Below, piece by piece: positions 1 through 64,000 of a DNA stretch of 64,000 bases (within the stretch, counting starts at the first letter, position 1; every line of letters begins with the position of its first letter). The notes below the pieces were generated by a model. That model saw only the letters and a program-made list of their open reading frames with translations. It ran no database searches and was not told the origin of the DNA. Location: assembly GCA_963799845.1 (NCBI GenBank), contig CAWCYI010000007.1:96001-160000 (forward strand). The letters are read 5' to 3'. Made by a program: the position numbers and the translations under genes. This stretch comes from an uncultured Nitrososphaerota archaeon. GTDB taxonomy: Archaea; Thermoproteota; Nitrososphaeria; Nitrososphaerales; CADDZS01.

Positions 1-83
1 GTCAAATGTAAGTAGACTGATTGCTTCAATCAAGCATATCGAATTTGGTAAAAAATAGGCGCTGAAATACGAGTGATTAGTTA

Positions 84-362
84 TTGAATAAGGTAAGAAA
101 ACTCGCCGAAGACCTTTTGGCGAAATATCCTACGTTGTTTTCAACAAATTTTGATGCGAATAAGAAGGCTCTTGAAACGGTTGCAATAATTCGGAATCGA
201 GCTCTTCGAAACCAAATTGCAGGAGCCATAACATCAATGGCGGCTGAACTGGTTCCTCCAAAGCCCGAAAGTGGAATGGATCTTGAAGAAGTCATTTCTT
301 CAATCAATTCACCCGCAGCGGAAGAAAATCTACCTGCAGAAGTTTCTCAGCAAGCTGTGTAA
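84..362 (+). CDS. rps17e: 30S ribosomal protein S17e
   Basis: KYPTLFSTNFDANKK...RNQIAGAIT S17e signature; acidic C-terminal extension. Confidence 0.92.
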   Translation: MNKVRKLAEDLLAKYPTLFSTNFDANKKALETVAIIRNRALRNQIAGAITSMAAELVPPKPESGMDLEEVISSINSPAAEENLPAEVSQQAV

Positions 363-404
363 TTCATTACAAGGGAGGACCCGAGAAGGGGTGCCTTTCT
401 CTTA

Positions 405-1251
405 ATGTTAGTCAAATTACGAGACGGAACATCATTTGAACTTTCGATAGTTCCGCTCCGGGAAGTGAGGCCTCATGAGGCCACGATTCCAAAACTACTC
501 GATTCTTTACTGAAGGATCTGCGGAGAACTCGGGAACAAAGAGATCCTATAATTATCGATAAGAAGACTCATACTGCCCTAGATGGGATGCACCGCCGCG
601 CAGCATTGAATGCTCTCGGCGCTAGATTTGCAGTATGCGCGGAGTTCGAATACCTGGAAGATTCTGTAAAACTTGAAAGGTGGTTGCGATATTTCATCGC
701 ACCGAGCGAGCACTTTCTTTCAGAGTTAATTTCACTTCTAAAATTAAGGCGGAGTAAGAATTTCAGGAAGGCTGCCAGTGAAGTTGATTCTGAAGAAAGC
801 AAGTTGGCGCTTTTGTCAGCAGCCAGTTCTTATGTAAGTGAGCGACGGTGGAACATCCTCGAAGTATACGACGCACTTGGCCAGGTTGATCAATTGTGCT
901 CGGATTACAAAATAGAGCTTGAATTCACCACAGAGTCCTCTAAATTTGAGACTATTCACATCGGAGTCCGTCCACGTCCTCTACCCCGAGAGACTTACCA
1001 AGAAAGACGTACTCGAAATGGTTCGAGAGAATCGAGTTTTTCCTTGCAAGACGACAAGGCATATTGTTCCGGTCAGACCGATGGGTGTGTTTTTTCCCCT
1101 GAAGAACCTGCAGAATTCGACCAAATCCGAATGTTCTGAAAAGCTTGAGAATATCGTAAATTTAAGTAAGATAGAGATCGAGAGAAGGGAAGTCTGGTAT
1201 GAAGGTAGGAGATACTCCGAGCCCCTCGCAATCTTTCGAAGAAGCAGGTAG
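405..1251 (+). CDS. SerK/SbnI-like ParB/Srx-fold kinase (putative ADP-dependent free serine kinase); apparent 1-nt frameshift at ~951
   Basis: ORF 405-1139 has PHE...DGMHR...RW; ORF 919-1251 has TKKDVLEMV...FPCKTTRH, matching the SerK C-terminal PKTTRH motif; removing one A in GAGACTA (to GAGCTA) joins them. Confidence 0.72.
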
Positions 1252-1519
1252 TGAATTTGCGTTAGTCCGGATTCACGGAAGCCTTGGAAAACTTCCTGAC
1301 GGAAGGAAGGTAGAGGTAGAAAGGGTTCGAGTTCCCGTCAAAGTTCGAGACATTTTGTCTAATCTTTCCAAATCCTTCGGAGTTGAAATCAGAAGAGATA
1401 GCACCCTCGTTCTTGTAAACGGTGTCGAAGCAAACGCCCTGATGGATTTAGACACTACAGTAATCGGAGGCGACGAAGTGTCTCTCATTCCGATGTTTCA
1501 CGGCGGCTCGGAGCAATAG
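1199..1519 (+). CDS. MoaD/ThiS/SAMP-like ubiquitin-fold protein (true start uncertain, probably near 1255); ends GG-SEQ
   Basis: LVLVNGVE...LDTTV..GDEVSLIPMFHGG beta-grasp signature. Confidence 0.88.
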   Translation: MKVGDTPSPSQSFEEAGSEFALVRIHGSLGKLPDGRKVEVERVRVPVKVRDILSNLSKSFGVEIRRDSTLVLVNGVEANALMDLDTTVIGGDEVSLIPMFHGGSEQ

Positions 1520-2104
1520 TTGAAGTTCATAGCTCCATCGTGGGATGAAGTTCTGGCAAAGTCAATAAAGCTCGCAGAGAATATTCGCAAGACAGAGCGA
1601 TTTCAGTTCGATTGCATCATCGGCGTTTCCCGGGGTGGACTTGCGCTGACGAGGATCATGTCAGACCTCCTGGACATCCAGAACGTCATGATTACAAGAT
1701 GCGAATATTACACCGATATCGGTGAAAAAAAGAAAAAGCCTGTCATTACCCAAAAGATTCAAGGAAATATCTCGGGTAGAAATGTCCTTGTTGTTGATGA
1801 TGTGGCAGACACTGGAGAGAGTCTGCTAGTTATCAAGAGTTACTTGGAGTCAAAAAGACCGAATCAGGTAAAGATTGCGACTATTTTCATAAAGCCTTGG
1901 TGTAAGGTAATGCCGGATTATTTTGTGAGCAGAACCGACGCTTGGATCATCTTCCCATGGGAGTATTACGAAGCGATAAAGTCCCTTTCTGCAACTAACA
2001 ACAAAGACATCCTGTCCAAGACGCGTATTCCGCCGAAGTATATCGAAATGCTCTACAAGATGGATAGATCTCTAAGACAGCGATGGAAAAGGACCGCCAA
2101 TTGA
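1520..2104 (+). CDS. Type I phosphoribosyltransferase (purine PRT-like)
   Basis: SRGG, VLVVDDVADTGES PRPP-binding loop, WIIFPWE. Confidence 0.9.
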   Translation: MKFIAPSWDEVLAKSIKLAENIRKTERFQFDCIIGVSRGGLALTRIMSDLLDIQNVMITRCEYYTDIGEKKKKPVITQKIQGNISGRNVLVVDDVADTGESLLVIKSYLESKRPNQVKIATIFIKPWCKVMPDYFVSRTDAWIIFPWEYYEAIKSLSATNNKDILSKTRIPPKYIEMLYKMDRSLRQRWKRTAN

Positions 2105-2677
2105 AAACTGGAGGCTTGCAGGATTTCAAAGCTTTCTGATCATGGCAAATACTGGTCTCGCAATGTAGGGAAAAATGGAGAGACGGTTTGTTTTGCGGCC
2201 GCGTTTTGTTTAAGGGTACGCCAGGATTTCACTAAAATCGCGAAGGGGTTTCCCGAAGGCGTTGTCCTTTGTAATCCTGAAATGATCGCGGGAATAGAAC
2301 ACCTGGAAGCAATCCTGACCCAGACGAAGGAATACTTCGACAGAAATCAGAGACTTGTGAGGAACGGATCTCTGGAAATCTTGATGAGAATTACCTGTCA
2401 AAGACAAATTTCAGAAGCGATTGCCGCCTCTCATATTGAAGACACCGAGAGAGTGGCGATTCTCGGACTAGTTCACTCCGAGAGGGAAATAGAAACTTCT
2501 ATCGAACGTCTCTATTCAATTTGTGAGACCGTTGTGCTAGACAATTCTCTTCTTGAATTGAACAAGGAAAAGGCTGCAAGATTAAAGCGATTTCATCGAT
2601 TGCCGAGCTCGCTGACAATGGATAAGCTTCAAACAGCACTTCAGGAACGATCGATTCTACTAATGTTTTCCAAGTAG
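2101..2677 (+). CDS. cgi121: KEOPS complex subunit Cgi121; probable TTG start at 2101 with a 1-nt frameshift at AGCT ~2133
   Basis: HL...LEILMRITCQRQISEAI motif; frame is open from 2105; TTGA overlap with the upstream stop. Confidence 0.75.
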
Positions 2678-3291
2678 GATAGGACGCGATTTCCGGGCAC
2701 TGCACCCTCTCTTATGATTTGGATTGAATCTTCTCTTGAAGCATCGACAATCGTGGATGATAGACCACCTTCACCGCACTGTCCAGACACGAAGTAATCA
2801 GCCATGTCTGCAAGGTCTAGGAGCGACGGGTCTCTGGAATTCGTATAGGGACTTTCCCCGGAAATATTTGCGCTGGTTCCGATTAGAGCACCACCACAAA
2901 TTGAAATCAATCGCTGGCAACATCCGTGATTCGGAACTCTGACTGCGAGAGTTCTTTCACTTCCAATCAATTCTTCTGGCAGATTCGATTCCTTAACCGG
3001 CAGAATCAGAGTCAGTTTGCCAGGCCAAAAGTGGTCGGCAATTGACCTGCTTTTTTCGTCAAATTGCACAATATGACCAGCCACCTCAATGTTGGAGACC
3101 AAAACAGGCATCCGCTTCGCTCTGTCTCGTTTCTTAATTTCATAACAATTCCTGACGCCCCTAGAAGAGTACGGACTCGAACCCAGTCCATAGACAGTAT
3201 CAGTCGGAAAAATTACCACCGCTCCTCTCAGGACAGAGTCTCGGACCTTTGAAAAGTCAGATTCGCAAGTAAGTCTGACTACCATAGGCAC
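2641..3291 (-). CDS. sua5: L-threonylcarbamoyladenylate synthase (Sua5/YrdC/TsaC)
   Basis: FPTDTVYGL, KKR, FWPGKLTLIL, TSANISG, SSTIVD motifs. Confidence 0.95.
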   Translation of the reverse strand: MPMVVRLTCESDFSKVRDSVLRGAVVIFPTDTVYGLGSSPYSSRGVRNCYEIKKRDRAKRMPVLVSNIEVAGHIVQFDEKSRSIADHFWPGKLTLILPVKESNLPEELIGSERTLAVRVPNHGCCQRLISICGGALIGTSANISGESPYTNSRDPSLLDLADMADYFVSGQCGEGGLSSTIVDASREDSIQIIREGAVPGNRVLSYLENISRIDRS

Positions 3292-3432
3292 AATCTCCTT
3301 TTCTGTAGATGATTATTGAGATCGCATAGATCATTAGTTTCTAAGTGCACTAGATTCCTGATCAACTTCTACGGCAATGAAAATGTTTATCTGAGCGCTA
3401 GAACAATTACACCCCGCTTCGGTGGAAAAGTC

Positions 3433-3525
3433 TTGTCAGAGGAAGATGCCGAACTAGACGAAGAATTCAGTGACGAGGATATTGACGAAGGTTGGGAAGA
3501 AGACTTTGATGACGAGAATGAGTAA
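3433..3525 (+). CDS. 30-aa highly acidic microprotein
   Basis: TTG start with GGTGG SD-like element ~7 nt upstream; 19/30 D/E; T-rich tract downstream. Confidence 0.5.
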   Translation: MSEEDAELDEEFSDEDIDEGWEEDFDDENE

Positions 3526-3642
3526 GTTTCAATCTTTCCTTGGCTTTTTGGTTGTTTAAATTCTTGGTTCCTCTCCAACCCTGATTTCATGATCCCTTTC
3601 GGAATAGCTTTTTTGCCTGGGTTCCATGCTTGAGAGACTGAT

Positions 3643-4338
3643 TTGAGACATTTCATAATTAACTCGAAGAATTACCTTGAGGCTTCAGGCGGAAAGCTCG
3701 AAAAACTCCGGTCAGCAATTCAAACCGTTTCCCGGCGGGATATTTTCACGAAAATAAGATTCTATTTAGCTGCTTCTGCTTTCGGGATCTGCATGCCGGC
3801 CCATGAAGACGCTTCTTTCGATGTAATCGCACAACACGTAGATGCGGCGAGTGTCGGCTCTACAACGGGATTCCTAGTTCCAGAAATTGCAAAGTCTTTT
3901 GGAGCAACCGGTTCTCTCGTAAATCACAGCGAACACCGAATCGGAGTAGACCAGATCGAAAAGATTGTCTCTCATCTCCGGCAGATCCAAATGATTTCAG
4001 TGGTTTGCGCTCAAGACGATAGCGAGGTCGCGATCTTTAGCAAGTTCAATCCCGATTTCATTGCAATCGAACCACCCGATTTGATAGGTTCCGGCAAGGC
4101 CGTGTCGAAGGTAAGACCCGATATCATAACCAACTCTCGAAGGTCGCTTGAAGAAAACAAGGCACCTGATTCCGTCACCAAGCTCCTCTGCGGAGCGGGG
4201 ATCGTGAATGGAATTGACGCCAGACTCGCTATCGAAATGGGAGCCGAGGGAATACTCGTCGCCAGTGGTGTAATCAAAGCCGCTAACTGGGCAGAAAAAA
4301 TTACCGAACTGGCCCAAGGGCTTAGCGACGCAGCATAG
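3643..4338 (+). CDS. tpiA: Triosephosphate isomerase (archaeal type)
   Basis: INSKNY, AQHVD, NHSEHR, IEPPDLIGSG, GAGI, LVASG. Confidence 0.96.
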   Translation: MRHFIINSKNYLEASGGKLEKLRSAIQTVSRRDIFTKIRFYLAASAFGICMPAHEDASFDVIAQHVDAASVGSTTGFLVPEIAKSFGATGSLVNHSEHRIGVDQIEKIVSHLRQIQMISVVCAQDDSEVAIFSKFNPDFIAIEPPDLIGSGKAVSKVRPDIITNSRRSLEENKAPDSVTKLLCGAGIVNGIDARLAIEMGAEGILVASGVIKAANWAEKITELAQGLSDAA

Positions 4339-4564
4339 CCAGAACTATTCCCGCAATTGAAATGATGATTAGTATAGGCGAAGTGGCAAAGTACAATCCA
4401 TTACTCTTGTATACATAGAGTATGATCCAGGGTATTTTCACTCCTGAAAGCGAGCCCGATCTCGCAATGATCGGAATAAGAAAAAGCGCAACGCCGAGCA
4501 GAATGAAAAATGCCCCCAGCAAATAAAAAGCCCAGTTACTTGATAACTCCGCGCTTTGGCTCAT
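4322..4564 (-). CDS. Small membrane protein
   Basis: Two hydrophobic segments; ATG start. Confidence 0.6.
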   Translation of the reverse strand: MSQSAELSSNWAFYLLGAFFILLGVALFLIPIIARSGSLSGVKIPWIILYVYKSNGLYFATSPILIIISIAGIVLAMLRR

Positions 4565-4632
4565 CGGAAACTAAATTGGAACTCCATTAAGATATAAATT
4601 ATGAATCTTGATCATTTATCGTCAGCTTTCCA

Positions 4633-5706
4633 TTGGGAGAAATGAAAGAGATCCGCGCTGCCTTTGTAAAAAGTGAAGGCGGCGGCGTCGAGTTGCGTAC
4701 AGTTGCCAGACCGATAGTGGAAGAGGGTTCGATTCTGATATCTATGAAGGCGTCGGGGGTTTGCGGTACTGATCTGGAGAAACTGACGGGTAAAGGAATT
4801 ACCTCCACCATACTCGGCCACGAAGTATCGGGGGTGGTGATTGAATCTCGGGCAAAAAACTTTGAGAAAGGCGATCGAGTAATTCCGCATCATCATGTAT
4901 CATGCAACGAGTGCGAACTGTGTCTTGCAGGGGCTGAGACCATGTGCCAAAAATACAAGAACAGCAATTTCACGCCTGGAGGGTTCGCCGATGAATTTCT
5001 CCTCCCCACTTACAACGTGAAGAATGGCGGGATCTACAAAATCTCGGATAACTTGAGCTTTGAAGAGGCTTCATTTGCCGAACCTCTGGGATGTTGCATC
5101 AGAGGATTGACGCATGCAGGCGTGCTGACAAATAATGGAAAAGCTGGAAAACAGTTGCGTAACGCTCTCGTTGTCGGGGCAGGGCCTATCGGCCTGTTGC
5201 ACATGGAGCTTCTTCGGTCTTCATTCCATGACCTTATGTTGAGTGCAGTCGACGTGATAAGTTCGAGACTGGAGTTTGCTGAAAGAAACGAGAAAGCAAA
5301 CATTGTCAATGCGAGCAGGTTGGAAAACGGAGCTTTTTCGGAGAGCTGTAGAAAACTGATTGGGCCGTTGGGTTACGATCTTGTTGTGGTTGCAACCGGT
5401 AGCGAGAAAGCATTCGGGGAGGCGATAAAGTGTGTCAGGAAATCTGGAACGCTTCTGCTCTTCGGGGTTCCGCACAAGGGAGCGACACACTCACTCGATC
5501 TGGCAAGGTTGCTGTTGGATGAACTGACGATCACCTCGAGCTACGCCACTTCCGAAACTGAGCTCCAACGTGCAATCGAACTATTGGAAGAGAGGAAAAT
5601 TGACGTGAAGAAATTCGTAACGTCAACCTACCCACTCGAAAAAGTGGATGAAGCAATGTCTGCAGCAAGATCTGAAAGTCAGGTCAAGGTTTTGGTCACT
5701 GGATAA
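4633..5706 (+). CDS. Zn-dependent MDR alcohol/polyol dehydrogenase
   Basis: GVCGTD, GHE, CxxCxxC..C structural Zn site, GAGPIG. Confidence 0.93.
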   Translation: MGEMKEIRAAFVKSEGGGVELRTVARPIVEEGSILISMKASGVCGTDLEKLTGKGITSTILGHEVSGVVIESRAKNFEKGDRVIPHHHVSCNECELCLAGAETMCQKYKNSNFTPGGFADEFLLPTYNVKNGGIYKISDNLSFEEASFAEPLGCCIRGLTHAGVLTNNGKAGKQLRNALVVGAGPIGLLHMELLRSSFHDLMLSAVDVISSRLEFAERNEKANIVNASRLENGAFSESCRKLIGPLGYDLVVVATGSEKAFGEAIKCVRKSGTLLLFGVPHKGATHSLDLARLLLDELTITSSYATSETELQRAIELLEERKIDVKKFVTSTYPLEKVDEAMSAARSESQVKVLVTG

Positions 5707-5757
5707 AACGGCAGAATGCTTATTACGCATCTGGAAAAATTTTGAAATTGTAACAAA

Positions 5758-6009
5758 ATGCCTACCACTGCTGTTGTGATTACATTCGATGACGATTATT
5801 CATGCTCAGCGGCCGTGCAGGAGAATCTCAGCATGGATGAACTTCAAAAAATGGTAGGGCGAGGTGTGGAGTTCGACGTCTCGAAATCCAAGATTGCAAA
5901 GGGAAAAGTTGTCGGCCTCGAAGGAGACCTGGTACAAATAAAGTGGTCGGACGTACCACTGGGTCTTGGTCAAAGTAGTATGATGAGGATTATGGATTCA
6001 AACTCGTGA
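5758..6009 (+). CDS. Hypothetical protein resembling the ribosomal L35Ae fold
   Basis: SMDELQKMVGRGVEF...KGKVVGLEG pattern resembles archaeal L35Ae, but basic residues are largely missing. Confidence 0.45.
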   Translation: MPTTAVVITFDDDYSCSAAVQENLSMDELQKMVGRGVEFDVSKSKIAKGKVVGLEGDLVQIKWSDVPLGLGQSSMMRIMDSNS

Positions 6010-6017
6010 GCGAAGAA

Positions 6018-6167
6018 TCAATCCGAATTTTCACAGATCATACAAACTCGTCCCCGGTGCAAAGTAACCGGCATTATGTCGGGGTACTTGGGATGTTTTT
6101 GACACTTTGAACAGGCGCGATAGTCCAAAGTTGTCGAAACTAGCGATTGTTGACTATTAGCAGACAT
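6018..6167 (-). CDS. 49-aa CxxC/CxxC zinc-finger microprotein (not in ORF track)
   Basis: MSANSQQSLVSTTLDYRACSKCQKHPKYPDIMPVTLHRGRVCMICENSD* by manual translation. Confidence 0.5.
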   Translation of the reverse strand: MSANSQQSLVSTTLDYRACSKCQKHPKYPDIMPVTLHRGRVCMICENSD

Positions 6168-6312
6168 TTGCTAGCAGCGAAATTTGTATCGCGATTTAAG
6201 CCGCTACGTACTTTTTCCAAAAGAAAAGCAATCCGTTTTTACTAGAACGGAAAGGATTGATCATCCAGATTATGAATTCGTACTCTGAATACAGAAAATT
6301 TAGGGCGCTGTC

Positions 6313-6450
6313 CTAATTCAGCGTGAATTCCGCGCAGTAGTTTTGCGTCCGTTCCGGATCGAAAAGGCAACCCGGACAAAGGCCCTCGATCTCATCTGAC
6401 TCTAACATCGGCAGGTAATCGTCGCCACACCTCGCGCAGGTAGCAGTCAT
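6313..6450 (-). CDS. 45-aa CxxC/CxxC zinc-finger microprotein
   Basis: ATG at 6450; CARC...CPGC. Confidence 0.55.
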   Translation of the reverse strand: MTATCARCGDDYLPMLESDEIEGLCPGCLFDPERTQNYCAEFTLN

Positions 6451-6631
6451 GTTCTTACACCCTATATTGTGCGGCTTACCTAATATCAGTTTCCCAAAAA
6501 AAGGTCGAGTTAGGCGCAATCTAGGGATTTATGACAATGTTTTTATAATTTGAGAGGCCATTAATCTCCCTAGCGATGAGTAAGGTAACTGAGAAAATTT
6601 TTCCCGAAATGAACTACCCTGCGAGGTCAAT

Positions 6632-6943
6632 GTGATGGCAGAGGTATGTACGACGTGTGGTCTCCCAAAGGATCTTTGTGTGTGCGAGGAACTCGAAAAA
6701 GAGGAAACTCGTATTGTCGTCCGCCTGGAGATGAGGCGATTCAGAAAGCCCACAACGATGGTTGAGGGTTTGAATCCGAAAAGAACGGATCTGGTCCGTA
6801 TCGCAAAGGATTTGAAAAGCAAACTAGCTTGCGGGGGAACGGCAAAAGAGGGGTACATACTCCTTCAAGGAGATCATAGGGATCAGGTCAGAGATAGCCT
6901 GGTCAATATGGGCTTCGGCGAAGGCACGATCGAAGTTCAGTGA
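6632..6943 (+). CDS. Translation initiation factor SUI1/aIF1
   Basis: CTTCGLPKDLCVC, LKSKLACGGTAK, LQGDHR. Confidence 0.96.
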   Translation: MMAEVCTTCGLPKDLCVCEELEKEETRIVVRLEMRRFRKPTTMVEGLNPKRTDLVRIAKDLKSKLACGGTAKEGYILLQGDHRDQVRDSLVNMGFGEGTIEVQ

Positions 6944-6956
6944 TGGCAACCGTCTA

Positions 6957-7178
6957 ATGGCTAGCCTCGACGAGGACACTAATTCTAAAGCCGAGCCCAA
7001 GCTAAAATTCAAACGTAGAAGTCTTGCGGGTCGGAAGAAACTTTGCCCGCAGTGCCTTTCAGAACTTGCTATTGCAACTTCGGTTTCGGGATGGCTTGTT
7101 CCCAACTACTATTTTTGTTCACAGTGCGGGTATTCGGGCTACGTGGCTCTCGAAAACGCTCCCAAAGAAGATTGCTGA
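6957..7178 (+). CDS. Small zinc-ribbon protein
   Basis: CPQC...GWL.P.YFCSQCGYSG. Confidence 0.75.
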   Translation: MASLDEDTNSKAEPKLKFKRRSLAGRKKLCPQCLSELAIATSVSGWLVPNYYFCSQCGYSGYVALENAPKEDC

Positions 7179-7180
7179 TT

Positions 7181-7363
7181 TTATCTCAGCGACTTTTTTG
7201 TTTTCTTCGAAAGATGTTTCATCGTATTTTCTTTCTTGGGCTTTTTCGCTTTAGCTTCCTTCGGACGCTCGGCTGAGGCTTTCTCCTCCTCTTCCATCTC
7301 TTTCATAGCTTCTTCTATGGCCTTCTTGAATTCGTCGCCCATCGGGTCGGTAAAGTAAGCCAA
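7181..7363 (-). CDS. Small charged hypothetical protein
   Basis: Acidic N-half, Lys-rich C-half; directly downstream of thyX. Confidence 0.45.
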   Translation of the reverse strand: MAYFTDPMGDEFKKAIEEAMKEMEEEEKASAERPKEAKAKKPKKENTMKHLSKKTKKSLR

Positions 7364-7390
7364 ATTGAATTCATTTGCCTCGTAAATCGG

Positions 7391-8020
7391 TCAAGCTTCT
7401 ATGACCTCCTTAAAGATGCTCGGAGCTACTTTCTTGCACTCTTTGAGCATGAGTTCAGCCAGTTCGCGGATTTCCCATTGAGCCTGGGTAGCGGTTCTCT
7501 GCCAGAAAAAGTGCATGAGGCTTCTTGCATTCGCGGTAACAACGAGCTTTGTTCCGATTGATTGTGGTAGAATAAATCGGGCATCTTCCTTCGGAACCTC
7601 AAGCTCCTTCAACTTCCTAAACGCCTCAACGGAGGACTTGATAAACTCCGCATACACAGATAATGCTTCGGGATTATTCAGGATTGATGGAGGAGTGATG
7701 AAGTCTTCTCGCTCGACAGCGCTGAACCTTTGACTCTCCTGGTCGTAACTTGCAATACGATGGCGAACCAGCTGGTGGCTGCATATCCTGCTAATTCCTT
7801 CAATCTCGAACATGAAAACGGCATGCTCGATCACATCGAACGTCTTATCGCGCAATGCCTTCGCGATGAGATCACGTTCGTAGCCCGGTCTCGACGCGAG
7901 CTCTGACTCCAGATCTTCGATGGGCTTCGCACTGTAACATCTTCTCATCGCGAGGGCTACGGTGACTTCGGGATTTGGAGTGTACCATAGTAAGCGGACT
8001 CGGATCATCTGATTTTTCAT
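7391..8020 (-). CDS. thyX: FAD-dependent thymidylate synthase
   Basis: RHRIASYDQESQR motif; PKEDAR, AQWEIR. Confidence 0.96.
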   Translation of the reverse strand: MKNQMIRVRLLWYTPNPEVTVALAMRRCYSAKPIEDLESELASRPGYERDLIAKALRDKTFDVIEHAVFMFEIEGISRICSHQLVRHRIASYDQESQRFSAVEREDFITPPSILNNPEALSVYAEFIKSSVEAFRKLKELEVPKEDARFILPQSIGTKLVVTANARSLMHFFWQRTATQAQWEIRELAELMLKECKKVAPSIFKEVIEA

Positions 8021-8132
8021 TTGATGCGGCTATCAAAAAGTTTTACCCGACGTCCGCAACCCTTTAAGTGCAAGTTGCCGAACTAGCGTAATCTATCCTG
8101 ATTTCTAATCGGCAATACTGGAGTTTGTTTTC

Positions 8133-9487
8133 TTGCAATCAAACTACTTTGGAAAGAAACACAGTTACGCCGGGATCATATTCAGCATCGCCTTGATCCT
8201 TCTACTGGCTGCGGAGTTTTCATCTTTCGCGGTCGGGGCTTATTACGTGTATAACAGCCCGATCAGCTTTGTCATAGCCGAAACTTTGCACTCTACTACT
8301 GAGACGACTTTGTTAGTTAACGCGACCGGGTTGCAAAGCTCCACGAATAGAACCGTCTGGATTGATCCTGAAGTTTCGGTAGATGCTAATCAGACACCGT
8401 ACATCAATACTGATTCAGGTGTAGTGATCGGTAACGTTACTACGAATTCGACGGGAGACATCTCTACGTCGTTTAGGATCGATTCCTCATCGCTTTCAAA
8501 AATCGAATCTGATGGACAGAGCGTTCATGAAGTATGGGTTGTCGGATTGACTTCGAATTATTCAGGAGCTTCCCCTTCATACAAGGGAATTACCAGCGAC
8601 AGCGAACAGAACTACAGTGCCGAGACACGAGGGGCCGGAGTGACCTTTTTCGTGACGCTGATAACGTTCGATGTTCCGATCAGTTTCAACCTCGGACAGC
8701 TCTTCATTGTCTTGTGGACGATTTACCTCATAATGTTCGCGATGGCGATGAACGGCCCGATGAAAAACATCTGGTCCGCAATCAAGGGCTCGGCATCGAG
8801 GGGGGTTTCTGCACTCTTCGACAACTCTATGCTCGCTATGTTGATTGTTTTTCCTGTAGTAACTTGGTTAACGGTCGCGTTGTCTCTACTGGAACAAGCA
8901 GGAGGAATCTCTACGGGCAATCTGCCACCTGCCGATCCCCTCCTGCAGCTTGTCGAACTTTCAATCGCTCCTCTTCGCGAGGAGTGGGATTCAGGGTTAT
9001 TCCGATTGGGCTGGTCGCGCTTGTTATGCTATTCTCGGCAGGAAGATTCAGAGATGGCCTGATGGCACTTTGGCATCCTTCTAGATATTTGAAGAAGAAC
9101 GATTCTCCGGAACAGTACAAACGACACCTGAAATCAATTTACGTCGCCATCATTTTGAGTGCTATACTATTCGGTCTCGCTCATGTTCTCCTCGGCGCCG
9201 GATGGGGCCCAGGAAAAATACTGAGTGCGGCAGTTGCTGGCCTGGGGCTGGCTGGACTGTACTATCTATACGGGCTCCCGGCGGCGATCCTTCTTCACTG
9301 GTCGATAGATTATTTCTTGGGATTGTTTGATCTTTCTCCATCCCTCCAGAATCTCGGTGGACTGATAACTTTCTACACGCTCGGATTGTCTGTTGCAGGG
9401 TCAATCGTTCTAGTCATGATCCTCGTCAGAAAATTTAGAAACAAAGAATTAGGGTTATTTTCGGATACTGGTTACGGCCACAAATGA
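8133..9487 (+). CDS. CPBP (CAAX/Abi) intramembrane glutamic protease with N-terminal extracytoplasmic domain; apparent frameshift at ~8984
   Basis: APLREE+GFR, FGLAH, AAILLHW; restoring a C (GAGCTG) gives EELGFR. Confidence 0.85.
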
Positions 9488-10968
9488 ATTCGAGCAACAC
9501 CAACGAGAAAAAGTCTCCTGATCGGGAAGAACTTGGCATCACTGCAAAAAAGTCAGGCGATTTTTCCGAATGGTATACTCAGGTTGTTCTGAAGGCTGAG
9601 CTCGCCGATTACGCCGGTGGCAAGGGTTTCATCGTGCTGCGCCCGAACGGATATGAGATCTGGGAACAAATCAAACAGAACTTCGACTCGAAAATCAAGA
9701 AAACTGGGCACCGGAATGCCTACTTCCCGACTCTTATCCCCGAGTCTTTGTTGAAGCGCGAAAGTGAGCACTTTGAGGGGTTTGTCCCTGAAGTATTCTG
9801 GGTGACTCATTCCGGAAATCAGGAACTTACAGACAGATACGCTGTCAGGCCCACCTCGGAAACAATAATTCACGATTCGATGTCCCGCTGGATCAGAAGC
9901 TGGCGAGACCTACCAATGCTGTTAAACGTCTGGAACTCCGTGCTCCGTGCCGAGATCAAGTCAACGAAGCCCTTCATCAGGAGCGCAGAATTTCTGTGGC
10001 AGGAGGGGCACACCGCTCATGCGAGCGAGCAGGAAGCGGAAAAGGAAGTAATGGAGATCCTCCTCGCGTATCGGGATCTTATGCAGGAGATGCTAGCGAT
10101 CCCAGTTCTAATTGGAAAAAAGAGCGAGAGAGAAAAATTCGTTGGAGCCATCTACACAACGACGCTCGAGGCAATGATGCCTGACGGAAAGGCGGTTCAA
10201 ATGGGAACTTCACACCATTTGGGACAGAATTTTTCGAAACCCTTCGAAATCCGGTTTCTGGACAAAGACAGCAAGCTAAATTTTGTATGGCAAACGTCAT
10301 GGGGAATATCATGGAGGTTGATCGGGGCACTCATCATGGAGCATGGAGACGACAAGGGTCTCGTTCTTCCGCCTTGGCTTGCCCCGGTTCAGATTGTCAT
10401 CGTCCCGATTGTTTTCTCCTCAGGTAAGGCAGATGAAGTTCTGTCAAAGTGTAAATCTGTCGAGCAGGCGTTAATCGATGGAGGCCTGAGGGCGGCTCTT
10501 GACTCTCGACAGAATTACACTCCGGGTTGGAAGTTCAACGAATGGGAGATGAGGGGAATCCCGATCAGGATCGAGATAGGTCCGAGAGACGTCGCGAAAG
10601 ATTCTGCCGTCATTGTTCGAAGGGATACCGGTGAAAAGACTTCGGTCTCGATTTCCAGCGTAGTTGTATCATCCAGAAAGAGTCTGGAAGATATTCAAGC
10701 TAATCTTTGGTCGATAGCTTCCAAGCGCTTGAAAGATCAAACTTTCGAGACGCCCTCTTACGATGAACTGAAGAAAATCATTGAAGAGAGAGGCGGATTC
10801 GTGAAAACTACTTGGTGCGGATCAGGAGAGTGCGAGCTCAAGGTGAAAGAGGAAACTGGGGCGGACATCCGAATGATTCCTTTCAATGAAAAACCTGGCG
10901 AACAATCGAAGTGCATTGTTTGTGGCGCAAAGGCGCGTGAAATCGTCTATTTCGCGCGCGCGTACTAA
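9484..10968 (+). CDS. proS: Proline--tRNA ligase
   Basis: RPTSET, FLWQEGHTAH, C-terminal FARAY. Confidence 0.98.
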   Translation: MNSSNTNEKKSPDREELGITAKKSGDFSEWYTQVVLKAELADYAGGKGFIVLRPNGYEIWEQIKQNFDSKIKKTGHRNAYFPTLIPESLLKRESEHFEGFVPEVFWVTHSGNQELTDRYAVRPTSETIIHDSMSRWIRSWRDLPMLLNVWNSVLRAEIKSTKPFIRSAEFLWQEGHTAHASEQEAEKEVMEILLAYRDLMQEMLAIPVLIGKKSEREKFVGAIYTTTLEAMMPDGKAVQMGTSHHLGQNFSKPFEIRFLDKDSKLNFVWQTSWGISWRLIGALIMEHGDDKGLVLPPWLAPVQIVIVPIVFSSGKADEVLSKCKSVEQALIDGGLRAALDSRQNYTPGWKFNEWEMRGIPIRIEIGPRDVAKDSAVIVRRDTGEKTSVSISSVVVSSRKSLEDIQANLWSIASKRLKDQTFETPSYDELKKIIEERGGFVKTTWCGSGECELKVKEETGADIRMIPFNEKPGEQSKCIVCGAKAREIVYFARAY

Positions 10969-10971
10969 GCG

Positions 10972-12126
10972 TCAAGAACCTAGGGTGTTTTTCAGAGTCG
11001 AGACGACGCGATGCACTTCTTCTTCGGACAGGAATGGCTGGATCGGCAGCTGGAAAACAGTCTTGCAGATCATCTCCGAGATCGGATAGTCTCCCTCTTT
11101 GAAGCCGAAGGTCTGTCGATAGTAAGGCTGGAGATGAATGGGCGTGGGCCATGAGACGTCTGCTTCTATCCCTTCGTCCCTTAGTCTTTGAACCAGTTTA
11201 TCCCTGGACAAGCCGGCTTGCTCTTCATTCAAAATGACCGCAAACATATACCACGCGTGATTTGCGGCATCATCGACTCTTTGAAAGCTAAGACATTCCA
11301 CTTCTTCCAGGCCGTCGGACAATGTCGCTGCATTCTGCCGCCTTTTCTCGTTAAGACTATCCAGATACTTTAACTGCTCCAATCCAATTGCTGCGCAAAT
11401 CTCCAGCATCCGGAAATTATACCCCATAGTTTTTTGGTTGTACCTGCTCGCCTGTCCCTGATTTCTCCCCATTCTGATTTCCTCCGCCATCGAATCATTA
11501 TTGGTGGTAACAAATCCTCCTTCTCCAGTATGCAGATTTTTCGTAGCATAAGTGCTGAAGCAGGACGCATCCGAAACGTTTCCGATTTTCTTTCCTTCGA
11601 AACTTGCGCCAATCGCCTCAGCTGCATCTTCAATTACGGTAAGACCGTTCTTTTTTGCAATCTCTCCTAACTTTTTCAGGTCAGCAGGTAGACCGTAAAC
11701 ATCGACGGGCTCTATCGCAACCGTCTCGGCACTGATTTTTTCTTCCACGTTGGAAGGATCGATATTGAACGTTTCAGGATCGACGTCTGCAAAGACGGGA
11801 GTCAAACCGTTTGCGATAGCAGCGTTCGCAGTCGCTGCAAAGCTCAGCGGAGTAGTAATTACCTCCACCTTCTTGGCTCGTTTCGCGTTCGCGGCGGCGT
11901 GGAGACCCAGTTGCAGAGCAGCCGTACCCGAGTTTACCGCGATTACGTTCTTGCATCCGATATATTGTGAAAGCTGTGATTCGAAATTCTTTACGAACTC
12001 CCCTTGAACCAGCATTCCAGATCGTAATATGGAGAGGACCGACCGCTCAATCGCTTCATCGTTGAACGGTTTTGCGATTTTGACTTTGGGCCGCTTTTCT
12101 GCCTGCGACACGTTCATGAAATACAA
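10972..12126 (-). CDS. DegT/DnrJ/EryC1/StrS aminotransferase
   Basis: NSGTAAL, IEDAAEAIG, STYATKNL, GEGG, GYNFRM. Confidence 0.95.
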   Translation of the reverse strand: MYFMNVSQAEKRPKVKIAKPFNDEAIERSVLSILRSGMLVQGEFVKNFESQLSQYIGCKNVIAVNSGTAALQLGLHAAANAKRAKKVEVITTPLSFAATANAAIANGLTPVFADVDPETFNIDPSNVEEKISAETVAIEPVDVYGLPADLKKLGEIAKKNGLTVIEDAAEAIGASFEGKKIGNVSDASCFSTYATKNLHTGEGGFVTTNNDSMAEEIRMGRNQGQASRYNQKTMGYNFRMLEICAAIGLEQLKYLDSLNEKRRQNAATLSDGLEEVECLSFQRVDDAANHAWYMFAVILNEEQAGLSRDKLVQRLRDEGIEADVSWPTPIHLQPYYRQTFGFKEGDYPISEMICKTVFQLPIQPFLSEEEVHRVVSTLKNTLGS

Positions 12127-12251
12127 ACTGCATTTTGAATTTATAATATGAACTCAGTCCTCTGACAGCTTCATCTCAATTAGTTCGGTCAGGATTAAAT
12201 GTCATAGCAAAAGAGCATTCTTAAATACCACTGACAGTAGTAGGTATCCCC

Positions 12252-13964
12252 ATGCAAAGAGTGGAAGAGCTCCTTCCTATAGTCCAGATCAAAACTAGAT
12301 CTAACACCGTACCGGTTTATGCGTTGCCTCACGAGACGGCAAGTATCTGTCCAGACTGCAACAGGACGATCCCAGCCCTCGTATTTGAGAGGGACGAGAA
12401 GATATGGCTGACAAAGACGTGCCCAGATCATGGTATCTGCGAAGAGCTGTACTTTGGTTCAGCTAGATTGTTCAAGAAATTTGCAAAATACTTCCACGAT
12501 GGAAAGGGCATCGATAACCCGAATGTTCCGCTTTCGAAATGTAACTGTCCCAAGAACTGTGGACTTTGCTCATCACATTTGAGTCACAGCGGACTAACGA
12601 ACTTGGTCATCACGAACAGGTGTGATCTGACATGTTGGTATTGCTTCTTCTACGCGAAGAAAGGTGTTGAGGGGGCTTACGTTTACGAGCCTTCTCTTGA
12701 TCAGATCAGGTCGATGGTAAAGGCGCTGCGTGCCGAAAGACCGGTCCCCGGAAATGCGATTCAGATTACGGGTGGAGAACCGACCCTTAGATCAGATCTC
12801 CCTGAAATTGTCAGGATATGCAGAGACGAAGGTGTAGACCATATCCAGCTGAATAGCAATGCTATCAACATGGCAATTGACCCTGCGCTCGTCAAAAGGT
12901 TGCGAGAATCGGGCGTCAACACGGTTTACATGAGCTTCGATGGAGTGACTCCCAGGACCAACGGGAAAAACCACTGGGAAGCGCCGTATGCGATTGAAAA
13001 TTGCAGAAAGGCCGGCTTAGGCATCGTTCTGGTTCCCACCGTCATCAAATCGGTCAACGACCACGAGTTAGGGCAGATCATTCGATTCGGACAGGCAAAC
13101 ATCGACGTCATCCGGTCGGTAAACTTCCAGCCGGTCTCGTTGACAGGGCGTCTGACTAAATCAGAGCGCGAAAAATACAGAATTACAATCCCCGACGCTA
13201 TCGAGAGAATCGAACAGCAGACAAAGGGAGAGATCGTGGAAGATGACTGGTTCACCGTTCCGACATGCGTTCCAATGACGCACTTCATAGAGGCATTCAC
13301 GAAGAAACCGCAGTACGAGCTCTCAATTCACTTTGCGTGCGGTGCCGGAACCTATGTCTTCAAAGACCATGACAACCTGATCCCCCTGACCAGATTCGTT
13401 GACATGGAAGGCTTGCTGAACTACCTCCAGGACAAGGCAGATGAACTCAACGGCGGAGCAAGCAAGCTCGTCGTGGTACCAAAGATCCTAGCCAACATCA
13501 GCAAGTTCATTGACCGGGAAAAGACTCCTGACGGCATCAATCTCTCTAGACTGCTATTCAACGCGCTGGTAAAGCACGACTACGAGGCGCTGGGAGACTT
13601 CCACCAGAAGACAATGTTCTTGGGCATGATGCACTTCCAGGACAAGTACAACCACGACGAGGAAAGGTTGATGCGCTGCGACATTCACTACGTGACACCA
13701 GACCAGAGGATAATCCCGTTCTGTGCGTTCAACGTGATCCCAGAGTGGTACAGGGACAGAATCCAGCAAAAGTATGCCATCCCGATTGAAGAGTGGGAAC
13801 GGAGTTCTGGACACACACTCGAACAGGGGTTGTACCGTGGAACCCTACGAAAAGGCAAACAGCATCACGCAGGTTGCGGTTGCTCTGTTGTAATGCAGCA
13901 GACCCAGCAAGCCCGCAACATCGAAACGATTACTGGCGACGTGCTTCCGATAATTAGTTCCTAG
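12252..13964 (+). CDS. tes: Tetraether lipid synthase (GDGT macrocycle synthase, radical SAM)
   Basis: N-terminal CPDC..CPDHG, CPKNCGLC, radical SAM CDLTCWYC, C-terminal RCDIHY...IIPFCAFN. Confidence 0.9.
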   Translation: MQRVEELLPIVQIKTRSNTVPVYALPHETASICPDCNRTIPALVFERDEKIWLTKTCPDHGICEELYFGSARLFKKFAKYFHDGKGIDNPNVPLSKCNCPKNCGLCSSHLSHSGLTNLVITNRCDLTCWYCFFYAKKGVEGAYVYEPSLDQIRSMVKALRAERPVPGNAIQITGGEPTLRSDLPEIVRICRDEGVDHIQLNSNAINMAIDPALVKRLRESGVNTVYMSFDGVTPRTNGKNHWEAPYAIENCRKAGLGIVLVPTVIKSVNDHELGQIIRFGQANIDVIRSVNFQPVSLTGRLTKSEREKYRITIPDAIERIEQQTKGEIVEDDWFTVPTCVPMTHFIEAFTKKPQYELSIHFACGAGTYVFKDHDNLIPLTRFVDMEGLLNYLQDKADELNGGASKLVVVPKILANISKFIDREKTPDGINLSRLLFNALVKHDYEALGDFHQKTMFLGMMHFQDKYNHDEERLMRCDIHYVTPDQRIIPFCAFNVIPEWYRDRIQQKYAIPIEEWERSSGHTLEQGLYRGTLRKGKQHHAGCGCSVVMQQTQQARNIETITGDVLPIISS

Positions 13965-13977
13965 AGTTTGCGTTATT

Positions 13978-13999
13978 GGATTGGGCTAAATCCCAATCC
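13978..13999 (+). terminator. Stem-loop downstream of tes
   Basis: GGATTGGG-ctaaat-CCCAATCC perfect 8-bp stem followed by T-rich sequence. Confidence 0.4.
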
Positions 14000-14059
14000 T
14001 CTCCCCGAATTTACTATCTCTATTTTCTTACAGCTAGTTTTTAATTCCACGACGAAGCT

Positions 14060-16714
14060 GTGTTGTTAGAATTGTCGCAGTCCAGCATGGAACTTTTTTT
14101 CGAGAAGGAAAAAGTTCCCGAAGTCAAGATCGTCCCTACTGTTTCGACAATTCAGGCCTTCAAGCCCTCTCCAGATTCTATTCAAAAACTGCGCGAGAGA
14201 GTCAAGTTTCTTACTTCAGAGGTAACTAATCTGAAAAGAGGAATGCTCATCTCGGCAACTTACGACGGCGACAGACGACTTGCGATCCTGAAATTCTATG
14301 AGCCGAATGAAAATAGGATCTATCTGTGGTCTGACAAGAGCGGACACAAACCTTACTGTTTCTCAAAACAGCAAGAACAGGACCTCCGTTATCTTCTGAA
14401 GGAACGTCCGAATCTGGAGAGAATCGAGACTGTTTCAAAGTACGAGCCCCTATCAGACCAAGAAATCAGGGTCAGCAAGATAATCGCCAAAGATCCTCTC
14501 GCAATTGGCGGACAGGAAAACAGCCTGCGCAACGCGATCAACTGCTGGGAGGCGGACATAAAGTACTACGAGAACTATCTCTACGACAACGGCTACGTTG
14601 TAGGCGCCTATTATCGCATAGTGGATGGAAAAATTGAGCCAGTTCCGTTCGATACGCCGAAGGAAGTCGAGGAGTCTCTGAGAAAGACTCTTGCATCCTC
14701 GAAACCAGACCTTGCCGAAGCAATCAGCACCTGGGCATCCCTCCTGAATCAACCCCTGATCGACATCAAGCACGCCGCGATCGACATCGAAGTCTGGTCT
14801 CTTGAAAATAGAATTCCTGATCCAAAAATTGCAGAGCACCCGGTGGTAGCTGTTTCGCTCGTGTCGAGAGGCGCAAAACTCGTCTACCTTCTGAAGAGGG
14901 AAGACCTAGATCTAGGAGATCCTGGTCGACTACCTGCTGATGCCAAAATACTGATCTTCGAAAAGGAGCGGGACCTGCTGATTCAGGTATTTCAGGACAT
15001 ACTGGATTATCCTTTCTTAACGACCTTTAACGGTGATGATTTCGATTTCGATTACCTGTACCACCGTGCTCTACGTCCAGATATTGGAATACCGAAGGAG
15101 TGCGTCCCAATTGTCCTCGGGAATAATTATGCTGGATTGAAAAATGGGGTTCACATTGATCTTTACAAAACTTTCAAGAATCGTTCGCTCCAAATCTACG
15201 CGTTCGGAAACAAATACTCTGAACAGACACTGGACGGGGTTGCGGAAGGTCTGCTCGGAGAGTCCAAAGTCGATTTCGAAGGTTCGATAAACGATCTCCC
15301 GCTTTACGAACTGGCGAGGTACAATCTTCAAGACACTGATCTGACATACAAGCTTGCCTCGATTTGGAACGAGACTCTCATGAAGGTGCTGCAAGTAATC
15401 GCAAGAGTCGCCAAGATGCCCATCGACGATGTCTCGAGAATTGGCGTGTCCAACTGGATCAGGTCGATGCTTTACTTTGAGCACCGAAGGGAAAATGCGT
15501 TGATCCCGAGACCCGAGGAACTCAAGGAAAAGGGAGGAGCAAAGTCTGAGGCGATAATAAAGGGCAAGAAGTACAAGGGGGGGCTGGTAATCGAGCCAAA
15601 ATCTGGCATACACTTCAACGTCTCAGTGCTGGATTTTGCATCGCTGTATCCTTCGCTTATCAAGGTCAACAACATATCCTACGAGACCGTTAATTGTCCT
15701 CATGACGAGTGCAAGAGCCACGTGATACCAGAGATCGGCACTTGGACCTGCACGAAACGCCGCGGCATTGAATCGCTCGTTGTCGGGTCTTTAAGAGATC
15801 TGCGCGTTGATTACTACAAGCAGCTTACCAAAAGCAAGACACTGTCCAAGGAGGATAAGGACCTTTACAAAGTCGTCAGCCAAGGCCTCAAGGTTATTCT
15901 GAATGCCAGTTATGGTGTCCTAGGGTTTGATAGTTTTCCCCTGTACTGTCTGCCTGCTGCAGAAGCTGTGGCAACTTTAGGGCGTATAGCGATCACTCGG
16001 ACAATCGAAAAGTGCAAAGAACTGGGAATCGATGTTGTATACTCTGACACCGACAGCCTCTTCATCCAAGCGCCGTCGCAAGACCAAGTCAACGAAGTAT
16101 CCAACTGGACATTGAAGAATCTTGGAATTGAGCTGGACGTCGATAAGGTTTACAGATACGTCGCCATGAGCCAAAGAAAAAAGAATTATTTTGGGGTTCT
16201 TGACGATGGCACTGTAGATATCAAGGGTCTCACGGGAAAGAAATCGCAGACGCCGCAATTCATCAAGAACTCCTTCGGGTACACGCTCGAAGTCCTTAGC
16301 AGGATCAAGACCAAGGATGATTTTGAAAATGCCAGGGAGGAGATTAAGACTAGATTAAGCAGCGATTATAAGCGGTTGGAAAACCGGCAGATTCCGCTTG
16401 ACGATCTTGCATTTAACGTGATGATCAGCAAGGATATTGCGAGCTATCGCGATTCTATTCCTCAACATGTGAGGGCAGCTCAACTGCTCAAAAACTCCGG
16501 AAAGGATATCCGCGCGGGGGACATTATTTCCTTTGTAAAGACTATCAGTGGTGCAGGAGCGAAGCCAGCAAAGCTTGCTAAACAGAATGAGATAGACGTT
16601 GAGAAGTACCTGGAATACATGAAGAGTACTTTCGATCAAATCCTCGGTTCGCTTGGCTACGACTTTGACGAAATACTCGGCGAAACGAAACTCGATTCCT
16701 GGTCTATAAGTTGA
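14060..16714 (+). CDS. polB: Family B DNA polymerase (PolB1 type)
   Basis: DIEV exonuclease motif, FNGDDFD, KYKGG, DFASLYPS, KVILNASYG, YSDTDS; no intein. Confidence 0.96.
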   Translation: MLLELSQSSMELFFEKEKVPEVKIVPTVSTIQAFKPSPDSIQKLRERVKFLTSEVTNLKRGMLISATYDGDRRLAILKFYEPNENRIYLWSDKSGHKPYCFSKQQEQDLRYLLKERPNLERIETVSKYEPLSDQEIRVSKIIAKDPLAIGGQENSLRNAINCWEADIKYYENYLYDNGYVVGAYYRIVDGKIEPVPFDTPKEVEESLRKTLASSKPDLAEAISTWASLLNQPLIDIKHAAIDIEVWSLENRIPDPKIAEHPVVAVSLVSRGAKLVYLLKREDLDLGDPGRLPADAKILIFEKERDLLIQVFQDILDYPFLTTFNGDDFDFDYLYHRALRPDIGIPKECVPIVLGNNYAGLKNGVHIDLYKTFKNRSLQIYAFGNKYSEQTLDGVAEGLLGESKVDFEGSINDLPLYELARYNLQDTDLTYKLASIWNETLMKVLQVIARVAKMPIDDVSRIGVSNWIRSMLYFEHRRENALIPRPEELKEKGGAKSEAIIKGKKYKGGLVIEPKSGIHFNVSVLDFASLYPSLIKVNNISYETVNCPHDECKSHVIPEIGTWTCTKRRGIESLVVGSLRDLRVDYYKQLTKSKTLSKEDKDLYKVVSQGLKVILNASYGVLGFDSFPLYCLPAAEAVATLGRIAITRTIEKCKELGIDVVYSDTDSLFIQAPSQDQVNEVSNWTLKNLGIELDVDKVYRYVAMSQRKKNYFGVLDDGTVDIKGLTGKKSQTPQFIKNSFGYTLEVLSRIKTKDDFENAREEIKTRLSSDYKRLENRQIPLDDLAFNVMISKDIASYRDSIPQHVRAAQLLKNSGKDIRAGDIISFVKTISGAGAKPAKLAKQNEIDVEKYLEYMKSTFDQILGSLGYDFDEILGETKLDSWSIS

Positions 16715-16973
16715 GAAAAAAAGGGCTCCGGACTCAAGATCGCTCTCACAGCGTTCCGAATGAACGCTCAACGGGCTATTGTCTTCACTGCCCTCGCGAA
16801 AGTTTACCCATCCGCAACGTAATTATATTTACTTCATTCTGAATGGTATTCCTAGAACCTGGGCCTCTATCTTCGATCGAAATTTTGCTTATTGGGAGAA
16901 TAGGAAATTGGTCAGCATAGAAACGACTTGCACGCTCGAAAACTTTCGGCGGTTTTTGGTACAGAGCACCTGC

Positions 16974-17397
16974 ATGTCATTCATTCCAGACGGGTACTTT
17001 AGAGATCCAGAGGTCTTTCCGGAGAAGGAAGGCGAAACCGGTTCGATCTACATTGAGGCCGCTGACAAAGTCAGTTTGAAGAGAATAAGGGACATTACAT
17101 TCGTCAATGCCAGGGACATTCTGGGAATTATCTACGTCAGCAAGAGCGGGAACACGAAGCTGAAAGTGGCGTGAAAGCCGCGGTGAGCTGGGGAAATTGA
17201 CCGGCGAAGCTTCGACCAACAGCCTCGTGAATCTATTCTCGGCGCGTGTCCTGTCGAAAGAATACACTGATCAGCTTCTTGCGAAGGGGGAAGCCGGCGA
17301 AGAAGGTACCCCGGATCAGTTTGAGGGCCAGAGCATGCCGGAGAACGCCACCGGTGAAGAGCTCGAAGGAACATTAAACGTTGAGGGTGACGTGTGA
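16974..17397 (+). CDS. Conserved hypothetical protein; apparent frameshift at ~17162
   Basis: MSFIPDGYF...KSGNTKLK joins WRESRGELGKLTGEASTNSLVNL if one base is removed from AGCTGAAAG. Confidence 0.65.
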
Positions 17398-17400
17398 TAA

Positions 17401-17760
17401 ATGGACGCAGCAGCTAGTAATTCAGTGAAGGTCAAGGTTTTCGAGATAACGAGCATGACCGATCCCGACACGGGAAAGCCGGGCAAGAACATAAAGCTCG
17501 TTCAGGTAAAGCAGCAGAGGCCCCAGCAACAGTTCTTTGGCCCTTTTGGTGGGACGGAAGACGCCAACATGTTGAAAGGAATCATGGGACAGTTTCAGTC
17601 AATGGGAATTTTTCCCATGAGAGACTCTCCGAAGATCAACCTGTTTCTGAGCGAGAGCGAATACGACCTTCTGGGCGTGAGGTTTGAAGTAAACGAAGTC
17701 TATGACATGGTTCTGAAGGACGGAAGCATAAAGTTTCACAAGAGCACTGAAGGAATCTAG
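17401..17760 (+). CDS. Arcadin-1 family protein
   Basis: DPDTG.. and PKINLFLSESEYDLLG..FEVNEVYDM.LKDGSI resemble Pyrobaculum arcadin-1 (recalled). Confidence 0.65.
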   Translation: MDAAASNSVKVKVFEITSMTDPDTGKPGKNIKLVQVKQQRPQQQFFGPFGGTEDANMLKGIMGQFQSMGIFPMRDSPKINLFLSESEYDLLGVRFEVNEVYDMVLKDGSIKFHKSTEGI

Positions 17761-17854
17761 TCGCGAATCTTTCTAACTCAGATAACTGATTCTTCGTGTT
17801 TCTGTGAATCGAAGAACTCATAATAACGCTCTAAAAGCCTACTGAAACGTCTGT

Positions 17855-17946
17855 GCGAGGTTGGTCTAGACTGGCCTAGGACAGGGGCTTCCCAAGAGTC
17901 ATATCGGCAAGAGCCTCTAACACGGGTTCGAATCCCGTACCTCGCA
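17855..17946 (+). tRNA. tRNA-Gly(CCC) with 17-nt canonical 37/38 intron (17895-17911)
   Basis: GCGAGGT/ACCTCGC acceptor, GGGGC-TTCCCA|A-GCCTC anticodon arm, GGTTCGAATCC T-arm. Confidence 0.92.
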
Positions 17947-18011
17947 CTGATAATCGACGAGCGAGTATGTAGTTTCAGCGGTACAAAAACAAAAGAAATA
18001 AGACTAGAAAG

Positions 18012-18197
18012 TTACTCTACGTCTCTTCGGCTGGCACGCGCTGCTTGCTTTTTTTGACGATTTAGCTCCGCGATTTTTTCCTTGTATTCCTTCTTTTTCT
18101 TCTTGTCGCCCTGAATTCGAGCTTGATCGTAAAGGCGCCTCAGCCTTTGTTCCTCCGCTTCATACCCAGACAATTGTTGATTCACGAATTTTTGCAA
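18012..18197 (-). CDS. Small basic helical hypothetical protein
   Basis: Coiled-coil-like and K-rich; directly downstream of tfb. Confidence 0.5.
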   Translation of the reverse strand: MQKFVNQQLSGYEAEEQRLRRLYDQARIQGDKKKKKEYKEKIAELNRQKKQAARASRRDVE

Positions 18198-18217
18198 TGA
18201 TACTCGGCGTGAGCGGA

Positions 18218-19159
18218 CTAGATGTTCAGCATCGCCTTTAGGCCTTTGTACCTGTTCCTGATAGTGACCTCGGTTACGCTGGCTGCTTCGGCAACATCCT
18301 TCTGGGTCTTGTTGTCATTCTCCATTACACAAGCTACGTAGAGAGCTGCCGCAGCAAATCCCATAGGATCTTTCCCGGCCGATGACCGAGTCTCTTCCGC
18401 GCGTCTCAGAATGTCCAAAGCTCGCCTCTTCGTCCGTTCCTGAACTCCAGCCCTGCTGGCGATTCTCGAAACACATTTCACCGGATCCACGACCGGCATC
18501 CTAAGGTCAAGCTCCTTGTACAATATTCTATAACAACGCGCCAGGTCTTTCTTTTTGATGTTGCTGATGGCGGAAATATCTTTCAGTGTTCTTGGGGTCT
18601 CGGTGTCGCGGCAAGCGGCGTAAAGAGCGGCGGAGATCATCGCAGAGATAGATCTACCACGAACGAGACCTCGCTCGAGCGCCTTTCTGTAAATGTAAGC
18701 TGCTTTTTCTACGACCGCATCGTTGACATTTAATTTGTCAACCAGACGATCTAGCTCACTGAACGCTTGCCGCCTGTTCCTGTCGATTGATTCGTGGACT
18801 TGGCTTCTTCCGTCCCAGGTACGCAGCCTTTCGACCGTAGCCTTCATGGACGCTGGTAAGGACTTGCCAGAGGCGTCTCTATCCTCCAGTCCAATAACAG
18901 TTGAAAGACCCATGTCGTGTAGAGCAAGACTGGACGGAGATCCAGTGTGGGCTCGCTCATTTCGTTCCTCAACAGAAAATGCTCTCCATTCTGGAACTGC
19001 CTCGGCTATCTTTTCCTTTACGACGTAGCCACAGTTGCTGCAGAACAATTCCCCCCCTGCCGTATCGACTACCATCGGGCCTTTCCCGCACCGGGGACAT
19101 CGTTCCGAGGGCCTCTCGAATCTCTTCAGGTCGCCTTCTTTTCTATTCTTAATACTCAT
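18218..19159 (-). CDS. tfb: Transcription initiation factor IIB
   Basis: CPRC..CSNCG Zn ribbon, PEWRAF, RGRS, TEVTIRNRY. Confidence 0.97.
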   Translation of the reverse strand: MSIKNRKEGDLKRFERPSERCPRCGKGPMVVDTAGGELFCSNCGYVVKEKIAEAVPEWRAFSVEERNERAHTGSPSSLALHDMGLSTVIGLEDRDASGKSLPASMKATVERLRTWDGRSQVHESIDRNRRQAFSELDRLVDKLNVNDAVVEKAAYIYRKALERGLVRGRSISAMISAALYAACRDTETPRTLKDISAISNIKKKDLARCYRILYKELDLRMPVVDPVKCVSRIASRAGVQERTKRRALDILRRAEETRSSAGKDPMGFAAAALYVACVMENDNKTQKDVAEAASVTEVTIRNRYKGLKAMLNI

Positions 19160-19589
19160 TCAAAAACCACCAAAAGCTAGAATTCCGACTATTGAAGCCT
19201 AGCAAAACCAAATCTAAGCAAACGTCCTCGAGCGCGGCCAAGCAATCTAGTTCGACTTGAACACTCATTGTTATTATAGTTAATTGTAGAAAACGACAAG
19301 CGACGACCGCTGAAGGAAGGACGAGAAGGAAGATACCAATGATATCGCCCGTTCAGGCCATACCTGACAGCCTTCGGCCATGGAAAGGCAGCTATGGGCT
19401 AGTGGAAACTCAATTTAGACTTACGATTGAGATAATGAGATTCTGATTTGATGTTACTTCCGAGGTATCGACGGACGAACTAATTGAAGATCCAGATTTC
19501 AAAATCCTCTCGAAAAATGGAGCTCTGATAGAAATCACGAGTCCATTTTTCCTATATACGGAGACTCTCCCATTACTCTATTACGACTC

Positions 19590-20456
19590 GTGACTAATTT
19601 GGAAACTACGTCCGTACCCACATTCTCGGGTAGGCAACAGCAGTCAGTATCTGAATCCCAAGAGCGCCCTAAGATCATAACTGCCTTCATGTATATTCCA
19701 AAGAAAAACTATTTTTTACTAAATCTTGAAATGAGAAACAGGCTTGGTGATCTTGCCGCAGTTTCGCATTTGCTTGCTGAGGCTAGTATTGAAATTCTTT
19801 CCGGATCATTCACCAGAGGAACCGGCACCAAACCTGGAACCTGGCAGATTTTCGTCCAACCTCTAAATGGAACAACTGCTGAGGAAACGAAGAAGCTCCT
19901 TGTATCTTGTCCAGATGTTTTGGCTTGCCACATCAAGGAGAGTCGAGACGGTCTCCTTGTAGATTCTCTGACCTTTCCGATCAAAATAGACTCAGGTCAA
20001 CGCGCGATGATAATGCGAAACGACGTCTGGAACAGCATGCTCCAAAAAACTAGAGAAAAGTTTGGGTCAGGGGGAGACGTAATAATCTATGAGCAAGGCA
20101 ACATGGCCGGGCGGATGAGCGGAAAAGAACTCTTGATGGCTCTGGGAAGGGATAAGATAACTCAACAGTTGGATCAAATCGTGGCGATGTACCAAGCCCT
20201 CGGCTGGGGTAAAGCAAAGGTCCTAAACTTCGTCCAGTCGCCCCTCAGCATGGCGATCAGAATGTGGGAAAGTGCTGAATGCATGGGGCAGAAATCTGAC
20301 AAGGCAACTGGTCATTTTATTCGAGGCCACATAGTTGGTCATGTTGAAGAGCTGTTCTCGATCGAATGCAAGTGCGTTGAGACGAGCTGTCTTGCTAGAG
20401 GAGACCAGTACTGCGAATTTGTCCTGGAAGAGAAGAAACGAGGGATACCGAAGTAA
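19590..20456 (+). CDS. ACT-like + V4R domain protein
   Basis: N-terminal ACT-like NRLGDLAAVS; GWG, EC, ETSCLARGDQYCEF V4R motif. Confidence 0.8.
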   Translation: MTNLETTSVPTFSGRQQQSVSESQERPKIITAFMYIPKKNYFLLNLEMRNRLGDLAAVSHLLAEASIEILSGSFTRGTGTKPGTWQIFVQPLNGTTAEETKKLLVSCPDVLACHIKESRDGLLVDSLTFPIKIDSGQRAMIMRNDVWNSMLQKTREKFGSGGDVIIYEQGNMAGRMSGKELLMALGRDKITQQLDQIVAMYQALGWGKAKVLNFVQSPLSMAIRMWESAECMGQKSDKATGHFIRGHIVGHVEELFSIECKCVETSCLARGDQYCEFVLEEKKRGIPK

Positions 20457-20623
20457 GTTCGGACGAATTCTGCCTAAGAACAACCAAACAAAAATCAATT
20501 CCCGATACCGGTTTTGACCGGGATTCCAGATGATTAATTTCTGGTCATTTTGAGAGGCAGTACAACCTCTCGGGATGGAATGTTTTAGTACCTCTTTTCT
20601 CAGGATGGCAGTGCTGCATCAAG

Positions 20624-20950
20624 TTGATCACCGAGATAGTCGTCGCGTTGTTGTTCGCGATCCTTGCGCTGGCAATAATCTCTTGGATTGTGATCATTTT
20701 GCCTGAATTTGAAAAATACTTGAAACAACACAAGCGGCTTTCGGCGCTTTTTTCGTTTATCTTCAATGCCGCACCAGATCAAGAAGACGCGAGCAGGATG
20801 TCCCCACCAGTTCGCATTATCACTGAAAGATTGATCCCGATTATCCTGTGGCTACTGATCCTCGTGCCGATTTTTGTATTTCCTATTATACTGATAGTTT
20901 TTCCAATATTGCACATTCCGTGGACGTACCTTCTGCCGCCAAACCCCTGA
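20624..20950 (+). CDS. Hypothetical membrane protein
   Basis: Two strongly hydrophobic segments. Confidence 0.5.
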   Translation: MITEIVVALLFAILALAIISWIVIILPEFEKYLKQHKRLSALFSFIFNAAPDQEDASRMSPPVRIITERLIPIILWLLILVPIFVFPIILIVFPILHIPWTYLLPPNP

Positions 20951-20982
20951 CCTCATCGGAAGACTTTTTGAAAAATATGGGA

Positions 20983-21084
20983 CGGGCCCGGAGGGATTTG
21001 AACCCTCGATCTCTGCCTTAGAGGGGCAACGCCTTATCCAGTCTATGCAATCCACTCCCGGACTGCTTACTAGGCCACGGGCCC
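20983..21084 (-). tRNA. tRNA-Arg(TCT) with ~27-nt intron in the D-loop (~21041-21069)
   Basis: GGGCCCG/CGGGCCC acceptor, TTGCC-CCTCTAA-GGCAG anticodon arm, GGTTCAAATCC; intron hairpin GCAGTCC/GGATTGC. Confidence 0.88.
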
Positions 21085-21151
21085 GCGGGGACATTTCTCT
21101 CAGGCATGGCTTTTGCGGGGTATTAAGAGGTTCTACAAGCTGGTCGAGAAA

Positions 21152-22420
21152 CTACGAAGCTCTAGAAAGTTCCTTCAGCAATTCTTGAGCTCTGTCGAAT
21201 CTTATCTTTCTTTCATCAACCATTCTCTGTGCAACGAGATCAACAAGGTCACCCGTCGCTCCGGCAGAGGCTGCAACATTCCGTGCATGTAGTTTCATAT
21301 GGCCGCGTTGAATCCCTTCAGAAGAAAGAGCCCTCAGAGCCGCGAAATTCTGAGCCAGCCCAACCGAAGCCATGACTTCGGCAAGTTCTGTCGCGCTTTT
21401 TACCCCGAGGATCTTTACGCATGCCTTCGCAACAGGATGAACTGCCGAAGCTCCTCCGATCAATCCTACTGCCATGGGCATTTCGATCGTTCCGACAAGA
21501 TTTCCATTTTGATCTATTTCGTAAGTCGTGAGAGATCGATATTGTCCACTTTTCGCTGCGTAAGAATGAGCGCCCGCTTCGAGAGCCCGCGTATCCTGGC
21601 CGACCGCGAGAGCCGCGGCGATGACGCCATTCATTATACCCTTGTTGTGGGTCGCGCATCGGTAAGGATCAGAATCGGCGAATGCATAAGCCTCGACTAT
21701 CCCTTCGGCGATGTCGCTCCCTCCCAGAAGCTCAGTATCGAAGGTCGCAGTACTTCTGACCAGACGTTTAGTTGCGAGATTGGAAATGATTCTCAGGAAC
21801 ACCCTTCCCCTTGAAATTCTCTCGATATCCGGGGCGATTGCTTCCGCCATGGTATTTACCGCGTTGGCCCCCATCGCGTCGCGGCAGTCCACGATGAGCT
21901 CGGAAATTACCATCTGCCCCTTCTTAGTTTCGATTACTTTGACTTCCAGGTCTTTTGCGCCTCCACCCACCGAGACAAGTTTTGGATCCTGATCGTTAGC
22001 TTTTTTGAGGAGTTCGTCTCTGTGAGCCAGAATGTCCATACGGGCACGGAACGGGTCCTTTATCCGAACAGTCTGGATTTGACCGATCATTACCGGTCCT
22101 GTGTTGCTGGTGTGAAAACCCCCGTGCTTTCTGGCCATCTTTGCAGCGTTGCTCGCGGCCGCCACGACAGAAGGTTCCTCGATAGCCATGGGGACGATGT
22201 AGTCTTTCCCATTCACGAGGAAATTAGTAGCAACTCCCAGAGGAACGGGAATAGCACCGATTACATTCTCGATCATTCGATTAGCGGTATCGGATTCCAG
22301 TCCTGAAAACGAGCCAATCGACTCTGCCTCTCTGTTGTCTAGACCAGCAAATTTCTGGACGAGCTTCATGCGCTCTGCGACGGAAAGTTTGTAGAAATTA
22401 GGTATCTCCGAACTTGGCAA
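21152..22420 (-). CDS. mvaA: Class II hydroxymethylglutaryl-CoA reductase
   Basis: ENVIG, EEPSVVAA, DAMGAN, THNKGIMNG, GIQRGHMKLH. Confidence 0.95.
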   Translation of the reverse strand: MPSSEIPNFYKLSVAERMKLVQKFAGLDNREAESIGSFSGLESDTANRMIENVIGAIPVPLGVATNFLVNGKDYIVPMAIEEPSVVAAASNAAKMARKHGGFHTSNTGPVMIGQIQTVRIKDPFRARMDILAHRDELLKKANDQDPKLVSVGGGAKDLEVKVIETKKGQMVISELIVDCRDAMGANAVNTMAEAIAPDIERISRGRVFLRIISNLATKRLVRSTATFDTELLGGSDIAEGIVEAYAFADSDPYRCATHNKGIMNGVIAAALAVGQDTRALEAGAHSYAAKSGQYRSLTTYEIDQNGNLVGTIEMPMAVGLIGGASAVHPVAKACVKILGVKSATELAEVMASVGLAQNFAALRALSSEGIQRGHMKLHARNVAASAGATGDLVDLVAQRMVDERKIRFDRAQELLKELSRAS

Positions 22421-22665
22421 TTTTTGAAAAAATCGCTAAGCCGAGAGTATATAACCAAATTAGGTGATTTTGAAAACTGTTACGTACCGACAAAATTCCG
22501 ACTTCGTCGAGCGATTTTTGATTTTTGAATTTCGATTCAGAAAAGTAAGCAGAGTACTTCCGTTCAATCATACAAACATAAAAGGGGCAACGGAAGAATA
22601 GCTTTCCTACAGTATTTTTTTCGAGCATTTGGGGATTGTCTAGTCGTCCGGAGTAGTGTGAATTA

Positions 22666-24858
22666 TTGCCTAAGCTTAAGAATATTCAGGAAATTATGAG
22701 TACGATTTCGAATAAAGAACACGTTCGAAATTTCGGAGTAATTGCACATGTTGATCATGGAAAAACAACCATGAGTGACAGCCTGCTAGCTGCTGCTGGT
22801 ATGATTGCGCCATCTGTAGCAGGTCAGGCACTGGCGCTGGATTCGATGCCTCTGGAACAGTCACGGCAGATGACCATCAAAGCTGCAAACGTGACTTTGT
22901 ATTACGAAGAGGATGGAACGCCCTACGTATTGAACATGATCGACACTCCAGGGCACATCGACTTTACTGGAAGAGTGACTAGATCTTTACGCGCAATCGA
23001 CGGTGCAGTAGTTGTCAGCGATGCCGTCGAGGGCATAATGACTCAGACTGAAACTGTGACCCGCCAGGCTCTGGAGGAAAGAGTGCGCCCAGTTCTTTAC
23101 ATAAACAAGATTGATCGGCTGGTAAAGGAACTCCGGCTGGACAAGGATGCTATGCAGAAACATATCGGCGTTATCGTCGGAGATTTCAACAGACTCGTGG
23201 AGACTTATGCCGAGCCGGAGCTAAAGCAAAGATGGAAAGTATCCATCCAGGACAGCAGCGTTTCTTTTGGTTCTGCAAAAGATAGATGGGGTTTCAATGC
23301 CAAAATCGCCCAAAAGAAAGGGGTCAATTTCGGCGATGTCTACAACGCATACACGACGGGGAATGTTGCCGATCTCGCGAAAAGGGCTCCTCTACATGAA
23401 GCAGTATTGGGCATGGTGATTCAGCACCATCCTCCACCTCACGTAGCTCAGAAATACAGAATTCCGAGAATCTGGACTGGTGATATAACTAGCGACATCG
23501 GAAAAGCGCTACTTGCCTGTGACGATAACGGTCCTGTCATCATGATGGTGACCAACATCAATGTCGATCCGCAGGCTGGAATCGTAGCCACGGGAAGACT
23601 TTTCTCTGGCACCGTCCGTGACGGCGAATCTGTCTTTTTGCTTGGTGCGAAGCGTGAAGAGAGAATTCAGTCGGTTAATTTCTACATGGGCGCCCAAAGG
23701 GAAATGGTCGGTGCGCTGGGCGCAGGAAACATTCCAGCGCTTTTGGGTCTGGAGCACGCCAGAGCAGGTGAAACACTATCATCAGTCAAGGATATAGCTC
23801 CTTTTGAATCGATCAAGTACGTATCCGAGCCTGTTGTCACTATTGCCATCGAGCCCAAACATCCAAAGGATCTGCCAAGGCTCGTTGAAGCGCTCAGACG
23901 TCTAACTATTGAAGATCCAAATCTTGTCGTTCGGATTAACGAGGAAACTGGCGAACAGCTTCTTTCGGGGATGGGAGTTCTACACCTTGAAATTGCGACA
24001 ACTCTCATTCAAGATCAGAAAGTAGAAATTATACAGACTGAACCCCTCGTCAACTATAGAGAGGCCGTTAGATCGAAAGCGGGGCCAATAATGTCGCGCT
24101 CACCTAACAGGCATAACAAGATTTTCATCCGCATCGAGCCTCTGCCTCCAGATGTCGTGGAGCTGATTAGAACCGGGCAGCTGAACGAGAATACCGACAA
24201 AAAGACCGTCGCCAAGGTCTTGAGGGAACATGGCTGGGACGCCGACGAAGCCCGCTCAGTTGTCACAATCGACGATAAGGGCAACATGCTGCTTGAAGAA
24301 ACAAAGGGAGTCCAGTTCCTGCAGGAATCGATGGACTCGATCCGCGCTGGATTTAATGATGTGATGACAAACGGGCCGCTTGCTTACGAATTTTGCAGGG
24401 GTTTCAAAGTGGTCCTCACTCATTACGTGCCTCATGAGGATCCTGCGCACAGGACGTATGCTCAATTGATGCCGGCCACGAGAAGGGCAATTCTAGGAGC
24501 TTCTCTGACTGCCGATCCTACTCTTCTTGAGCCAATCCTTGGAATTGAAATCAAGTGCCCTGCGGAGCAAATTGGTCCGATAGCAAGCGTGATTTCAGGC
24601 AAGAGAGGGAAGATGCTCAACGTGGAGCAGAAGGAAGTGATTACCATAATCCAGGGAGAAATCCCAACTTCGGAAACCTTCGATCTGTCCGAAACAATGA
24701 GGGGAGCTACGGCGGGAAAGGCCATGTGGAACACATTCTTCAAAGCATGGCAGCCTGTGCCGAATTCAATGCTGCTATCAATCGTTCAAGGTATCAGAAA
24801 GAGAAAGGGACTCTCGCCCGATCCCCCAAATCCGAACGAATTCATAGACAAAGAGTGA
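22666..24858 (+). CDS. fusA: Translation elongation factor aEF-2
   Basis: AHVDHGKTT, DTPGH, NKID, diphthamide-site HEDPAHR. Confidence 0.98.
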   Translation: MPKLKNIQEIMSTISNKEHVRNFGVIAHVDHGKTTMSDSLLAAAGMIAPSVAGQALALDSMPLEQSRQMTIKAANVTLYYEEDGTPYVLNMIDTPGHIDFTGRVTRSLRAIDGAVVVSDAVEGIMTQTETVTRQALEERVRPVLYINKIDRLVKELRLDKDAMQKHIGVIVGDFNRLVETYAEPELKQRWKVSIQDSSVSFGSAKDRWGFNAKIAQKKGVNFGDVYNAYTTGNVADLAKRAPLHEAVLGMVIQHHPPPHVAQKYRIPRIWTGDITSDIGKALLACDDNGPVIMMVTNINVDPQAGIVATGRLFSGTVRDGESVFLLGAKREERIQSVNFYMGAQREMVGALGAGNIPALLGLEHARAGETLSSVKDIAPFESIKYVSEPVVTIAIEPKHPKDLPRLVEALRRLTIEDPNLVVRINEETGEQLLSGMGVLHLEIATTLIQDQKVEIIQTEPLVNYREAVRSKAGPIMSRSPNRHNKIFIRIEPLPPDVVELIRTGQLNENTDKKTVAKVLREHGWDADEARSVVTIDDKGNMLLEETKGVQFLQESMDSIRAGFNDVMTNGPLAYEFCRGFKVVLTHYVPHEDPAHRTYAQLMPATRRAILGASLTADPTLLEPILGIEIKCPAEQIGPIASVISGKRGKMLNVEQKEVITIIQGEIPTSETFDLSETMRGATAGKAMWNTFFKAWQPVPNSMLLSIVQGIRKRKGLSPDPPNPNEFIDKE

Positions 24859-24921
24859 TTCTTTGTTCCCCTGATATGAGAGTGCAAGCCGGCTGCTCGA
24901 AGGTATCGGGGATCGTCATTC

Positions 24922-25608
24922 TTGCCAGATGAAATTCGAAATGTCCTGATTTTCGACTACGACGGAACCCTGACTTTTGACACAAACGAGGTCCCTAAAG
25001 TCGCTAAAGACGCGCTTTTGGAGATGAGGAATTCCGATCTTGCGACACTGGGTATCATTTCGGGCAGGGATCTGCCATTTCTTCAAAACGTAAACAGGGA
25101 TCTATCGAATGTGTTTTCATTCCTCGTCGCCGAAAATGGCGCGATTTCATATTTTTCCGACTCGAAAGAAAAGAATGTCCTTGGCAAGGACTGGACCGAA
25201 AAAGCGAGGAAGGTGTTTCGGGATTCCGGTATTCCACTTCGCTTTGCAGAAATCATGTTTGCAACTAGTATCGATCATGCGCCTCAGATCTCCTCCCTTC
25301 TTACGAAGACCGGACTGGACGCAAAGCTAGTACCTAACAAAGATTCACTGATGGTCCTCCCGCCTGACGTGGACAAGGGAACGGGAGTTGCGGCAACGGT
25401 TCAGCACTTTGGTTCGACGAGGAAACTATTCCTCACTTGTTTTGGTGACGGAGAAAACGACCTCGCGTTGTTTGCCCCTGCCGACCTGCGGGTAGCCGTG
25501 GCGAACGCGGTAGACGCCCTAAAGAAGATCGCCGACGTTATCACCGATAACCCTGGAGGCTACGGGGTCGCCGAGTATCTGGATGAGACATTTCTCATCG
25601 AGAAATAG
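24922..25608 (+). CDS. Cof-type HAD phosphatase
   Basis: DYDGTL, SGR, ENGA, DKGTG, GDGEND. Confidence 0.9.
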   Translation: MPDEIRNVLIFDYDGTLTFDTNEVPKVAKDALLEMRNSDLATLGIISGRDLPFLQNVNRDLSNVFSFLVAENGAISYFSDSKEKNVLGKDWTEKARKVFRDSGIPLRFAEIMFATSIDHAPQISSLLTKTGLDAKLVPNKDSLMVLPPDVDKGTGVAATVQHFGSTRKLFLTCFGDGENDLALFAPADLRVAVANAVDALKKIADVITDNPGGYGVAEYLDETFLIEK

Positions 25609-25693
25609 CTAAAGATTAAAATCGCGGAGATTCGGTTTTGGTCTTGCTATTTTCTTTCTAATTTTAGTAGAGAAATATAATTGGTTTTTTGAA

Positions 25694-26362
25694 ATGGCCA
25701 TCCAACTTCCAATAACGACAAGCGAGCTCCTATCTGACCTCTGGATTGTCGCCTACAAAGCCGCTATTTTCTTTTTGATAATTGTCATCGGGTGGGTAGT
25801 AGGAAGATCGCTCGGAAATTTGGTCGGAAGAGTCCTCGCCCGCGCTGGTGGCGATTCTTTATTGAAACAGACCGTAATAGGCAGGGCCTTGATGCGTGCG
25901 GATTACGCCTCATTCAAACTAGGGAATTCACTAACAAAATGGCTCGTTTACATTTCCGCCTTTCTCTATGCCCTTTACAGCCTCGGGTTGTCCGTCCTGA
26001 CGACAACAGTTAGTTCGTTTCTTGGATATCTGCCGATTCTCGTGGGTTCAGGCATCATTCTGTTTGTGGGCATGATTATCTCCGATTGGTTGGGAGAATT
26101 TGTCAAGAAAAGTGTCTCTCCCGAAAAGAGGGAGTTATTCTACCTCAATATTGTCGGGGACCTTGTCAAGGTAGTCCTTTATTTTGTGACGTTAACACTC
26201 GCGTTAACCCATCTTGGAGTTGACGTGACCATTCTCTACATCTTCGCCGAAGCTTTTGCGTGGGCGATAGCGATCGCAGTTGGAGTAGCGACGGGAATCG
26301 TCGTAGGATGGTTTTTGAAAGATAGGGTTAAAGAATGGATATCATCCATATCTGGCAGCTGA
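25694..26362 (+). CDS. TM-helix-repeat / MscS-associated membrane protein
   Basis: Repeated IIVIGWVVG / YLPILVGSGIILFVG helices; AIAIAVG..VG..LKDRV end. Confidence 0.7.
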   Translation: MAIQLPITTSELLSDLWIVAYKAAIFFLIIVIGWVVGRSLGNLVGRVLARAGGDSLLKQTVIGRALMRADYASFKLGNSLTKWLVYISAFLYALYSLGLSVLTTTVSSFLGYLPILVGSGIILFVGMIISDWLGEFVKKSVSPEKRELFYLNIVGDLVKVVLYFVTLTLALTHLGVDVTILYIFAEAFAWAIAIAVGVATGIVVGWFLKDRVKEWISSISGS

Positions 26363-26472
26363 ATTCATCGACTGGAAAATGGAATCAACAAATGATATGT
26401 GCGAGCAGTCAATAACGTCCTAATTAGTCTCAATTCCGAAGCAAATGAACTGAAAATATCATCGGTTGGCTA

Positions 26473-29400
26473 TTGATGTCATCAGAAGAATACCTCGAAG
26501 ACGATCCACTCTGGTACAAGGACGCAATAATCTATGAGGTCCACGTGAAGGCCTATTGTGATACCGCCGGCGATGGAATTGGTGATTTCAAGGGGCTCAC
26601 CTCGAAGCTCGATTACCTGAAAGACCTCGGGGTTACTACGCTATGGCTTTTGCCATTTTACCCATCACCCTTGAAAGATGACGGGTACGACATTTCTGAT
26701 TATTTTGAAATTCATCCATTTTACGGGGACCTGAAGGATTTCAAGGATTTCATGGCGGAGGCGCACAGAAGGGGTCTCCGGGTTATCACTGAACTCGTGC
26801 TGAATCATACATCGGACCAAAATCCATGGTTTAAGAAATCACGAACCGCTGAGCCGGGATCGAGATGGAGAGATTTCTATGTGTGGAGCGACACCCCTAA
26901 CAAATATACTGAGGCGCGAATAATTTTCAAAGATTTTGAGTCCTCCAACTGGGCGTGGGATAACGTAGCTGAAAGCGTACTACTGGCACAGATTTTACTC
27001 CCACCAGCCGGACTTGAACTTTACAAATGAATTCACGCAAAAGACAATGCTCAGCGTCGTGGACTACTGGCTCAAGATGGGAGTTGACGGCCTGCGACTT
27101 GACGCGGTTCCCTATCTTTACGAAAAAGAGGGCACCAACTGTGAGAATTTGCCGGAAACCCACGAATTTCTAAAGAAACTTAGGGCATTCATTGATTCAG
27201 GTTTCAAGAACAGGATGTTGCTCGCTGAGGCAAATCAGTGGCCCGTTGACGCCGCTCAGTATTTCGGCAATGGAGATGAATGTAACGTCGCATATCATTT
27301 TCCACTGATGCCCCGGATGTTTATGGCGATCCAGATGGAAGACCGGTTCCCGATCATAGATATTCTGGAACAGACGCCTGCAATTCCTGAAAAATGCCAG
27401 TGGGCGCTTTTTTTGAGAAATCACGACGAATTAACACTGGAAATGGTTACAGACGAGGAGCGAGACTACATGTACAGGGTATACGCCAAAGATAGACAGG
27501 CCAGGCTAAACCTAGGAATCAGGAGAAGGCTCGCACCGCTGCTTGGGAACGACCGCAGAAAAATCGAACTCATGAACATTTTGCTCTTCACGCTACCGGG
27601 TACTCCTGTGATCTATTATGGCGATGAAATCGGGATGGGAGATAACTTCTACCTTGGCGATCGAAACGGTGTAAGGACTCCGATGCAGTGGAGCGCCGAC
27701 CTGAATGCCGGGTTTTCGAAGACAAACCCGCAAAAACTGTACCTCCCCGTCATAATTGAACCCCTGTATCATTACGAAGCTATCAATGTAGAAAATCAAC
27801 AAAACGATTCCTCCTCTCTGCTTTGGTGGATGAAGAGGGTGATCGCGATGAGAAAGGGCTTCAAGGCTTTCAGCAGGGGTTCGATCGAGTTTCTCTATCC
27901 GACAAACACGAAAATTCTGGCTTTTACTCGAAGACTCGGAGATGAGATTCTACTGATTACTGCAAATCTCTCCGGCAGGACCCAGGCAACCGAGCTGGAT
28001 CTCTCAAAACTCTCGGATCGTAGGCCGGTTGACGTTTTTGGCGGAGCAAATTTTCCTCAGATCGGAAAAACTGGATATCGACTCACCTTTGCCCCCTACG
28101 GCTACTACATTTTCAACATGAAATTAGAGCGGCGGACCGAGGAGGTAAATCAACCCTCTCAGATCCCCATTCTTGAACTTAGAAGGAAACTCCAAGATAT
28201 GTTCAATGGCAGGGCAAAGGACAAGCTTGAGACAGAAGTTCTTCCTCAATATCTAAGATCGAACAGATGGTTTGGCGGAAAGGGCAGAACGATAGAACAG
28301 ACCCGAATCAGGGAGGTGATCACTTTCTGGGATGAACCAACAACGGGAAATTCTCAACTGCTTGTTTTCGCAGATATTTACTACACTGAAGGTCTCCCGG
28401 AGTCCTATTTTCTTCCCATGAGCTACTCCAGCGTTGACATTTCGGAGCAATTGAAGGATGCCAACCGAAGATCAATCGTCGCCAAAGTGAGCATCGACAA
28501 GAACACTCCTGGTGTCCTATTCGACGCAGTCTACGACCAATCGTTTAGATCTCGACTGCTGGACTTCATTACTTTTGGGAAAACGGCTTCCGGTTCGCAG
28601 AGCGAAATCGTCGGAATCAAATCTGCTGACGATCTTACTTCTGACAAGATTTCTCTTAAATCTACAGTTACCGGCGCAGATCAGAGCAATACTTCCGTCG
28701 TGTATGAAGACAAGTTCATACTAAAATTCCTGCGTAGAATCGAAGAAGGCCCGAATCCAGAAGTAGAAATCGAAGCTGCGCTGATAAAAAACAAGTTCGA
28801 GGAAATTCCTCGTCTGATGGGCAGTGTGGTATTCAAGGCTCCGGCCGCTGAAGCCGCAACCGTGGCCATTCTAGAGGAGTACATCAGAAATGAGGGTGAT
28901 GCCTGGGCTCTTTTTCACGGGCAGTTCGAGCGATTCCTGGACGATGTTCTTTCTGCGAAAATACTTCCAGAATCTTCCCTGAATTCTTCTATTCTTGAGC
29001 TTGCTCAGGAAGAACTTCCCGAATCTGTTCTTGAGGAATTAGGGCAACCATTCGACGATTGGATAATGTTGCTGGGGAAGAGGACAGGCGAATTTCACTT
29101 AGCACTACTCAAGGAAGCGGACGATCCTAATTTCAAGCCCGAACCCTTCGGTTACCTGGAACAGGTAGCAGTCGCCCAATCAATGACGAGTTATTCGAAT
29201 CGGATCTTTCAACAGTGCCGCAGTTCTGTAAATCTGAGCCCCGCAGCGGCCCGAGAGTTGGGCGAGATACTGTCACATCAGCAGGAGATTGTCACAAGAT
29301 TTGCAGAACTGAAGAAAGTCAAACTTGACTGCATGAGATCCCGCGTTCATGGAGACTATCACCTTGCGCAGGTCCTTTTTACTGGAAAAGACTTTGTTTT

Positions 29401-29833
29401 GATTGATTTCGAGGGAGAACCTGCCAGATCTCTGTCTGATAGGAGATTGAAGAGATCGCCGATTAGAGACGTCGCCGGAATGATGAGGTCCTTCCATTAT
29501 GCCGCAATGTCAGTCATACTCAACAACAATAATCCTAAGATAAAGGAGAATCAGGAACTTTCTCTTGAAGCAGCCAGATTCTGGTACAAAGCTGTAAGCG
29601 CGCTTTATCTCAGGTCTTACTTGGGCACTGTCGCGAACAGCGTGATACTGCCCACCGATAGAAATGCACTCTCGGTTTTGCTCGACGCGTTCCTGCTCGA
29701 GAAAGTGATCTACGAGCTTGGCTACGAGCTTAACAATCGTCCGGACTGGATTTGGATTCCGATCAAAGGGATAGAAGATTTAATCGGCATACAACCTCGG
29801 AGTGCGGAACCCCCGAAGGAAATTGCTACTTAG
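26473..29833 (+). CDS. treS: Trehalose synthase-maltokinase fusion (TreS-Mak/Pep2); apparent frameshift at ~26971
   Basis: [31 protein letters not shown]; C-terminal [35 protein letters not shown]. Confidence 0.93.
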
Positions 29834-29942
29834 TGAGATGTGGTCCTTTCTGAATTATCGTCGTTATTCATTGCACCCTTCGAATTCTCGACTTGGGAAA
29901 TGATTTAGGCGTAATGCCCATTATCGGGAGAGACTAGCTTTC

Positions 29943-32060
29943 TTGAGAGTCTGGCCGGGTTCTTCGTCTCCTCTGGGAGCGACGTGGGACGGAAGGGGCG
30001 TCAACTTCGCCATCTTCTCTGAAAACGCGACAGGCATAACCCTGCTTCTGTACCAGAGCGAACAGTCAAAAGAACCGAAATACAGAGTTCCATTATCGGA
30101 ACGAACCGGGTACGTCTGGCACGCGTACCTGCCCGATATTCTGCCCGGTCAGTTGTATGCGTATTCTGTAGACGGGCCGTACGATCCTCAGAAAGGCTTT
30201 CGATTCAACCCTAACAAGGCGCTTATCGACCCTTATGCGAAGGCTGTTGCGGGGACGATTTCCTGGGATAACGCGATGTTTGGATACAAAATTGGGGACA
30301 GTTCAGAAGACATGTCATTCGACGAAAGAGATTCGGGCCCGTTTCTCCCAAAGTCCATAGTCATTGATACCGCGTACGACTGGGAAGGGGACAAGCTTCT
30401 ACGAACTCCTTGGAACGAGACCGTGATCTACGAAACACACGTAAAAGGTCTGACGAAGCTCCATCCCGAGGTTCCAGAGGAAGAAAGAGGAACTTATTCG
30501 GGACTTTCTTCACCGAAAATTATCAGGTACCTGAAAGATCTTGGGATAAGCGCAATTGAATTACTTCCGATACATCACCATGTCGACAACAAGTTTCTGG
30601 TAATAGACGGTCTAGTAAACTACTGGGGTTACAATACGATAGGCTACTTTGCTCCAGATTCGCGCTACTCCAGCACTGGAAAGTACGGGGAGCAAGTGAA
30701 GGAGTTCAAGGACATGGTTAAGGCGCTCCACAGAGCCGGAATCGAAGTAATTCTGGATGTAGTCTATAACCATACTGGAGAAGGGAACCAGCTTGGCCCT
30801 ACTCTGAGCTTTCGCGGCATCGACAATACTTCTTACTATCGAGTTTCGCCGGAAAATCCCCGGCTTTATGTCGACTTTACTGGAACGGGAAACAGCCTGA
30901 ATGTGCGCCATCCTAGTGTGATTCAGATGATTATGGACAGTTTGAGGTACTGGGTGCTGGAAATGCACGTGGATGGATTTCGTTTTGATCTTGCTTCGAC
31001 ACTTGCCCGCGAGCTGTGGGAAGTTGATCATCTTTCAAGTTTTTTTGAAGTGATTCAGCAAGATCCCGTTATTTCTCGCGTAAAATTGATCGCCGAACCC
31101 TGGGACCTGGGGAGTGGCGGCTATCAGGTGGGGAATTTTCCCGCCCTTTGGGCCGAATGGAATGCTAAATACAGAGATTCTATCCGCAAGTTCCGGCGTG
31201 GTGACGAAAGTCAGGTCCCTGAGATGGCTTATCGACTAACGGGATCTAGCGATCTCTATCAGGAGAACGGCAGAAATCCACATGCCAGTATCAATTTTGT
31301 GACCTGTCATGACGGGTTTACACTGAACGATCTGGTCAGTTACAACTCAAAACACAACGAGGCTAACAAAGAAGAAAATAGAGATGGAACTGATGATAAC
31401 AACAGTTTCAATTTCGGCGAAGAGGGAGAGACAGCGAATCAGACTATACTCGCTCTACGAACAAAGCAGATGAAGAATTTCCTCTGCACACTCTTTCTTT
31501 CCCAAGGTGTCCCGATGATTTTAGGTGGTGACGAGATCGGGAGGACACAGCAGGGTAACAACAACGCGTACTGTCAGGACAACGAGACAAGTTGGTTCAA
31601 TTGGAACCTTGGCCATCGTCAGAAAGATTTGCTAGATTTCACGACTCGCCTAATTTCCTTTCGAAAGGAGCACCCAATTCTGAGAAGAAGGAAATTTTTC
31701 CAGGGTAGGAAATTATTCGGTGCGTCCAAGGACATAACGTGGCTTCAGCCAAACGGTGAAGAGATGACTGATCAGGCTTGGAATGAATCTCGAATTCATA
31801 CGATTGGAATGATTTTGTCAGGGGACGCAATCGATGAAGTAGATCAGAAAGGTTCCCGAATTGCCGACGATACTCTACTGATATTATTGAACGCTAAGGA
31901 TCAATCTGCAAAGTTTCGAGTACCGAAAGTTTATGAAAAATGGGAAGTTCTGATCCACACCTTGGCTCAGGATATGAAAGAGGGCAAGAGAAAACTTGCG
32001 GGGGGTGACACATTCGAGCTTGAGGAACGGTCGGTAGTAGTGATGAGAGGAACTGCTTAA
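29943..32060 (+). CDS. glgX: Glycogen debranching enzyme (isoamylase)
   Basis: PLGATWDG, NYWGY, DVVYNH, GFRFDLA, IAEPWD, NNNAYCQDN. Confidence 0.96.
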   Translation: MRVWPGSSSPLGATWDGRGVNFAIFSENATGITLLLYQSEQSKEPKYRVPLSERTGYVWHAYLPDILPGQLYAYSVDGPYDPQKGFRFNPNKALIDPYAKAVAGTISWDNAMFGYKIGDSSEDMSFDERDSGPFLPKSIVIDTAYDWEGDKLLRTPWNETVIYETHVKGLTKLHPEVPEEERGTYSGLSSPKIIRYLKDLGISAIELLPIHHHVDNKFLVIDGLVNYWGYNTIGYFAPDSRYSSTGKYGEQVKEFKDMVKALHRAGIEVILDVVYNHTGEGNQLGPTLSFRGIDNTSYYRVSPENPRLYVDFTGTGNSLNVRHPSVIQMIMDSLRYWVLEMHVDGFRFDLASTLARELWEVDHLSSFFEVIQQDPVISRVKLIAEPWDLGSGGYQVGNFPALWAEWNAKYRDSIRKFRRGDESQVPEMAYRLTGSSDLYQENGRNPHASINFVTCHDGFTLNDLVSYNSKHNEANKEENRDGTDDNNSFNFGEEGETANQTILALRTKQMKNFLCTLFLSQGVPMILGGDEIGRTQQGNNNAYCQDNETSWFNWNLGHRQKDLLDFTTRLISFRKEHPILRRRKFFQGRKLFGASKDITWLQPNGEEMTDQAWNESRIHTIGMILSGDAIDEVDQKGSRIADDTLLILLNAKDQSAKFRVPKVYEKWEVLIHTLAQDMKEGKRKLAGGDTFELEERSVVVMRGTA

Positions 32061-32118
32061 TCCGAAAACCGTGAACTTTACAGGATTAGAGTTATTCTCA
32101 AAGAATGATTTGGTCTTG

Positions 32119-34143
32119 TCATTCTAATTTGAGTATATGCGCGGGTTCTATATTCGGGTCGAGTCGAACATAGTTGGTTTCACCTTTCCATATGAAAGAT
32201 TTTCCAGAGATCAAGTCCGTTACCTCGTAGCTATCGTTTAGGCCGAGCTCTTTCAAAGGAACTTTGACAAATCCTTCGTGAGCAGAGAAGGGATCAAGGT
32301 TTACGGCGACCATGATCACACTTGACAGGTCCCTTGACCACTTGCCGTAGAATATTATTTGATCGCTCGTACATTCAAGCAGCCTCAGATTCGAATTCTC
32401 TTGTAAGGCGCGATTCTCCTTCCTGATTTTGTTTATCTTTGAAATGTAATCCTTGATGTTACCTTGTCGGTTCCAATCCCATACCTTATACTGATATTTT
32501 TCGGAATCGAGATACTCTTCCGAACCCTTGCTCCTCGCTTTGCCTTCACACAGTTCAAAACCATTATAGATTCCGTATGAAGATGATAGAGTAGCGGCTA
32601 GCGTCTCCCTGATCTTGAAGGCCGGCCTGCCGCCGGTCTGGAGGTACTCAGGCAGTATGTCTGGAGTATTTGTGAATAAATTAGGGCGATAGTATTCGAG
32701 TGTGTCGGACAGGAAGAATTCCTGAATAAACTCCGTCAATTCGCTCTTCGAATTTTTCCAGGTAAAGTACGTATACGACTGATCAAAGCCAGCCTTCGCC
32801 AAGAGTTTCATTGGTTTAGGTCTGGTGAACGCTTCCGAGAGAAAAACTATATCTGGAAACCGCGTCCTTATGGTTGATATCATCCATTCCCAGAAAGCGA
32901 CAGGTTTCGTGTGCGGATTGTCTACTCTGAATATTCTGATTCCCTTTTCAATCCAGAAGATGACTACCCTGAGCAATTCTTCCCAAAGTTTTTTCCAGTT
33001 TTCATTTTCGAAGTTCAAAGGATAAATATCGTAGTATTTTTTCGGCGGGTTCTCTGCATATCGGATCGTCCCGTCACCTCTTCGATAAAACCACTCGGGA
33101 TGCATTCTTGCATAGGGGTGATCGGGTGAGACCTGAAACGCAATATCTAATGCAATTTCGATCCCCATCTCTTTTGCTTCCGATACGAAGTGTAGAAAAT
33201 CATCCATTGTCCCGAGATCGGGATTTATTGAATCGTGTCCACCTAGCTCGCTCCCTATCGCCCAGGGACTTCCGGGGTCTAACTCAGAGTTGCTTTGAGT
33301 GTTATTCGGTCCCCTGCGATTGGTGTGGCCAATGGGATGAACGGGCGGAAGATAAACGACATCGAATCCCATCTCACTGATTTCTTCAAGCCTAGATTCT
33401 CCCTCTTTGAATGTGGCACTCCTGCCTTCCGCGGTTCCTTGGGAGCGATGAAACATTTCGTACCATGTCGAGTATCTAGCGATGCTCCTATCGACTATTA
33501 CTTGGAATGTTTCGCTTGCGCTGTAACCTTCCTTTTCGAGATTTCTTACAACAAGCGCCGAGAATTTCGGTTCAGAAATTAGTTTCAATAGCTCCGTCCT
33601 GTCAGATTCCGAGAATGGAGCTTCTCCAAAGGTTGCAATCTCGTTAAGCCGCTCCTTGATTATGGATTTCTCTCCTGGAGAAGCGAAAATCGAAGCCTTG
33701 ACTCCTAGGTCGATTAGCTCTGCGATATCCAAACTGACATCTTCACCAGATTCGATCCACTTTTGGATTTCTCGAATTTTTGTCGAATACGGGTCCTCCC
33801 ACGCCTCTATGAAAAACTCGCAGACGCCCAAGAGGGATAGAGTAAGTGTTGCGGACCACTTGTCTTCGTCGAAGCTATACATCATCGCCTCTCTATTCCA
33901 GTACTGGTTACCCTGCATCCTCCAATTCAGGAAAGCTGCCAGAAGTTCGTGCCCTGGTCTCAGTATGTTCGCGCTTACTTCGAGAATATCTCCAACTACA
34001 CGTTTTACAGGGAATCGACCGCAGTCAACTTGAGGTGATACGCTAAGTATGATGGTTGAAGATGGCAGTCTTTGTTTTAGATCAATCAGGCCGGGACTCT
34101 CGTTGAATGCTTTAAATTCGTCTCCGTTACTCTCCTTCTCCAA
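32119..34143 (-). CDS. glgE: Alpha-1,4-glucan:maltose-1-phosphate maltosyltransferase
   Basis: WYEMF, YLPPVHPIG, AENPPKKY, FRVDNPHTKP, SEAFT, QSYTYFTW, NTPDIL. Confidence 0.95.
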   Translation of the reverse strand: MEKESNGDEFKAFNESPGLIDLKQRLPSSTIILSVSPQVDCGRFPVKRVVGDILEVSANILRPGHELLAAFLNWRMQGNQYWNREAMMYSFDEDKWSATLTLSLLGVCEFFIEAWEDPYSTKIREIQKWIESGEDVSLDIAELIDLGVKASIFASPGEKSIIKERLNEIATFGEAPFSESDRTELLKLISEPKFSALVVRNLEKEGYSASETFQVIVDRSIARYSTWYEMFHRSQGTAEGRSATFKEGESRLEEISEMGFDVVYLPPVHPIGHTNRRGPNNTQSNSELDPGSPWAIGSELGGHDSINPDLGTMDDFLHFVSEAKEMGIEIALDIAFQVSPDHPYARMHPEWFYRRGDGTIRYAENPPKKYYDIYPLNFENENWKKLWEELLRVVIFWIEKGIRIFRVDNPHTKPVAFWEWMISTIRTRFPDIVFLSEAFTRPKPMKLLAKAGFDQSYTYFTWKNSKSELTEFIQEFFLSDTLEYYRPNLFTNTPDILPEYLQTGGRPAFKIRETLAATLSSSYGIYNGFELCEGKARSKGSEEYLDSEKYQYKVWDWNRQGNIKDYISKINKIRKENRALQENSNLRLLECTSDQIIFYGKWSRDLSSVIMVAVNLDPFSAHEGFVKVPLKELGLNDSYEVTDLISGKSFIWKGETNYVRLDPNIEPAHILKLE

Positions 34144-34158
34144 CGTAGATCGCCCCTC

Positions 34159-36405
34159 TCAGCTTGCAGATTTAGAGTCGTTCACTTCGGCTTGGTCGAA
34201 TTCTAGCACGACCAGCGCCAGTGGGGGAAGGGTCAGATTCAGCGAATGAGGCAATCCGTGCCACGGGATGACTTCTGATTTCACTCCACCCAGGTTTCCG
34301 ACGCCGCTTCCACCGTACTCTTTTGCGTCGCTGTTCAGAATCTCTTTGTAAAATCCGTCACTCGGAACACCGATTCGATAACTGTATCTAACAATCGGAG
34401 TCATATTGCAAACTACTATAGCGAACTTTTTCGTATCTGTGCTCGATTTTCTGATGAAGCTGATAATGCTCTGTTCTGCGTCCTTGAAGTCGATCCATTC
34501 AAACCCTTCGTATGAAAAATCGAGATCGTGAAATTCGGAAGCGGTCGAATAAATGTGATTTAAATCTTTTACAAAATTGATTGTTTTTCTATTTAGAGCG
34601 TGATCAGCCTCAGCCCACTCGAGCTCGGTTCTAAAGTTCCACTCATTTCTCTGTCCGAATTCTGATCCCATGAAAAGCAGTTTCTTGCCGGGATGCACGA
34701 ACATGTACCCAAGGCACAATCGGAGGTTTGCAAATTTCTGCCACTCGTCTCCTGGCATTTTGTTCAGTAGAGACTTTTTGCCATAAACTACTTCGTCATG
34801 CGACAAGACGAGCACGAATTTTTCGCTGAAAGCATAGAGCAAGCTAAAAGTAAGGTTCCTTTGATGATGCTTTCGAAAGATCGGATCAGTCTGAAAATAA
34901 TCGAGTGTATCGTGCATCCAGCCCATGTTCCACTTCATATCGAATCCTAGGCCACCCTTTTTCTCGGGGTGAGTGACACCTGGCCAAGCCGTCGATTCCT
35001 CTGCAATCATCATAGCTTTTGGAAATAACTCATGAACTATCTCGTTAGTCCCTCTAAGGAACTCCAATGCTTCCAGGTTTTCCCGCCCACCATACTTGTT
35101 CGGAATCCAGTCTCCCTGTTTTCTAGAATAATCCAGATAGAGCATCGATGCGACAGCGTCGAGACGAAGACCGTCGACGTGGTATTTGTCAAACCAAAAT
35201 AACGCATTGCAGAGGAGAAACATTCTTACCTCTTTTCTGGAGTAGTTGAAAATCAAAGTGCCCCAGTCGAGCTGCTCACCCTTTCTTGGATCTGCATGGT
35301 CGTACAGGTGGGTCCCGTCGAACATCGCTAGGCCGTAGTCGTCTTTAGGAAAATGTGCCGGTACCCAGTCGAGGATTACACCAATCCCTGCTCTATGACA
35401 TCTGTCAACAAAATACATGAAATCTTCTGGGGAACCATATCGCGACGTAGGAGCGTAATAATTAACGACCTGATATCCCCACGAATCGTCCAGCGGGTGC
35501 TCCATGATAGGCATCAGCTCGACGTGTGTGAATCCGAATTCATTTAGGTACGGAACAAGAGAGTCAGCGATTTCCCTGTAATTGAGAAAGGAACCGTCGC
35601 TTGCTTTCTTCCAAGACCCCAGATGAACTTCATAAATTGAGATGGGTGCGCTCGAGGTTTCGAAGCGGTCCATTTTCTGTTGGATCCACTTTTCGTCCGT
35701 CCAGTGATAATTGTCAATGTCGCAAACAATTGATGCAGTTCTTGGCCTTAGTTCCGCTTGGAAAGCATATGGATCAGCCTTTAGATGGATGCTACCATCT
35801 ACATTCGACTTTATTGAGTACTTGTATACCTCACCCTCTTTCACTCTCGGAACAAAGACCTCCCAGACTCCAGATAGACCTCTTGAACTCATAGGAGTTT
35901 CCCCGGCAAACCAGTGATTGAAACCAGCGACGACGGAAACGGATCTAGCGTTGGGTGCCCATACCGAAAAGTGTGTTCCGGATACCGAACCTACAGCGGT
36001 AACGTGAGAGCCGAGTCTTTCATAGATTTTCCGGTGCGTCCCTTCTCCGAATAGATAAAGATCGAGCTCTCCCAAGAGAGGGCCGAAGACATACGGATCT
36101 TCTCTTTCGTCGATGAAGCCGCTCCTGTCTTGGTAAGAAATTGTGTATCTTGGAATTTTTTCTGTTTCGAGTTGAGCTTCCCAAAATCCGCACGGATCAA
36201 TTTGAAAAAAGTCTTTTCTAACACCTTGGTCAAGGTTAAGCCACGCGTTGACAGCCCTTGGTAAGTAAGCCCTAAAGGAAACGATGCCTCTTTGGGAAAT
36301 AATATGAGCACCCAATATTGCAGAGGGATTGACCTCGTCACAGTTGACGATTTTTTCGATTTCTCCACTGCTGACTGTAGTTCGGATATCCTTCAAATAA
36401 ATCAC
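34159..36405 (-). CDS. glgB: 1,4-alpha-glucan branching enzyme (GH13)
   Basis: WAPNA, SWGYQ, DWVPAHFP, DAVASMLY, AEEST, WNMGWMHD, SHDEVV. Confidence 0.97.
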   Translation of the reverse strand: MIYLKDIRTTVSSGEIEKIVNCDEVNPSAILGAHIISQRGIVSFRAYLPRAVNAWLNLDQGVRKDFFQIDPCGFWEAQLETEKIPRYTISYQDRSGFIDEREDPYVFGPLLGELDLYLFGEGTHRKIYERLGSHVTAVGSVSGTHFSVWAPNARSVSVVAGFNHWFAGETPMSSRGLSGVWEVFVPRVKEGEVYKYSIKSNVDGSIHLKADPYAFQAELRPRTASIVCDIDNYHWTDEKWIQQKMDRFETSSAPISIYEVHLGSWKKASDGSFLNYREIADSLVPYLNEFGFTHVELMPIMEHPLDDSWGYQVVNYYAPTSRYGSPEDFMYFVDRCHRAGIGVILDWVPAHFPKDDYGLAMFDGTHLYDHADPRKGEQLDWGTLIFNYSRKEVRMFLLCNALFWFDKYHVDGLRLDAVASMLYLDYSRKQGDWIPNKYGGRENLEALEFLRGTNEIVHELFPKAMMIAEESTAWPGVTHPEKKGGLGFDMKWNMGWMHDTLDYFQTDPIFRKHHQRNLTFSLLYAFSEKFVLVLSHDEVVYGKKSLLNKMPGDEWQKFANLRLCLGYMFVHPGKKLLFMGSEFGQRNEWNFRTELEWAEADHALNRKTINFVKDLNHIYSTASEFHDLDFSYEGFEWIDFKDAEQSIISFIRKSSTDTKKFAIVVCNMTPIVRYSYRIGVPSDGFYKEILNSDAKEYGGSGVGNLGGVKSEVIPWHGLPHSLNLTLPPLALVVLEFDQAEVNDSKSAS

Positions 36406-36422
36406 TCCGCAAACAATCGATT

Positions 36423-38492
36423 CTAACTAGACCGCATCTGAAGCTCTATAGAAGTCTTGAACGGGTCATTGTTAGTACTTAGTTCAACATGATAACCGGG
36501 CAAAACCGAAATTCCCTGTAGATTGCTCTCGAATCCATTCTCTGAAAGAGAAACAGTCTTGACTGGTATAATCCAGCATGAATTCGCCCCCTGAAAGTTG
36601 ATGCTTGCTCGTAATTTGGGAACTTCATACGAAATTTCTACTTCGTCCGAGTTGGTTGTTATTGATTTTCCGTACCTTCTGGCAAATCCTTCGTCCGAAA
36701 GAGATCCAAGATTAATTTCTGGCACGAATAATCCGGATAAGCTTCCCCCGGAGGAGCGCAGCATCTCAATCTGATAATCGACCCTGAGCGCTGCGTAATT
36801 AGCTGGAACATGAATTATCTTTCTCAAGTTGATACTAAACCCTTCAGGATTTAGGCAGCGGCAGGACATGCTTACTGTGACTTCAAGATTAGACTTCTGA
36901 ATCTCTGCTTCATACTTGATGTCCGGGAAATTCGCAAGTTCGTGAAAATCCTGTTTTTCAAAGGAACGAATACCATCATTTTGTTCGAGGAGGAAGTCCA
37001 CAAATGCATATTTTGGGTGTCTGTCGTAAATCAGAAGTTTTTCGAGCCCTTTGTGTGTCAACTTCGGCGAGTCGTGAATTGATGTCGTCTTTTTTCGATT
37101 GGGAACTATTGTTCTGTCAATTGACTTCCTGATTTCATTATGATACCTCTCTGGCCTTCGTGCAAGTGTGTCCAAAAGGTTCGCGAAGCACGGCTTAAAA
37201 TCAAGCTCCGAAATAGATCCTCCCAAGCTTGGAAATATCGTCAACCCTAGGTTTTCGGTTTCTATGTAGATCTCTCTGTTGCCACCATTTGTGCTTTCGT
37301 CAGAGTGGATCCAGTTTTTCCCCCGTTCGAAACGAAGTTTCTCAAATCCCACATTTGCTCTTATCAGATGCTCGTACGTGATTCTACGAAGAATAGGGGC
37401 ATATAATCCTCCGAAGATTCCGTGCCAATACGCATCGTTACATTGCCCCTTCCACAAATCTAGCAAGGCTTCTTTATTGTTCGAGCCATCGAGCGAGTGA
37501 ATGTTTTGGCTGACCCTGAGCATTTTGGAGTAAATGTTGGCGCTCTCAGGATACTTCGCGAGAAAAAGACGCCAGAACCCTCGCAGAGGAACATCGTCCT
37601 TCCTGTTTGTTTTTCTCTGCGTATTTTGCAATTGGGCATACAGCGGTATCGCCCACTCCATCATCTCCGAGTAAGTAGAAGCGGGAAGATAAATTCTCTT
37701 GGTGGCAGGATTCGATTTGAGATATTCCGATAGTTTGACAGTTTCAATCCAGTCTTGTTTAGTGACAGTCTTAAGAAACGATTCGAGCCAACCTTCTTTG
37801 TAAACTCTGTCGAAGGTAGTCGGCCAAGCGCCAAACTTTTCACCATCGTCTCCGTACACTGCGATCTTGAAGTTCCGTTTCGCAGCTTCCCGGAGAAGCT
37901 CTATCGAAGTTGCAATCGGTTTGAACGGTATGTAATATCGTAGCTTTTTCAAAATTGGAAAAACAGTAACGAAATTCCCACGACTCTCTAACAAATAGGG
38001 CTCGTAACATCCGGATTCATCTAGACCAGAACTCTCGAAACTTACGTCGTCAACAACAGTGTGAACAGCCTTTACGGAAGCCAATATCTCTGGGAGATTG
38101 GGCTCCCACGCTCGTTCAGCCGTCCAGAATCCGAATGGATTTACCCCGAACAGGGATCTTATCTTGTCCGAAAGAAGATTAGTCTGTCCTTGGGCATCTG
38201 AATCAGGGATTACCGAAATGACTGGCTCGTAGTATGCTCCGCCGATAAACTCGATTTGACCTCTATCGACCAGCTCCCGCAATAGGAATATGAAATCCGG
38301 ATGATGATTTTCGAGCCATTCTAGCAGAGAGCCGGTATAGTGGAGATTTGCTTTGATTTTGGGAAATTCTGCTAGTTTTTTGATAAAAGGGAAGTACGAG
38401 GTTCGATAGATCCTTTCGATGATATCGTCAGGGTTTCCCACGGGCTGATGGTTGTGAATTACTAAAGCTAGTCTTATTTTCTGGTTTGCCAA
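36423..38492 (-). CDS. GH57 alpha-amylase / 4-alpha-glucanotransferase
   Basis: HNHQPVGN, ERAWEP, DDGEKFG, QCNDAYWHGIFGGLY. Confidence 0.92.
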   Translation of the reverse strand: MANQKIRLALVIHNHQPVGNPDDIIERIYRTSYFPFIKKLAEFPKIKANLHYTGSLLEWLENHHPDFIFLLRELVDRGQIEFIGGAYYEPVISVIPDSDAQGQTNLLSDKIRSLFGVNPFGFWTAERAWEPNLPEILASVKAVHTVVDDVSFESSGLDESGCYEPYLLESRGNFVTVFPILKKLRYYIPFKPIATSIELLREAAKRNFKIAVYGDDGEKFGAWPTTFDRVYKEGWLESFLKTVTKQDWIETVKLSEYLKSNPATKRIYLPASTYSEMMEWAIPLYAQLQNTQRKTNRKDDVPLRGFWRLFLAKYPESANIYSKMLRVSQNIHSLDGSNNKEALLDLWKGQCNDAYWHGIFGGLYAPILRRITYEHLIRANVGFEKLRFERGKNWIHSDESTNGGNREIYIETENLGLTIFPSLGGSISELDFKPCFANLLDTLARRPERYHNEIRKSIDRTIVPNRKKTTSIHDSPKLTHKGLEKLLIYDRHPKYAFVDFLLEQNDGIRSFEKQDFHELANFPDIKYEAEIQKSNLEVTVSMSCRCLNPEGFSINLRKIIHVPANYAALRVDYQIEMLRSSGGSLSGLFVPEINLGSLSDEGFARRYGKSITTNSDEVEISYEVPKLRASINFQGANSCWIIPVKTVSLSENGFESNLQGISVLPGYHVELSTNNDPFKTSIELQMRSS

Positions 38493-38561
38493 TACTGACT
38501 AATTCCCCCTCTGCTTAGAATAAACTGTCACGCTTAGCGGTTGAAATTCCAAACCACGACT

Positions 38562-39089
38562 TCAATACTTTTCGAGAATAGACTTTAGCTCCTTCGAGAG
38601 AAACCAAGATGGATTGAACTCCTTCAGTCTTTTCTTATCGCCTCCGGCTCTCATGTAATCCTTCATAGTCAGCCCCATCTCCAATTTGTCTATCTGCCAT
38701 ACTAGTTTCGATTCATTAGTTCTCGTTCCCATTAGTTCAGTCCAGTCCTGAAGGAGCTGCTTCCTAAATTTAGGCGGAAGCGAGTCAAATATTGATCTCG
38801 CAACATTGTCTTCCTGTTTCCTGTGTTCCTCTTCCGACTCTTTTTCTTCGGGCATCAGATCCCCGATTTCGCTTTCCGCAATGTCGTGAATCAGGCACAT
38901 CCGCATGATTTTGCCGGGCTCTAGTTTCATCATGTCTGCAAGGAACGCCCCGATGATCGCCATTCTGAAACTGTGGTCAGCGACGGATTCGGCGTCGACA
39001 ATTCCAGCTTTTGCCCATCCCTCTCTCCTCAGGGTCTTCAGTTTTCCAGCCGCCGCAAAAAGCGCAGCGGGGTCGTCGCTTAGGCTCAC
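38562..39089 (-). CDS. HD-domain hydrolase (YfbR/HDDC2-like 5'-deoxynucleotidase)
   Basis: REGW, ESVADHS, HDIAE, DKLE; GTG at 39089 preceded by a TTTATA box. Confidence 0.88.
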   Translation of the reverse strand: MSLSDDPAALFAAAGKLKTLRREGWAKAGIVDAESVADHSFRMAIIGAFLADMMKLEPGKIMRMCLIHDIAESEIGDLMPEEKESEEEHRKQEDNVARSIFDSLPPKFRKQLLQDWTELMGTRTNESKLVWQIDKLEMGLTMKDYMRAGGDKKRLKEFNPSWFLSKELKSILEKY

Positions 39090-39587
39090 TGGGTGATTAC
39101 CTTCCAAGTATAAATTCCTAAAATTCGCACAAAAAGAAGCATAAGGATTGTCTCTTTCATTAACAATCTTGATGACATGAAAAATGTTTCCGACTTCGAT
39201 ATCTTCTATTCTTGAGAAGATTGAAGCTAGAAGCCGAGAGATTGGACATGTGGCATTCAGAAATTCTAAAACCGCACCCTCTCCGCTGCGAAGCTTCAAC
39301 TGACTAGCGAGTCCATGTTTTCTCGAAGTATACACATAGATCTCATCTTGTATTCTACAATTGAACGACGCTGAAAAAGTGATTTCCACACAATTTTTAG
39401 AAAAAGTCCAATTAATGTTTCAAGATCCCTTGCTCTAAATGTTCAGTCTACCATTGTTGTTCGGTCTGCCGCATAGTCGTTCTGGGAAAAGAATCTTCGC
39501 AATCTGAGAGCCGAAGGAATAGTCCGCATTTGTAATTGGCTCAAACGATCAAAAAAAAGAAGAAAAGAGGTGAGTGAGGTTTTCAGA

Positions 39588-41591
39588 TCACCATTGCCAT
39601 TCTCTGGTTGACTTCTGACCCCCAAGTCTGCTCATTTTTCCTAGCAATGAGATCGGTATCACCCCGATAATGAATGTCTCGAATGCGGCAAAGCCTCCAA
39701 GTACCATTGCGGTGGGTTTTGGTTGCTTCAAGCTGATTGGGGCGGATGCCGATGTTGGTGAGGAAGCTGCTACTGGAGGCGCGGTCTGATGCTTGGACGT
39801 GGTTAGAGCAATAGAACTGCCGATCCCATTCGAAGTACTGGCACTATTTGCTATCAAAGAGGAGGTTTCTGAATTTGATATGCCTGATTGAGAAGATTCT
39901 ATCGTTGTTGATTTAGGGGTAACAGTTCGAGTAATTGTGACTGTCAGATTACCACTTTCTACGCTTGTAATGGTTTGAGCGGAAACACTGGGAGAAGCTG
40001 TTGATGTGATAAACGAGGGGTTTGTGACCGTCGTAGAAATCGTCGTGGTCACGGTCGTGATCGCCCCTGAACGTTCATTAGAATTGGTATCACTGGACGT
40101 GGAGGAAGAGCCACTGTTCGTTATTGTGGAATCAGTAGAAGTTGTGCTGCTAATTGAAGTCGAAGTTGTCTGAGAGCTGTGGGAGGTCGTAGTTGACGAG
40201 GTAGTGGAACGCGAGGTTGTACTTGATGTCGTGGATTGCGAAGTTGAGGTAGTCGAGGATGTCGTATGAGTAGTCGAGGATGTCGTATGAGTAGTCGAGG
40301 ATGTCGTATGAGAAGTAGTTGAGGTCGTGCTGGAAGCAGAGGTGGTAGTGGTCGGAAGGGTAAACCAACTCGGTAAATTGGGATTAAATGCGGTCAAAAC
40401 CTGCATGTTTGGTTCAGGCGTTCTCCCATCATTCGGAGTCCCCCAGTTTTGGTACATTCCACCATTGGAAGGGTCTACCCCGTCTGCCCAGAGATTGCTT
40501 ATTGTGTCTTGCAACATTGTTTTCGCCGACATCCCGTCGTAGGTCATGTTGCTCATGGTCCAAGCCTGAGTTGCCCTTGCCGCTTCTATGAAGTGGGCTG
40601 ATCCCCTTGTATCTGACCAGGGATAGCGCGCCATGTCTGTTAGGAAAGCATTCTGCCATAAACTACAGGGGGCAGTTCCAGCGACACATTGCATATCGTA
40701 CTCCATGATCAAAAACCCTTGCGTGTCGTCTCCTCCATCGGTCACGACCGGACTACTGGAGGGAAATTCAGTGTTTATGCAAGGTTGGCTTCCCTGACAC
40801 GCATCGCTGGTCGCGCCACCCGTGAAACCTCCATATCCACTCAAGAACCATGTCTGGCCTTCCGTGCCGCAGTTATTGCCTATTCCACCGATGTGGATTC
40901 CGGGCTGAATGAGAATTGAAGCATACGGATCAATGAAACCGTATTCAGGCTCTCTCCTGTCTAGGAGATAGCCGCTGGAGGTACCATGAAAGCTACCGGG
41001 ATAAGTATAAGGTGTGAAGGGAGCCGAACAAGCGCCTACTCCAAACCAAGTCTGTGAAAGATATTTTCTAACCTGACCGTTGATATCGGTATCGACAGTT
41101 CCCGACCCGTAGTTCTTTGTGTTGAAGTTAATGAAAGTCTGCAATGAAGCGAGCGGACTTGATGCACTATTCCAGTAATCGAGTGATAGTCCTCCCTCAA
41201 GATTGTTGTCACTAATGACGATTATGTTATTGTAGCCACCCGGCACTCCGATAGCAGGCGACGGTTCTATCCCACCACCCTCGACCAGTCCATATTGTGC
41301 ATTGTAACCAAAGCTCCCCGTCTGAAAGGGGGTCATCATAACTTCTCTTACGCCTTCAATTTGGGAAAGATATGGCTGCACCCATAGTTGGTAGTCTTCG
41401 CTGGATGGTGGAGTCGCGCTGTAACTCGTATTGAGCATTGCAAAGAATGGAATGACGACGGAGATGAAAATTAGTATCGCGATGGATATTGTCTTTGAAA
41501 CGGCCCGCTTATTGCGAGTTCGAATCCTCTGAAGGTTGTCACCGTTGCCCTCTTCATCAATTTTATCTAGTTGCTTCCTGTAAGTACCCAT
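39588..41591 (-). CDS. Secreted/cell-surface protein with Cys-containing N-terminal domain, Ser/Thr-rich linker and C-terminal TM anchor
   Basis: Signal-like hydrophobic segment, long S/T tract, C-terminal hydrophobic helix, tail REWQW. Confidence 0.8.
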   Translation of the reverse strand: MGTYRKQLDKIDEEGNGDNLQRIRTRNKRAVSKTISIAILIFISVVIPFFAMLNTSYSATPPSSEDYQLWVQPYLSQIEGVREVMMTPFQTGSFGYNAQYGLVEGGGIEPSPAIGVPGGYNNIIVISDNNLEGGLSLDYWNSASSPLASLQTFINFNTKNYGSGTVDTDINGQVRKYLSQTWFGVGACSAPFTPYTYPGSFHGTSSGYLLDRREPEYGFIDPYASILIQPGIHIGGIGNNCGTEGQTWFLSGYGGFTGGATSDACQGSQPCINTEFPSSSPVVTDGGDDTQGFLIMEYDMQCVAGTAPCSLWQNAFLTDMARYPWSDTRGSAHFIEAARATQAWTMSNMTYDGMSAKTMLQDTISNLWADGVDPSNGGMYQNWGTPNDGRTPEPNMQVLTAFNPNLPSWFTLPTTTTSASSTTSTTSHTTSSTTHTTSSTTHTTSSTTSTSQSTTSSTTSRSTTSSTTTSHSSQTTSTSISSTTSTDSTITNSGSSSTSSDTNSNERSGAITTVTTTISTTVTNPSFITSTASPSVSAQTITSVESGNLTVTITRTVTPKSTTIESSQSGISNSETSSLIANSASTSNGIGSSIALTTSKHQTAPPVAASSPTSASAPISLKQPKPTAMVLGGFAAFETFIIGVIPISLLGKMSRLGGQKSTREWQW
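40249..40311. repeat. 3 x 21-bp perfect tandem repeat encoding HTTSSTT
   Basis: GTAGTCGAGGATGTCGTATGA x3. Confidence 0.95.
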
Positions 41592-41649
41592 GGAAATTAT
41601 GCTTCCTGTGTTTCTTGAGAAGTAGTACTCGTCGCATTAGGAAGTTGCC

Positions 41650-41730
41650 CCGTACATGTACGGCTGATCATAAATTCATGTTGCCAGTACAAGGCACGAA
41701 TGCTTGATCACAAATTCATGTTGTTAGTAC
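41650..41730. promoter_or_regulatory. 14-bp palindrome plus two 26-bp direct repeats upstream of the surface-protein gene
   Basis: CCGTACATGTACGG (41650-41663); TGATCAyAAATTCATGTTGyyAGTAC at 41665 and 41705. Confidence 0.55.
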
Positions 41731-42099
41731 GTTATAGGATACCACAAAAAAATTCAGAAGTGGTCGAATCATTTCGAAATGCTTTATCACGACCTTCAAA
41801 ACTGATGATCAGGGAATTATAACCGCGATGCGTATCGGAGCACTAACCTCTAGGTTCAGTTTAAGCCTATCTTAGTGATTCACGAAAATACAAATTTCAT
41901 TTCACAGATTATTGAACAAGAAGCTTCTAGTGCTGTCAATAAGTGGAAAACCGAGTGGTGCTTCTTCTGCGTTTCTGGCCCATACATGTTGAGGATAAGT
42001 TGACCGTCAACGCGGCGAAGTGTGAGTCCTATAGAACCCCTGTAGGATCAGGATTGTTGCAAATGATGCTGCAGAAAAAACTTTGACTTACAAATATTA

Positions 42100-42543
42100 T
42101 CAGGATTCAAGTTTCGATTTGATATTTGCAAAGATTTGAGTTACCTGCTTCTCGCTCTGTCCTTTCAGGATTTGAGAGCCAATCCCTGCCATTAGACCGC
42201 TAATGTCTGCGTCCGCAGACCAGGCCATTTTGGTTCCGCTGTCTTCGGAAGAAATATCCAACTCGCTCTCGATATGCATCTTGCTACCTGCGCCTGATCC
42301 GTCCCCGATTAGTCTCGCATGATTTCCCCCGCTCTTCTCCTTCAGCTCAAACTTCATGTCAACAGTTCCCCTGATCACCGAGATTCCCACTTTGATCTTT
42401 GCTTCAAAATGGTCTTGATCAATTATTCTGGAACTCTGTAAATCAGGAATCGTGGCAACCATGAATGTCGGATCAGACAGGCTGGCAAAAGTCTTCTCGG
42501 GACTGGCATTAATGTGCACAACTCCGTCAAGATGGAATTTCAA
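42100..42543 (-). CDS. CoxG/SRPBCC family protein
   Basis: LSDP..M..TIP, AKIKVGI, W.ADA.ISG.MA.IG. Confidence 0.85.
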   Translation of the reverse strand: MKFHLDGVVHINASPEKTFASLSDPTFMVATIPDLQSSRIIDQDHFEAKIKVGISVIRGTVDMKFELKEKSGGNHARLIGDGSGAGSKMHIESELDISSEDSGTKMAWSADADISGLMAGIGSQILKGQSEKQVTQIFANIKSKLES

Positions 42544-42561
42544 TTTCTTATGCCGCCGAGC

Positions 42562-43782
42562 CTACCTGTACGCCTCGAAATCTTTCCCCAAAATTGTGGA
42601 GGCGATCTTCAACTCCATGATTTCGTCGGTTCCCTCATAAATTCTAGCTACTCTGGAATCTAGAAGATGCTTAGCAACGGGTGAAAGCAAAGAGTAGCCA
42701 AACCCCCCGTGAATCTGAACTGCTCGGTCCGCAGAGTCGTAAGCATTTGTCGATGCGATCAGCTTCGCAGTTGCGCTCATCCTGTCAACCTCGTTTCTGA
42801 GTTGCAAATCCTTTGGTCTTGAATCCATTTCATCTTTCATCATCGCTGCACTGTAAACGGGCCAACGAGATGATTCAAGGTTCACCGCGATTTTTGAAAT
42901 GTGTCGTTGAATGAGTTGATGCTTGCCTATCGGCTTTCCGTGCTGGATTCTGTTTTTCGCCCTTTCAACGCTTGAATTCAGACAATCCTCGATCACACCA
43001 AGGCAGCCCGAGCCGATACCGATTCGGCCGTTCAACAAAGCCGAATAAGCAACCGCGAAACCTTTCCCCACTTTTCCCAATACAGCATCCGTTGGAATTC
43101 TCATTTCCTGGAATTCGAGCAGCGCGGTATCGGAAGTAAACAATCCTAATTTCTCGGAAAGATGCATTGCAACGCTGAATCCTTGCGTTCTCGAATCGAC
43201 GATGAATGCTGTCACAGAACTATCTCTGCTTGATTTTGCAAAAACTACGATATATCTCGCTATCGAACCGTTTGATATGAGATATTTCGAACCGTTGAGC
43301 ACATATTCGTCTCCCGTTTCCGAATAAACAGTCGACATTGACGAGGGATCGCTACCTGCATCCGGTTCAGTCAATGCATAGGCTAGGATGGATTCGCCGC
43401 TAGCAGCCTCAGGCAAGATCCTAGACTTTTGCTCAGCGGTTCCCCACTGCTGTACTGTCAAACTTCCGAGAAACTGGTGGACGTCTACCAGAGTGACTAT
43501 TCCCATACCTAGTTGTCCAAGCCTCTCCATCACTAGCGAGTGGAGCAACACGCCGACTCCTTTTCCACCGTATTCTTTCGCGATCGGGAGCCCCATCAGG
43601 TTACGTTCCGACAAGATCTTGGGTGCACTGTCATTGAACCGTCGCTCGATGTAAGCTTCGAATTCGCCCATAGAAAGTTCGTTGCAAACCTCATCAACCG
43701 ATTCCAGCAGCTTCAGATCTTCATCAGAAAGCAATTTCAGTTTTGAAAGTTGATCCACCGATCTAGCAAAAGTCGGCTCCAA
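42562..43782 (-). CDS. Acyl-CoA dehydrogenase
   Basis: ALTEPDAGSD, LNGSKYLISNG, GRIGI, QIHGGFGY, RIYEGT. Confidence 0.95.
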   Translation of the reverse strand: MEPTFARSVDQLSKLKLLSDEDLKLLESVDEVCNELSMGEFEAYIERRFNDSAPKILSERNLMGLPIAKEYGGKGVGVLLHSLVMERLGQLGMGIVTLVDVHQFLGSLTVQQWGTAEQKSRILPEAASGESILAYALTEPDAGSDPSSMSTVYSETGDEYVLNGSKYLISNGSIARYIVVFAKSSRDSSVTAFIVDSRTQGFSVAMHLSEKLGLFTSDTALLEFQEMRIPTDAVLGKVGKGFAVAYSALLNGRIGIGSGCLGVIEDCLNSSVERAKNRIQHGKPIGKHQLIQRHISKIAVNLESSRWPVYSAAMMKDEMDSRPKDLQLRNEVDRMSATAKLIASTNAYDSADRAVQIHGGFGYSLLSPVAKHLLDSRVARIYEGTDEIMELKIASTILGKDFEAYR

Positions 43783-43858
43783 TAACGATTCGAATAGGAA
43801 TTTGCGCGTTGGTTCTTGAATCTTGCTGAAAATTTGACCTGAACGATTATGATGAGAA

Positions 43859-45002
43859 TCAGTCTAAACTTGTCAAAAAGCGGGTAAATCGGTCCAGGCC
43901 GATCTCGAGTTCTTCAAGGCCTCCCGAGAACGAGATTCGTACTCGAGCCTCTCCTGATCGGCCAAACGTCGTCCCAGGAAGCAGAGCTACATTTTATTTT
44001 AAGTAATTGCTTGCAAAATTCCGTCGCCGACATCTCGAGGTTCTTCAACTTCGGAAAAGCGTAGAACGCTCCCTGAATCTCGTTGCACTCGACCCTAGGA
44101 ATTGTCTCCAATTTTTCAAGTAGAATCTTTCTTTTCAACGAATATTCCTCTTTGATCTCGGCAATGATTTTGTCTCCGTTGTCCAGAGCATACGCAGAGG
44201 CTCTGGATTAACGGAGGGAAGCAGGTAATTGTGTTTTCCAGAAATTTGTTGATCAGACGAACAACGCGTTCGGAAGCGACAGCGTAACCTGCCCTCCAGT
44301 CTGTCATCGAATAAGCTCTTCGATAGGCTGAAAATGGAAATCACTTTTTCTGGTTTTGACTCCAGAGATCCCACTGCAAAATGCGATGCGCCATCATAGA
44401 CCAGATCCTCGTATGCGTCGTCAGAAATTATGTAGATTCCTTTGTCTGAACAAAATTCGTAGAGCTCGTTCAATTCTCCCTTGGAAAGAATTCGCCCAGT
44501 CGGATTAGAAGGAGAGTTTACTATTATCGTCCTCGTTTTTTCCGTGATTTTTCTCTTGATCTCTTCAATATCAAGTGAGAAATCTCCATTTCAGACGGTA
44601 AGGAACTGGATTTCCTCCAGAAATGATTACGGGCTCTGCGTAAAAATAACCACGATCCGGGACTAATGCTTCATAGCCCGGTTCAGTGACGGCGAAGAGC
44701 GAAGCGTAGACAGCCAGCTTAGTTGTAAGAAAAATCGTTTCGCCAAGTTCCGCTCTAATTCCATTTTTCCTCCTAACTTTTCGACAAATAGCTTCGCGAA
44801 TCTCCCTCGTACCATACGACGGAACATAATGAACCTGCCCCGATTTCATGCTCGCATAAGCGACTTCTTCGATTTCTGAAGACGTATTGGAGGAGGGATC
44901 TCCTATTGCCAATGAGATCACGTTTTCCCCTTTCGAACGTTTCTCTAGAACTAGATTTACGATCTCAAGAGAAGGGGAACATTCGATCATGGAAAGATAC
45001 AT
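43859..45002 (-). pseudogene. Class I/II (aspartate-type) PLP aminotransferase broken by ~4 frameshifts
   Basis: Fragments GDP, NSPSNPTG, SDDAYE, SLSKS/MTDWRAGY, GAFYAF, LLPGTTFG, VRISF lie in different frames. Confidence 0.8.
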
Positions 45003-45098
45003 GTTGATGAGGCCCGAAAATTTGAAAATTTAAACCAGAGCTTTGACACGTCAATACTTATTATTGAAAGGTCTTCGCAGAAAAAGGGAGAGAGTTTC

Positions 45099-45473
45099 AT
45101 GACAAACAGCTATAGCGAACCTGCTTTATGGAGAGACAAATCTGAATCTTGGCACGAAATCATGCCTGGAGTAAAAAGGAGAATTGCAAATCACGCCTCA
45201 ACGGGAATGATGGTTTACTACAAGATTGAATCCGGCCGAGTATTTCCTAGACACAATCATCCCCACGCCCAGTTCGGATTATTTATCGAAGGGAAGGGGA
45301 TCTTTAAGGTGGGCGATGCCAGCTGGGAGATGAAAGCCGGAGACGGATATTTCATCCCGCCCGGAGTCTTTCACGAACTGATGACCACAGGCAGTAGCCC
45401 GAGCGTCGTTGTAGACTTCTTTACTCCGGAGAGAGATGATTATCTTTTAGAGTCGCCGGCACCTGATAGCTAG
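45099..45473 (+). CDS. Cupin domain protein
   Basis: PRHNHPHAQ, GDGYFIPPGVFH, DFFTPERDDY. Confidence 0.9.
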   Translation: MTNSYSEPALWRDKSESWHEIMPGVKRRIANHASTGMMVYYKIESGRVFPRHNHPHAQFGLFIEGKGIFKVGDASWEMKAGDGYFIPPGVFHELMTTGSSPSVVVDFFTPERDDYLLESPAPDS

Positions 45474-45538
45474 AATACGACTTTCGGATTAAGTTTTTAT
45501 TACAACTTCCAAAACCCACTTGGTGAACATATTGAATT

Positions 45539-46204
45539 ATGGAGAATCTCGCTTCAATCAAGGAAGTAATCGACCTTTCAGTTCCATTGAAGAGCCTTGA
45601 CACACCAGTTTTTCCGGGCTATCCTCAACCCTTACGTTCAATTTACACTACCGTCGGGAAAGAAGGATATGCCTCATTTGTTTGGATGTTTGCAGAACAC
45701 ACGAGCACTCACGTAGATTCCCCAGCTCACTTTTTCGAGGGCGCCCCAACAATAGACCAAGTCCCTCTGAGAAGATACGTGGGACCGGGCATGGTTTTGA
45801 ATTTTTCAGGCAAGCCCAGAAATTACAACATCGGCAAAGAGGATATCGAGAAGGCCTTGAAGAACGTAGGAGAGAAGTCGTTGTCGGGATGGATCATCCT
45901 CTTTTACACCGGTTACACTGACAAGTCCTCCACATCCGAATGGCTGGAGCATCCGGCGCTAAGTGAGGCAGCCTGCAAATATCTTGTCGAACTACAAGTT
46001 AATGCGGTCGGACTCGATGCACCTAGCCCAGATCATCCACCCTTCCCCGCCCACAAGATCTTGCTCCCACAGAAAATAGGTGTTTACGAAAATCTCTGGA
46101 ATCTGGAAAAGATTCTAGAGAAGAAGTTCCTTTTCGTTGGAGCACCGTTGTCTCTGTATGGAGGGAGCGCAAGCCCGGTAAGGGCCTTGGCAATCATCTT
46201 CTAA
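45539..46204 (+). CDS. Cyclase-family metal hydrolase (kynurenine formamidase-like)
   Basis: HTSTHVDSPAHF, GLDAPSPD, ENL, SASPVRA. Confidence 0.9.
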   Translation: MENLASIKEVIDLSVPLKSLDTPVFPGYPQPLRSIYTTVGKEGYASFVWMFAEHTSTHVDSPAHFFEGAPTIDQVPLRRYVGPGMVLNFSGKPRNYNIGKEDIEKALKNVGEKSLSGWIILFYTGYTDKSSTSEWLEHPALSEAACKYLVELQVNAVGLDAPSPDHPPFPAHKILLPQKIGVYENLWNLEKILEKKFLFVGAPLSLYGGSASPVRALAIIF

Positions 46205-46363
46205 ACCAAGTACTATTGTTCAACTCACCGACATTCGTGAACTTCCTTTGATTCTCTGGGCCAAAGTCCATTCCCATAGCTTGAATATGGAAACCGCGGA
46301 AATACGTTTTTGAGCGTCGAACGCGCGAGTTCTTCATCTCCAAGTTGAAAGGAATATCGGAAA

Positions 46364-47425
46364 ATGGTCTACGAAAATAATCTGGGCAAGATTTCCTCCG
46401 CCTTTTTGGAAAAAATCATCTATCCAAAACTCGGGGCAAGAAGGGACGAGGTACTTGTTGGACCCACTTCAGGCGTAGACACCTGCGTCATCAGGATCGG
46501 ATCTAACGAAGTTCTCGTAGCTTCAACGGATCCACTTTCCTTGATACCCGACTTGGGCCCCGAAGACTCCGCCTGGATGTCAGTAAATTTGCTCGTGAAT
46601 GATCTTTCGACAAGCGGACTCTCTCCACAATATCTGATGGCGGATCTCAATCTCCCTCCGGACTTGCCGGACGATGTTTTGACAAGATATTGGAATGCAC
46701 TTAGCAATGAATGTTCTCGGCTAGGTGTTGCAATCGTGGGAGGCAACACTGGAAAATTCGATGGTTGTCATTTGACAATTATAGGGGCGGGAACCACTTT
46801 CGCGGTGGGATCTAAGAGCAGGGTAGTCGTTTCGAGCGGCGCCAAGCTTGGAAATAGCGTAATTTTGACGAAGGGCGCAGCGATATCTGCTACAGGTATT
46901 TTATCGAAGATATTTCCGAACCGGGTCAAAGAAATTCTTGGAGAATCGCTTCAGAAGGGCGCAGAGGCATATTTTAGTCAGATTTCGGCGATGGACGATG
47001 CCCTTACCGCAGCTTCGGTTGGAACCGGGGCGGACGGTGTTACGGCGATGCACGATGTGGCGGAAGGCGGCGTTTTTACCGCACTGCTTGAACTTGCGGG
47101 GGCCTCCACACTCGGAATGAGAATCGAGAAACAGGCTATCCCAGTCGCGAATGAAACACGTTCGATTTGCAAATTATTCGGACTTGACCCATACCTGAGC
47201 TTGGGAGAAGGTGCGATGATAATTGCATGTGCAAGAAACAAAAGTGAAGAAATTGTAGGGAGATTAACGAAAAAGGGTATAACGGCGGCTGTGATTGGGG
47301 AGATGACCAATCAAGACAACGGAGTTGTTTCCCACGAAATTCACGGCGATGTGCCGGTAAGCCGTCAGTCTACCGATCCATACTGGAGCGCATATTATGC
47401 GGCGGTCTCAAACAAGTGGAACTGA
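46364..47425 (+). CDS. AIR synthase-related (PurM/HypE/ThiL superfamily) protein
   Basis: STDP, NDL, GGNTG, AMHDVAEGG, DPYW. Confidence 0.85.
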   Translation: MVYENNLGKISSAFLEKIIYPKLGARRDEVLVGPTSGVDTCVIRIGSNEVLVASTDPLSLIPDLGPEDSAWMSVNLLVNDLSTSGLSPQYLMADLNLPPDLPDDVLTRYWNALSNECSRLGVAIVGGNTGKFDGCHLTIIGAGTTFAVGSKSRVVVSSGAKLGNSVILTKGAAISATGILSKIFPNRVKEILGESLQKGAEAYFSQISAMDDALTAASVGTGADGVTAMHDVAEGGVFTALLELAGASTLGMRIEKQAIPVANETRSICKLFGLDPYLSLGEGAMIIACARNKSEEIVGRLTKKGITAAVIGEMTNQDNGVVSHEIHGDVPVSRQSTDPYWSAYYAAVSNKWN

Positions 47426-47706
47426 TCGCGATCTTTTTGAAGCGAGAGATTCAGAATCGAAAAGGAATCAGAAGGAAAAAGGGCAGTCTGGAAGAGACTT
47501 TGAGCTACTCCCTTTACAAAGAGGACCCGACCACATATCTGGTTTCTTACAGGGACAAAGATATCATAAAACAAGCAAATTTGAAAGATTTTATGGACTC
47601 TGAAGATTATTCTGCAATACCTCTGACAAGAATTACTTTAATTTCGAAGAATGGAAATATCGTATGGAGGAAAGGTCAGAAGGACATTCTTGTAAAAAAT
47701 CGATAA
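47416..47706 (+). CDS. DUF504-like conserved protein (start uncertain)
   Basis: YRD...IPLTRI...G.IVWRK. Confidence 0.6.
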   Translation: MELIAIFLKREIQNRKGIRRKKGSLEETLSYSLYKEDPTTYLVSYRDKDIIKQANLKDFMDSEDYSAIPLTRITLISKNGNIVWRKGQKDILVKNR

Positions 47707-47806
47707 ACCTTCTTTGAATCGATCTCTTCGTACGTTTGCAAGTCGAATGATTTCGAAAAAGATTTCGTAAACCGCAAGCTAAATCGACGGAAAAATCCCC
47801 ATTCCC

Positions 47807-48085
47807 TTACTTTGAAAAGAAAATCATCTTCTTTCTCCAACCTCTCGACAGGATTCTATCCGATCTGTCGGGTTTGAAGGGAGTCTGGGCTGTTCTCAGC
47901 TCCAAGTTATCAACAAGATTTACGCTCAACGCGCAGAAGCAGTGGCAATACTTGGTTCCATTGGTTTTCGTCCTTGCAACGTACTGAGGATCGAGTATTA
48001 CTTTTTCGCAATGGAAGCAGGGCGCTCCGTAGCCATTCAGCTTCCTCGCTGAATCTATTCGAATGATGCTGACTGGCAACTTCAA
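47807..48085 (-). CDS. Small CxxC...HxxC zinc-finger protein
   Basis: CFHCEK...YCHCFCA. Confidence 0.55.
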   Translation of the reverse strand: MKLPVSIIRIDSARKLNGYGAPCFHCEKVILDPQYVARTKTNGTKYCHCFCALSVNLVDNLELRTAQTPFKPDRSDRILSRGWRKKMIFFSK

Positions 48086-48260
48086 TCATTAGCTTGTTTT
48101 TCTTGTCCTTTAAACAATCCCACGTCTCTCGTACTTCCTTAATAGATATGGTTAAGATGAGAGTTTTCGAATGTAATCATAGCAACACTTTATCTTTAAG
48201 ACTCGGAATTTGTAAGATCGTAGGGATGAGGTACATTTTGATAAACTGGGAGGACCTCTA

Positions 48261-48626
48261 ATGTTAGAAACAAGTGATCATGTTCGGATTCTCGTCACTC
48301 TGAAGACATGGGGAATTTTGTCGGAAAAACGAATATCAGACCTTTCTAAGATGTCGCACCGCAGATGCAGCGTGAATCTAGAGAGACTAGCCCAGGATCG
48401 CATGGTAAAACTGGTGGAAAATAATAGCTCGTCCAGGACCTACCGCATTACTGGTTCCGGTCTTAACTATCTAGACAAAATAAGACAGAAAGACAGACTC
48501 GTAAATACCGATCTCAGTTCGTCGTCTCTTTTTTCAATATACTTTCATCCCAGAAATTCGGAATTATCTCCTTCGGCTGGATTTCCCATCCTTGACGGAG
48601 CAGGAGACTCCTTGAACTGCGAATAA
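48261..48626 (+). CDS. Winged helix-turn-helix protein
   Basis: LERLAQDRMV...YRITGSGLNYL. Confidence 0.65.
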   Translation: MLETSDHVRILVTLKTWGILSEKRISDLSKMSHRRCSVNLERLAQDRMVKLVENNSSSRTYRITGSGLNYLDKIRQKDRLVNTDLSSSSLFSIYFHPRNSELSPSAGFPILDGAGDSLNCE

Positions 48627-48650
48627 TAAAATCTTGAAACCGTGGAACGC

Positions 48651-49049
48651 CTAAATTATCGCAAAGGCTTCAATTTCCACCAGTTGTTTCGGAAAGGCTA
48701 GACCTTTAACTTCAATCAGGGTCGAAGCCGGATAATCACCACCAAAATATTTTTTCACAAGCTCGGTGAAAGTTTGGATATTCGATTGCATGTCTGAAAC
48801 GTAAGCCGTTATTTTCATAACGTTATGCCGTGAGGCTCCCGCCTCCTTCAGGACAGCATCAATTCCTTCGAGCGCCTTCGTACATTGTTCGCTAAAGTTT
48901 GCCGACTCGATAAGGTTTCCTTTTTTGTCGGCCGCCAGTTGCCCTGAAATAAAAAGCGTCTTCTTTCCTTCTTCGACTAGGACGCCCTGGCTGAATCCGA
49001 AAATATCACTTCTGAAAAGTGCGGAAGGCGCTAAATTTGTTCGTTTCAT
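48651..49049 (-). CDS. RidA/YjgF family protein
   Basis: FSQG, LFISGQ, PASTLIEV..L, VEIEA. Confidence 0.92.
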   Translation of the reverse strand: MKRTNLAPSALFRSDIFGFSQGVLVEEGKKTLFISGQLAADKKGNLIESANFSEQCTKALEGIDAVLKEAGASRHNVMKITAYVSDMQSNIQTFTELVKKYFGGDYPASTLIEVKGLAFPKQLVEIEAFAII

Positions 49050-49212
49050 AGGAAAAAGACGGAAAGTAATTCTCTTTTCTAGTTTTCGAAAGTCAATTCC
49101 GCTTCAAAGGAGGTGGCCCACCCGAATAATGGCGTGAACTGGGACTTCCTCCAAATTTGAATGATGCGATGAACTTGGAAGTCCGTGTCTCATAATCGGA
49201 AGCAAAAATAGT

Positions 49213-49348
49213 TGGGCCAGGCCGGATTTGAACCGACGACCCACACCGTGTAAGGGTATGACCGCAATCTTGCAAAAATTGCTGTTGTCCTAACCAGGTT
49301 GCCCGAATCTGAGAAGTAATTACTCGGAATCCCCTAGACGACTGGCCC
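49213..49348 (-). tRNA. tRNA-Val(TAC) with two non-canonical introns (D-loop; anticodon stem 49258-49283)
   Basis: GGGCCAG/CTGGCCC acceptor; spliced ACACC-CTTACAC-GGTGT arm; GGTTCAAATCC; both inserts form hairpins. Confidence 0.85.
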
Positions 49349-49628
49349 GCGACAAAATCAAATTCGATCAAGCGCTTTAAGGTTTAACGGGAAAGCACTC
49401 AGTTAATTGAATTTCAAAAAGTTCGCCGTTTCTGTTTTGCCGGCGTTCTATATCCAACCTTTCAATAATATTTTGAAAAATTCTGCCGCTTTGCGTCGCG
49501 CATTTCCACAGGTCTTCATCCTGTACCTTTGGACCTTGAAAGCTTCTAAAGCCATTGTTTCGCTTTCATTTATTTATTATGCAATTTTCCCCCTTTTCTA
49601 CACAGGGGCGCAATTCTGCGTACCGAAG

Positions 49629-49700
49629 AGCTCGTTTCGAGCTCTGTTGGATTGAAACAGCTCGTTTCAAGCTTTTCCATTGAGGGGCTAATTTCGAGCT
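49629..49700. repeat. Three copies of a 15-bp palindromic motif AGCTCGTTTCGAGCT
   Basis: 49629-49643 exact; 49659-49673 AGCTCGTTTCAAGCT; 49686-49700 GGCTAATTTCGAGCT. Confidence 0.7.
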
Positions 49701-49756
49701 CAAAATCAATCCGATAACAGGAAAATTGGGTCTAGACGAATTACCTGAATTACTTT

Positions 49757-50074
49757 CTACCCGGACTCGATGTAACTCTTAGCTCTTGCCATCGTCGCCT
49801 GAATTTGGGGAACATTATCAGATTTCACGGCGATCGTGAGACCATTTACGTAGGTCTGAAGAATTCTCATTTCTCCCGTCGCATCTTTGGACGAGCGGGC
49901 GAGCTGACCAATCCTCTGGTTGAGACGATTGATGTGCTGCAGTGCCAGTATTCGGTTTTCATCCTTTGAAAATGAGCTGTCAGAACTTCGAATCAAGGGG
50001 CTAACGTAGCGTTCCATCTGAGCAAAAATTTCCTTCAGTGCCGGATCCAACTTCAGATCACGTAACTTTCGCAC
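49757..50074 (-). CDS. Hypothetical helical protein
   Basis: ORF overlapping the end of the upstream tRNA-binding gene. Confidence 0.55.
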   Translation of the reverse strand: MRKLRDLKLDPALKEIFAQMERYVSPLIRSSDSSFSKDENRILALQHINRLNQRIGQLARSSKDATGEMRILQTYVNGLTIAVKSDNVPQIQATMARAKSYIESG

Positions 50075-50423
50075 CGGAATTCAAAGGCCGATCGAGCGTA
50101 AGGGCGGAAATTTCGGGACCTTCGGCCGCTGCTAGTAGCATGACTTCTGAGACAAGGCCCATGAGGCTCCTAGGTTTCATGTTCATCACCACGACGATGA
50201 GCTTGTCTTTCAGCTGATCAGGATCATACCTTGCTCCTATACCGGCGATGCACTGTTTTTCTACTCCGCCGATGTCGAGCTTCAATTTTATCAGCCTTGC
50301 AGAATTGGGAACCCTGGACGCCTCAATCACCTTCGCGACACGGAGGTCGATCCTTTTGAACTCGTCGAAAGTGACTTCTGGAATAAGCTGGGTATCCGAA
50401 GGGGGTGATGGCGGATTTTCCAA
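50058..50423 (-). CDS. Stand-alone MetRS C-terminal / Trbp111-like tRNA-binding OB domain
   Basis: FDEFKRIDLRVAKV, LIKL, AGIG..Y, NMKPR..MG..SEVMLLAA. Confidence 0.92.
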   Translation of the reverse strand: MENPPSPPSDTQLIPEVTFDEFKRIDLRVAKVIEASRVPNSARLIKLKLDIGGVEKQCIAGIGARYDPDQLKDKLIVVVMNMKPRSLMGLVSEVMLLAAAEGPEISALTLDRPLNSGAKVT

Positions 50424-50459
50424 GTTATTCGTCTTCCGTTATTCGAGCCGATAAATAAT

Positions 50460-52142
50460 TCATTTGGAGGCCCTGATGATTTCGAGTTTTTCCTTCAGTT
50501 CCTCGGGCTTTACCTTCGAGAAGATGGGCTGCACTTCGTTCGCGACTATCGGCAGATCGTCCTCGAGGGAGATGTCATTCCACGCGGGTACTCCATCCGT
50601 CTTTTTGAAGATGCCAGCCTGCTTCGAGATTTTTAGCGATGCTTCCGGAATTATCGGATAAAGTTCCGAGGCGAGCAGTTTCATGGACGAAAGGGCGACA
50701 TACAGAATCTGCAGCGCTTTCTGCTTGTCCTGTTTGACTACCTTCCACGGTTCGGTCGAGCTGAGAAACCTGTTTGCTTCGTATCCCTGCGCCACTATGG
50801 CGCGACACGCAGACTGTAGCTCGACCTTCTCGAAGAGATTCCTGACATCGATGTGCCTATCCTGAGCTTCGACGACGAGTTTTGAGTATTCCTCGGGAAG
50901 GTCGTCGTAAACGAATTGAAAATTGTTATCGGCAAATCGTGTCACGCCGACGAGTGTCCTGTTCACGAAATTTCCTATCGTATCATTCAGGTCGTTGTTC
51001 ACTTTTTCTGAGAAGGACTCCCATCCGAAATTTACGTCCCCCGCCTCGGGACGGAGAGAGATTAACGCAAATCTCCAGTAATCAGCCGGGAGCAATTCGA
51101 GGGCCTCATCCGTCCAGATCCCCACCTTCCTGCTCTTCGAGAATTTCTGACCTTCGAAGTTCAGAAACTCCGTCGAGCTGATAAGATTGGGTTCATTGTA
51201 ATCCCGACCGGATGCCCTCAGCAACGATGGCAGTATGATCGCGTGGAACGGGATGTTGTCCTTCCCGATGAAAAACGAAGTCTTCGTGGAAGAATCGAGC
51301 CAGTATTCCTTCCAGACTTGCGGAGTACCTTTTCTCTCGAAGTACTCGATGACCGCGGAAACGTAACCAAGAACGGCGTCCATCCAAACGTAGATTGTCT
51401 TGTCTTCGGCCCCGGGGAACGGAGCCTTGATTCCCCACTTTGAATCGCGAGTTATTGACCTCGGTCGCAGGCCGTCCTTGATCCATCCCTTGCAGAATTT
51501 TATTACGTTCGTCGAAAGCTCGGCCCGGGCAAGAAAGTCCGAAATATAGTCAGACATTTTCGGGAGATCGAAAAACCACTGCTTTGTTTCTCTTAATTCG
51601 GTCGGATTCTTGCAGATCACGCAGTACGCTTTGATGAGTAGGTCAGCATCGAGCGGCCTCCCGCAGTTGTCGCACTGATCGCCCCGGGCCCGCTCGTAAC
51701 CGCAGTAGGGGCAGGTTCCCTCGACGAACCGATCGGGCAGGAAGCGATCATCGTGAGTGCAGTAATGGATCCTCTCAACCTGCGTGAAAATGTATGAATC
51801 GTTATTGTAAATCTCCATGTACAATTCTCGCGTAAACTTCCAGTGGGCTTCCGAATCGGTTCTGGTGTAATTGTCGTAAGAAATATTCCATCTTCTGAAA
51901 ATGTCGGAGATTCCCTGATGATTTTGATCTGCGAGTTCTCTTACGGGTATTTTTCGCTTTAGAGCCTCTACTTCAAGCGGAGTGCCGTGCTCGTCAGAAC
52001 CCGAAACGAAGACCACCTCATTGCCGATCAACCTGTTGAACCTCGCGAAAACGTCAGCGGACAGGACGGATCCGATCATATTACCCAGATGCGGGATGTC
52101 GGAGGAATATGGCCACGCGGAGGTGACGACCCATTTTGCCAT
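50460..52142 (-). CDS. metG: Methionine--tRNA ligase (catalytic part)
   Basis: PHLGN, GSDEHG, Zn knuckles, YVWMDA, GKDNIPFH, KFSKS. Confidence 0.97.
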   Translation of the reverse strand: MAKWVVTSAWPYSSDIPHLGNMIGSVLSADVFARFNRLIGNEVVFVSGSDEHGTPLEVEALKRKIPVRELADQNHQGISDIFRRWNISYDNYTRTDSEAHWKFTRELYMEIYNNDSYIFTQVERIHYCTHDDRFLPDRFVEGTCPYCGYERARGDQCDNCGRPLDADLLIKAYCVICKNPTELRETKQWFFDLPKMSDYISDFLARAELSTNVIKFCKGWIKDGLRPRSITRDSKWGIKAPFPGAEDKTIYVWMDAVLGYVSAVIEYFERKGTPQVWKEYWLDSSTKTSFFIGKDNIPFHAIILPSLLRASGRDYNEPNLISSTEFLNFEGQKFSKSRKVGIWTDEALELLPADYWRFALISLRPEAGDVNFGWESFSEKVNNDLNDTIGNFVNRTLVGVTRFADNNFQFVYDDLPEEYSKLVVEAQDRHIDVRNLFEKVELQSACRAIVAQGYEANRFLSSTEPWKVVKQDKQKALQILYVALSSMKLLASELYPIIPEASLKISKQAGIFKKTDGVPAWNDISLEDDLPIVANEVQPIFSKVKPEELKEKLEIIRASK

Positions 52143-52270
52143 GATAGTGCATGCTCGTTTTGTCGATTCTTGGAATGTTAAGAGACCTTTTTCCCTTGAT
52201 TCTAATAATACTATACCTTAATGTCCTAACGATATTTCCGAATGGAACGAACCTCAGAGGGAAGAAAGAA

Positions 52271-53540
52271 TCATTGTCGAGTGAAGGATTGCGAATAACG
52301 CTTCTGTCTTTCAGTCAGCTTGTCTATTTTGAGATCGAATCCTTTCAGACAATAATTTGTTACGAGTTGGTCGATTTCTTCGGGGAACAAGAGCAGTTTA
52401 GATTTTTTCGTTTGAAGCTCTTTGCGATGAACCAGTAAATAGTAAATCGATAGAAGTTGGTTTGCAAACGAGATCTGCATTATCTCGGGGGGATGCCCAT
52501 CTGCTGCGACCAGATTGATAACTCGCCCCTGACATAACAGATAAAGTGACTTGCCCTTCAGATCTATCTTCGTGATATTTCTCCGGACGTTTTCGATTTT
52601 GTTTCCAATTCGATATAGATCGGCCGCGTCGATTTCCTGATCAAAATGTCCGACATTTCCCATAATAGCTCCGTCCTTCATCAGTCTGAAGTGCTCAGAG
52701 CCGAGGATACGAATTTGACCCGTACAGGTCAGGAAAACATCTCCGATTTTTGCAGCCTCCATCATCGGCTTAACTTGAAAACCGTCCAGCTTTGCTTCAA
52801 GCGCCTTCAATGCGTCTACTTCCGTAATGATAGTATTCGCGCCCAGTCCTCTCGCTCGCTCCGCAACGCCCCTGCCGACCCACCCATAGCCTGCTATGAC
52901 AGCAGTCTTGCCTGCGAGGAGGAGCCCGGTTGCTCTCATAAGCCCATCAATCGCGCTTTGACCAGTGCCGTACTTGTTGTCGAAGATGTGTTTTGTCCTT
53001 GCCTCGTTAACGGGTATCGCGGGATACCTTAACTTTCCTTTTCCGTCCAGAGCCTCTCAGTCGCAAAGTTCCTGATGTGGTCTCATCGGTACCACCAATG
53101 CAGCTTTTTGAATTTGCAGTGGCATAAGCAACGTGAAGCTCCCCACCATCGTCGATGATCAGGTCAGGTTTCGACGTTGCAGCAGATCTGATGTGCTCAA
53201 TGTATTCGCTTGAGGTTTCATCGCTCCGAGCGGAGACGGATACGCCTTCAGTTTTCAGAAAGGCCGCGATATCATCCTGGCTAGATAACGGATTTGCCGC
53301 CACTAGATTAATTTCGAGTCCAAACGAGCGCAGAGAGCTAATCAGAACCGCGGTCTCTTTTGAAACGTGAAGGCAAGCGGCAAGACGTAATCCTTGGAAT
53401 GGGTTTTTTCTGGAAAGCAATTGGGATCGCAAATAATCTTCCGCGAGACGGAATACCGGCATGTGGGATTCCGCCCATTCGAACGAGGCCTTTCCTAATT
53501 CGACGCGATCGTCGGCTTCGGTTGACAATTGGCATCGCAA
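52271..53540 (-). CDS. ahcY: Adenosylhomocysteinase; apparent frameshift at ~53053
   Basis: ACLHVSKETAVL, DDGG, DETTSG, then KHIFDNKYGTGQS, GYGWVGRG, NVGHFD, GHP. Confidence 0.93.
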
Positions 53541-53677
53541 ACTAACACAGTGCTATTAAGAATACCAAAAGGGGGAACATCACTAGTTAGTTTGTAAATG
53601 GAGATTCAACCCCAAGATCTTGTTGCACTCTAACATTCGTAATTGATAAAAGTAGAAGCCGCGTTTGACGCGTTGAC

Positions 53678-53926
53678 ATGTCCGACGAACCCGAACTCCA
53701 GAAGACTTTGAAAAGACTGACTTGGCAGTACGAGAACTGCCTCTCGTGCGTATTTTTTCATCCGAATGATGTGCTCAACGCCGATCTTTTCGAAAGAGGC
53801 ATGTGCACCCACCCGAAGATGAAGCCCCTCGAACTACTCGTTTCCGGTCGGGATTGGTGCAATCTATTCAAGGAAATCCCGCAGAACACAATCGATGCCC
53901 TGCAGGCGCACGCATCGAAGGGATGA
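53678..53926 (+). CDS. Small 4-Cys protein with HiPIP-like motif
   Basis: NCLSCVFF-x14-C-x16-WCNLF. Confidence 0.55.
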   Translation: MSDEPELQKTLKRLTWQYENCLSCVFFHPNDVLNADLFERGMCTHPKMKPLELLVSGRDWCNLFKEIPQNTIDALQAHASKG

Positions 53927-53930
53927 TGGA

Positions 53931-54476
53931 TCATTTGTCGTAGTGGACTAGCGAAACCAAGTCGTATTTCTCGAGTTTGTCTCTCCCCTTCAGAAAGTCT
54001 AGCTCGACAAGAAAAGCCAGCCCGGCGACTCTCCCTCCCATTTTTTCCACGAGCTTAGCCGTCGCCTCCGCTGTTCCCCCAGTTGCGAGCAGATCGTCCA
54101 CGATAGCGATCCGCTGGCCATTCTTGATCGCGTCGCTGTGCATCTCCACCAATTCCGTGCCGTATTCGAGCGAATACTGGACAGACAATTTTTTGAAAGG
54201 AAGTTTTCCCCTTTTTCTAGCGGGGACGAAACCTGTCCTTAACTTGTAGGCGATCGGCGCCCCGATTATGAAACCGCGGGCTTCAACTCCAACTACTGCG
54301 TCGATTCTCTTCTTGGCAAAATGCCTCGTTAGAACGTCTATTACGGATCTAAATGCATCGGCGTCCATAAGGAGCGTCGTGATATCTATGAAATTGACTC
54401 CTCTTTTCGGCCAGTTAGGGATTACCCGGAGTTTGGCCTTGAGATATGATTCTGTAGAATGTCGACTTTTCTGCAC
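53931..54476 (-). CDS. apt: Adenine phosphoribosyltransferase
   Basis: EARGF, RKRGKLP, YSLEYG, VDDLLATGGT. Confidence 0.96.
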   Translation of the reverse strand: MQKSRHSTESYLKAKLRVIPNWPKRGVNFIDITTLLMDADAFRSVIDVLTRHFAKKRIDAVVGVEARGFIIGAPIAYKLRTGFVPARKRGKLPFKKLSVQYSLEYGTELVEMHSDAIKNGQRIAIVDDLLATGGTAEATAKLVEKMGGRVAGLAFLVELDFLKGRDKLEKYDLVSLVHYDK

Positions 54477-54522
54477 GCGAGTCCGCTTTCTGACCTTGTA
54501 TCTAAGAATTAAGACCGGACTA

Positions 54523-55332
54523 TCAAATCATTGCGCCTGAGAGAGCTCGGCCGCAGTCGCACGTTCTCACCTCTGGAAGCGAATCAATCGCACTCAGGAC
54601 AAGCCTCTTTGCGTTCTCCGCATTTTTTCGCATGGTCTCGGAAACTTCTGCCGCCGTCACGGGCTTGTCAGCCCAAACATCGTAGTCAGTAACCATCGAG
54701 ATCGACGCATAACAGATCTGCGCCTCCCGGGCCAAGATGCATTCTGGATATAGGGTCATCCCCACAATGTCTGCTCCCCATTGACGGAATAACTTGGATT
54801 CAGATCGCGTCGAGAATCTCGGGCCTTCAATACAGACATAAGTCGCCTCTCCGCTAGCCTCGATCGCCATTTTCATCGCTGACTCGGAGAGAACTCTTCT
54901 GATCTGGGAGCAGAACGGATCTGCCGAGGAGACATGGGCAACCTGGGCCCCATCGAAAAAAGTATCCGCCCGATTCTTCGTCCTGTCGATGAACTGGTCT
55001 GGAAATACAAACCCACCCGGCTTCAGGTTTTCCCGAAGACTACCGACTGATGAAACGCTGATGATTCTTTCTACCCCAATTTGTTTTAGAGCATAGATGT
55101 TGGCGCGATAGTTGATTCCGTGCGGTGGAATGGAGTGATCCCTACCGTGTCTCGGGATGAACGCGACACTTTTTCCGTTGTGCCGTCCGATTGACAAAAA
55201 CGGAGACGGAGAGCCGTACGGCGTTGAAACTTTGACATCCTTTGAGTCATGAAAAAGCTTCGGGTCGTAGACTCCGGTTCCCCCGATGATTGCAAGTTTC
55301 GCAGTCTCTCTCGGCGGATCGACTAGACTCAT
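54523..55332 (-). CDS. mtnP: S-methyl-5'-thioadenosine phosphorylase
   Basis: IIGGTG, TPYG, PRHG, EGPRFST, VGMT, VTDYD. Confidence 0.95.
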   Translation of the reverse strand: MSLVDPPRETAKLAIIGGTGVYDPKLFHDSKDVKVSTPYGSPSPFLSIGRHNGKSVAFIPRHGRDHSIPPHGINYRANIYALKQIGVERIISVSSVGSLRENLKPGGFVFPDQFIDRTKNRADTFFDGAQVAHVSSADPFCSQIRRVLSESAMKMAIEASGEATYVCIEGPRFSTRSESKLFRQWGADIVGMTLYPECILAREAQICYASISMVTDYDVWADKPVTAAEVSETMRKNAENAKRLVLSAIDSLPEVRTCDCGRALSGAMI

Positions 55333-55470
55333 AATTCTAATTGCAGCTCGATTCCTTTGTAAAACACTTTAGAATTACCGGTTTACTTATATTGGAAATT
55401 CGACCTGATTCAATGGGCCCTAGCTGGTTTCATTCGGATAAGAAAGCATGGAGAAGGGATTGAATTCGAT

Positions 55471-55785
55471 TTGTCAATCGATAAACAATACATCGCGCGA
55501 ACCATAAAGTGGCAAAACACGATTCTCCTAAACATCTGCGACGAGGAATTGCTCGGAACCACTGTGAAGGGAGGCAAGGTGGAAATGGAGATTTCTCGCG
55601 ATTATTTCGGAGGCGACAAGGTCAGCGAGGATCAAGCCATCAATCTCGTGAGGGTATCGAGCATAATCAATCTTGCAGGTACCAGGATCGTGGAGAAAGT
55701 ATTGGACAAGAAACTGGCTTCGGAACGGGCAGTCAAGAAAGTTGGTCCCGTTTCCTTCCTTATGATCTACAAATTCTCAAACTAA
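55471..55785 (+). CDS. DUF424 family protein
   Basis: ICDEELLG, YFGG, IINLAG. Confidence 0.85.
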   Translation: MSIDKQYIARTIKWQNTILLNICDEELLGTTVKGGKVEMEISRDYFGGDKVSEDQAINLVRVSSIINLAGTRIVEKVLDKKLASERAVKKVGPVSFLMIYKFSN

Positions 55786-56124
55786 TCCTGATTTGACGGG
55801 ATACTGGATTGCGAGCTATCGCGAGTTTTTCCGAATTTTCACCTCGTTGATAGTTATGTCGACCGGGAAGAACCTGAGGCTCGTCTTTCAATAAATTGTG
55901 TTATTTTGCATTGAAGGGCTCAAAGTCCCTCAATTTGTCTATGGACCTCTGTGTCTATTTCAAATAGGAGCGATCATTCCTTTATTAAAAAATAAACTTT
56001 CGAAATTCATACTACCTATAGGTCGATCGAAGACAATATCGATGACTTCGGCCTTTTCTTGATCAAACCACATGAGTTGTATAGACTAGAAGTATCCTCG
56101 TAGTAACCCTTTTTCCTTTGAACG

Positions 56125-57012
56125 TTGATTATCGAGGTTAAGGTTCGGATATTTTCGATTTTGAAGTACGTGCGAGAAAGAGACGAAGCCGGGGAAGCTG
56201 ACCTCCAGAAGTTCCACAGGGAGGCGGAAAGAGTCGACAAGAGAGACAGAGTGATTCTGAAGAATGAAGAAGAGCGATCTGTCTTCGAAGAAGTTTTTGA
56301 TCGAAAAACCCTGATGATACTTTACGATCTTTCGAATAACAACGCTTTTTCCTATCTGAACGGGGTAATAAGCTCAGGCAAGGAAGCAAGAGTCTACTGG
56401 GGTGTTAAATCAGACGGAACCGATGTCGCTGTCAAAATCTATCTTGTCGCGTCATCCGATTACAAGAAACGAATGCAGTACGTCGAGGGAGACCCCAGAT
56501 TTAACAAGATTCGCAGAGACAGTAGAGGAATCGCCGAACTGTGGGCTCGGAAGGAGTACATTAACTTGAAACAGGCTTTTGATGCGGGAGCTCCGGTACC
56601 ACAACCCCTGAACTTTCAGGGTAATGTCGTCGTGATGCAGTTTATTGGAACCGGCGGGATACCAGCTCCCCGCCTGATTGATGCTAAAGCCACCAAGGCC
56701 GATTACAAAGTAGTTATCCGCTCGATGCAGTTGATTTACCAGAAGGCCGAGCTAGTCCACTCTGACCTATCGGAATATAACATAATGAAGCTGGATGGAA
56801 AGATCATTCTCTTTGATTTTGGTTCAGCCGTCTCTACCAGACATCCATCTGCAGAGGAATTTCTGAAGCGGGACATCACCAACGTAAACAAGTTCTTTGA
56901 GAAACGTGGGATTCGGGTTGATGACGAAGCGAAACTCCTAGCCAGAATTCAGGGAAGCTCTAAGAATAAGGAGGAGAAATTCGATCTTGAAGAGGAGAAT
57001 TTGAGAATTTGA
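56125..57012 (+). CDS. rio1: RIO1 serine kinase
   Basis: SSGKEARVY, AVKIY, WARKE, VHSDLSEYN, FDFG. Confidence 0.95.
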   Translation: MIIEVKVRIFSILKYVRERDEAGEADLQKFHREAERVDKRDRVILKNEEERSVFEEVFDRKTLMILYDLSNNNAFSYLNGVISSGKEARVYWGVKSDGTDVAVKIYLVASSDYKKRMQYVEGDPRFNKIRRDSRGIAELWARKEYINLKQAFDAGAPVPQPLNFQGNVVVMQFIGTGGIPAPRLIDAKATKADYKVVIRSMQLIYQKAELVHSDLSEYNIMKLDGKIILFDFGSAVSTRHPSAEEFLKRDITNVNKFFEKRGIRVDDEAKLLARIQGSSKNKEEKFDLEEENLRI

Positions 57013-57590
57013 GCTCTGAACAAGTTGTCAGAGTCCCACTGGAAAGAGTGGGAGCTCTCGTCGGGAAGGAGGGCGTCGTGAAAACCGAAATCGAAAGAAG
57101 GTGCGGAGTAACGCTTGAAATTGATGGCAAGACCGGCGAGGCGAGGATCAGTTACCAGCCGGAAGCCTTGATCGAAGCTAATCCTTTCAAGGCATACGAC
57201 ATTGTTTCCGCGATAGCTAGAGGCTTTTCCCCTCAGCGGGCATTCTCGCTGCTTCAGGAGGAACGGATTTTGACGCTGATAGATCTGAGGGAATATGCGG
57301 GCAAATCCGAAAATGCAATGATCAGAATTCGCAGTCGACTTATCGGAACAGAGGGAAAGGCTAGGAAGATAATAGAACAGCTCACCCAGTCGGAAATTTC
57401 GATCTACGGACATACAGTGGCGATAATAGGAGATCCGGAGGAGTCGAAGATAGCGAAGGAAGCCATCGATAAGCTCGCCAAGGGCGGAACTCACAAATCG
57501 ACGTACGAGATGCTCCAAAAGTACAGGACGAAACAAAAACTCGACCGGATGCAGCTCTGGGAAGCTCAGAGACCTCCGGAAGAAAATTAA
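57009..57590 (+). CDS. KH-domain rRNA-processing protein (Dim2/Pno1)
   Basis: VGKEG, ARGFSP, RLIGTEGKAR. Confidence 0.93.
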   Translation: MSSEQVVRVPLERVGALVGKEGVVKTEIERRCGVTLEIDGKTGEARISYQPEALIEANPFKAYDIVSAIARGFSPQRAFSLLQEERILTLIDLREYAGKSENAMIRIRSRLIGTEGKARKIIEQLTQSEISIYGHTVAIIGDPEESKIAKEAIDKLAKGGTHKSTYEMLQKYRTKQKLDRMQLWEAQRPPEEN

Positions 57591-57707
57591 AACTCAATTT
57601 TCGCCAGGAAAGAGCGGGAATATTTTTATCAGACGCCAATAGAGCCTCTGCGTCGTCCTGTTGTTTTGTCTTATCAGAGAAAATTTCGAGGTTAGTTCGG
57701 AGTATGT

Positions 57708-59387
57708 TTGAAATTGGTTGCTAATCAGCAGAAGGTTACTTACTCGGAAATTTCTCCGAGCGAATTTTTCTATCGCAATCGCGATCTCGCCGGTTTCAGC
57801 AATCCGTCAAGGGCTCTCTACACATCAGTCAGAGAGCTGGTCGAAAACAGTCTGGATGCCTGCGAGCAGTTTTCGATTCTTCCTGAGATTACTGTAAAGA
57901 TTGAGTTAGCGCCGGAAGGCACGAAAGCTGGGGAGCAGGTAGCCTACGTGCTTACGGTCAAGGACAACGGCCCCGGGATTGAGGCAAAGCACCTCCCCAA
58001 CGCGTTTGGAAGAGTCTTTTACGGCTCAAAATACAAGCTGAAGCAGTCGCGCGGGATGTTCGGGATGGGCGGGACGATGGCGATTCTTTACGCCCAGATC
58101 ACGACCAATAGGCCAGTCACTATTTCTTCGTGTTCTGACGGTAAAACCAGTCACGTCTTGGACATGCTGATTGACATCCAGGAGAACAAGCCGGTGATTC
58201 TGAAGCACGACACGCAACCCTCGGATGGAACCGGGACGTCGGTTCAGCTGACTCTGATGGGCGACTATTTCCGAGCCGGGCAGAAAATTCAGGACTATTT
58301 CAAGCAAACAGCCCTGGTTACTCCGTACGCGAACATCAATCTGATCGATCCCGAAACAAATGTCATTTCGTATCACAGAGGTACGAATGCAGTACCCCCG
58401 CCGCCCGCCGAGACCTTACCACATCCCTACGGTATCGATGTTGAGGCGCTCCGTCGTTTGATCAAACAAACAATCGATCCGAATCTGGTAAAGTTCATGA
58501 CAAATAATTTCCACAGGGTTGGTGAGAGAACCGCCGAGAAATTTCTAGCGTTTGCTGGCTTTGAGAAATCGAGAAAACCCAAGACTCTTGGAAATGAAGA
58601 CGTCGTAACTTTTGTGAACGCGCTGCACCAATTTGACGAGTTTCTTTCGCCGGACGCGTCCTGCCTTTCTCCTCTGGGTGAGGAAATTATGCAGGCAGGC
58701 ATCATGAAGGAGCTCGCCCCCGAATTCGTGGCGATGTGCGTCAGACCGCCCTCGGCTTACTCGGGTTTCCCGTTCATCGTAGAGGTTGGACTGGCTTATG
58801 GTGGAAGCTTGATTGAACCAGGAATCAGGTTGCTTCGCTTCGCCAACAGAATCCCGCTTCTGTATGATGAGGCTAACGATGTTGCTTACCGTATAATAAA
58901 GGAGGAGATAGACTGGAAACGGTACAAGATTCCTCAGGATGCGCCGATTGCAATAATCACGCACGTTTGTTCCACTAAAGTGCCCTACAAGACCGTGGGG
59001 AAAGAGTACCTTGCCGACCGGCCAGAACTTGAAAGGGAGATAAAGAACGCCTCGAGGGAAGTGCTTCGGAAACTCGCGACCTATGTTTCGAAAAAGGGCT
59101 CGATGGAATTCCAGAAGAAGAGAATGAATATTTACGGAAAGTACTTGCCTTTGATCGCGAAATTTTCGACTGAGCTCTCGGGTAACAAAAAACCTCCAAG
59201 CTACAAGAAACTGCTTGGAAACGAAGTCGCAATAGAACCTGGCTCTGAATCAGAGCAGGCGATAAGCGATGAGACTGCAAAGGAAGTGGCTGACACCGTA
59301 GCGAAGGATCAAGAATCGCGATCGAAAAAGAAGGTAAAGGTTGAAAATGACCAGCAAAGCCTCGAAGAATTTGGCGACAGCTCGTAG
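57708..59387 (+). CDS. top6B: DNA topoisomerase VI subunit B
   Basis: ELVENSLDA, DNGPG, QSRGMFGMG, RFANRIPL. Confidence 0.97.
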   Translation: MKLVANQQKVTYSEISPSEFFYRNRDLAGFSNPSRALYTSVRELVENSLDACEQFSILPEITVKIELAPEGTKAGEQVAYVLTVKDNGPGIEAKHLPNAFGRVFYGSKYKLKQSRGMFGMGGTMAILYAQITTNRPVTISSCSDGKTSHVLDMLIDIQENKPVILKHDTQPSDGTGTSVQLTLMGDYFRAGQKIQDYFKQTALVTPYANINLIDPETNVISYHRGTNAVPPPPAETLPHPYGIDVEALRRLIKQTIDPNLVKFMTNNFHRVGERTAEKFLAFAGFEKSRKPKTLGNEDVVTFVNALHQFDEFLSPDASCLSPLGEEIMQAGIMKELAPEFVAMCVRPPSAYSGFPFIVEVGLAYGGSLIEPGIRLLRFANRIPLLYDEANDVAYRIIKEEIDWKRYKIPQDAPIAIITHVCSTKVPYKTVGKEYLADRPELEREIKNASREVLRKLATYVSKKGSMEFQKKRMNIYGKYLPLIAKFSTELSGNKKPPSYKKLLGNEVAIEPGSESEQAISDETAKEVADTVAKDQESRSKKKVKVENDQQSLEEFGDSS

Positions 59388-60444
59388 GGAACAGCTCCTC
59401 AAAGAGTTGAAAGATCTCGGTACGAAGACATACCAAGATCTCGACCAGTCGAAGTTTCCGGAGTTCCTCTTCCCAAGCAGATCTGTCAGCAACATCGTCT
59501 ACGATCCGAAGCTGAAGCAGTATATTCTCGACAAAGTTAACGTCAAGCGATCCGCCGGAAACATCAAGCACATTCGTCCGTTTACCCAGATGCTCTGGCT
59601 AGCGTACTTCGCAGACAGGTTGGTCGAGCAGGGAAAGACGAGCACTCTCAGGGATGCGTACTACTCGTCTCAAGCGGATGCCATGGAGTTTGTCGACCAG
59701 GCAGAGTCAGACGAAATCATCACTGACCTTGAAACCGTGCTTTCGAGGGCTAGAGAAGAGTTCAAGATTTACCCAGAAGAGCGAAGTGCCATTTTTGGCG
59801 ACCTTACGATTGAATATACTGTCCCGCGATTTGAGGGTCGGCGCCTAAATCTTTCGTCTCATCCAGACGGATACTTAATCGGCCCCTCGCTCAGCACGGC
59901 AGAGTTCGTCGACACCTCGGCCGAAATGATCATCGCCGTAGAGAAGGGAGGAATATTCACCAGATTTGTGGAAGAACAAGTCGAGAAAAAGTACAAGGCG
60001 ATCCTCATCGACACTTCCGGCCAGGCTCCGAGATCCACGAGATACATGTTGAAGCGGTTGAACAAGGAGTTAAATCTCCCCGTTTATGTTATGACCGATG
60101 GCGACGTATACGGAGAGCATATTGCGATGGTGATAATTAGCGGAAGCGCCAATGCGGCTCACCTTCGAGACCTGACGGTTCCAACGGCAAAATGGATCGG
60201 AGTCTGGGCGAGCGATATCGTGAAGTACAAACTGCCGACCGACAAGATGACCGAAGCGGACGTAAAGAGAGCTCAGGAGCTAAAGAAAGATCCGAGATAT
60301 CACGGCGGAGTCTGGCAGAGAGAGCTCGACATTTTCCTCAAGATTAAGCGAAAGAGTGAGCTTGAAGCGTTCTCGAAATACGGACTTACTTTCATAGTGG
60401 ACAATTACCTGAAAGAGAAGATGGAAGAAGCCAAGTCGCTCTAG
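59341..60444 (+). CDS. top6A: DNA topoisomerase VI subunit A
   Basis: TLRDAYY, EKGG, DGDVYG Toprim, KSELEAF. Confidence 0.97.
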   Translation: MKMTSKASKNLATARREQLLKELKDLGTKTYQDLDQSKFPEFLFPSRSVSNIVYDPKLKQYILDKVNVKRSAGNIKHIRPFTQMLWLAYFADRLVEQGKTSTLRDAYYSSQADAMEFVDQAESDEIITDLETVLSRAREEFKIYPEERSAIFGDLTIEYTVPRFEGRRLNLSSHPDGYLIGPSLSTAEFVDTSAEMIIAVEKGGIFTRFVEEQVEKKYKAILIDTSGQAPRSTRYMLKRLNKELNLPVYVMTDGDVYGEHIAMVIISGSANAAHLRDLTVPTAKWIGVWASDIVKYKLPTDKMTEADVKRAQELKKDPRYHGGVWQRELDIFLKIKRKSELEAFSKYGLTFIVDNYLKEKMEEAKSL

Positions 60445-60671
60445 TACTTTCGATTTCACGAAAATAGAACACTACAAAGATTACGACGGCGCAAAAATCT
60501 TGGCCGCGCTGTTTGACTAGATATCACTGCTTTATTCCAAGACTCCCCCACATTTTTATGCCGAAAAATGAAAAATGCGGTAACAGGAATCCTACTCATA
60601 AATTAGGAAAATGTTATTATGGTTGAATCTAGGATACAGGAAATAATCGCGTTTCTGGAAGTTCAAGAGTC

Positions 60672-60875
60672 ATGTCGAAGGCACTTAGCACCTCACAGCA
60701 GCGTATTAGCGCCCTGTTGCGCGTTATAGCGCTAGTTTGCATCTTGCTCGGAGGAGTTTTCGCCTATGATATTTACCAGACAACTTTGATTCCACAGCTG
60801 GTCCCGATCTTCTATTTCATGGCTGCTCTGATGATTTTTGTTGGAGCAGTTGTCTTAATAGCCCGCTTCGATTAA
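60672..60875 (+). CDS. Small two-TM membrane protein
   Basis: Two hydrophobic helices. Confidence 0.6.
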   Translation: MSKALSTSQQRISALLRVIALVCILLGGVFAYDIYQTTLIPQLVPIFYFMAALMIFVGAVVLIARFD

Positions 60876-60989
60876 TTCCGGTTGCGTGCCTAATCCTTTG
60901 CGTTGCACTTCGTCTTGATGTTGTGTATACTCTTCATTACACCGATCAACTCCAAAGTTTAAAGCCAAGCGATTGCAACTAACATTATC

Positions 60990-61268
60990 ATGACCCAGAA
61001 AAGGAAGAGCAGGGGGAGGTCCAAAGGCGGTAAGGGGAGCTCCGGAACTGTTCAATGCAGTAATTGCGGTAGACAAACTCCAATTGACAAGGCAAAAAAG
61101 ATGACATCCCGGGTAAGCCTTGTTGAACCTATGCTTGCAAGAGAATTGAGGCAGGCAGGTGCTTATATCGCGTCCCCCGTGACAATCAAGTATTATTGTG
61201 TGTCATGTGCTGTGCACTACGGCATGGTCAAAGTTAGGGCCAAGGCCGAGAGAAGACAAGCATTCTAG
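60990..61268 (+). CDS. rps26e: 30S ribosomal protein S26e
   Basis: KRKSRGR, CSNCG..PIDKAK, YCVSCAVH. Confidence 0.96.
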   Translation: MTQKRKSRGRSKGGKGSSGTVQCSNCGRQTPIDKAKKMTSRVSLVEPMLARELRQAGAYIASPVTIKYYCVSCAVHYGMVKVRAKAERRQAF

Positions 61269-61355
61269 CACATTCATTAGCGGAGAGTGTCTACATCACT
61301 CCCAAAATTACGTTTTTCGCTAACAGTCTACTAGGCCGGGATACCTGTCTGCGAA

Positions 61356-61929
61356 TTACTGGGATCTGAGTTTTTTCAAAATTGCAACGTAACGTTGCAG
61401 GAACGTGACAAAGGCGATGATCAGAACTATGATGACTCCAATCCATACAAATCCGGCGATCGAAAATACTATGAGAACCAGTAGCCTTTCGGCTCGTTCT
61501 CCTACGCCGATTCCCGAGAGAGAGACTCCGAGCGAGTCTCCCTTAGCTCTAGTATCAGCTTACCATTAGTGAAAAACTGAGTGCAAGCAGAACGAAAATA
61601 GGTGAGGTATAACCCGCATAGATTATTCCGGAGTAGACTGCGACTTCGGCGACTCTGTCAAGAGTTGAATCGTTGAAAGATCCTGATTTTGACACAAGGT
61701 GATTTACACGCGCCACCGCCCCGTCGAGAACGTCGAAGAGTCCAGAGATTATGAGAGAAGATGCTCCTAGGTACGGTTGTTCAGGTCTCAGGGCGTAAAA
61801 GATTCCTGCAATTAGAGAGAAAAGAAATCCGATGAAAGTCCAGAAGGTTGGTGAAAGTCCGGTGCGACCAAGAGATCTGCCAATTGAATTTACAACAGGC
61901 TCAATTTGGCTTCTGATCTTGTTCAGTAC
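61356..61929 (-). CDS. CDP-alcohol phosphatidyltransferase (archaetidylinositol-phosphate synthase-like), missed by the ORF track; apparent frameshift at ~61556
   Basis: Manual translation: LNKIR...DVLDGAVAR...GSFNDSTLDR...LMVS|YTRAKG...GERAER. Confidence 0.88.
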
Positions 61930-62053
61930 CGTGATACATCGACCCCAGAATTCTTTCTACATGCCCAACATTGGTATGCTTTTATAGAGTGCGCGTTCAG
62001 CTTTGAATTTGCCTAACAATTCAAAGAATTCGTCAGGAGCTAGATAGAGAAAT

Positions 62054-62257
62054 TTGGGCAAAATCGGGAAAGGCGTTAGTTGCTCGGTAACCGGTTGCAA
62101 GAATCTTGCTGAAAGATCTATCAGCAGAGACCAGATAGGCGGGAGCGGCCTGAGCGTTTCTGGCGATCGTAGAGTGTACCTTTGTCACGAGCATTACAAG
62201 GTCTGGAAAAAAGCTACAAAGAAAGATCGAGATCTAGATAGAGTCCGTTTCAAGTAA
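62054..62257 (+). CDS. Conserved small Zn-binding protein upstream of thrS
   Basis: CSVTGC...YLCHEHYK. Confidence 0.7.
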   Translation: MGKIGKGVSCSVTGCKNLAERSISRDQIGGSGLSVSGDRRVYLCHEHYKVWKKATKKDRDLDRVRFK

Positions 62258-62316
62258 AGCCATTCTGTTTAAAGCTTTGTTGAGCAATTAGTAGGAATCC
62301 ACGCGGTAGATCAGAA

Positions 62317-64000
62317 TTGAGAGTTCTTCAGCTTCATTGCGATGAGGTAGAATACAAGCCGATAAAGAAGGAGATCCCGAATGCGGAGGAAACTTCTACC
62401 GAGACGAGAATCATTCGCGTATGCATTCTACTTCTCATCAGCGTTGAAGAGAGAGATGACGACAGCGTTGTTGAACAGTGTATTTCAGCGGTTGAAAAGG
62501 CTCAGGCGCAATTAAAGTGCGACTCGTTTGTTATTTATCCTTACGCTCACTTGAGTAGCCATCTCGCATCGCCGAAAATCGCGAAAGAAATATTGGGCAC
62601 ACTCGAAAAACGAGTGGAGGGACTCGGCTATTCGGTTCACCATGTTCCTTTTGGATGGAACAAGTCTCTCTCCATCAAAGTGAAAGGTCATCCTCTTGCT
62701 GAGCAGTCGAAGGTCTTCGAACCAAAGATCATGGAGGGCGAAGCTCCCGAAAAGAAAGAAGACGCCAAGGAGATTCTCTCTGCAGCACTGAAAGCCGAGG
62801 ATAACCTAAGATCGCAGTGGTTCATCATAGATCTCGAAGGGAACCTGACACCGATCTCTGAATACAACTTTGCGAAAAGTAAGACTCTTGAGAAGCTGAA
62901 AAATTACGAGACTGCCAAGGTAAGAGCAGTCCAACAAATTCCGCCTCATGTGAACTTTATGAAAAAACTTGGTTTGGTGGATTACGAACCAGCCTCCGAC
63001 CCCGGCAACATGCGGTACTATCCCAAGGGGAGAATGATCAAATCTCTCCTCGAGCGGTACGTTACTCAGAGGGTCCAGGAGTATGGAGGCGTTGAAGTGG
63101 AAACACCTATCATGTACGACCTGGAACATCCCAGTCTTGCGAGCTATCTCAATCGCTTTCCAGCGAGGCAATACTTGGTAAAGTCAGATGAGAAGGAGTA
63201 TTTTCTTCGGTTTGCTGCGTGTTTTGGGCAGTTTTTGATAGCTGAAGGACCTTCAGCTGACATACAAACATCTCCCGCTAAAGCTGTACGAGCTCACTAG
63301 GTATTCCTTTCGTCGTGAAAAAAGTGGAGAACTTATAGGATTACGGCGGCTCCGAGCGTTCACAATGCCGGATTGCCATGCGATAGTTCGCGACATCGAT
63401 CAGGCGAGAGAAGAGTTTCCTAAGAGATTTGAGCTGTCCCAAAGCGTCCTGAAAGAAATTGGTTTCGATGAAGATGATTACGAACTAGCGATCAGATTCA
63501 CTGAGGAATTTTACGGTGAAAACAAGCAGTTCATCGCTTCAATTATTAGAAAGCATGGTAGACCGGCGCTAGTTGAAATGTGGAGGGAGAGATTTTTCTA
63601 TTTCGTTTTGAAGTGGGAGTTCAACTTCATCGACAATCTGGATAAGGCCTCGGCTCTTTCGACTGACCAGATAGATATCGAAAACGCCCAACGTTATGGG
63701 ATTACGTTTGTTGATGAGACCGGCAAAAAGCAGACGCCTATGATTTTGCATAATTCTCCATCTGGGGCAATTGAGCGAGATATCTTCGGGCTGCTAGAGA
63801 AAGCGGGGCGCATGCAGTCAGAGGGAAAAATCGCGACGCTACCTGTCTGGTTGAGCCCCACCCAGATTAGATTGTTACCCGTGTCCCAGAAGTTCCTCGA
63901 CGCGTGCAAGTTGGTTTCGGAAGATTTCGAAACCTCTCATATCCGAGTTGACATCGATGACCGCGAAGAAAGCGTCGGTAAGAGAATTCGCGAAGCGGAG
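62317..64000 (+). CDS. thrS: Threonine--tRNA ligase (archaeal type, N-terminal editing domain); apparent frameshift at ~63244; truncated by window end
   Basis: MRVLQLH, YPYAHLS, PFGWNK, GHPLAE, LRFAACFGQF; continues FRREKSGEL.GLRRLRAFTMPDCH. Confidence 0.95.

Follow-up and report, generated by a model that had tools for sequence, protein, structure and literature searches.

Genes that stop in one reading frame and resume in another raise the question of whether the fault lies with the organism or with its assembly. The window, the 64,000-nucleotide stretch of DNA analysed here from an uncultured soil archaeon, presents this question repeatedly. A preliminary description, made from the letters alone, had proposed that all isolated frameshifts fall at the palindrome AGCT, that the affected genes are intact and that AGCT is methylated. 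Enrichment at AGCT was borne out but exclusivity was not, since 10 of 12 frameshifts in the window lie at AGCT, those at 44585 and 45545 lie elsewhere, and the share across the genome is about 56%. The sites are as follows, with surplus bases in brackets.

949..953, plus strand: SerK-like locus, AG[A]CT, one surplus base splitting ORFs 405-1139 and 919-1251.
2130..2135, plus strand: Cgi121, AGCTTT 5' of the conserved part, with a possible extra T that relatives do not confirm.
8983..8985, plus strand: CPBP/Rce1-like gene (PF02517 matches), one base short relative to four relatives.
17158..17162, plus strand: hypothetical gene, AGCT followed by one base that is surplus relative to four relatives.
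26967..26971, plus strand: treS, in the TreS-Mak fusion gene 26473-29833, split by a surplus base of the AGCT[G]A type.
44313..44317, minus strand: aminotransferase, first break, T[A]AGCT, a surplus base without counterpart in two relatives.
44580..44592 (44585), minus strand: aminotransferase, second break, TTT[C]AGAC, not at AGCT, called from relatives alone.
45545, plus strand: putative cyclase gene, third codon, G[A]ATCT with a surplus A, a GATC site and not AGCT.
48495..48499 (48497), plus strand: AG[A]CT, surplus base, an AGCT break missed by the preliminary description.
53051..53055 (53053), minus strand: ahcY, AGC[C]T, a surplus base splitting the gene.
60066..60071, plus strand: substitution pair, AGTT in the window against AGCT in short-read contigs, and G against A four bases upstream.
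61556..61560, minus strand: CDP-alcohol transferase locus, T[C]AGCT (coding strand: AGCT[G]A), surplus base.
63240..63244, plus strand: thrS, AGCT[G]A, an extra G splitting the gene.

Comparison with intact homologues of the same genus returned a one-nucleotide difference at every site originally named except 2130-2135, where the N-terminus is not conserved. At the SerK-like locus, nucleotide alignment with one relative (G004) places the surplus A inside AG[A]CT at 949-953, and tblastn shows the two window frames meeting at 950-952, where they match the intact 282-aa and 288-aa ORFs of two relatives. The frame change at 8983-8985 was also detected by tblastn; relatives carry C or A in the missing column, AGCT is restored only with C, and on this alignment it is plausible that C is the missing base. 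The surplus base of the hypothetical gene falls in AAGCTGAAAG, where it is ambiguous which letter is extra, and the ORF matches of four relatives switch frame at 17140-17165. In treS the window has one base more than five aligned relatives at 26967-26971, the ORF matches of nine relatives switch frame at 26972-26976, and TreS-Mak is encoded in relatives by open frames of 1067-1135 aa. Two relatives are one base shorter at 44585, with a frame change in tblastn. At 61556 the ORF matches of five relatives switch frame and removal of the base yields a 199-aa ORF. For Cgi121 the N-termini of relatives diverge and homology begins at 2147; the conserved part has no in-frame ATG, GTG or TTG before 2282, and as the sequence reads, removing one base within 2105-2136 would join it to the frame of the ATG at 2083.

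Pfam agreed with part of the gene naming. The names ThrRS, AdoHcyase, TreS, aminotransferase and CPBP stand, with matches to alpha-amylase/TreS-Mak, aminotransferase and Rce1-like/CPBP at their respective loci, to AdoHcyase in both halves of ahcY, and to the editing, core and anticodon domains of ThrRS, which flank the 63244 break on both sides. Cgi121, on the other hand, scored 21.3 bits for CGI-121, under the family cut-off, and Pfam gave no match for the SerK-like ORFs (405-1248) or for the 67-aa fragment of the CDP-alcohol transferase that was tested, so that these two names are those of the preliminary description.

The indels could be real, either as pseudogenes or as the mark of a co-existing strain that differs only by AGCT-linked indels; they are present in the assembly consensus, and the completeness estimate of the genome (G000) is only 86.7%. 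Short-read contigs from public soil runs (X1 and X2) were compared with window positions 44001-64000, and X1-X3 come from one study that may include the source sample of the window, which makes them independent in technology and not in source. The X1 and X2 contigs, whose loose ends carry adaptor remnants that are presumably of the Tn5 type, have 0 other differing letters over 1.7-3.2 kb and look like the same strain from their sequence. Even so, the extra base is missing from them at five AGCT sites, namely 44313 (X1 alone, depth 3.9), 48497 (X1, 5.86; X2, 2.9), 53053 (X1, 6.3; X2, 4.18), 61556 (X1 alone, 6.61) and 63244 (X1, 6.61; X2, 4.6). An X1 contig (depth 4.29) likewise lacks the extra A at 45545, where one relative (G003) is one base shorter and PF04199 matches the gene. 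Within 44001-64000, six of the seven differences from near-identical short-read contigs are at AGCT (P about 6e-9), a motif that occurs 274 times in the window and takes up ~2.6% of its positions at 6 nt per site. At 60066-60071 there are two synonymous substitutions, with the short-read letters coming from both X1 and X2, and one of them is an apparent C-to-T miscall at an AGCT.

Since the short-read contigs lack the extra base at the read-checked sites, the frameshifts there are errors of the assembly, which leaves thrS, ahcY and the CDP-alcohol transferase gene intact. The proposal that the genes are intact is thus shown by these contigs at 44313, 53053, 61556 and 63244, all four of which differ from relatives too, and it is strongly implied by intact relatives at the remaining sites. 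For ahcY, the contigs support the repair first suggested (AGCCT to AGCT), which gives a 426-aa ORF, and they overturn an alignment of relatives that had placed the indel elsewhere. In thrS the extra G is absent from X1, X2 and four relatives, and its removal restores a ThrRS reading frame no shorter than 572 aa, in keeping with the view that pseudogenisation of this gene is implausible. Real indels would break essential genes such as these two, would by extrapolation leave some 500 genes of the genome broken, and sit poorly with relatives that are intact at the tested sites; we therefore consider them very improbable. The recurrence of one six-letter word at many breaks could also bring to mind programmed frameshifting or unusual decoding at AGCTGA. 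However, the extra base is missing from the DNA of the short-read contigs, relatives without it keep a single frame throughout at the tested sites, and the breaks share no common slippery sequence or downstream structure and occur on both strands and as both indel types, which makes such decoding scarcely conceivable.

The whole genome was screened with tblastn, using 3268 ORFs taken from roughly 1.05 Mb of DNA of the same genus. The screen gave 81 raw frame breaks, of which 68 were left after filtering, and the assessable part was 13.3% of the genome. In 30 of the 68 breaks the best repair had an AGCT no more than 2 nt away, compared with a mean of 2.7 and a maximum of 7 in 36 shifted controls; when repairs that create the motif were counted too, the figure rose to 38, against 7.1 in controls (maximum 13), so that the genome-wide indel enrichment at AGCT, named as a check in the preliminary description, was found. 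About 30 of the 68 breaks are away from AGCT by mapping. Under the 2-nt scoring 33 rows are not near AGCT, 10 of these having AGCT 3-8 nt away, and mapping accuracy is such that the 53053 site was placed 3 nt off.

The remaining 15 palindromic 4-mers showed no enrichment at breaks, except for CTAG, which was created by 13 repairs against 4.2 in controls and is a by-product of ambiguous AGCT[G]AG repairs. GATC, described as the second methylated motif in the available text on published thaumarchaeal methylomes, was dropped as a second error motif, as it showed no enrichment (8 breaks against 9.6 in controls) despite suggestive sites by eye and one window indel at GATC. A homology-free screen for overlapping long same-strand ORFs in different frames was replaced by the homology screen; it gave 1108 junctions, recovered only 3 of the confirmed window breaks and was swamped by stop-codon words and by an insertion sequence present in about 18 copies. 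Its one signal was weak, with GCTGA at 81 insertion-type junctions and at 40 of the deletion type.

Dependence on the motif is narrow. An insertion-type break was found at 22 of 435 occurrences of AGCTGA, but at only one of 4292 occurrences of the twelve single-letter variants of its AGCT part (Fisher P 2e-22), each variant having 0-1 events per 204-457 occurrences. As the one-letter variants are nearly free of breaks, the effect needs each of the four letters of AGCT. On both strands, moreover, the errors vary in form (AGCT+G, C+AGCT, AG+A+CT, AGC+C+T and A+AGCT). Insertions (54) outnumber deletions (14) among the 68 breaks of a screen that detects indels only, whereas in the literature most nanopore errors linked to methylation are substitutions. 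Homopolymer indels of long-read assemblies are also one-base errors that create false pseudogenes and lower completeness; the effect here is the same, but with this excess of insertions and not in homopolymers. The breaks lie outside such runs, and their predictor is the palindromic motif and not run length.

The artefact could also arise without any DNA modification, from a bias of the basecaller or polisher towards the sequence context of words that contain AGCT. Among the AGCTNN words the break rate peaks at AGCTGA, with 5.1% as against 0-1.8% for the others, a pattern that k-mer bias could yield. Such a bias would nevertheless have to be limited to an exact 4-bp palindrome and to produce at least five error forms on both strands; AGCT is common in every genome, so that a bias of this kind would presumably have been noticed and trained away, and the motif coincides with the documented methylation motif of the phylum. 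Context bias therefore seems rather unlikely to us. The four-letter dependence and the several error forms on both strands, together with the Nitrososphaerales lineage and the AGCT m4C documented in the phylum, make AGCT methylation the best explanation.

The reading that we consider probable is that systematic one-base consensus errors arise at AGCT from its modification in native-DNA long reads. The assembly has 9 contigs and 4.6 Mb, and its contiguity (9 contigs from soil, the largest of 2.1 Mb) suggests that it was built from native-DNA long reads, with nanopore assumed as the platform. The consensus of this soil Nitrososphaerales MAG carries systematic one-base errors in or beside the palindrome, mostly insertions, with some deletions and probably substitutions. 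AGCT, which we infer to be modified in this archaeon, would most likely carry N4-methylcytosine placed by one of the genome's N4/N6-family methyltransferases, and the modified base would distort the read-out near the motif, so that the consensus gains or loses one base, most commonly by showing GA in place of one purine after AGCT.

The search of the genome for a methyltransferase, as had been suggested, gave 12 matches to PF01555 (N4/N6-methyltransferase), but AGCT specificity was assigned to none of them, and order-wide searches with two SPPY-motif enzymes were not decisive for any one. PF01555 genes with the SPPY motif lie in the genome at C6:1380725-1381639 and C8:12140-12904. A search for PF00145 (C5-methylase) gave no match in the genome. 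With regard to a possible accompanying GATC m6A methylation, there were two D12-class methylase matches on contig C5. Four relatives from the order that have small genomes (G019, G023, G047 and G053) share a conserved PF01555 enzyme of ~258 aa, and its best match in the genome is at C4:1427652-1428320, with 43-44% identity; this conserved enzyme may be the AGCT methyltransferase. NCBIfam and PDB matches of the genome's methyltransferases are all generic and under curated cut-offs, and the nearest solved relatives by PDB sequence match are adenine enzymes.

The statement of the preliminary description that AGCT carries m4C in Thaumarchaeota agrees with the available text of the literature, at 82-96% of sites (PMC6329791, PMC8919816). 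The motif is described as m4C-modified at 96% of sites in Ca. Nitrosoarchaeum BD3 (PMC6329791) and at 82-91% in both Thaumarchaeota MAGs of a second study (PMC8919816), and M.Nca01I, M.NspBD3I and M.TarMY3I are tabulated as AGCT m4C enzymes (PMC11033074). Our genome shares with these cases (PMC6329791, PMC8919816, PMC11033074) the phylum and the 4-bp motif, and it has an N4/N6-family methyltransferase that is a homologue of the conserved enzyme of the small-genome relatives. The published cases, as described there, are aquatic Nitrosopumilus-like ammonia oxidisers with genomes of about 1.5 Mb that were studied by SMRT kinetics, whereas here a 4.6-Mb soil Nitrososphaerales is concerned and methylation is presumed from error footprints. 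The closest relatives, at 92%, 79% and 74% identity on TreS, are titled Nitrososphaerales or Thaumarchaeota archaeon, and an AmoA search found no match, its control likewise matching in no genome.

DNA modification is described as inducing nanopore read errors (PMC11610603). As far as the available text of such work goes (PMC11610603; bioRxiv 10.64898/2026.01.14.699587), those errors and ours both cluster at a short word that a methyltransferase recognises, do not appear in orthogonal data, and are specific to the organism and not random. The studies report mismatches or substitutions, in contrast to the mostly one-base frame-breaking insertions found here, and our case differs from theirs in its motif (AGCT), presumed mark (m4C) and archaeal host. 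The available text of PMC11649196 offers nothing specific about motif-linked indels.

AGCT-linked frameshifts are a known kind of artefact and are of practical rather than biological interest. By extrapolation from 68 breaks in 13.3% of the genome, about 500 genes look broken but would be intact; false breaks of this kind probably depress the completeness estimate and would enter databases as spurious pseudogenes. Because a four-letter word predicts the errors, polishing with short reads or with account taken of the motif can correct them, and the error pattern could point to modification motifs in long-read genomes whose raw signal is no longer to be had.

Circumstantial evidence for AGCT methylation, beyond the ammonia oxidisers of aquatic habitats, now extends to a lineage of soil Nitrososphaerales. 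A bolder and unlikely reading is that the methylome of an uncultured lineage can be read from its error footprint alone, in which a large-genome soil Nitrososphaerales with no AmoA match found modifies AGCT as marine and freshwater ammonia oxidisers do, and possibly also GTAC, or else that the mark is bulkier than m4C. A bulkier mark would account for insertions outnumbering substitutions, and if the shared modification is true, AGCT methylation would be an ancient, class-wide trait.

The public soil-metagenome runs X1, X2 and X3, all from a single study, contained 0.81, 0.42 and 0.18 of the sampled window words, respectively, and the loose ends of their contigs carry transposase-adaptor remnants, which we take to mark a short-read library type. 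When these contigs were compared with the window over 44001-64000, those of 1.7-3.2 kb differed from it in no other letter, but left out exactly one base at each of the following places:

44313, X1 (depth 3.9)
45545, X1 (depth 4.29)
48497, X1 (depth 5.86) and X2 (depth 2.9)
53053, X1 (depth 6.3) and X2 (depth 4.18)
61556, X1 (depth 6.61)
63244, X1 (depth 6.61) and X2 (depth 4.6)

Since the contigs lack the extra bases and their removal restores open reading frames, the frameshifts at the contig-compared sites are assembly errors and not the organism's. AhcY becomes 426 aa long, the CDP-alcohol transferase locus gives a 199-aa ORF, and the ThrRS ORF reaches at least 572 aa and continues past the window end; the preliminary description, which held these genes to be intact, is thus borne out at these sites. 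Its repair of ahcY at 53053 is backed by the reads, and the change from AGCTA to AGCTGA that it described (coding strand) is exactly the one found at 63244 and 61556. For the 53053 site, the placement of the ahcY indel from the relatives' alignment was overturned by the short-read contigs. Position 48497 (AG[A]CT, brackets marking the extra base) is a further AGCT error, absent from the earlier list, while 45545 (G[A]ATCT), corroborated by one relative, lies within GATC and not AGCT. The window also reads AGTT at 60070 where X1 and X2 contigs read AGCT, and G instead of A at 60066; these changes, 4 nt apart at AGCT, are either a substitution-type error or, because both are synonymous (Lys, Leu), a strain polymorphism at 60066-60071. 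AGCT occurs 100 times in 44001-64000, and 6 of the 7 differences from the contigs fall on it (chance P ~6e-9). A difference at 49564 (X2 only) was set aside as lying inside a dispersed repeat, and those at 61932 and 61943 stem from a divergent X2 contig with many substitutions. The short repeat (49503-49691 and 55959-56069) has counterparts at 72-87% identity on over 25 separate contigs of the relative G003, and short-read contigs pile up and diverge there (depth 18.6, loose ends).

The genome under study (G000; 4.60 Mb in 9 contigs, largest 2.14 Mb, GC 47%) is rated 86.7% complete with 4.9% contamination; the window spans C7:96001-160000 of it, and its closest relatives, G001-G006, are fragmented same-genus MAGs. 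Archaeal AmoA (PF12942) had no match in the 4.6-Mb genome, which is only a lead because the search control matched no genome either. All ORFs from the relatives' loci were translated and searched against the window by tblastn, and intact ORFs matched it in two frames meeting at six places, with one additional junction:

950-952, intact ORFs
8980-8987, intact ORFs
17140-17165, intact ORFs
26972-26976, nine relatives' ORFs
53028-53056, intact ORFs
61550-61558, intact ORFs
44580-44592, additional junction, relatives' ORFs

Nucleotide alignments with relatives give the window a one-base surplus at 951, 17160, 26969, 44313, 44585, 53053, 61556 and 63242, and a one-base deficit at 8984; rows of G001, a genome flagged as unpublished, are present in some alignments, and every claim is supported beyond G001. 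The Cgi121 N-terminus, with the site at 2130-2135, is unconserved in relatives. A frameshift there is plausible from the sequence, because the conserved region, which begins at 2147, has no in-frame start codon before 2282 and one-base removal would bring it into frame with an ATG at 2083.

Most gene names proposed earlier were confirmed by Pfam: the ThrRS editing domain precedes the thrS break and the class-II core and anticodon domain follow it, both AdoHcyase halves were matched in ahcY, alpha-amylase positions 5-149 and 317-445 flank the TreS break, and the aminotransferase fragments and Rce1-like/CPBP were also matched. The 'SerK-like' ORFs and the one CDP-alcohol transferase fragment searched had no Pfam match. 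TreS identity to the closest relatives was 92%, 79% and 56% (Nitrososphaerales archaeon) and 74% (Thaumarchaeota archaeon). With the break read through, 26473-29833 combines alpha-amylase, Malt_amylase_C and Mak_N_cap domains in a TreS-maltokinase fusion, for which the relatives' open frames are 1067-1135 aa. Adjoining one broken gene, 17401-17757 clearly matches PF18653 (E 3e-16), the family of Arcadin-1, which is a partner protein of the actin-like cytoskeleton in archaea.

Genome-wide, 80 more G004 and G003 contigs were added (relatives' DNA ~1.05 Mb in all) and 3268 ORFs were compared with the whole of G000, which yielded 111 pairs of HSPs that change frame, located at 81 places, where every possible one-base repair was scored against the relative's protein. 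After 13 rows were dropped (antisense or duplicate rows for the same place, copies of an identical repeat, score gain <50, tie range >6 nt), 68 sites were left, 54 insertion-type and 14 deletion-type. At 30 of the 68, AGCT was no more than 2 nt from the range of best repairs, against a mean of 2.7 (max 7) in windows shifted by 45-300 nt (36 shifts); with one-position slack and motif-creating repairs the count was 38, against 7.1 (max 13), confirming the indel enrichment. CTAG is the sole exception among the 15 remaining palindromic 4-mers, as a by-product of ambiguous repairs in AGCT[G]AG, and GATC showed no enrichment at the 68 breaks (8 vs 9.6 in controls). The observation that frameshifts sit at AGCT was therefore right, contigs and genome-wide counts agreeing, except for the word 'all', since 30 of the 68 are not at AGCT by the mapping used.

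Part of that count is localisation slack, because 10 of the 33 rows scored as not near AGCT (≤2 nt counting as near) have it 3-8 nt away and the mapping displaced the 53053 site by 3 nt; even so, there is a genuine non-AGCT remainder. GTAC, present at 4 of these 30 where 0.4 would be expected (nominal P 8e-4, uncorrected for 136 words), is a possible additional error motif of lesser strength:

G000:C6:697579
G000:C4:1751247
G000:C6:749357
G000:C6:982540

For methanogens, PMC11033074 includes m4C enzymes specific to GTAC. Separately, an insertion sequence of ~1.08 kb is present in G000 in ~18 identical copies:

G000:C1:144362-145437
G000:C1:73906-74981
G000:C4:212529-213604
G000:C4:859398-860473
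~14 more copies

The element has two ORFs, whose overlap forms a -1 junction at a TTTAAAAAAG run. This resembles programmed frameshifting of a transposase and, in contrast to the AGCT breaks, is a genuine conserved feature.

In the assessable region (610,907 nt, 13.3% of the genome), 22 of 435 AGCTGA occurrences are at a break, while each one-letter variant of the AGCT part has 0-1 breaks in 204-457 occurrences (pooled 1/4292; P 2e-22), so all four AGCT letters are needed for the errors. A sequence-context bias independent of modification is an unlikely source of such errors; putative AGCT methylation is the probable one, on a circumstantial case. In passages of PMC6329791, a Ca. Nitrosoarchaeum genome has AGCT m4C at 96% and GATC m6A at 98% of sites, the same motif pair is mentioned for Ca. 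Nitrosomarinus catalina, and so is a methyltransferase 45.9% identical to M.Mma5219II. The two Thaumarchaeota MAGs of PMC8919816 have AGCT m4C at 82-91%, and a table in PMC11033074 lists M.NspBD3I, M.Nca01I and M.TarMY3I as AGCT m4C enzymes. Candidates for the AGCT-specific m4C or m5C methyltransferase that the preliminary description suggested looking for are among the 12 G000 matches to PF01555, the N4/N6 family; there are also two D12-class matches, and no C5-methylase match. A ~258-aa PF01555 enzyme is conserved, one each, in four small-genome relatives of the order, and its best G000 match (43-44% identity) is at C4:1427652-1428320 on the minus strand. The assembled sequence of this gene is likewise interrupted, by an insertion-type break located at an AGCTGA.

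Error type and methylation motif alike are of already known kinds. Their interest lies chiefly in practice: G000 is estimated to contain ~500 false frameshifts, and there is the possibility that a methylation motif may be read from an assembly's error pattern.
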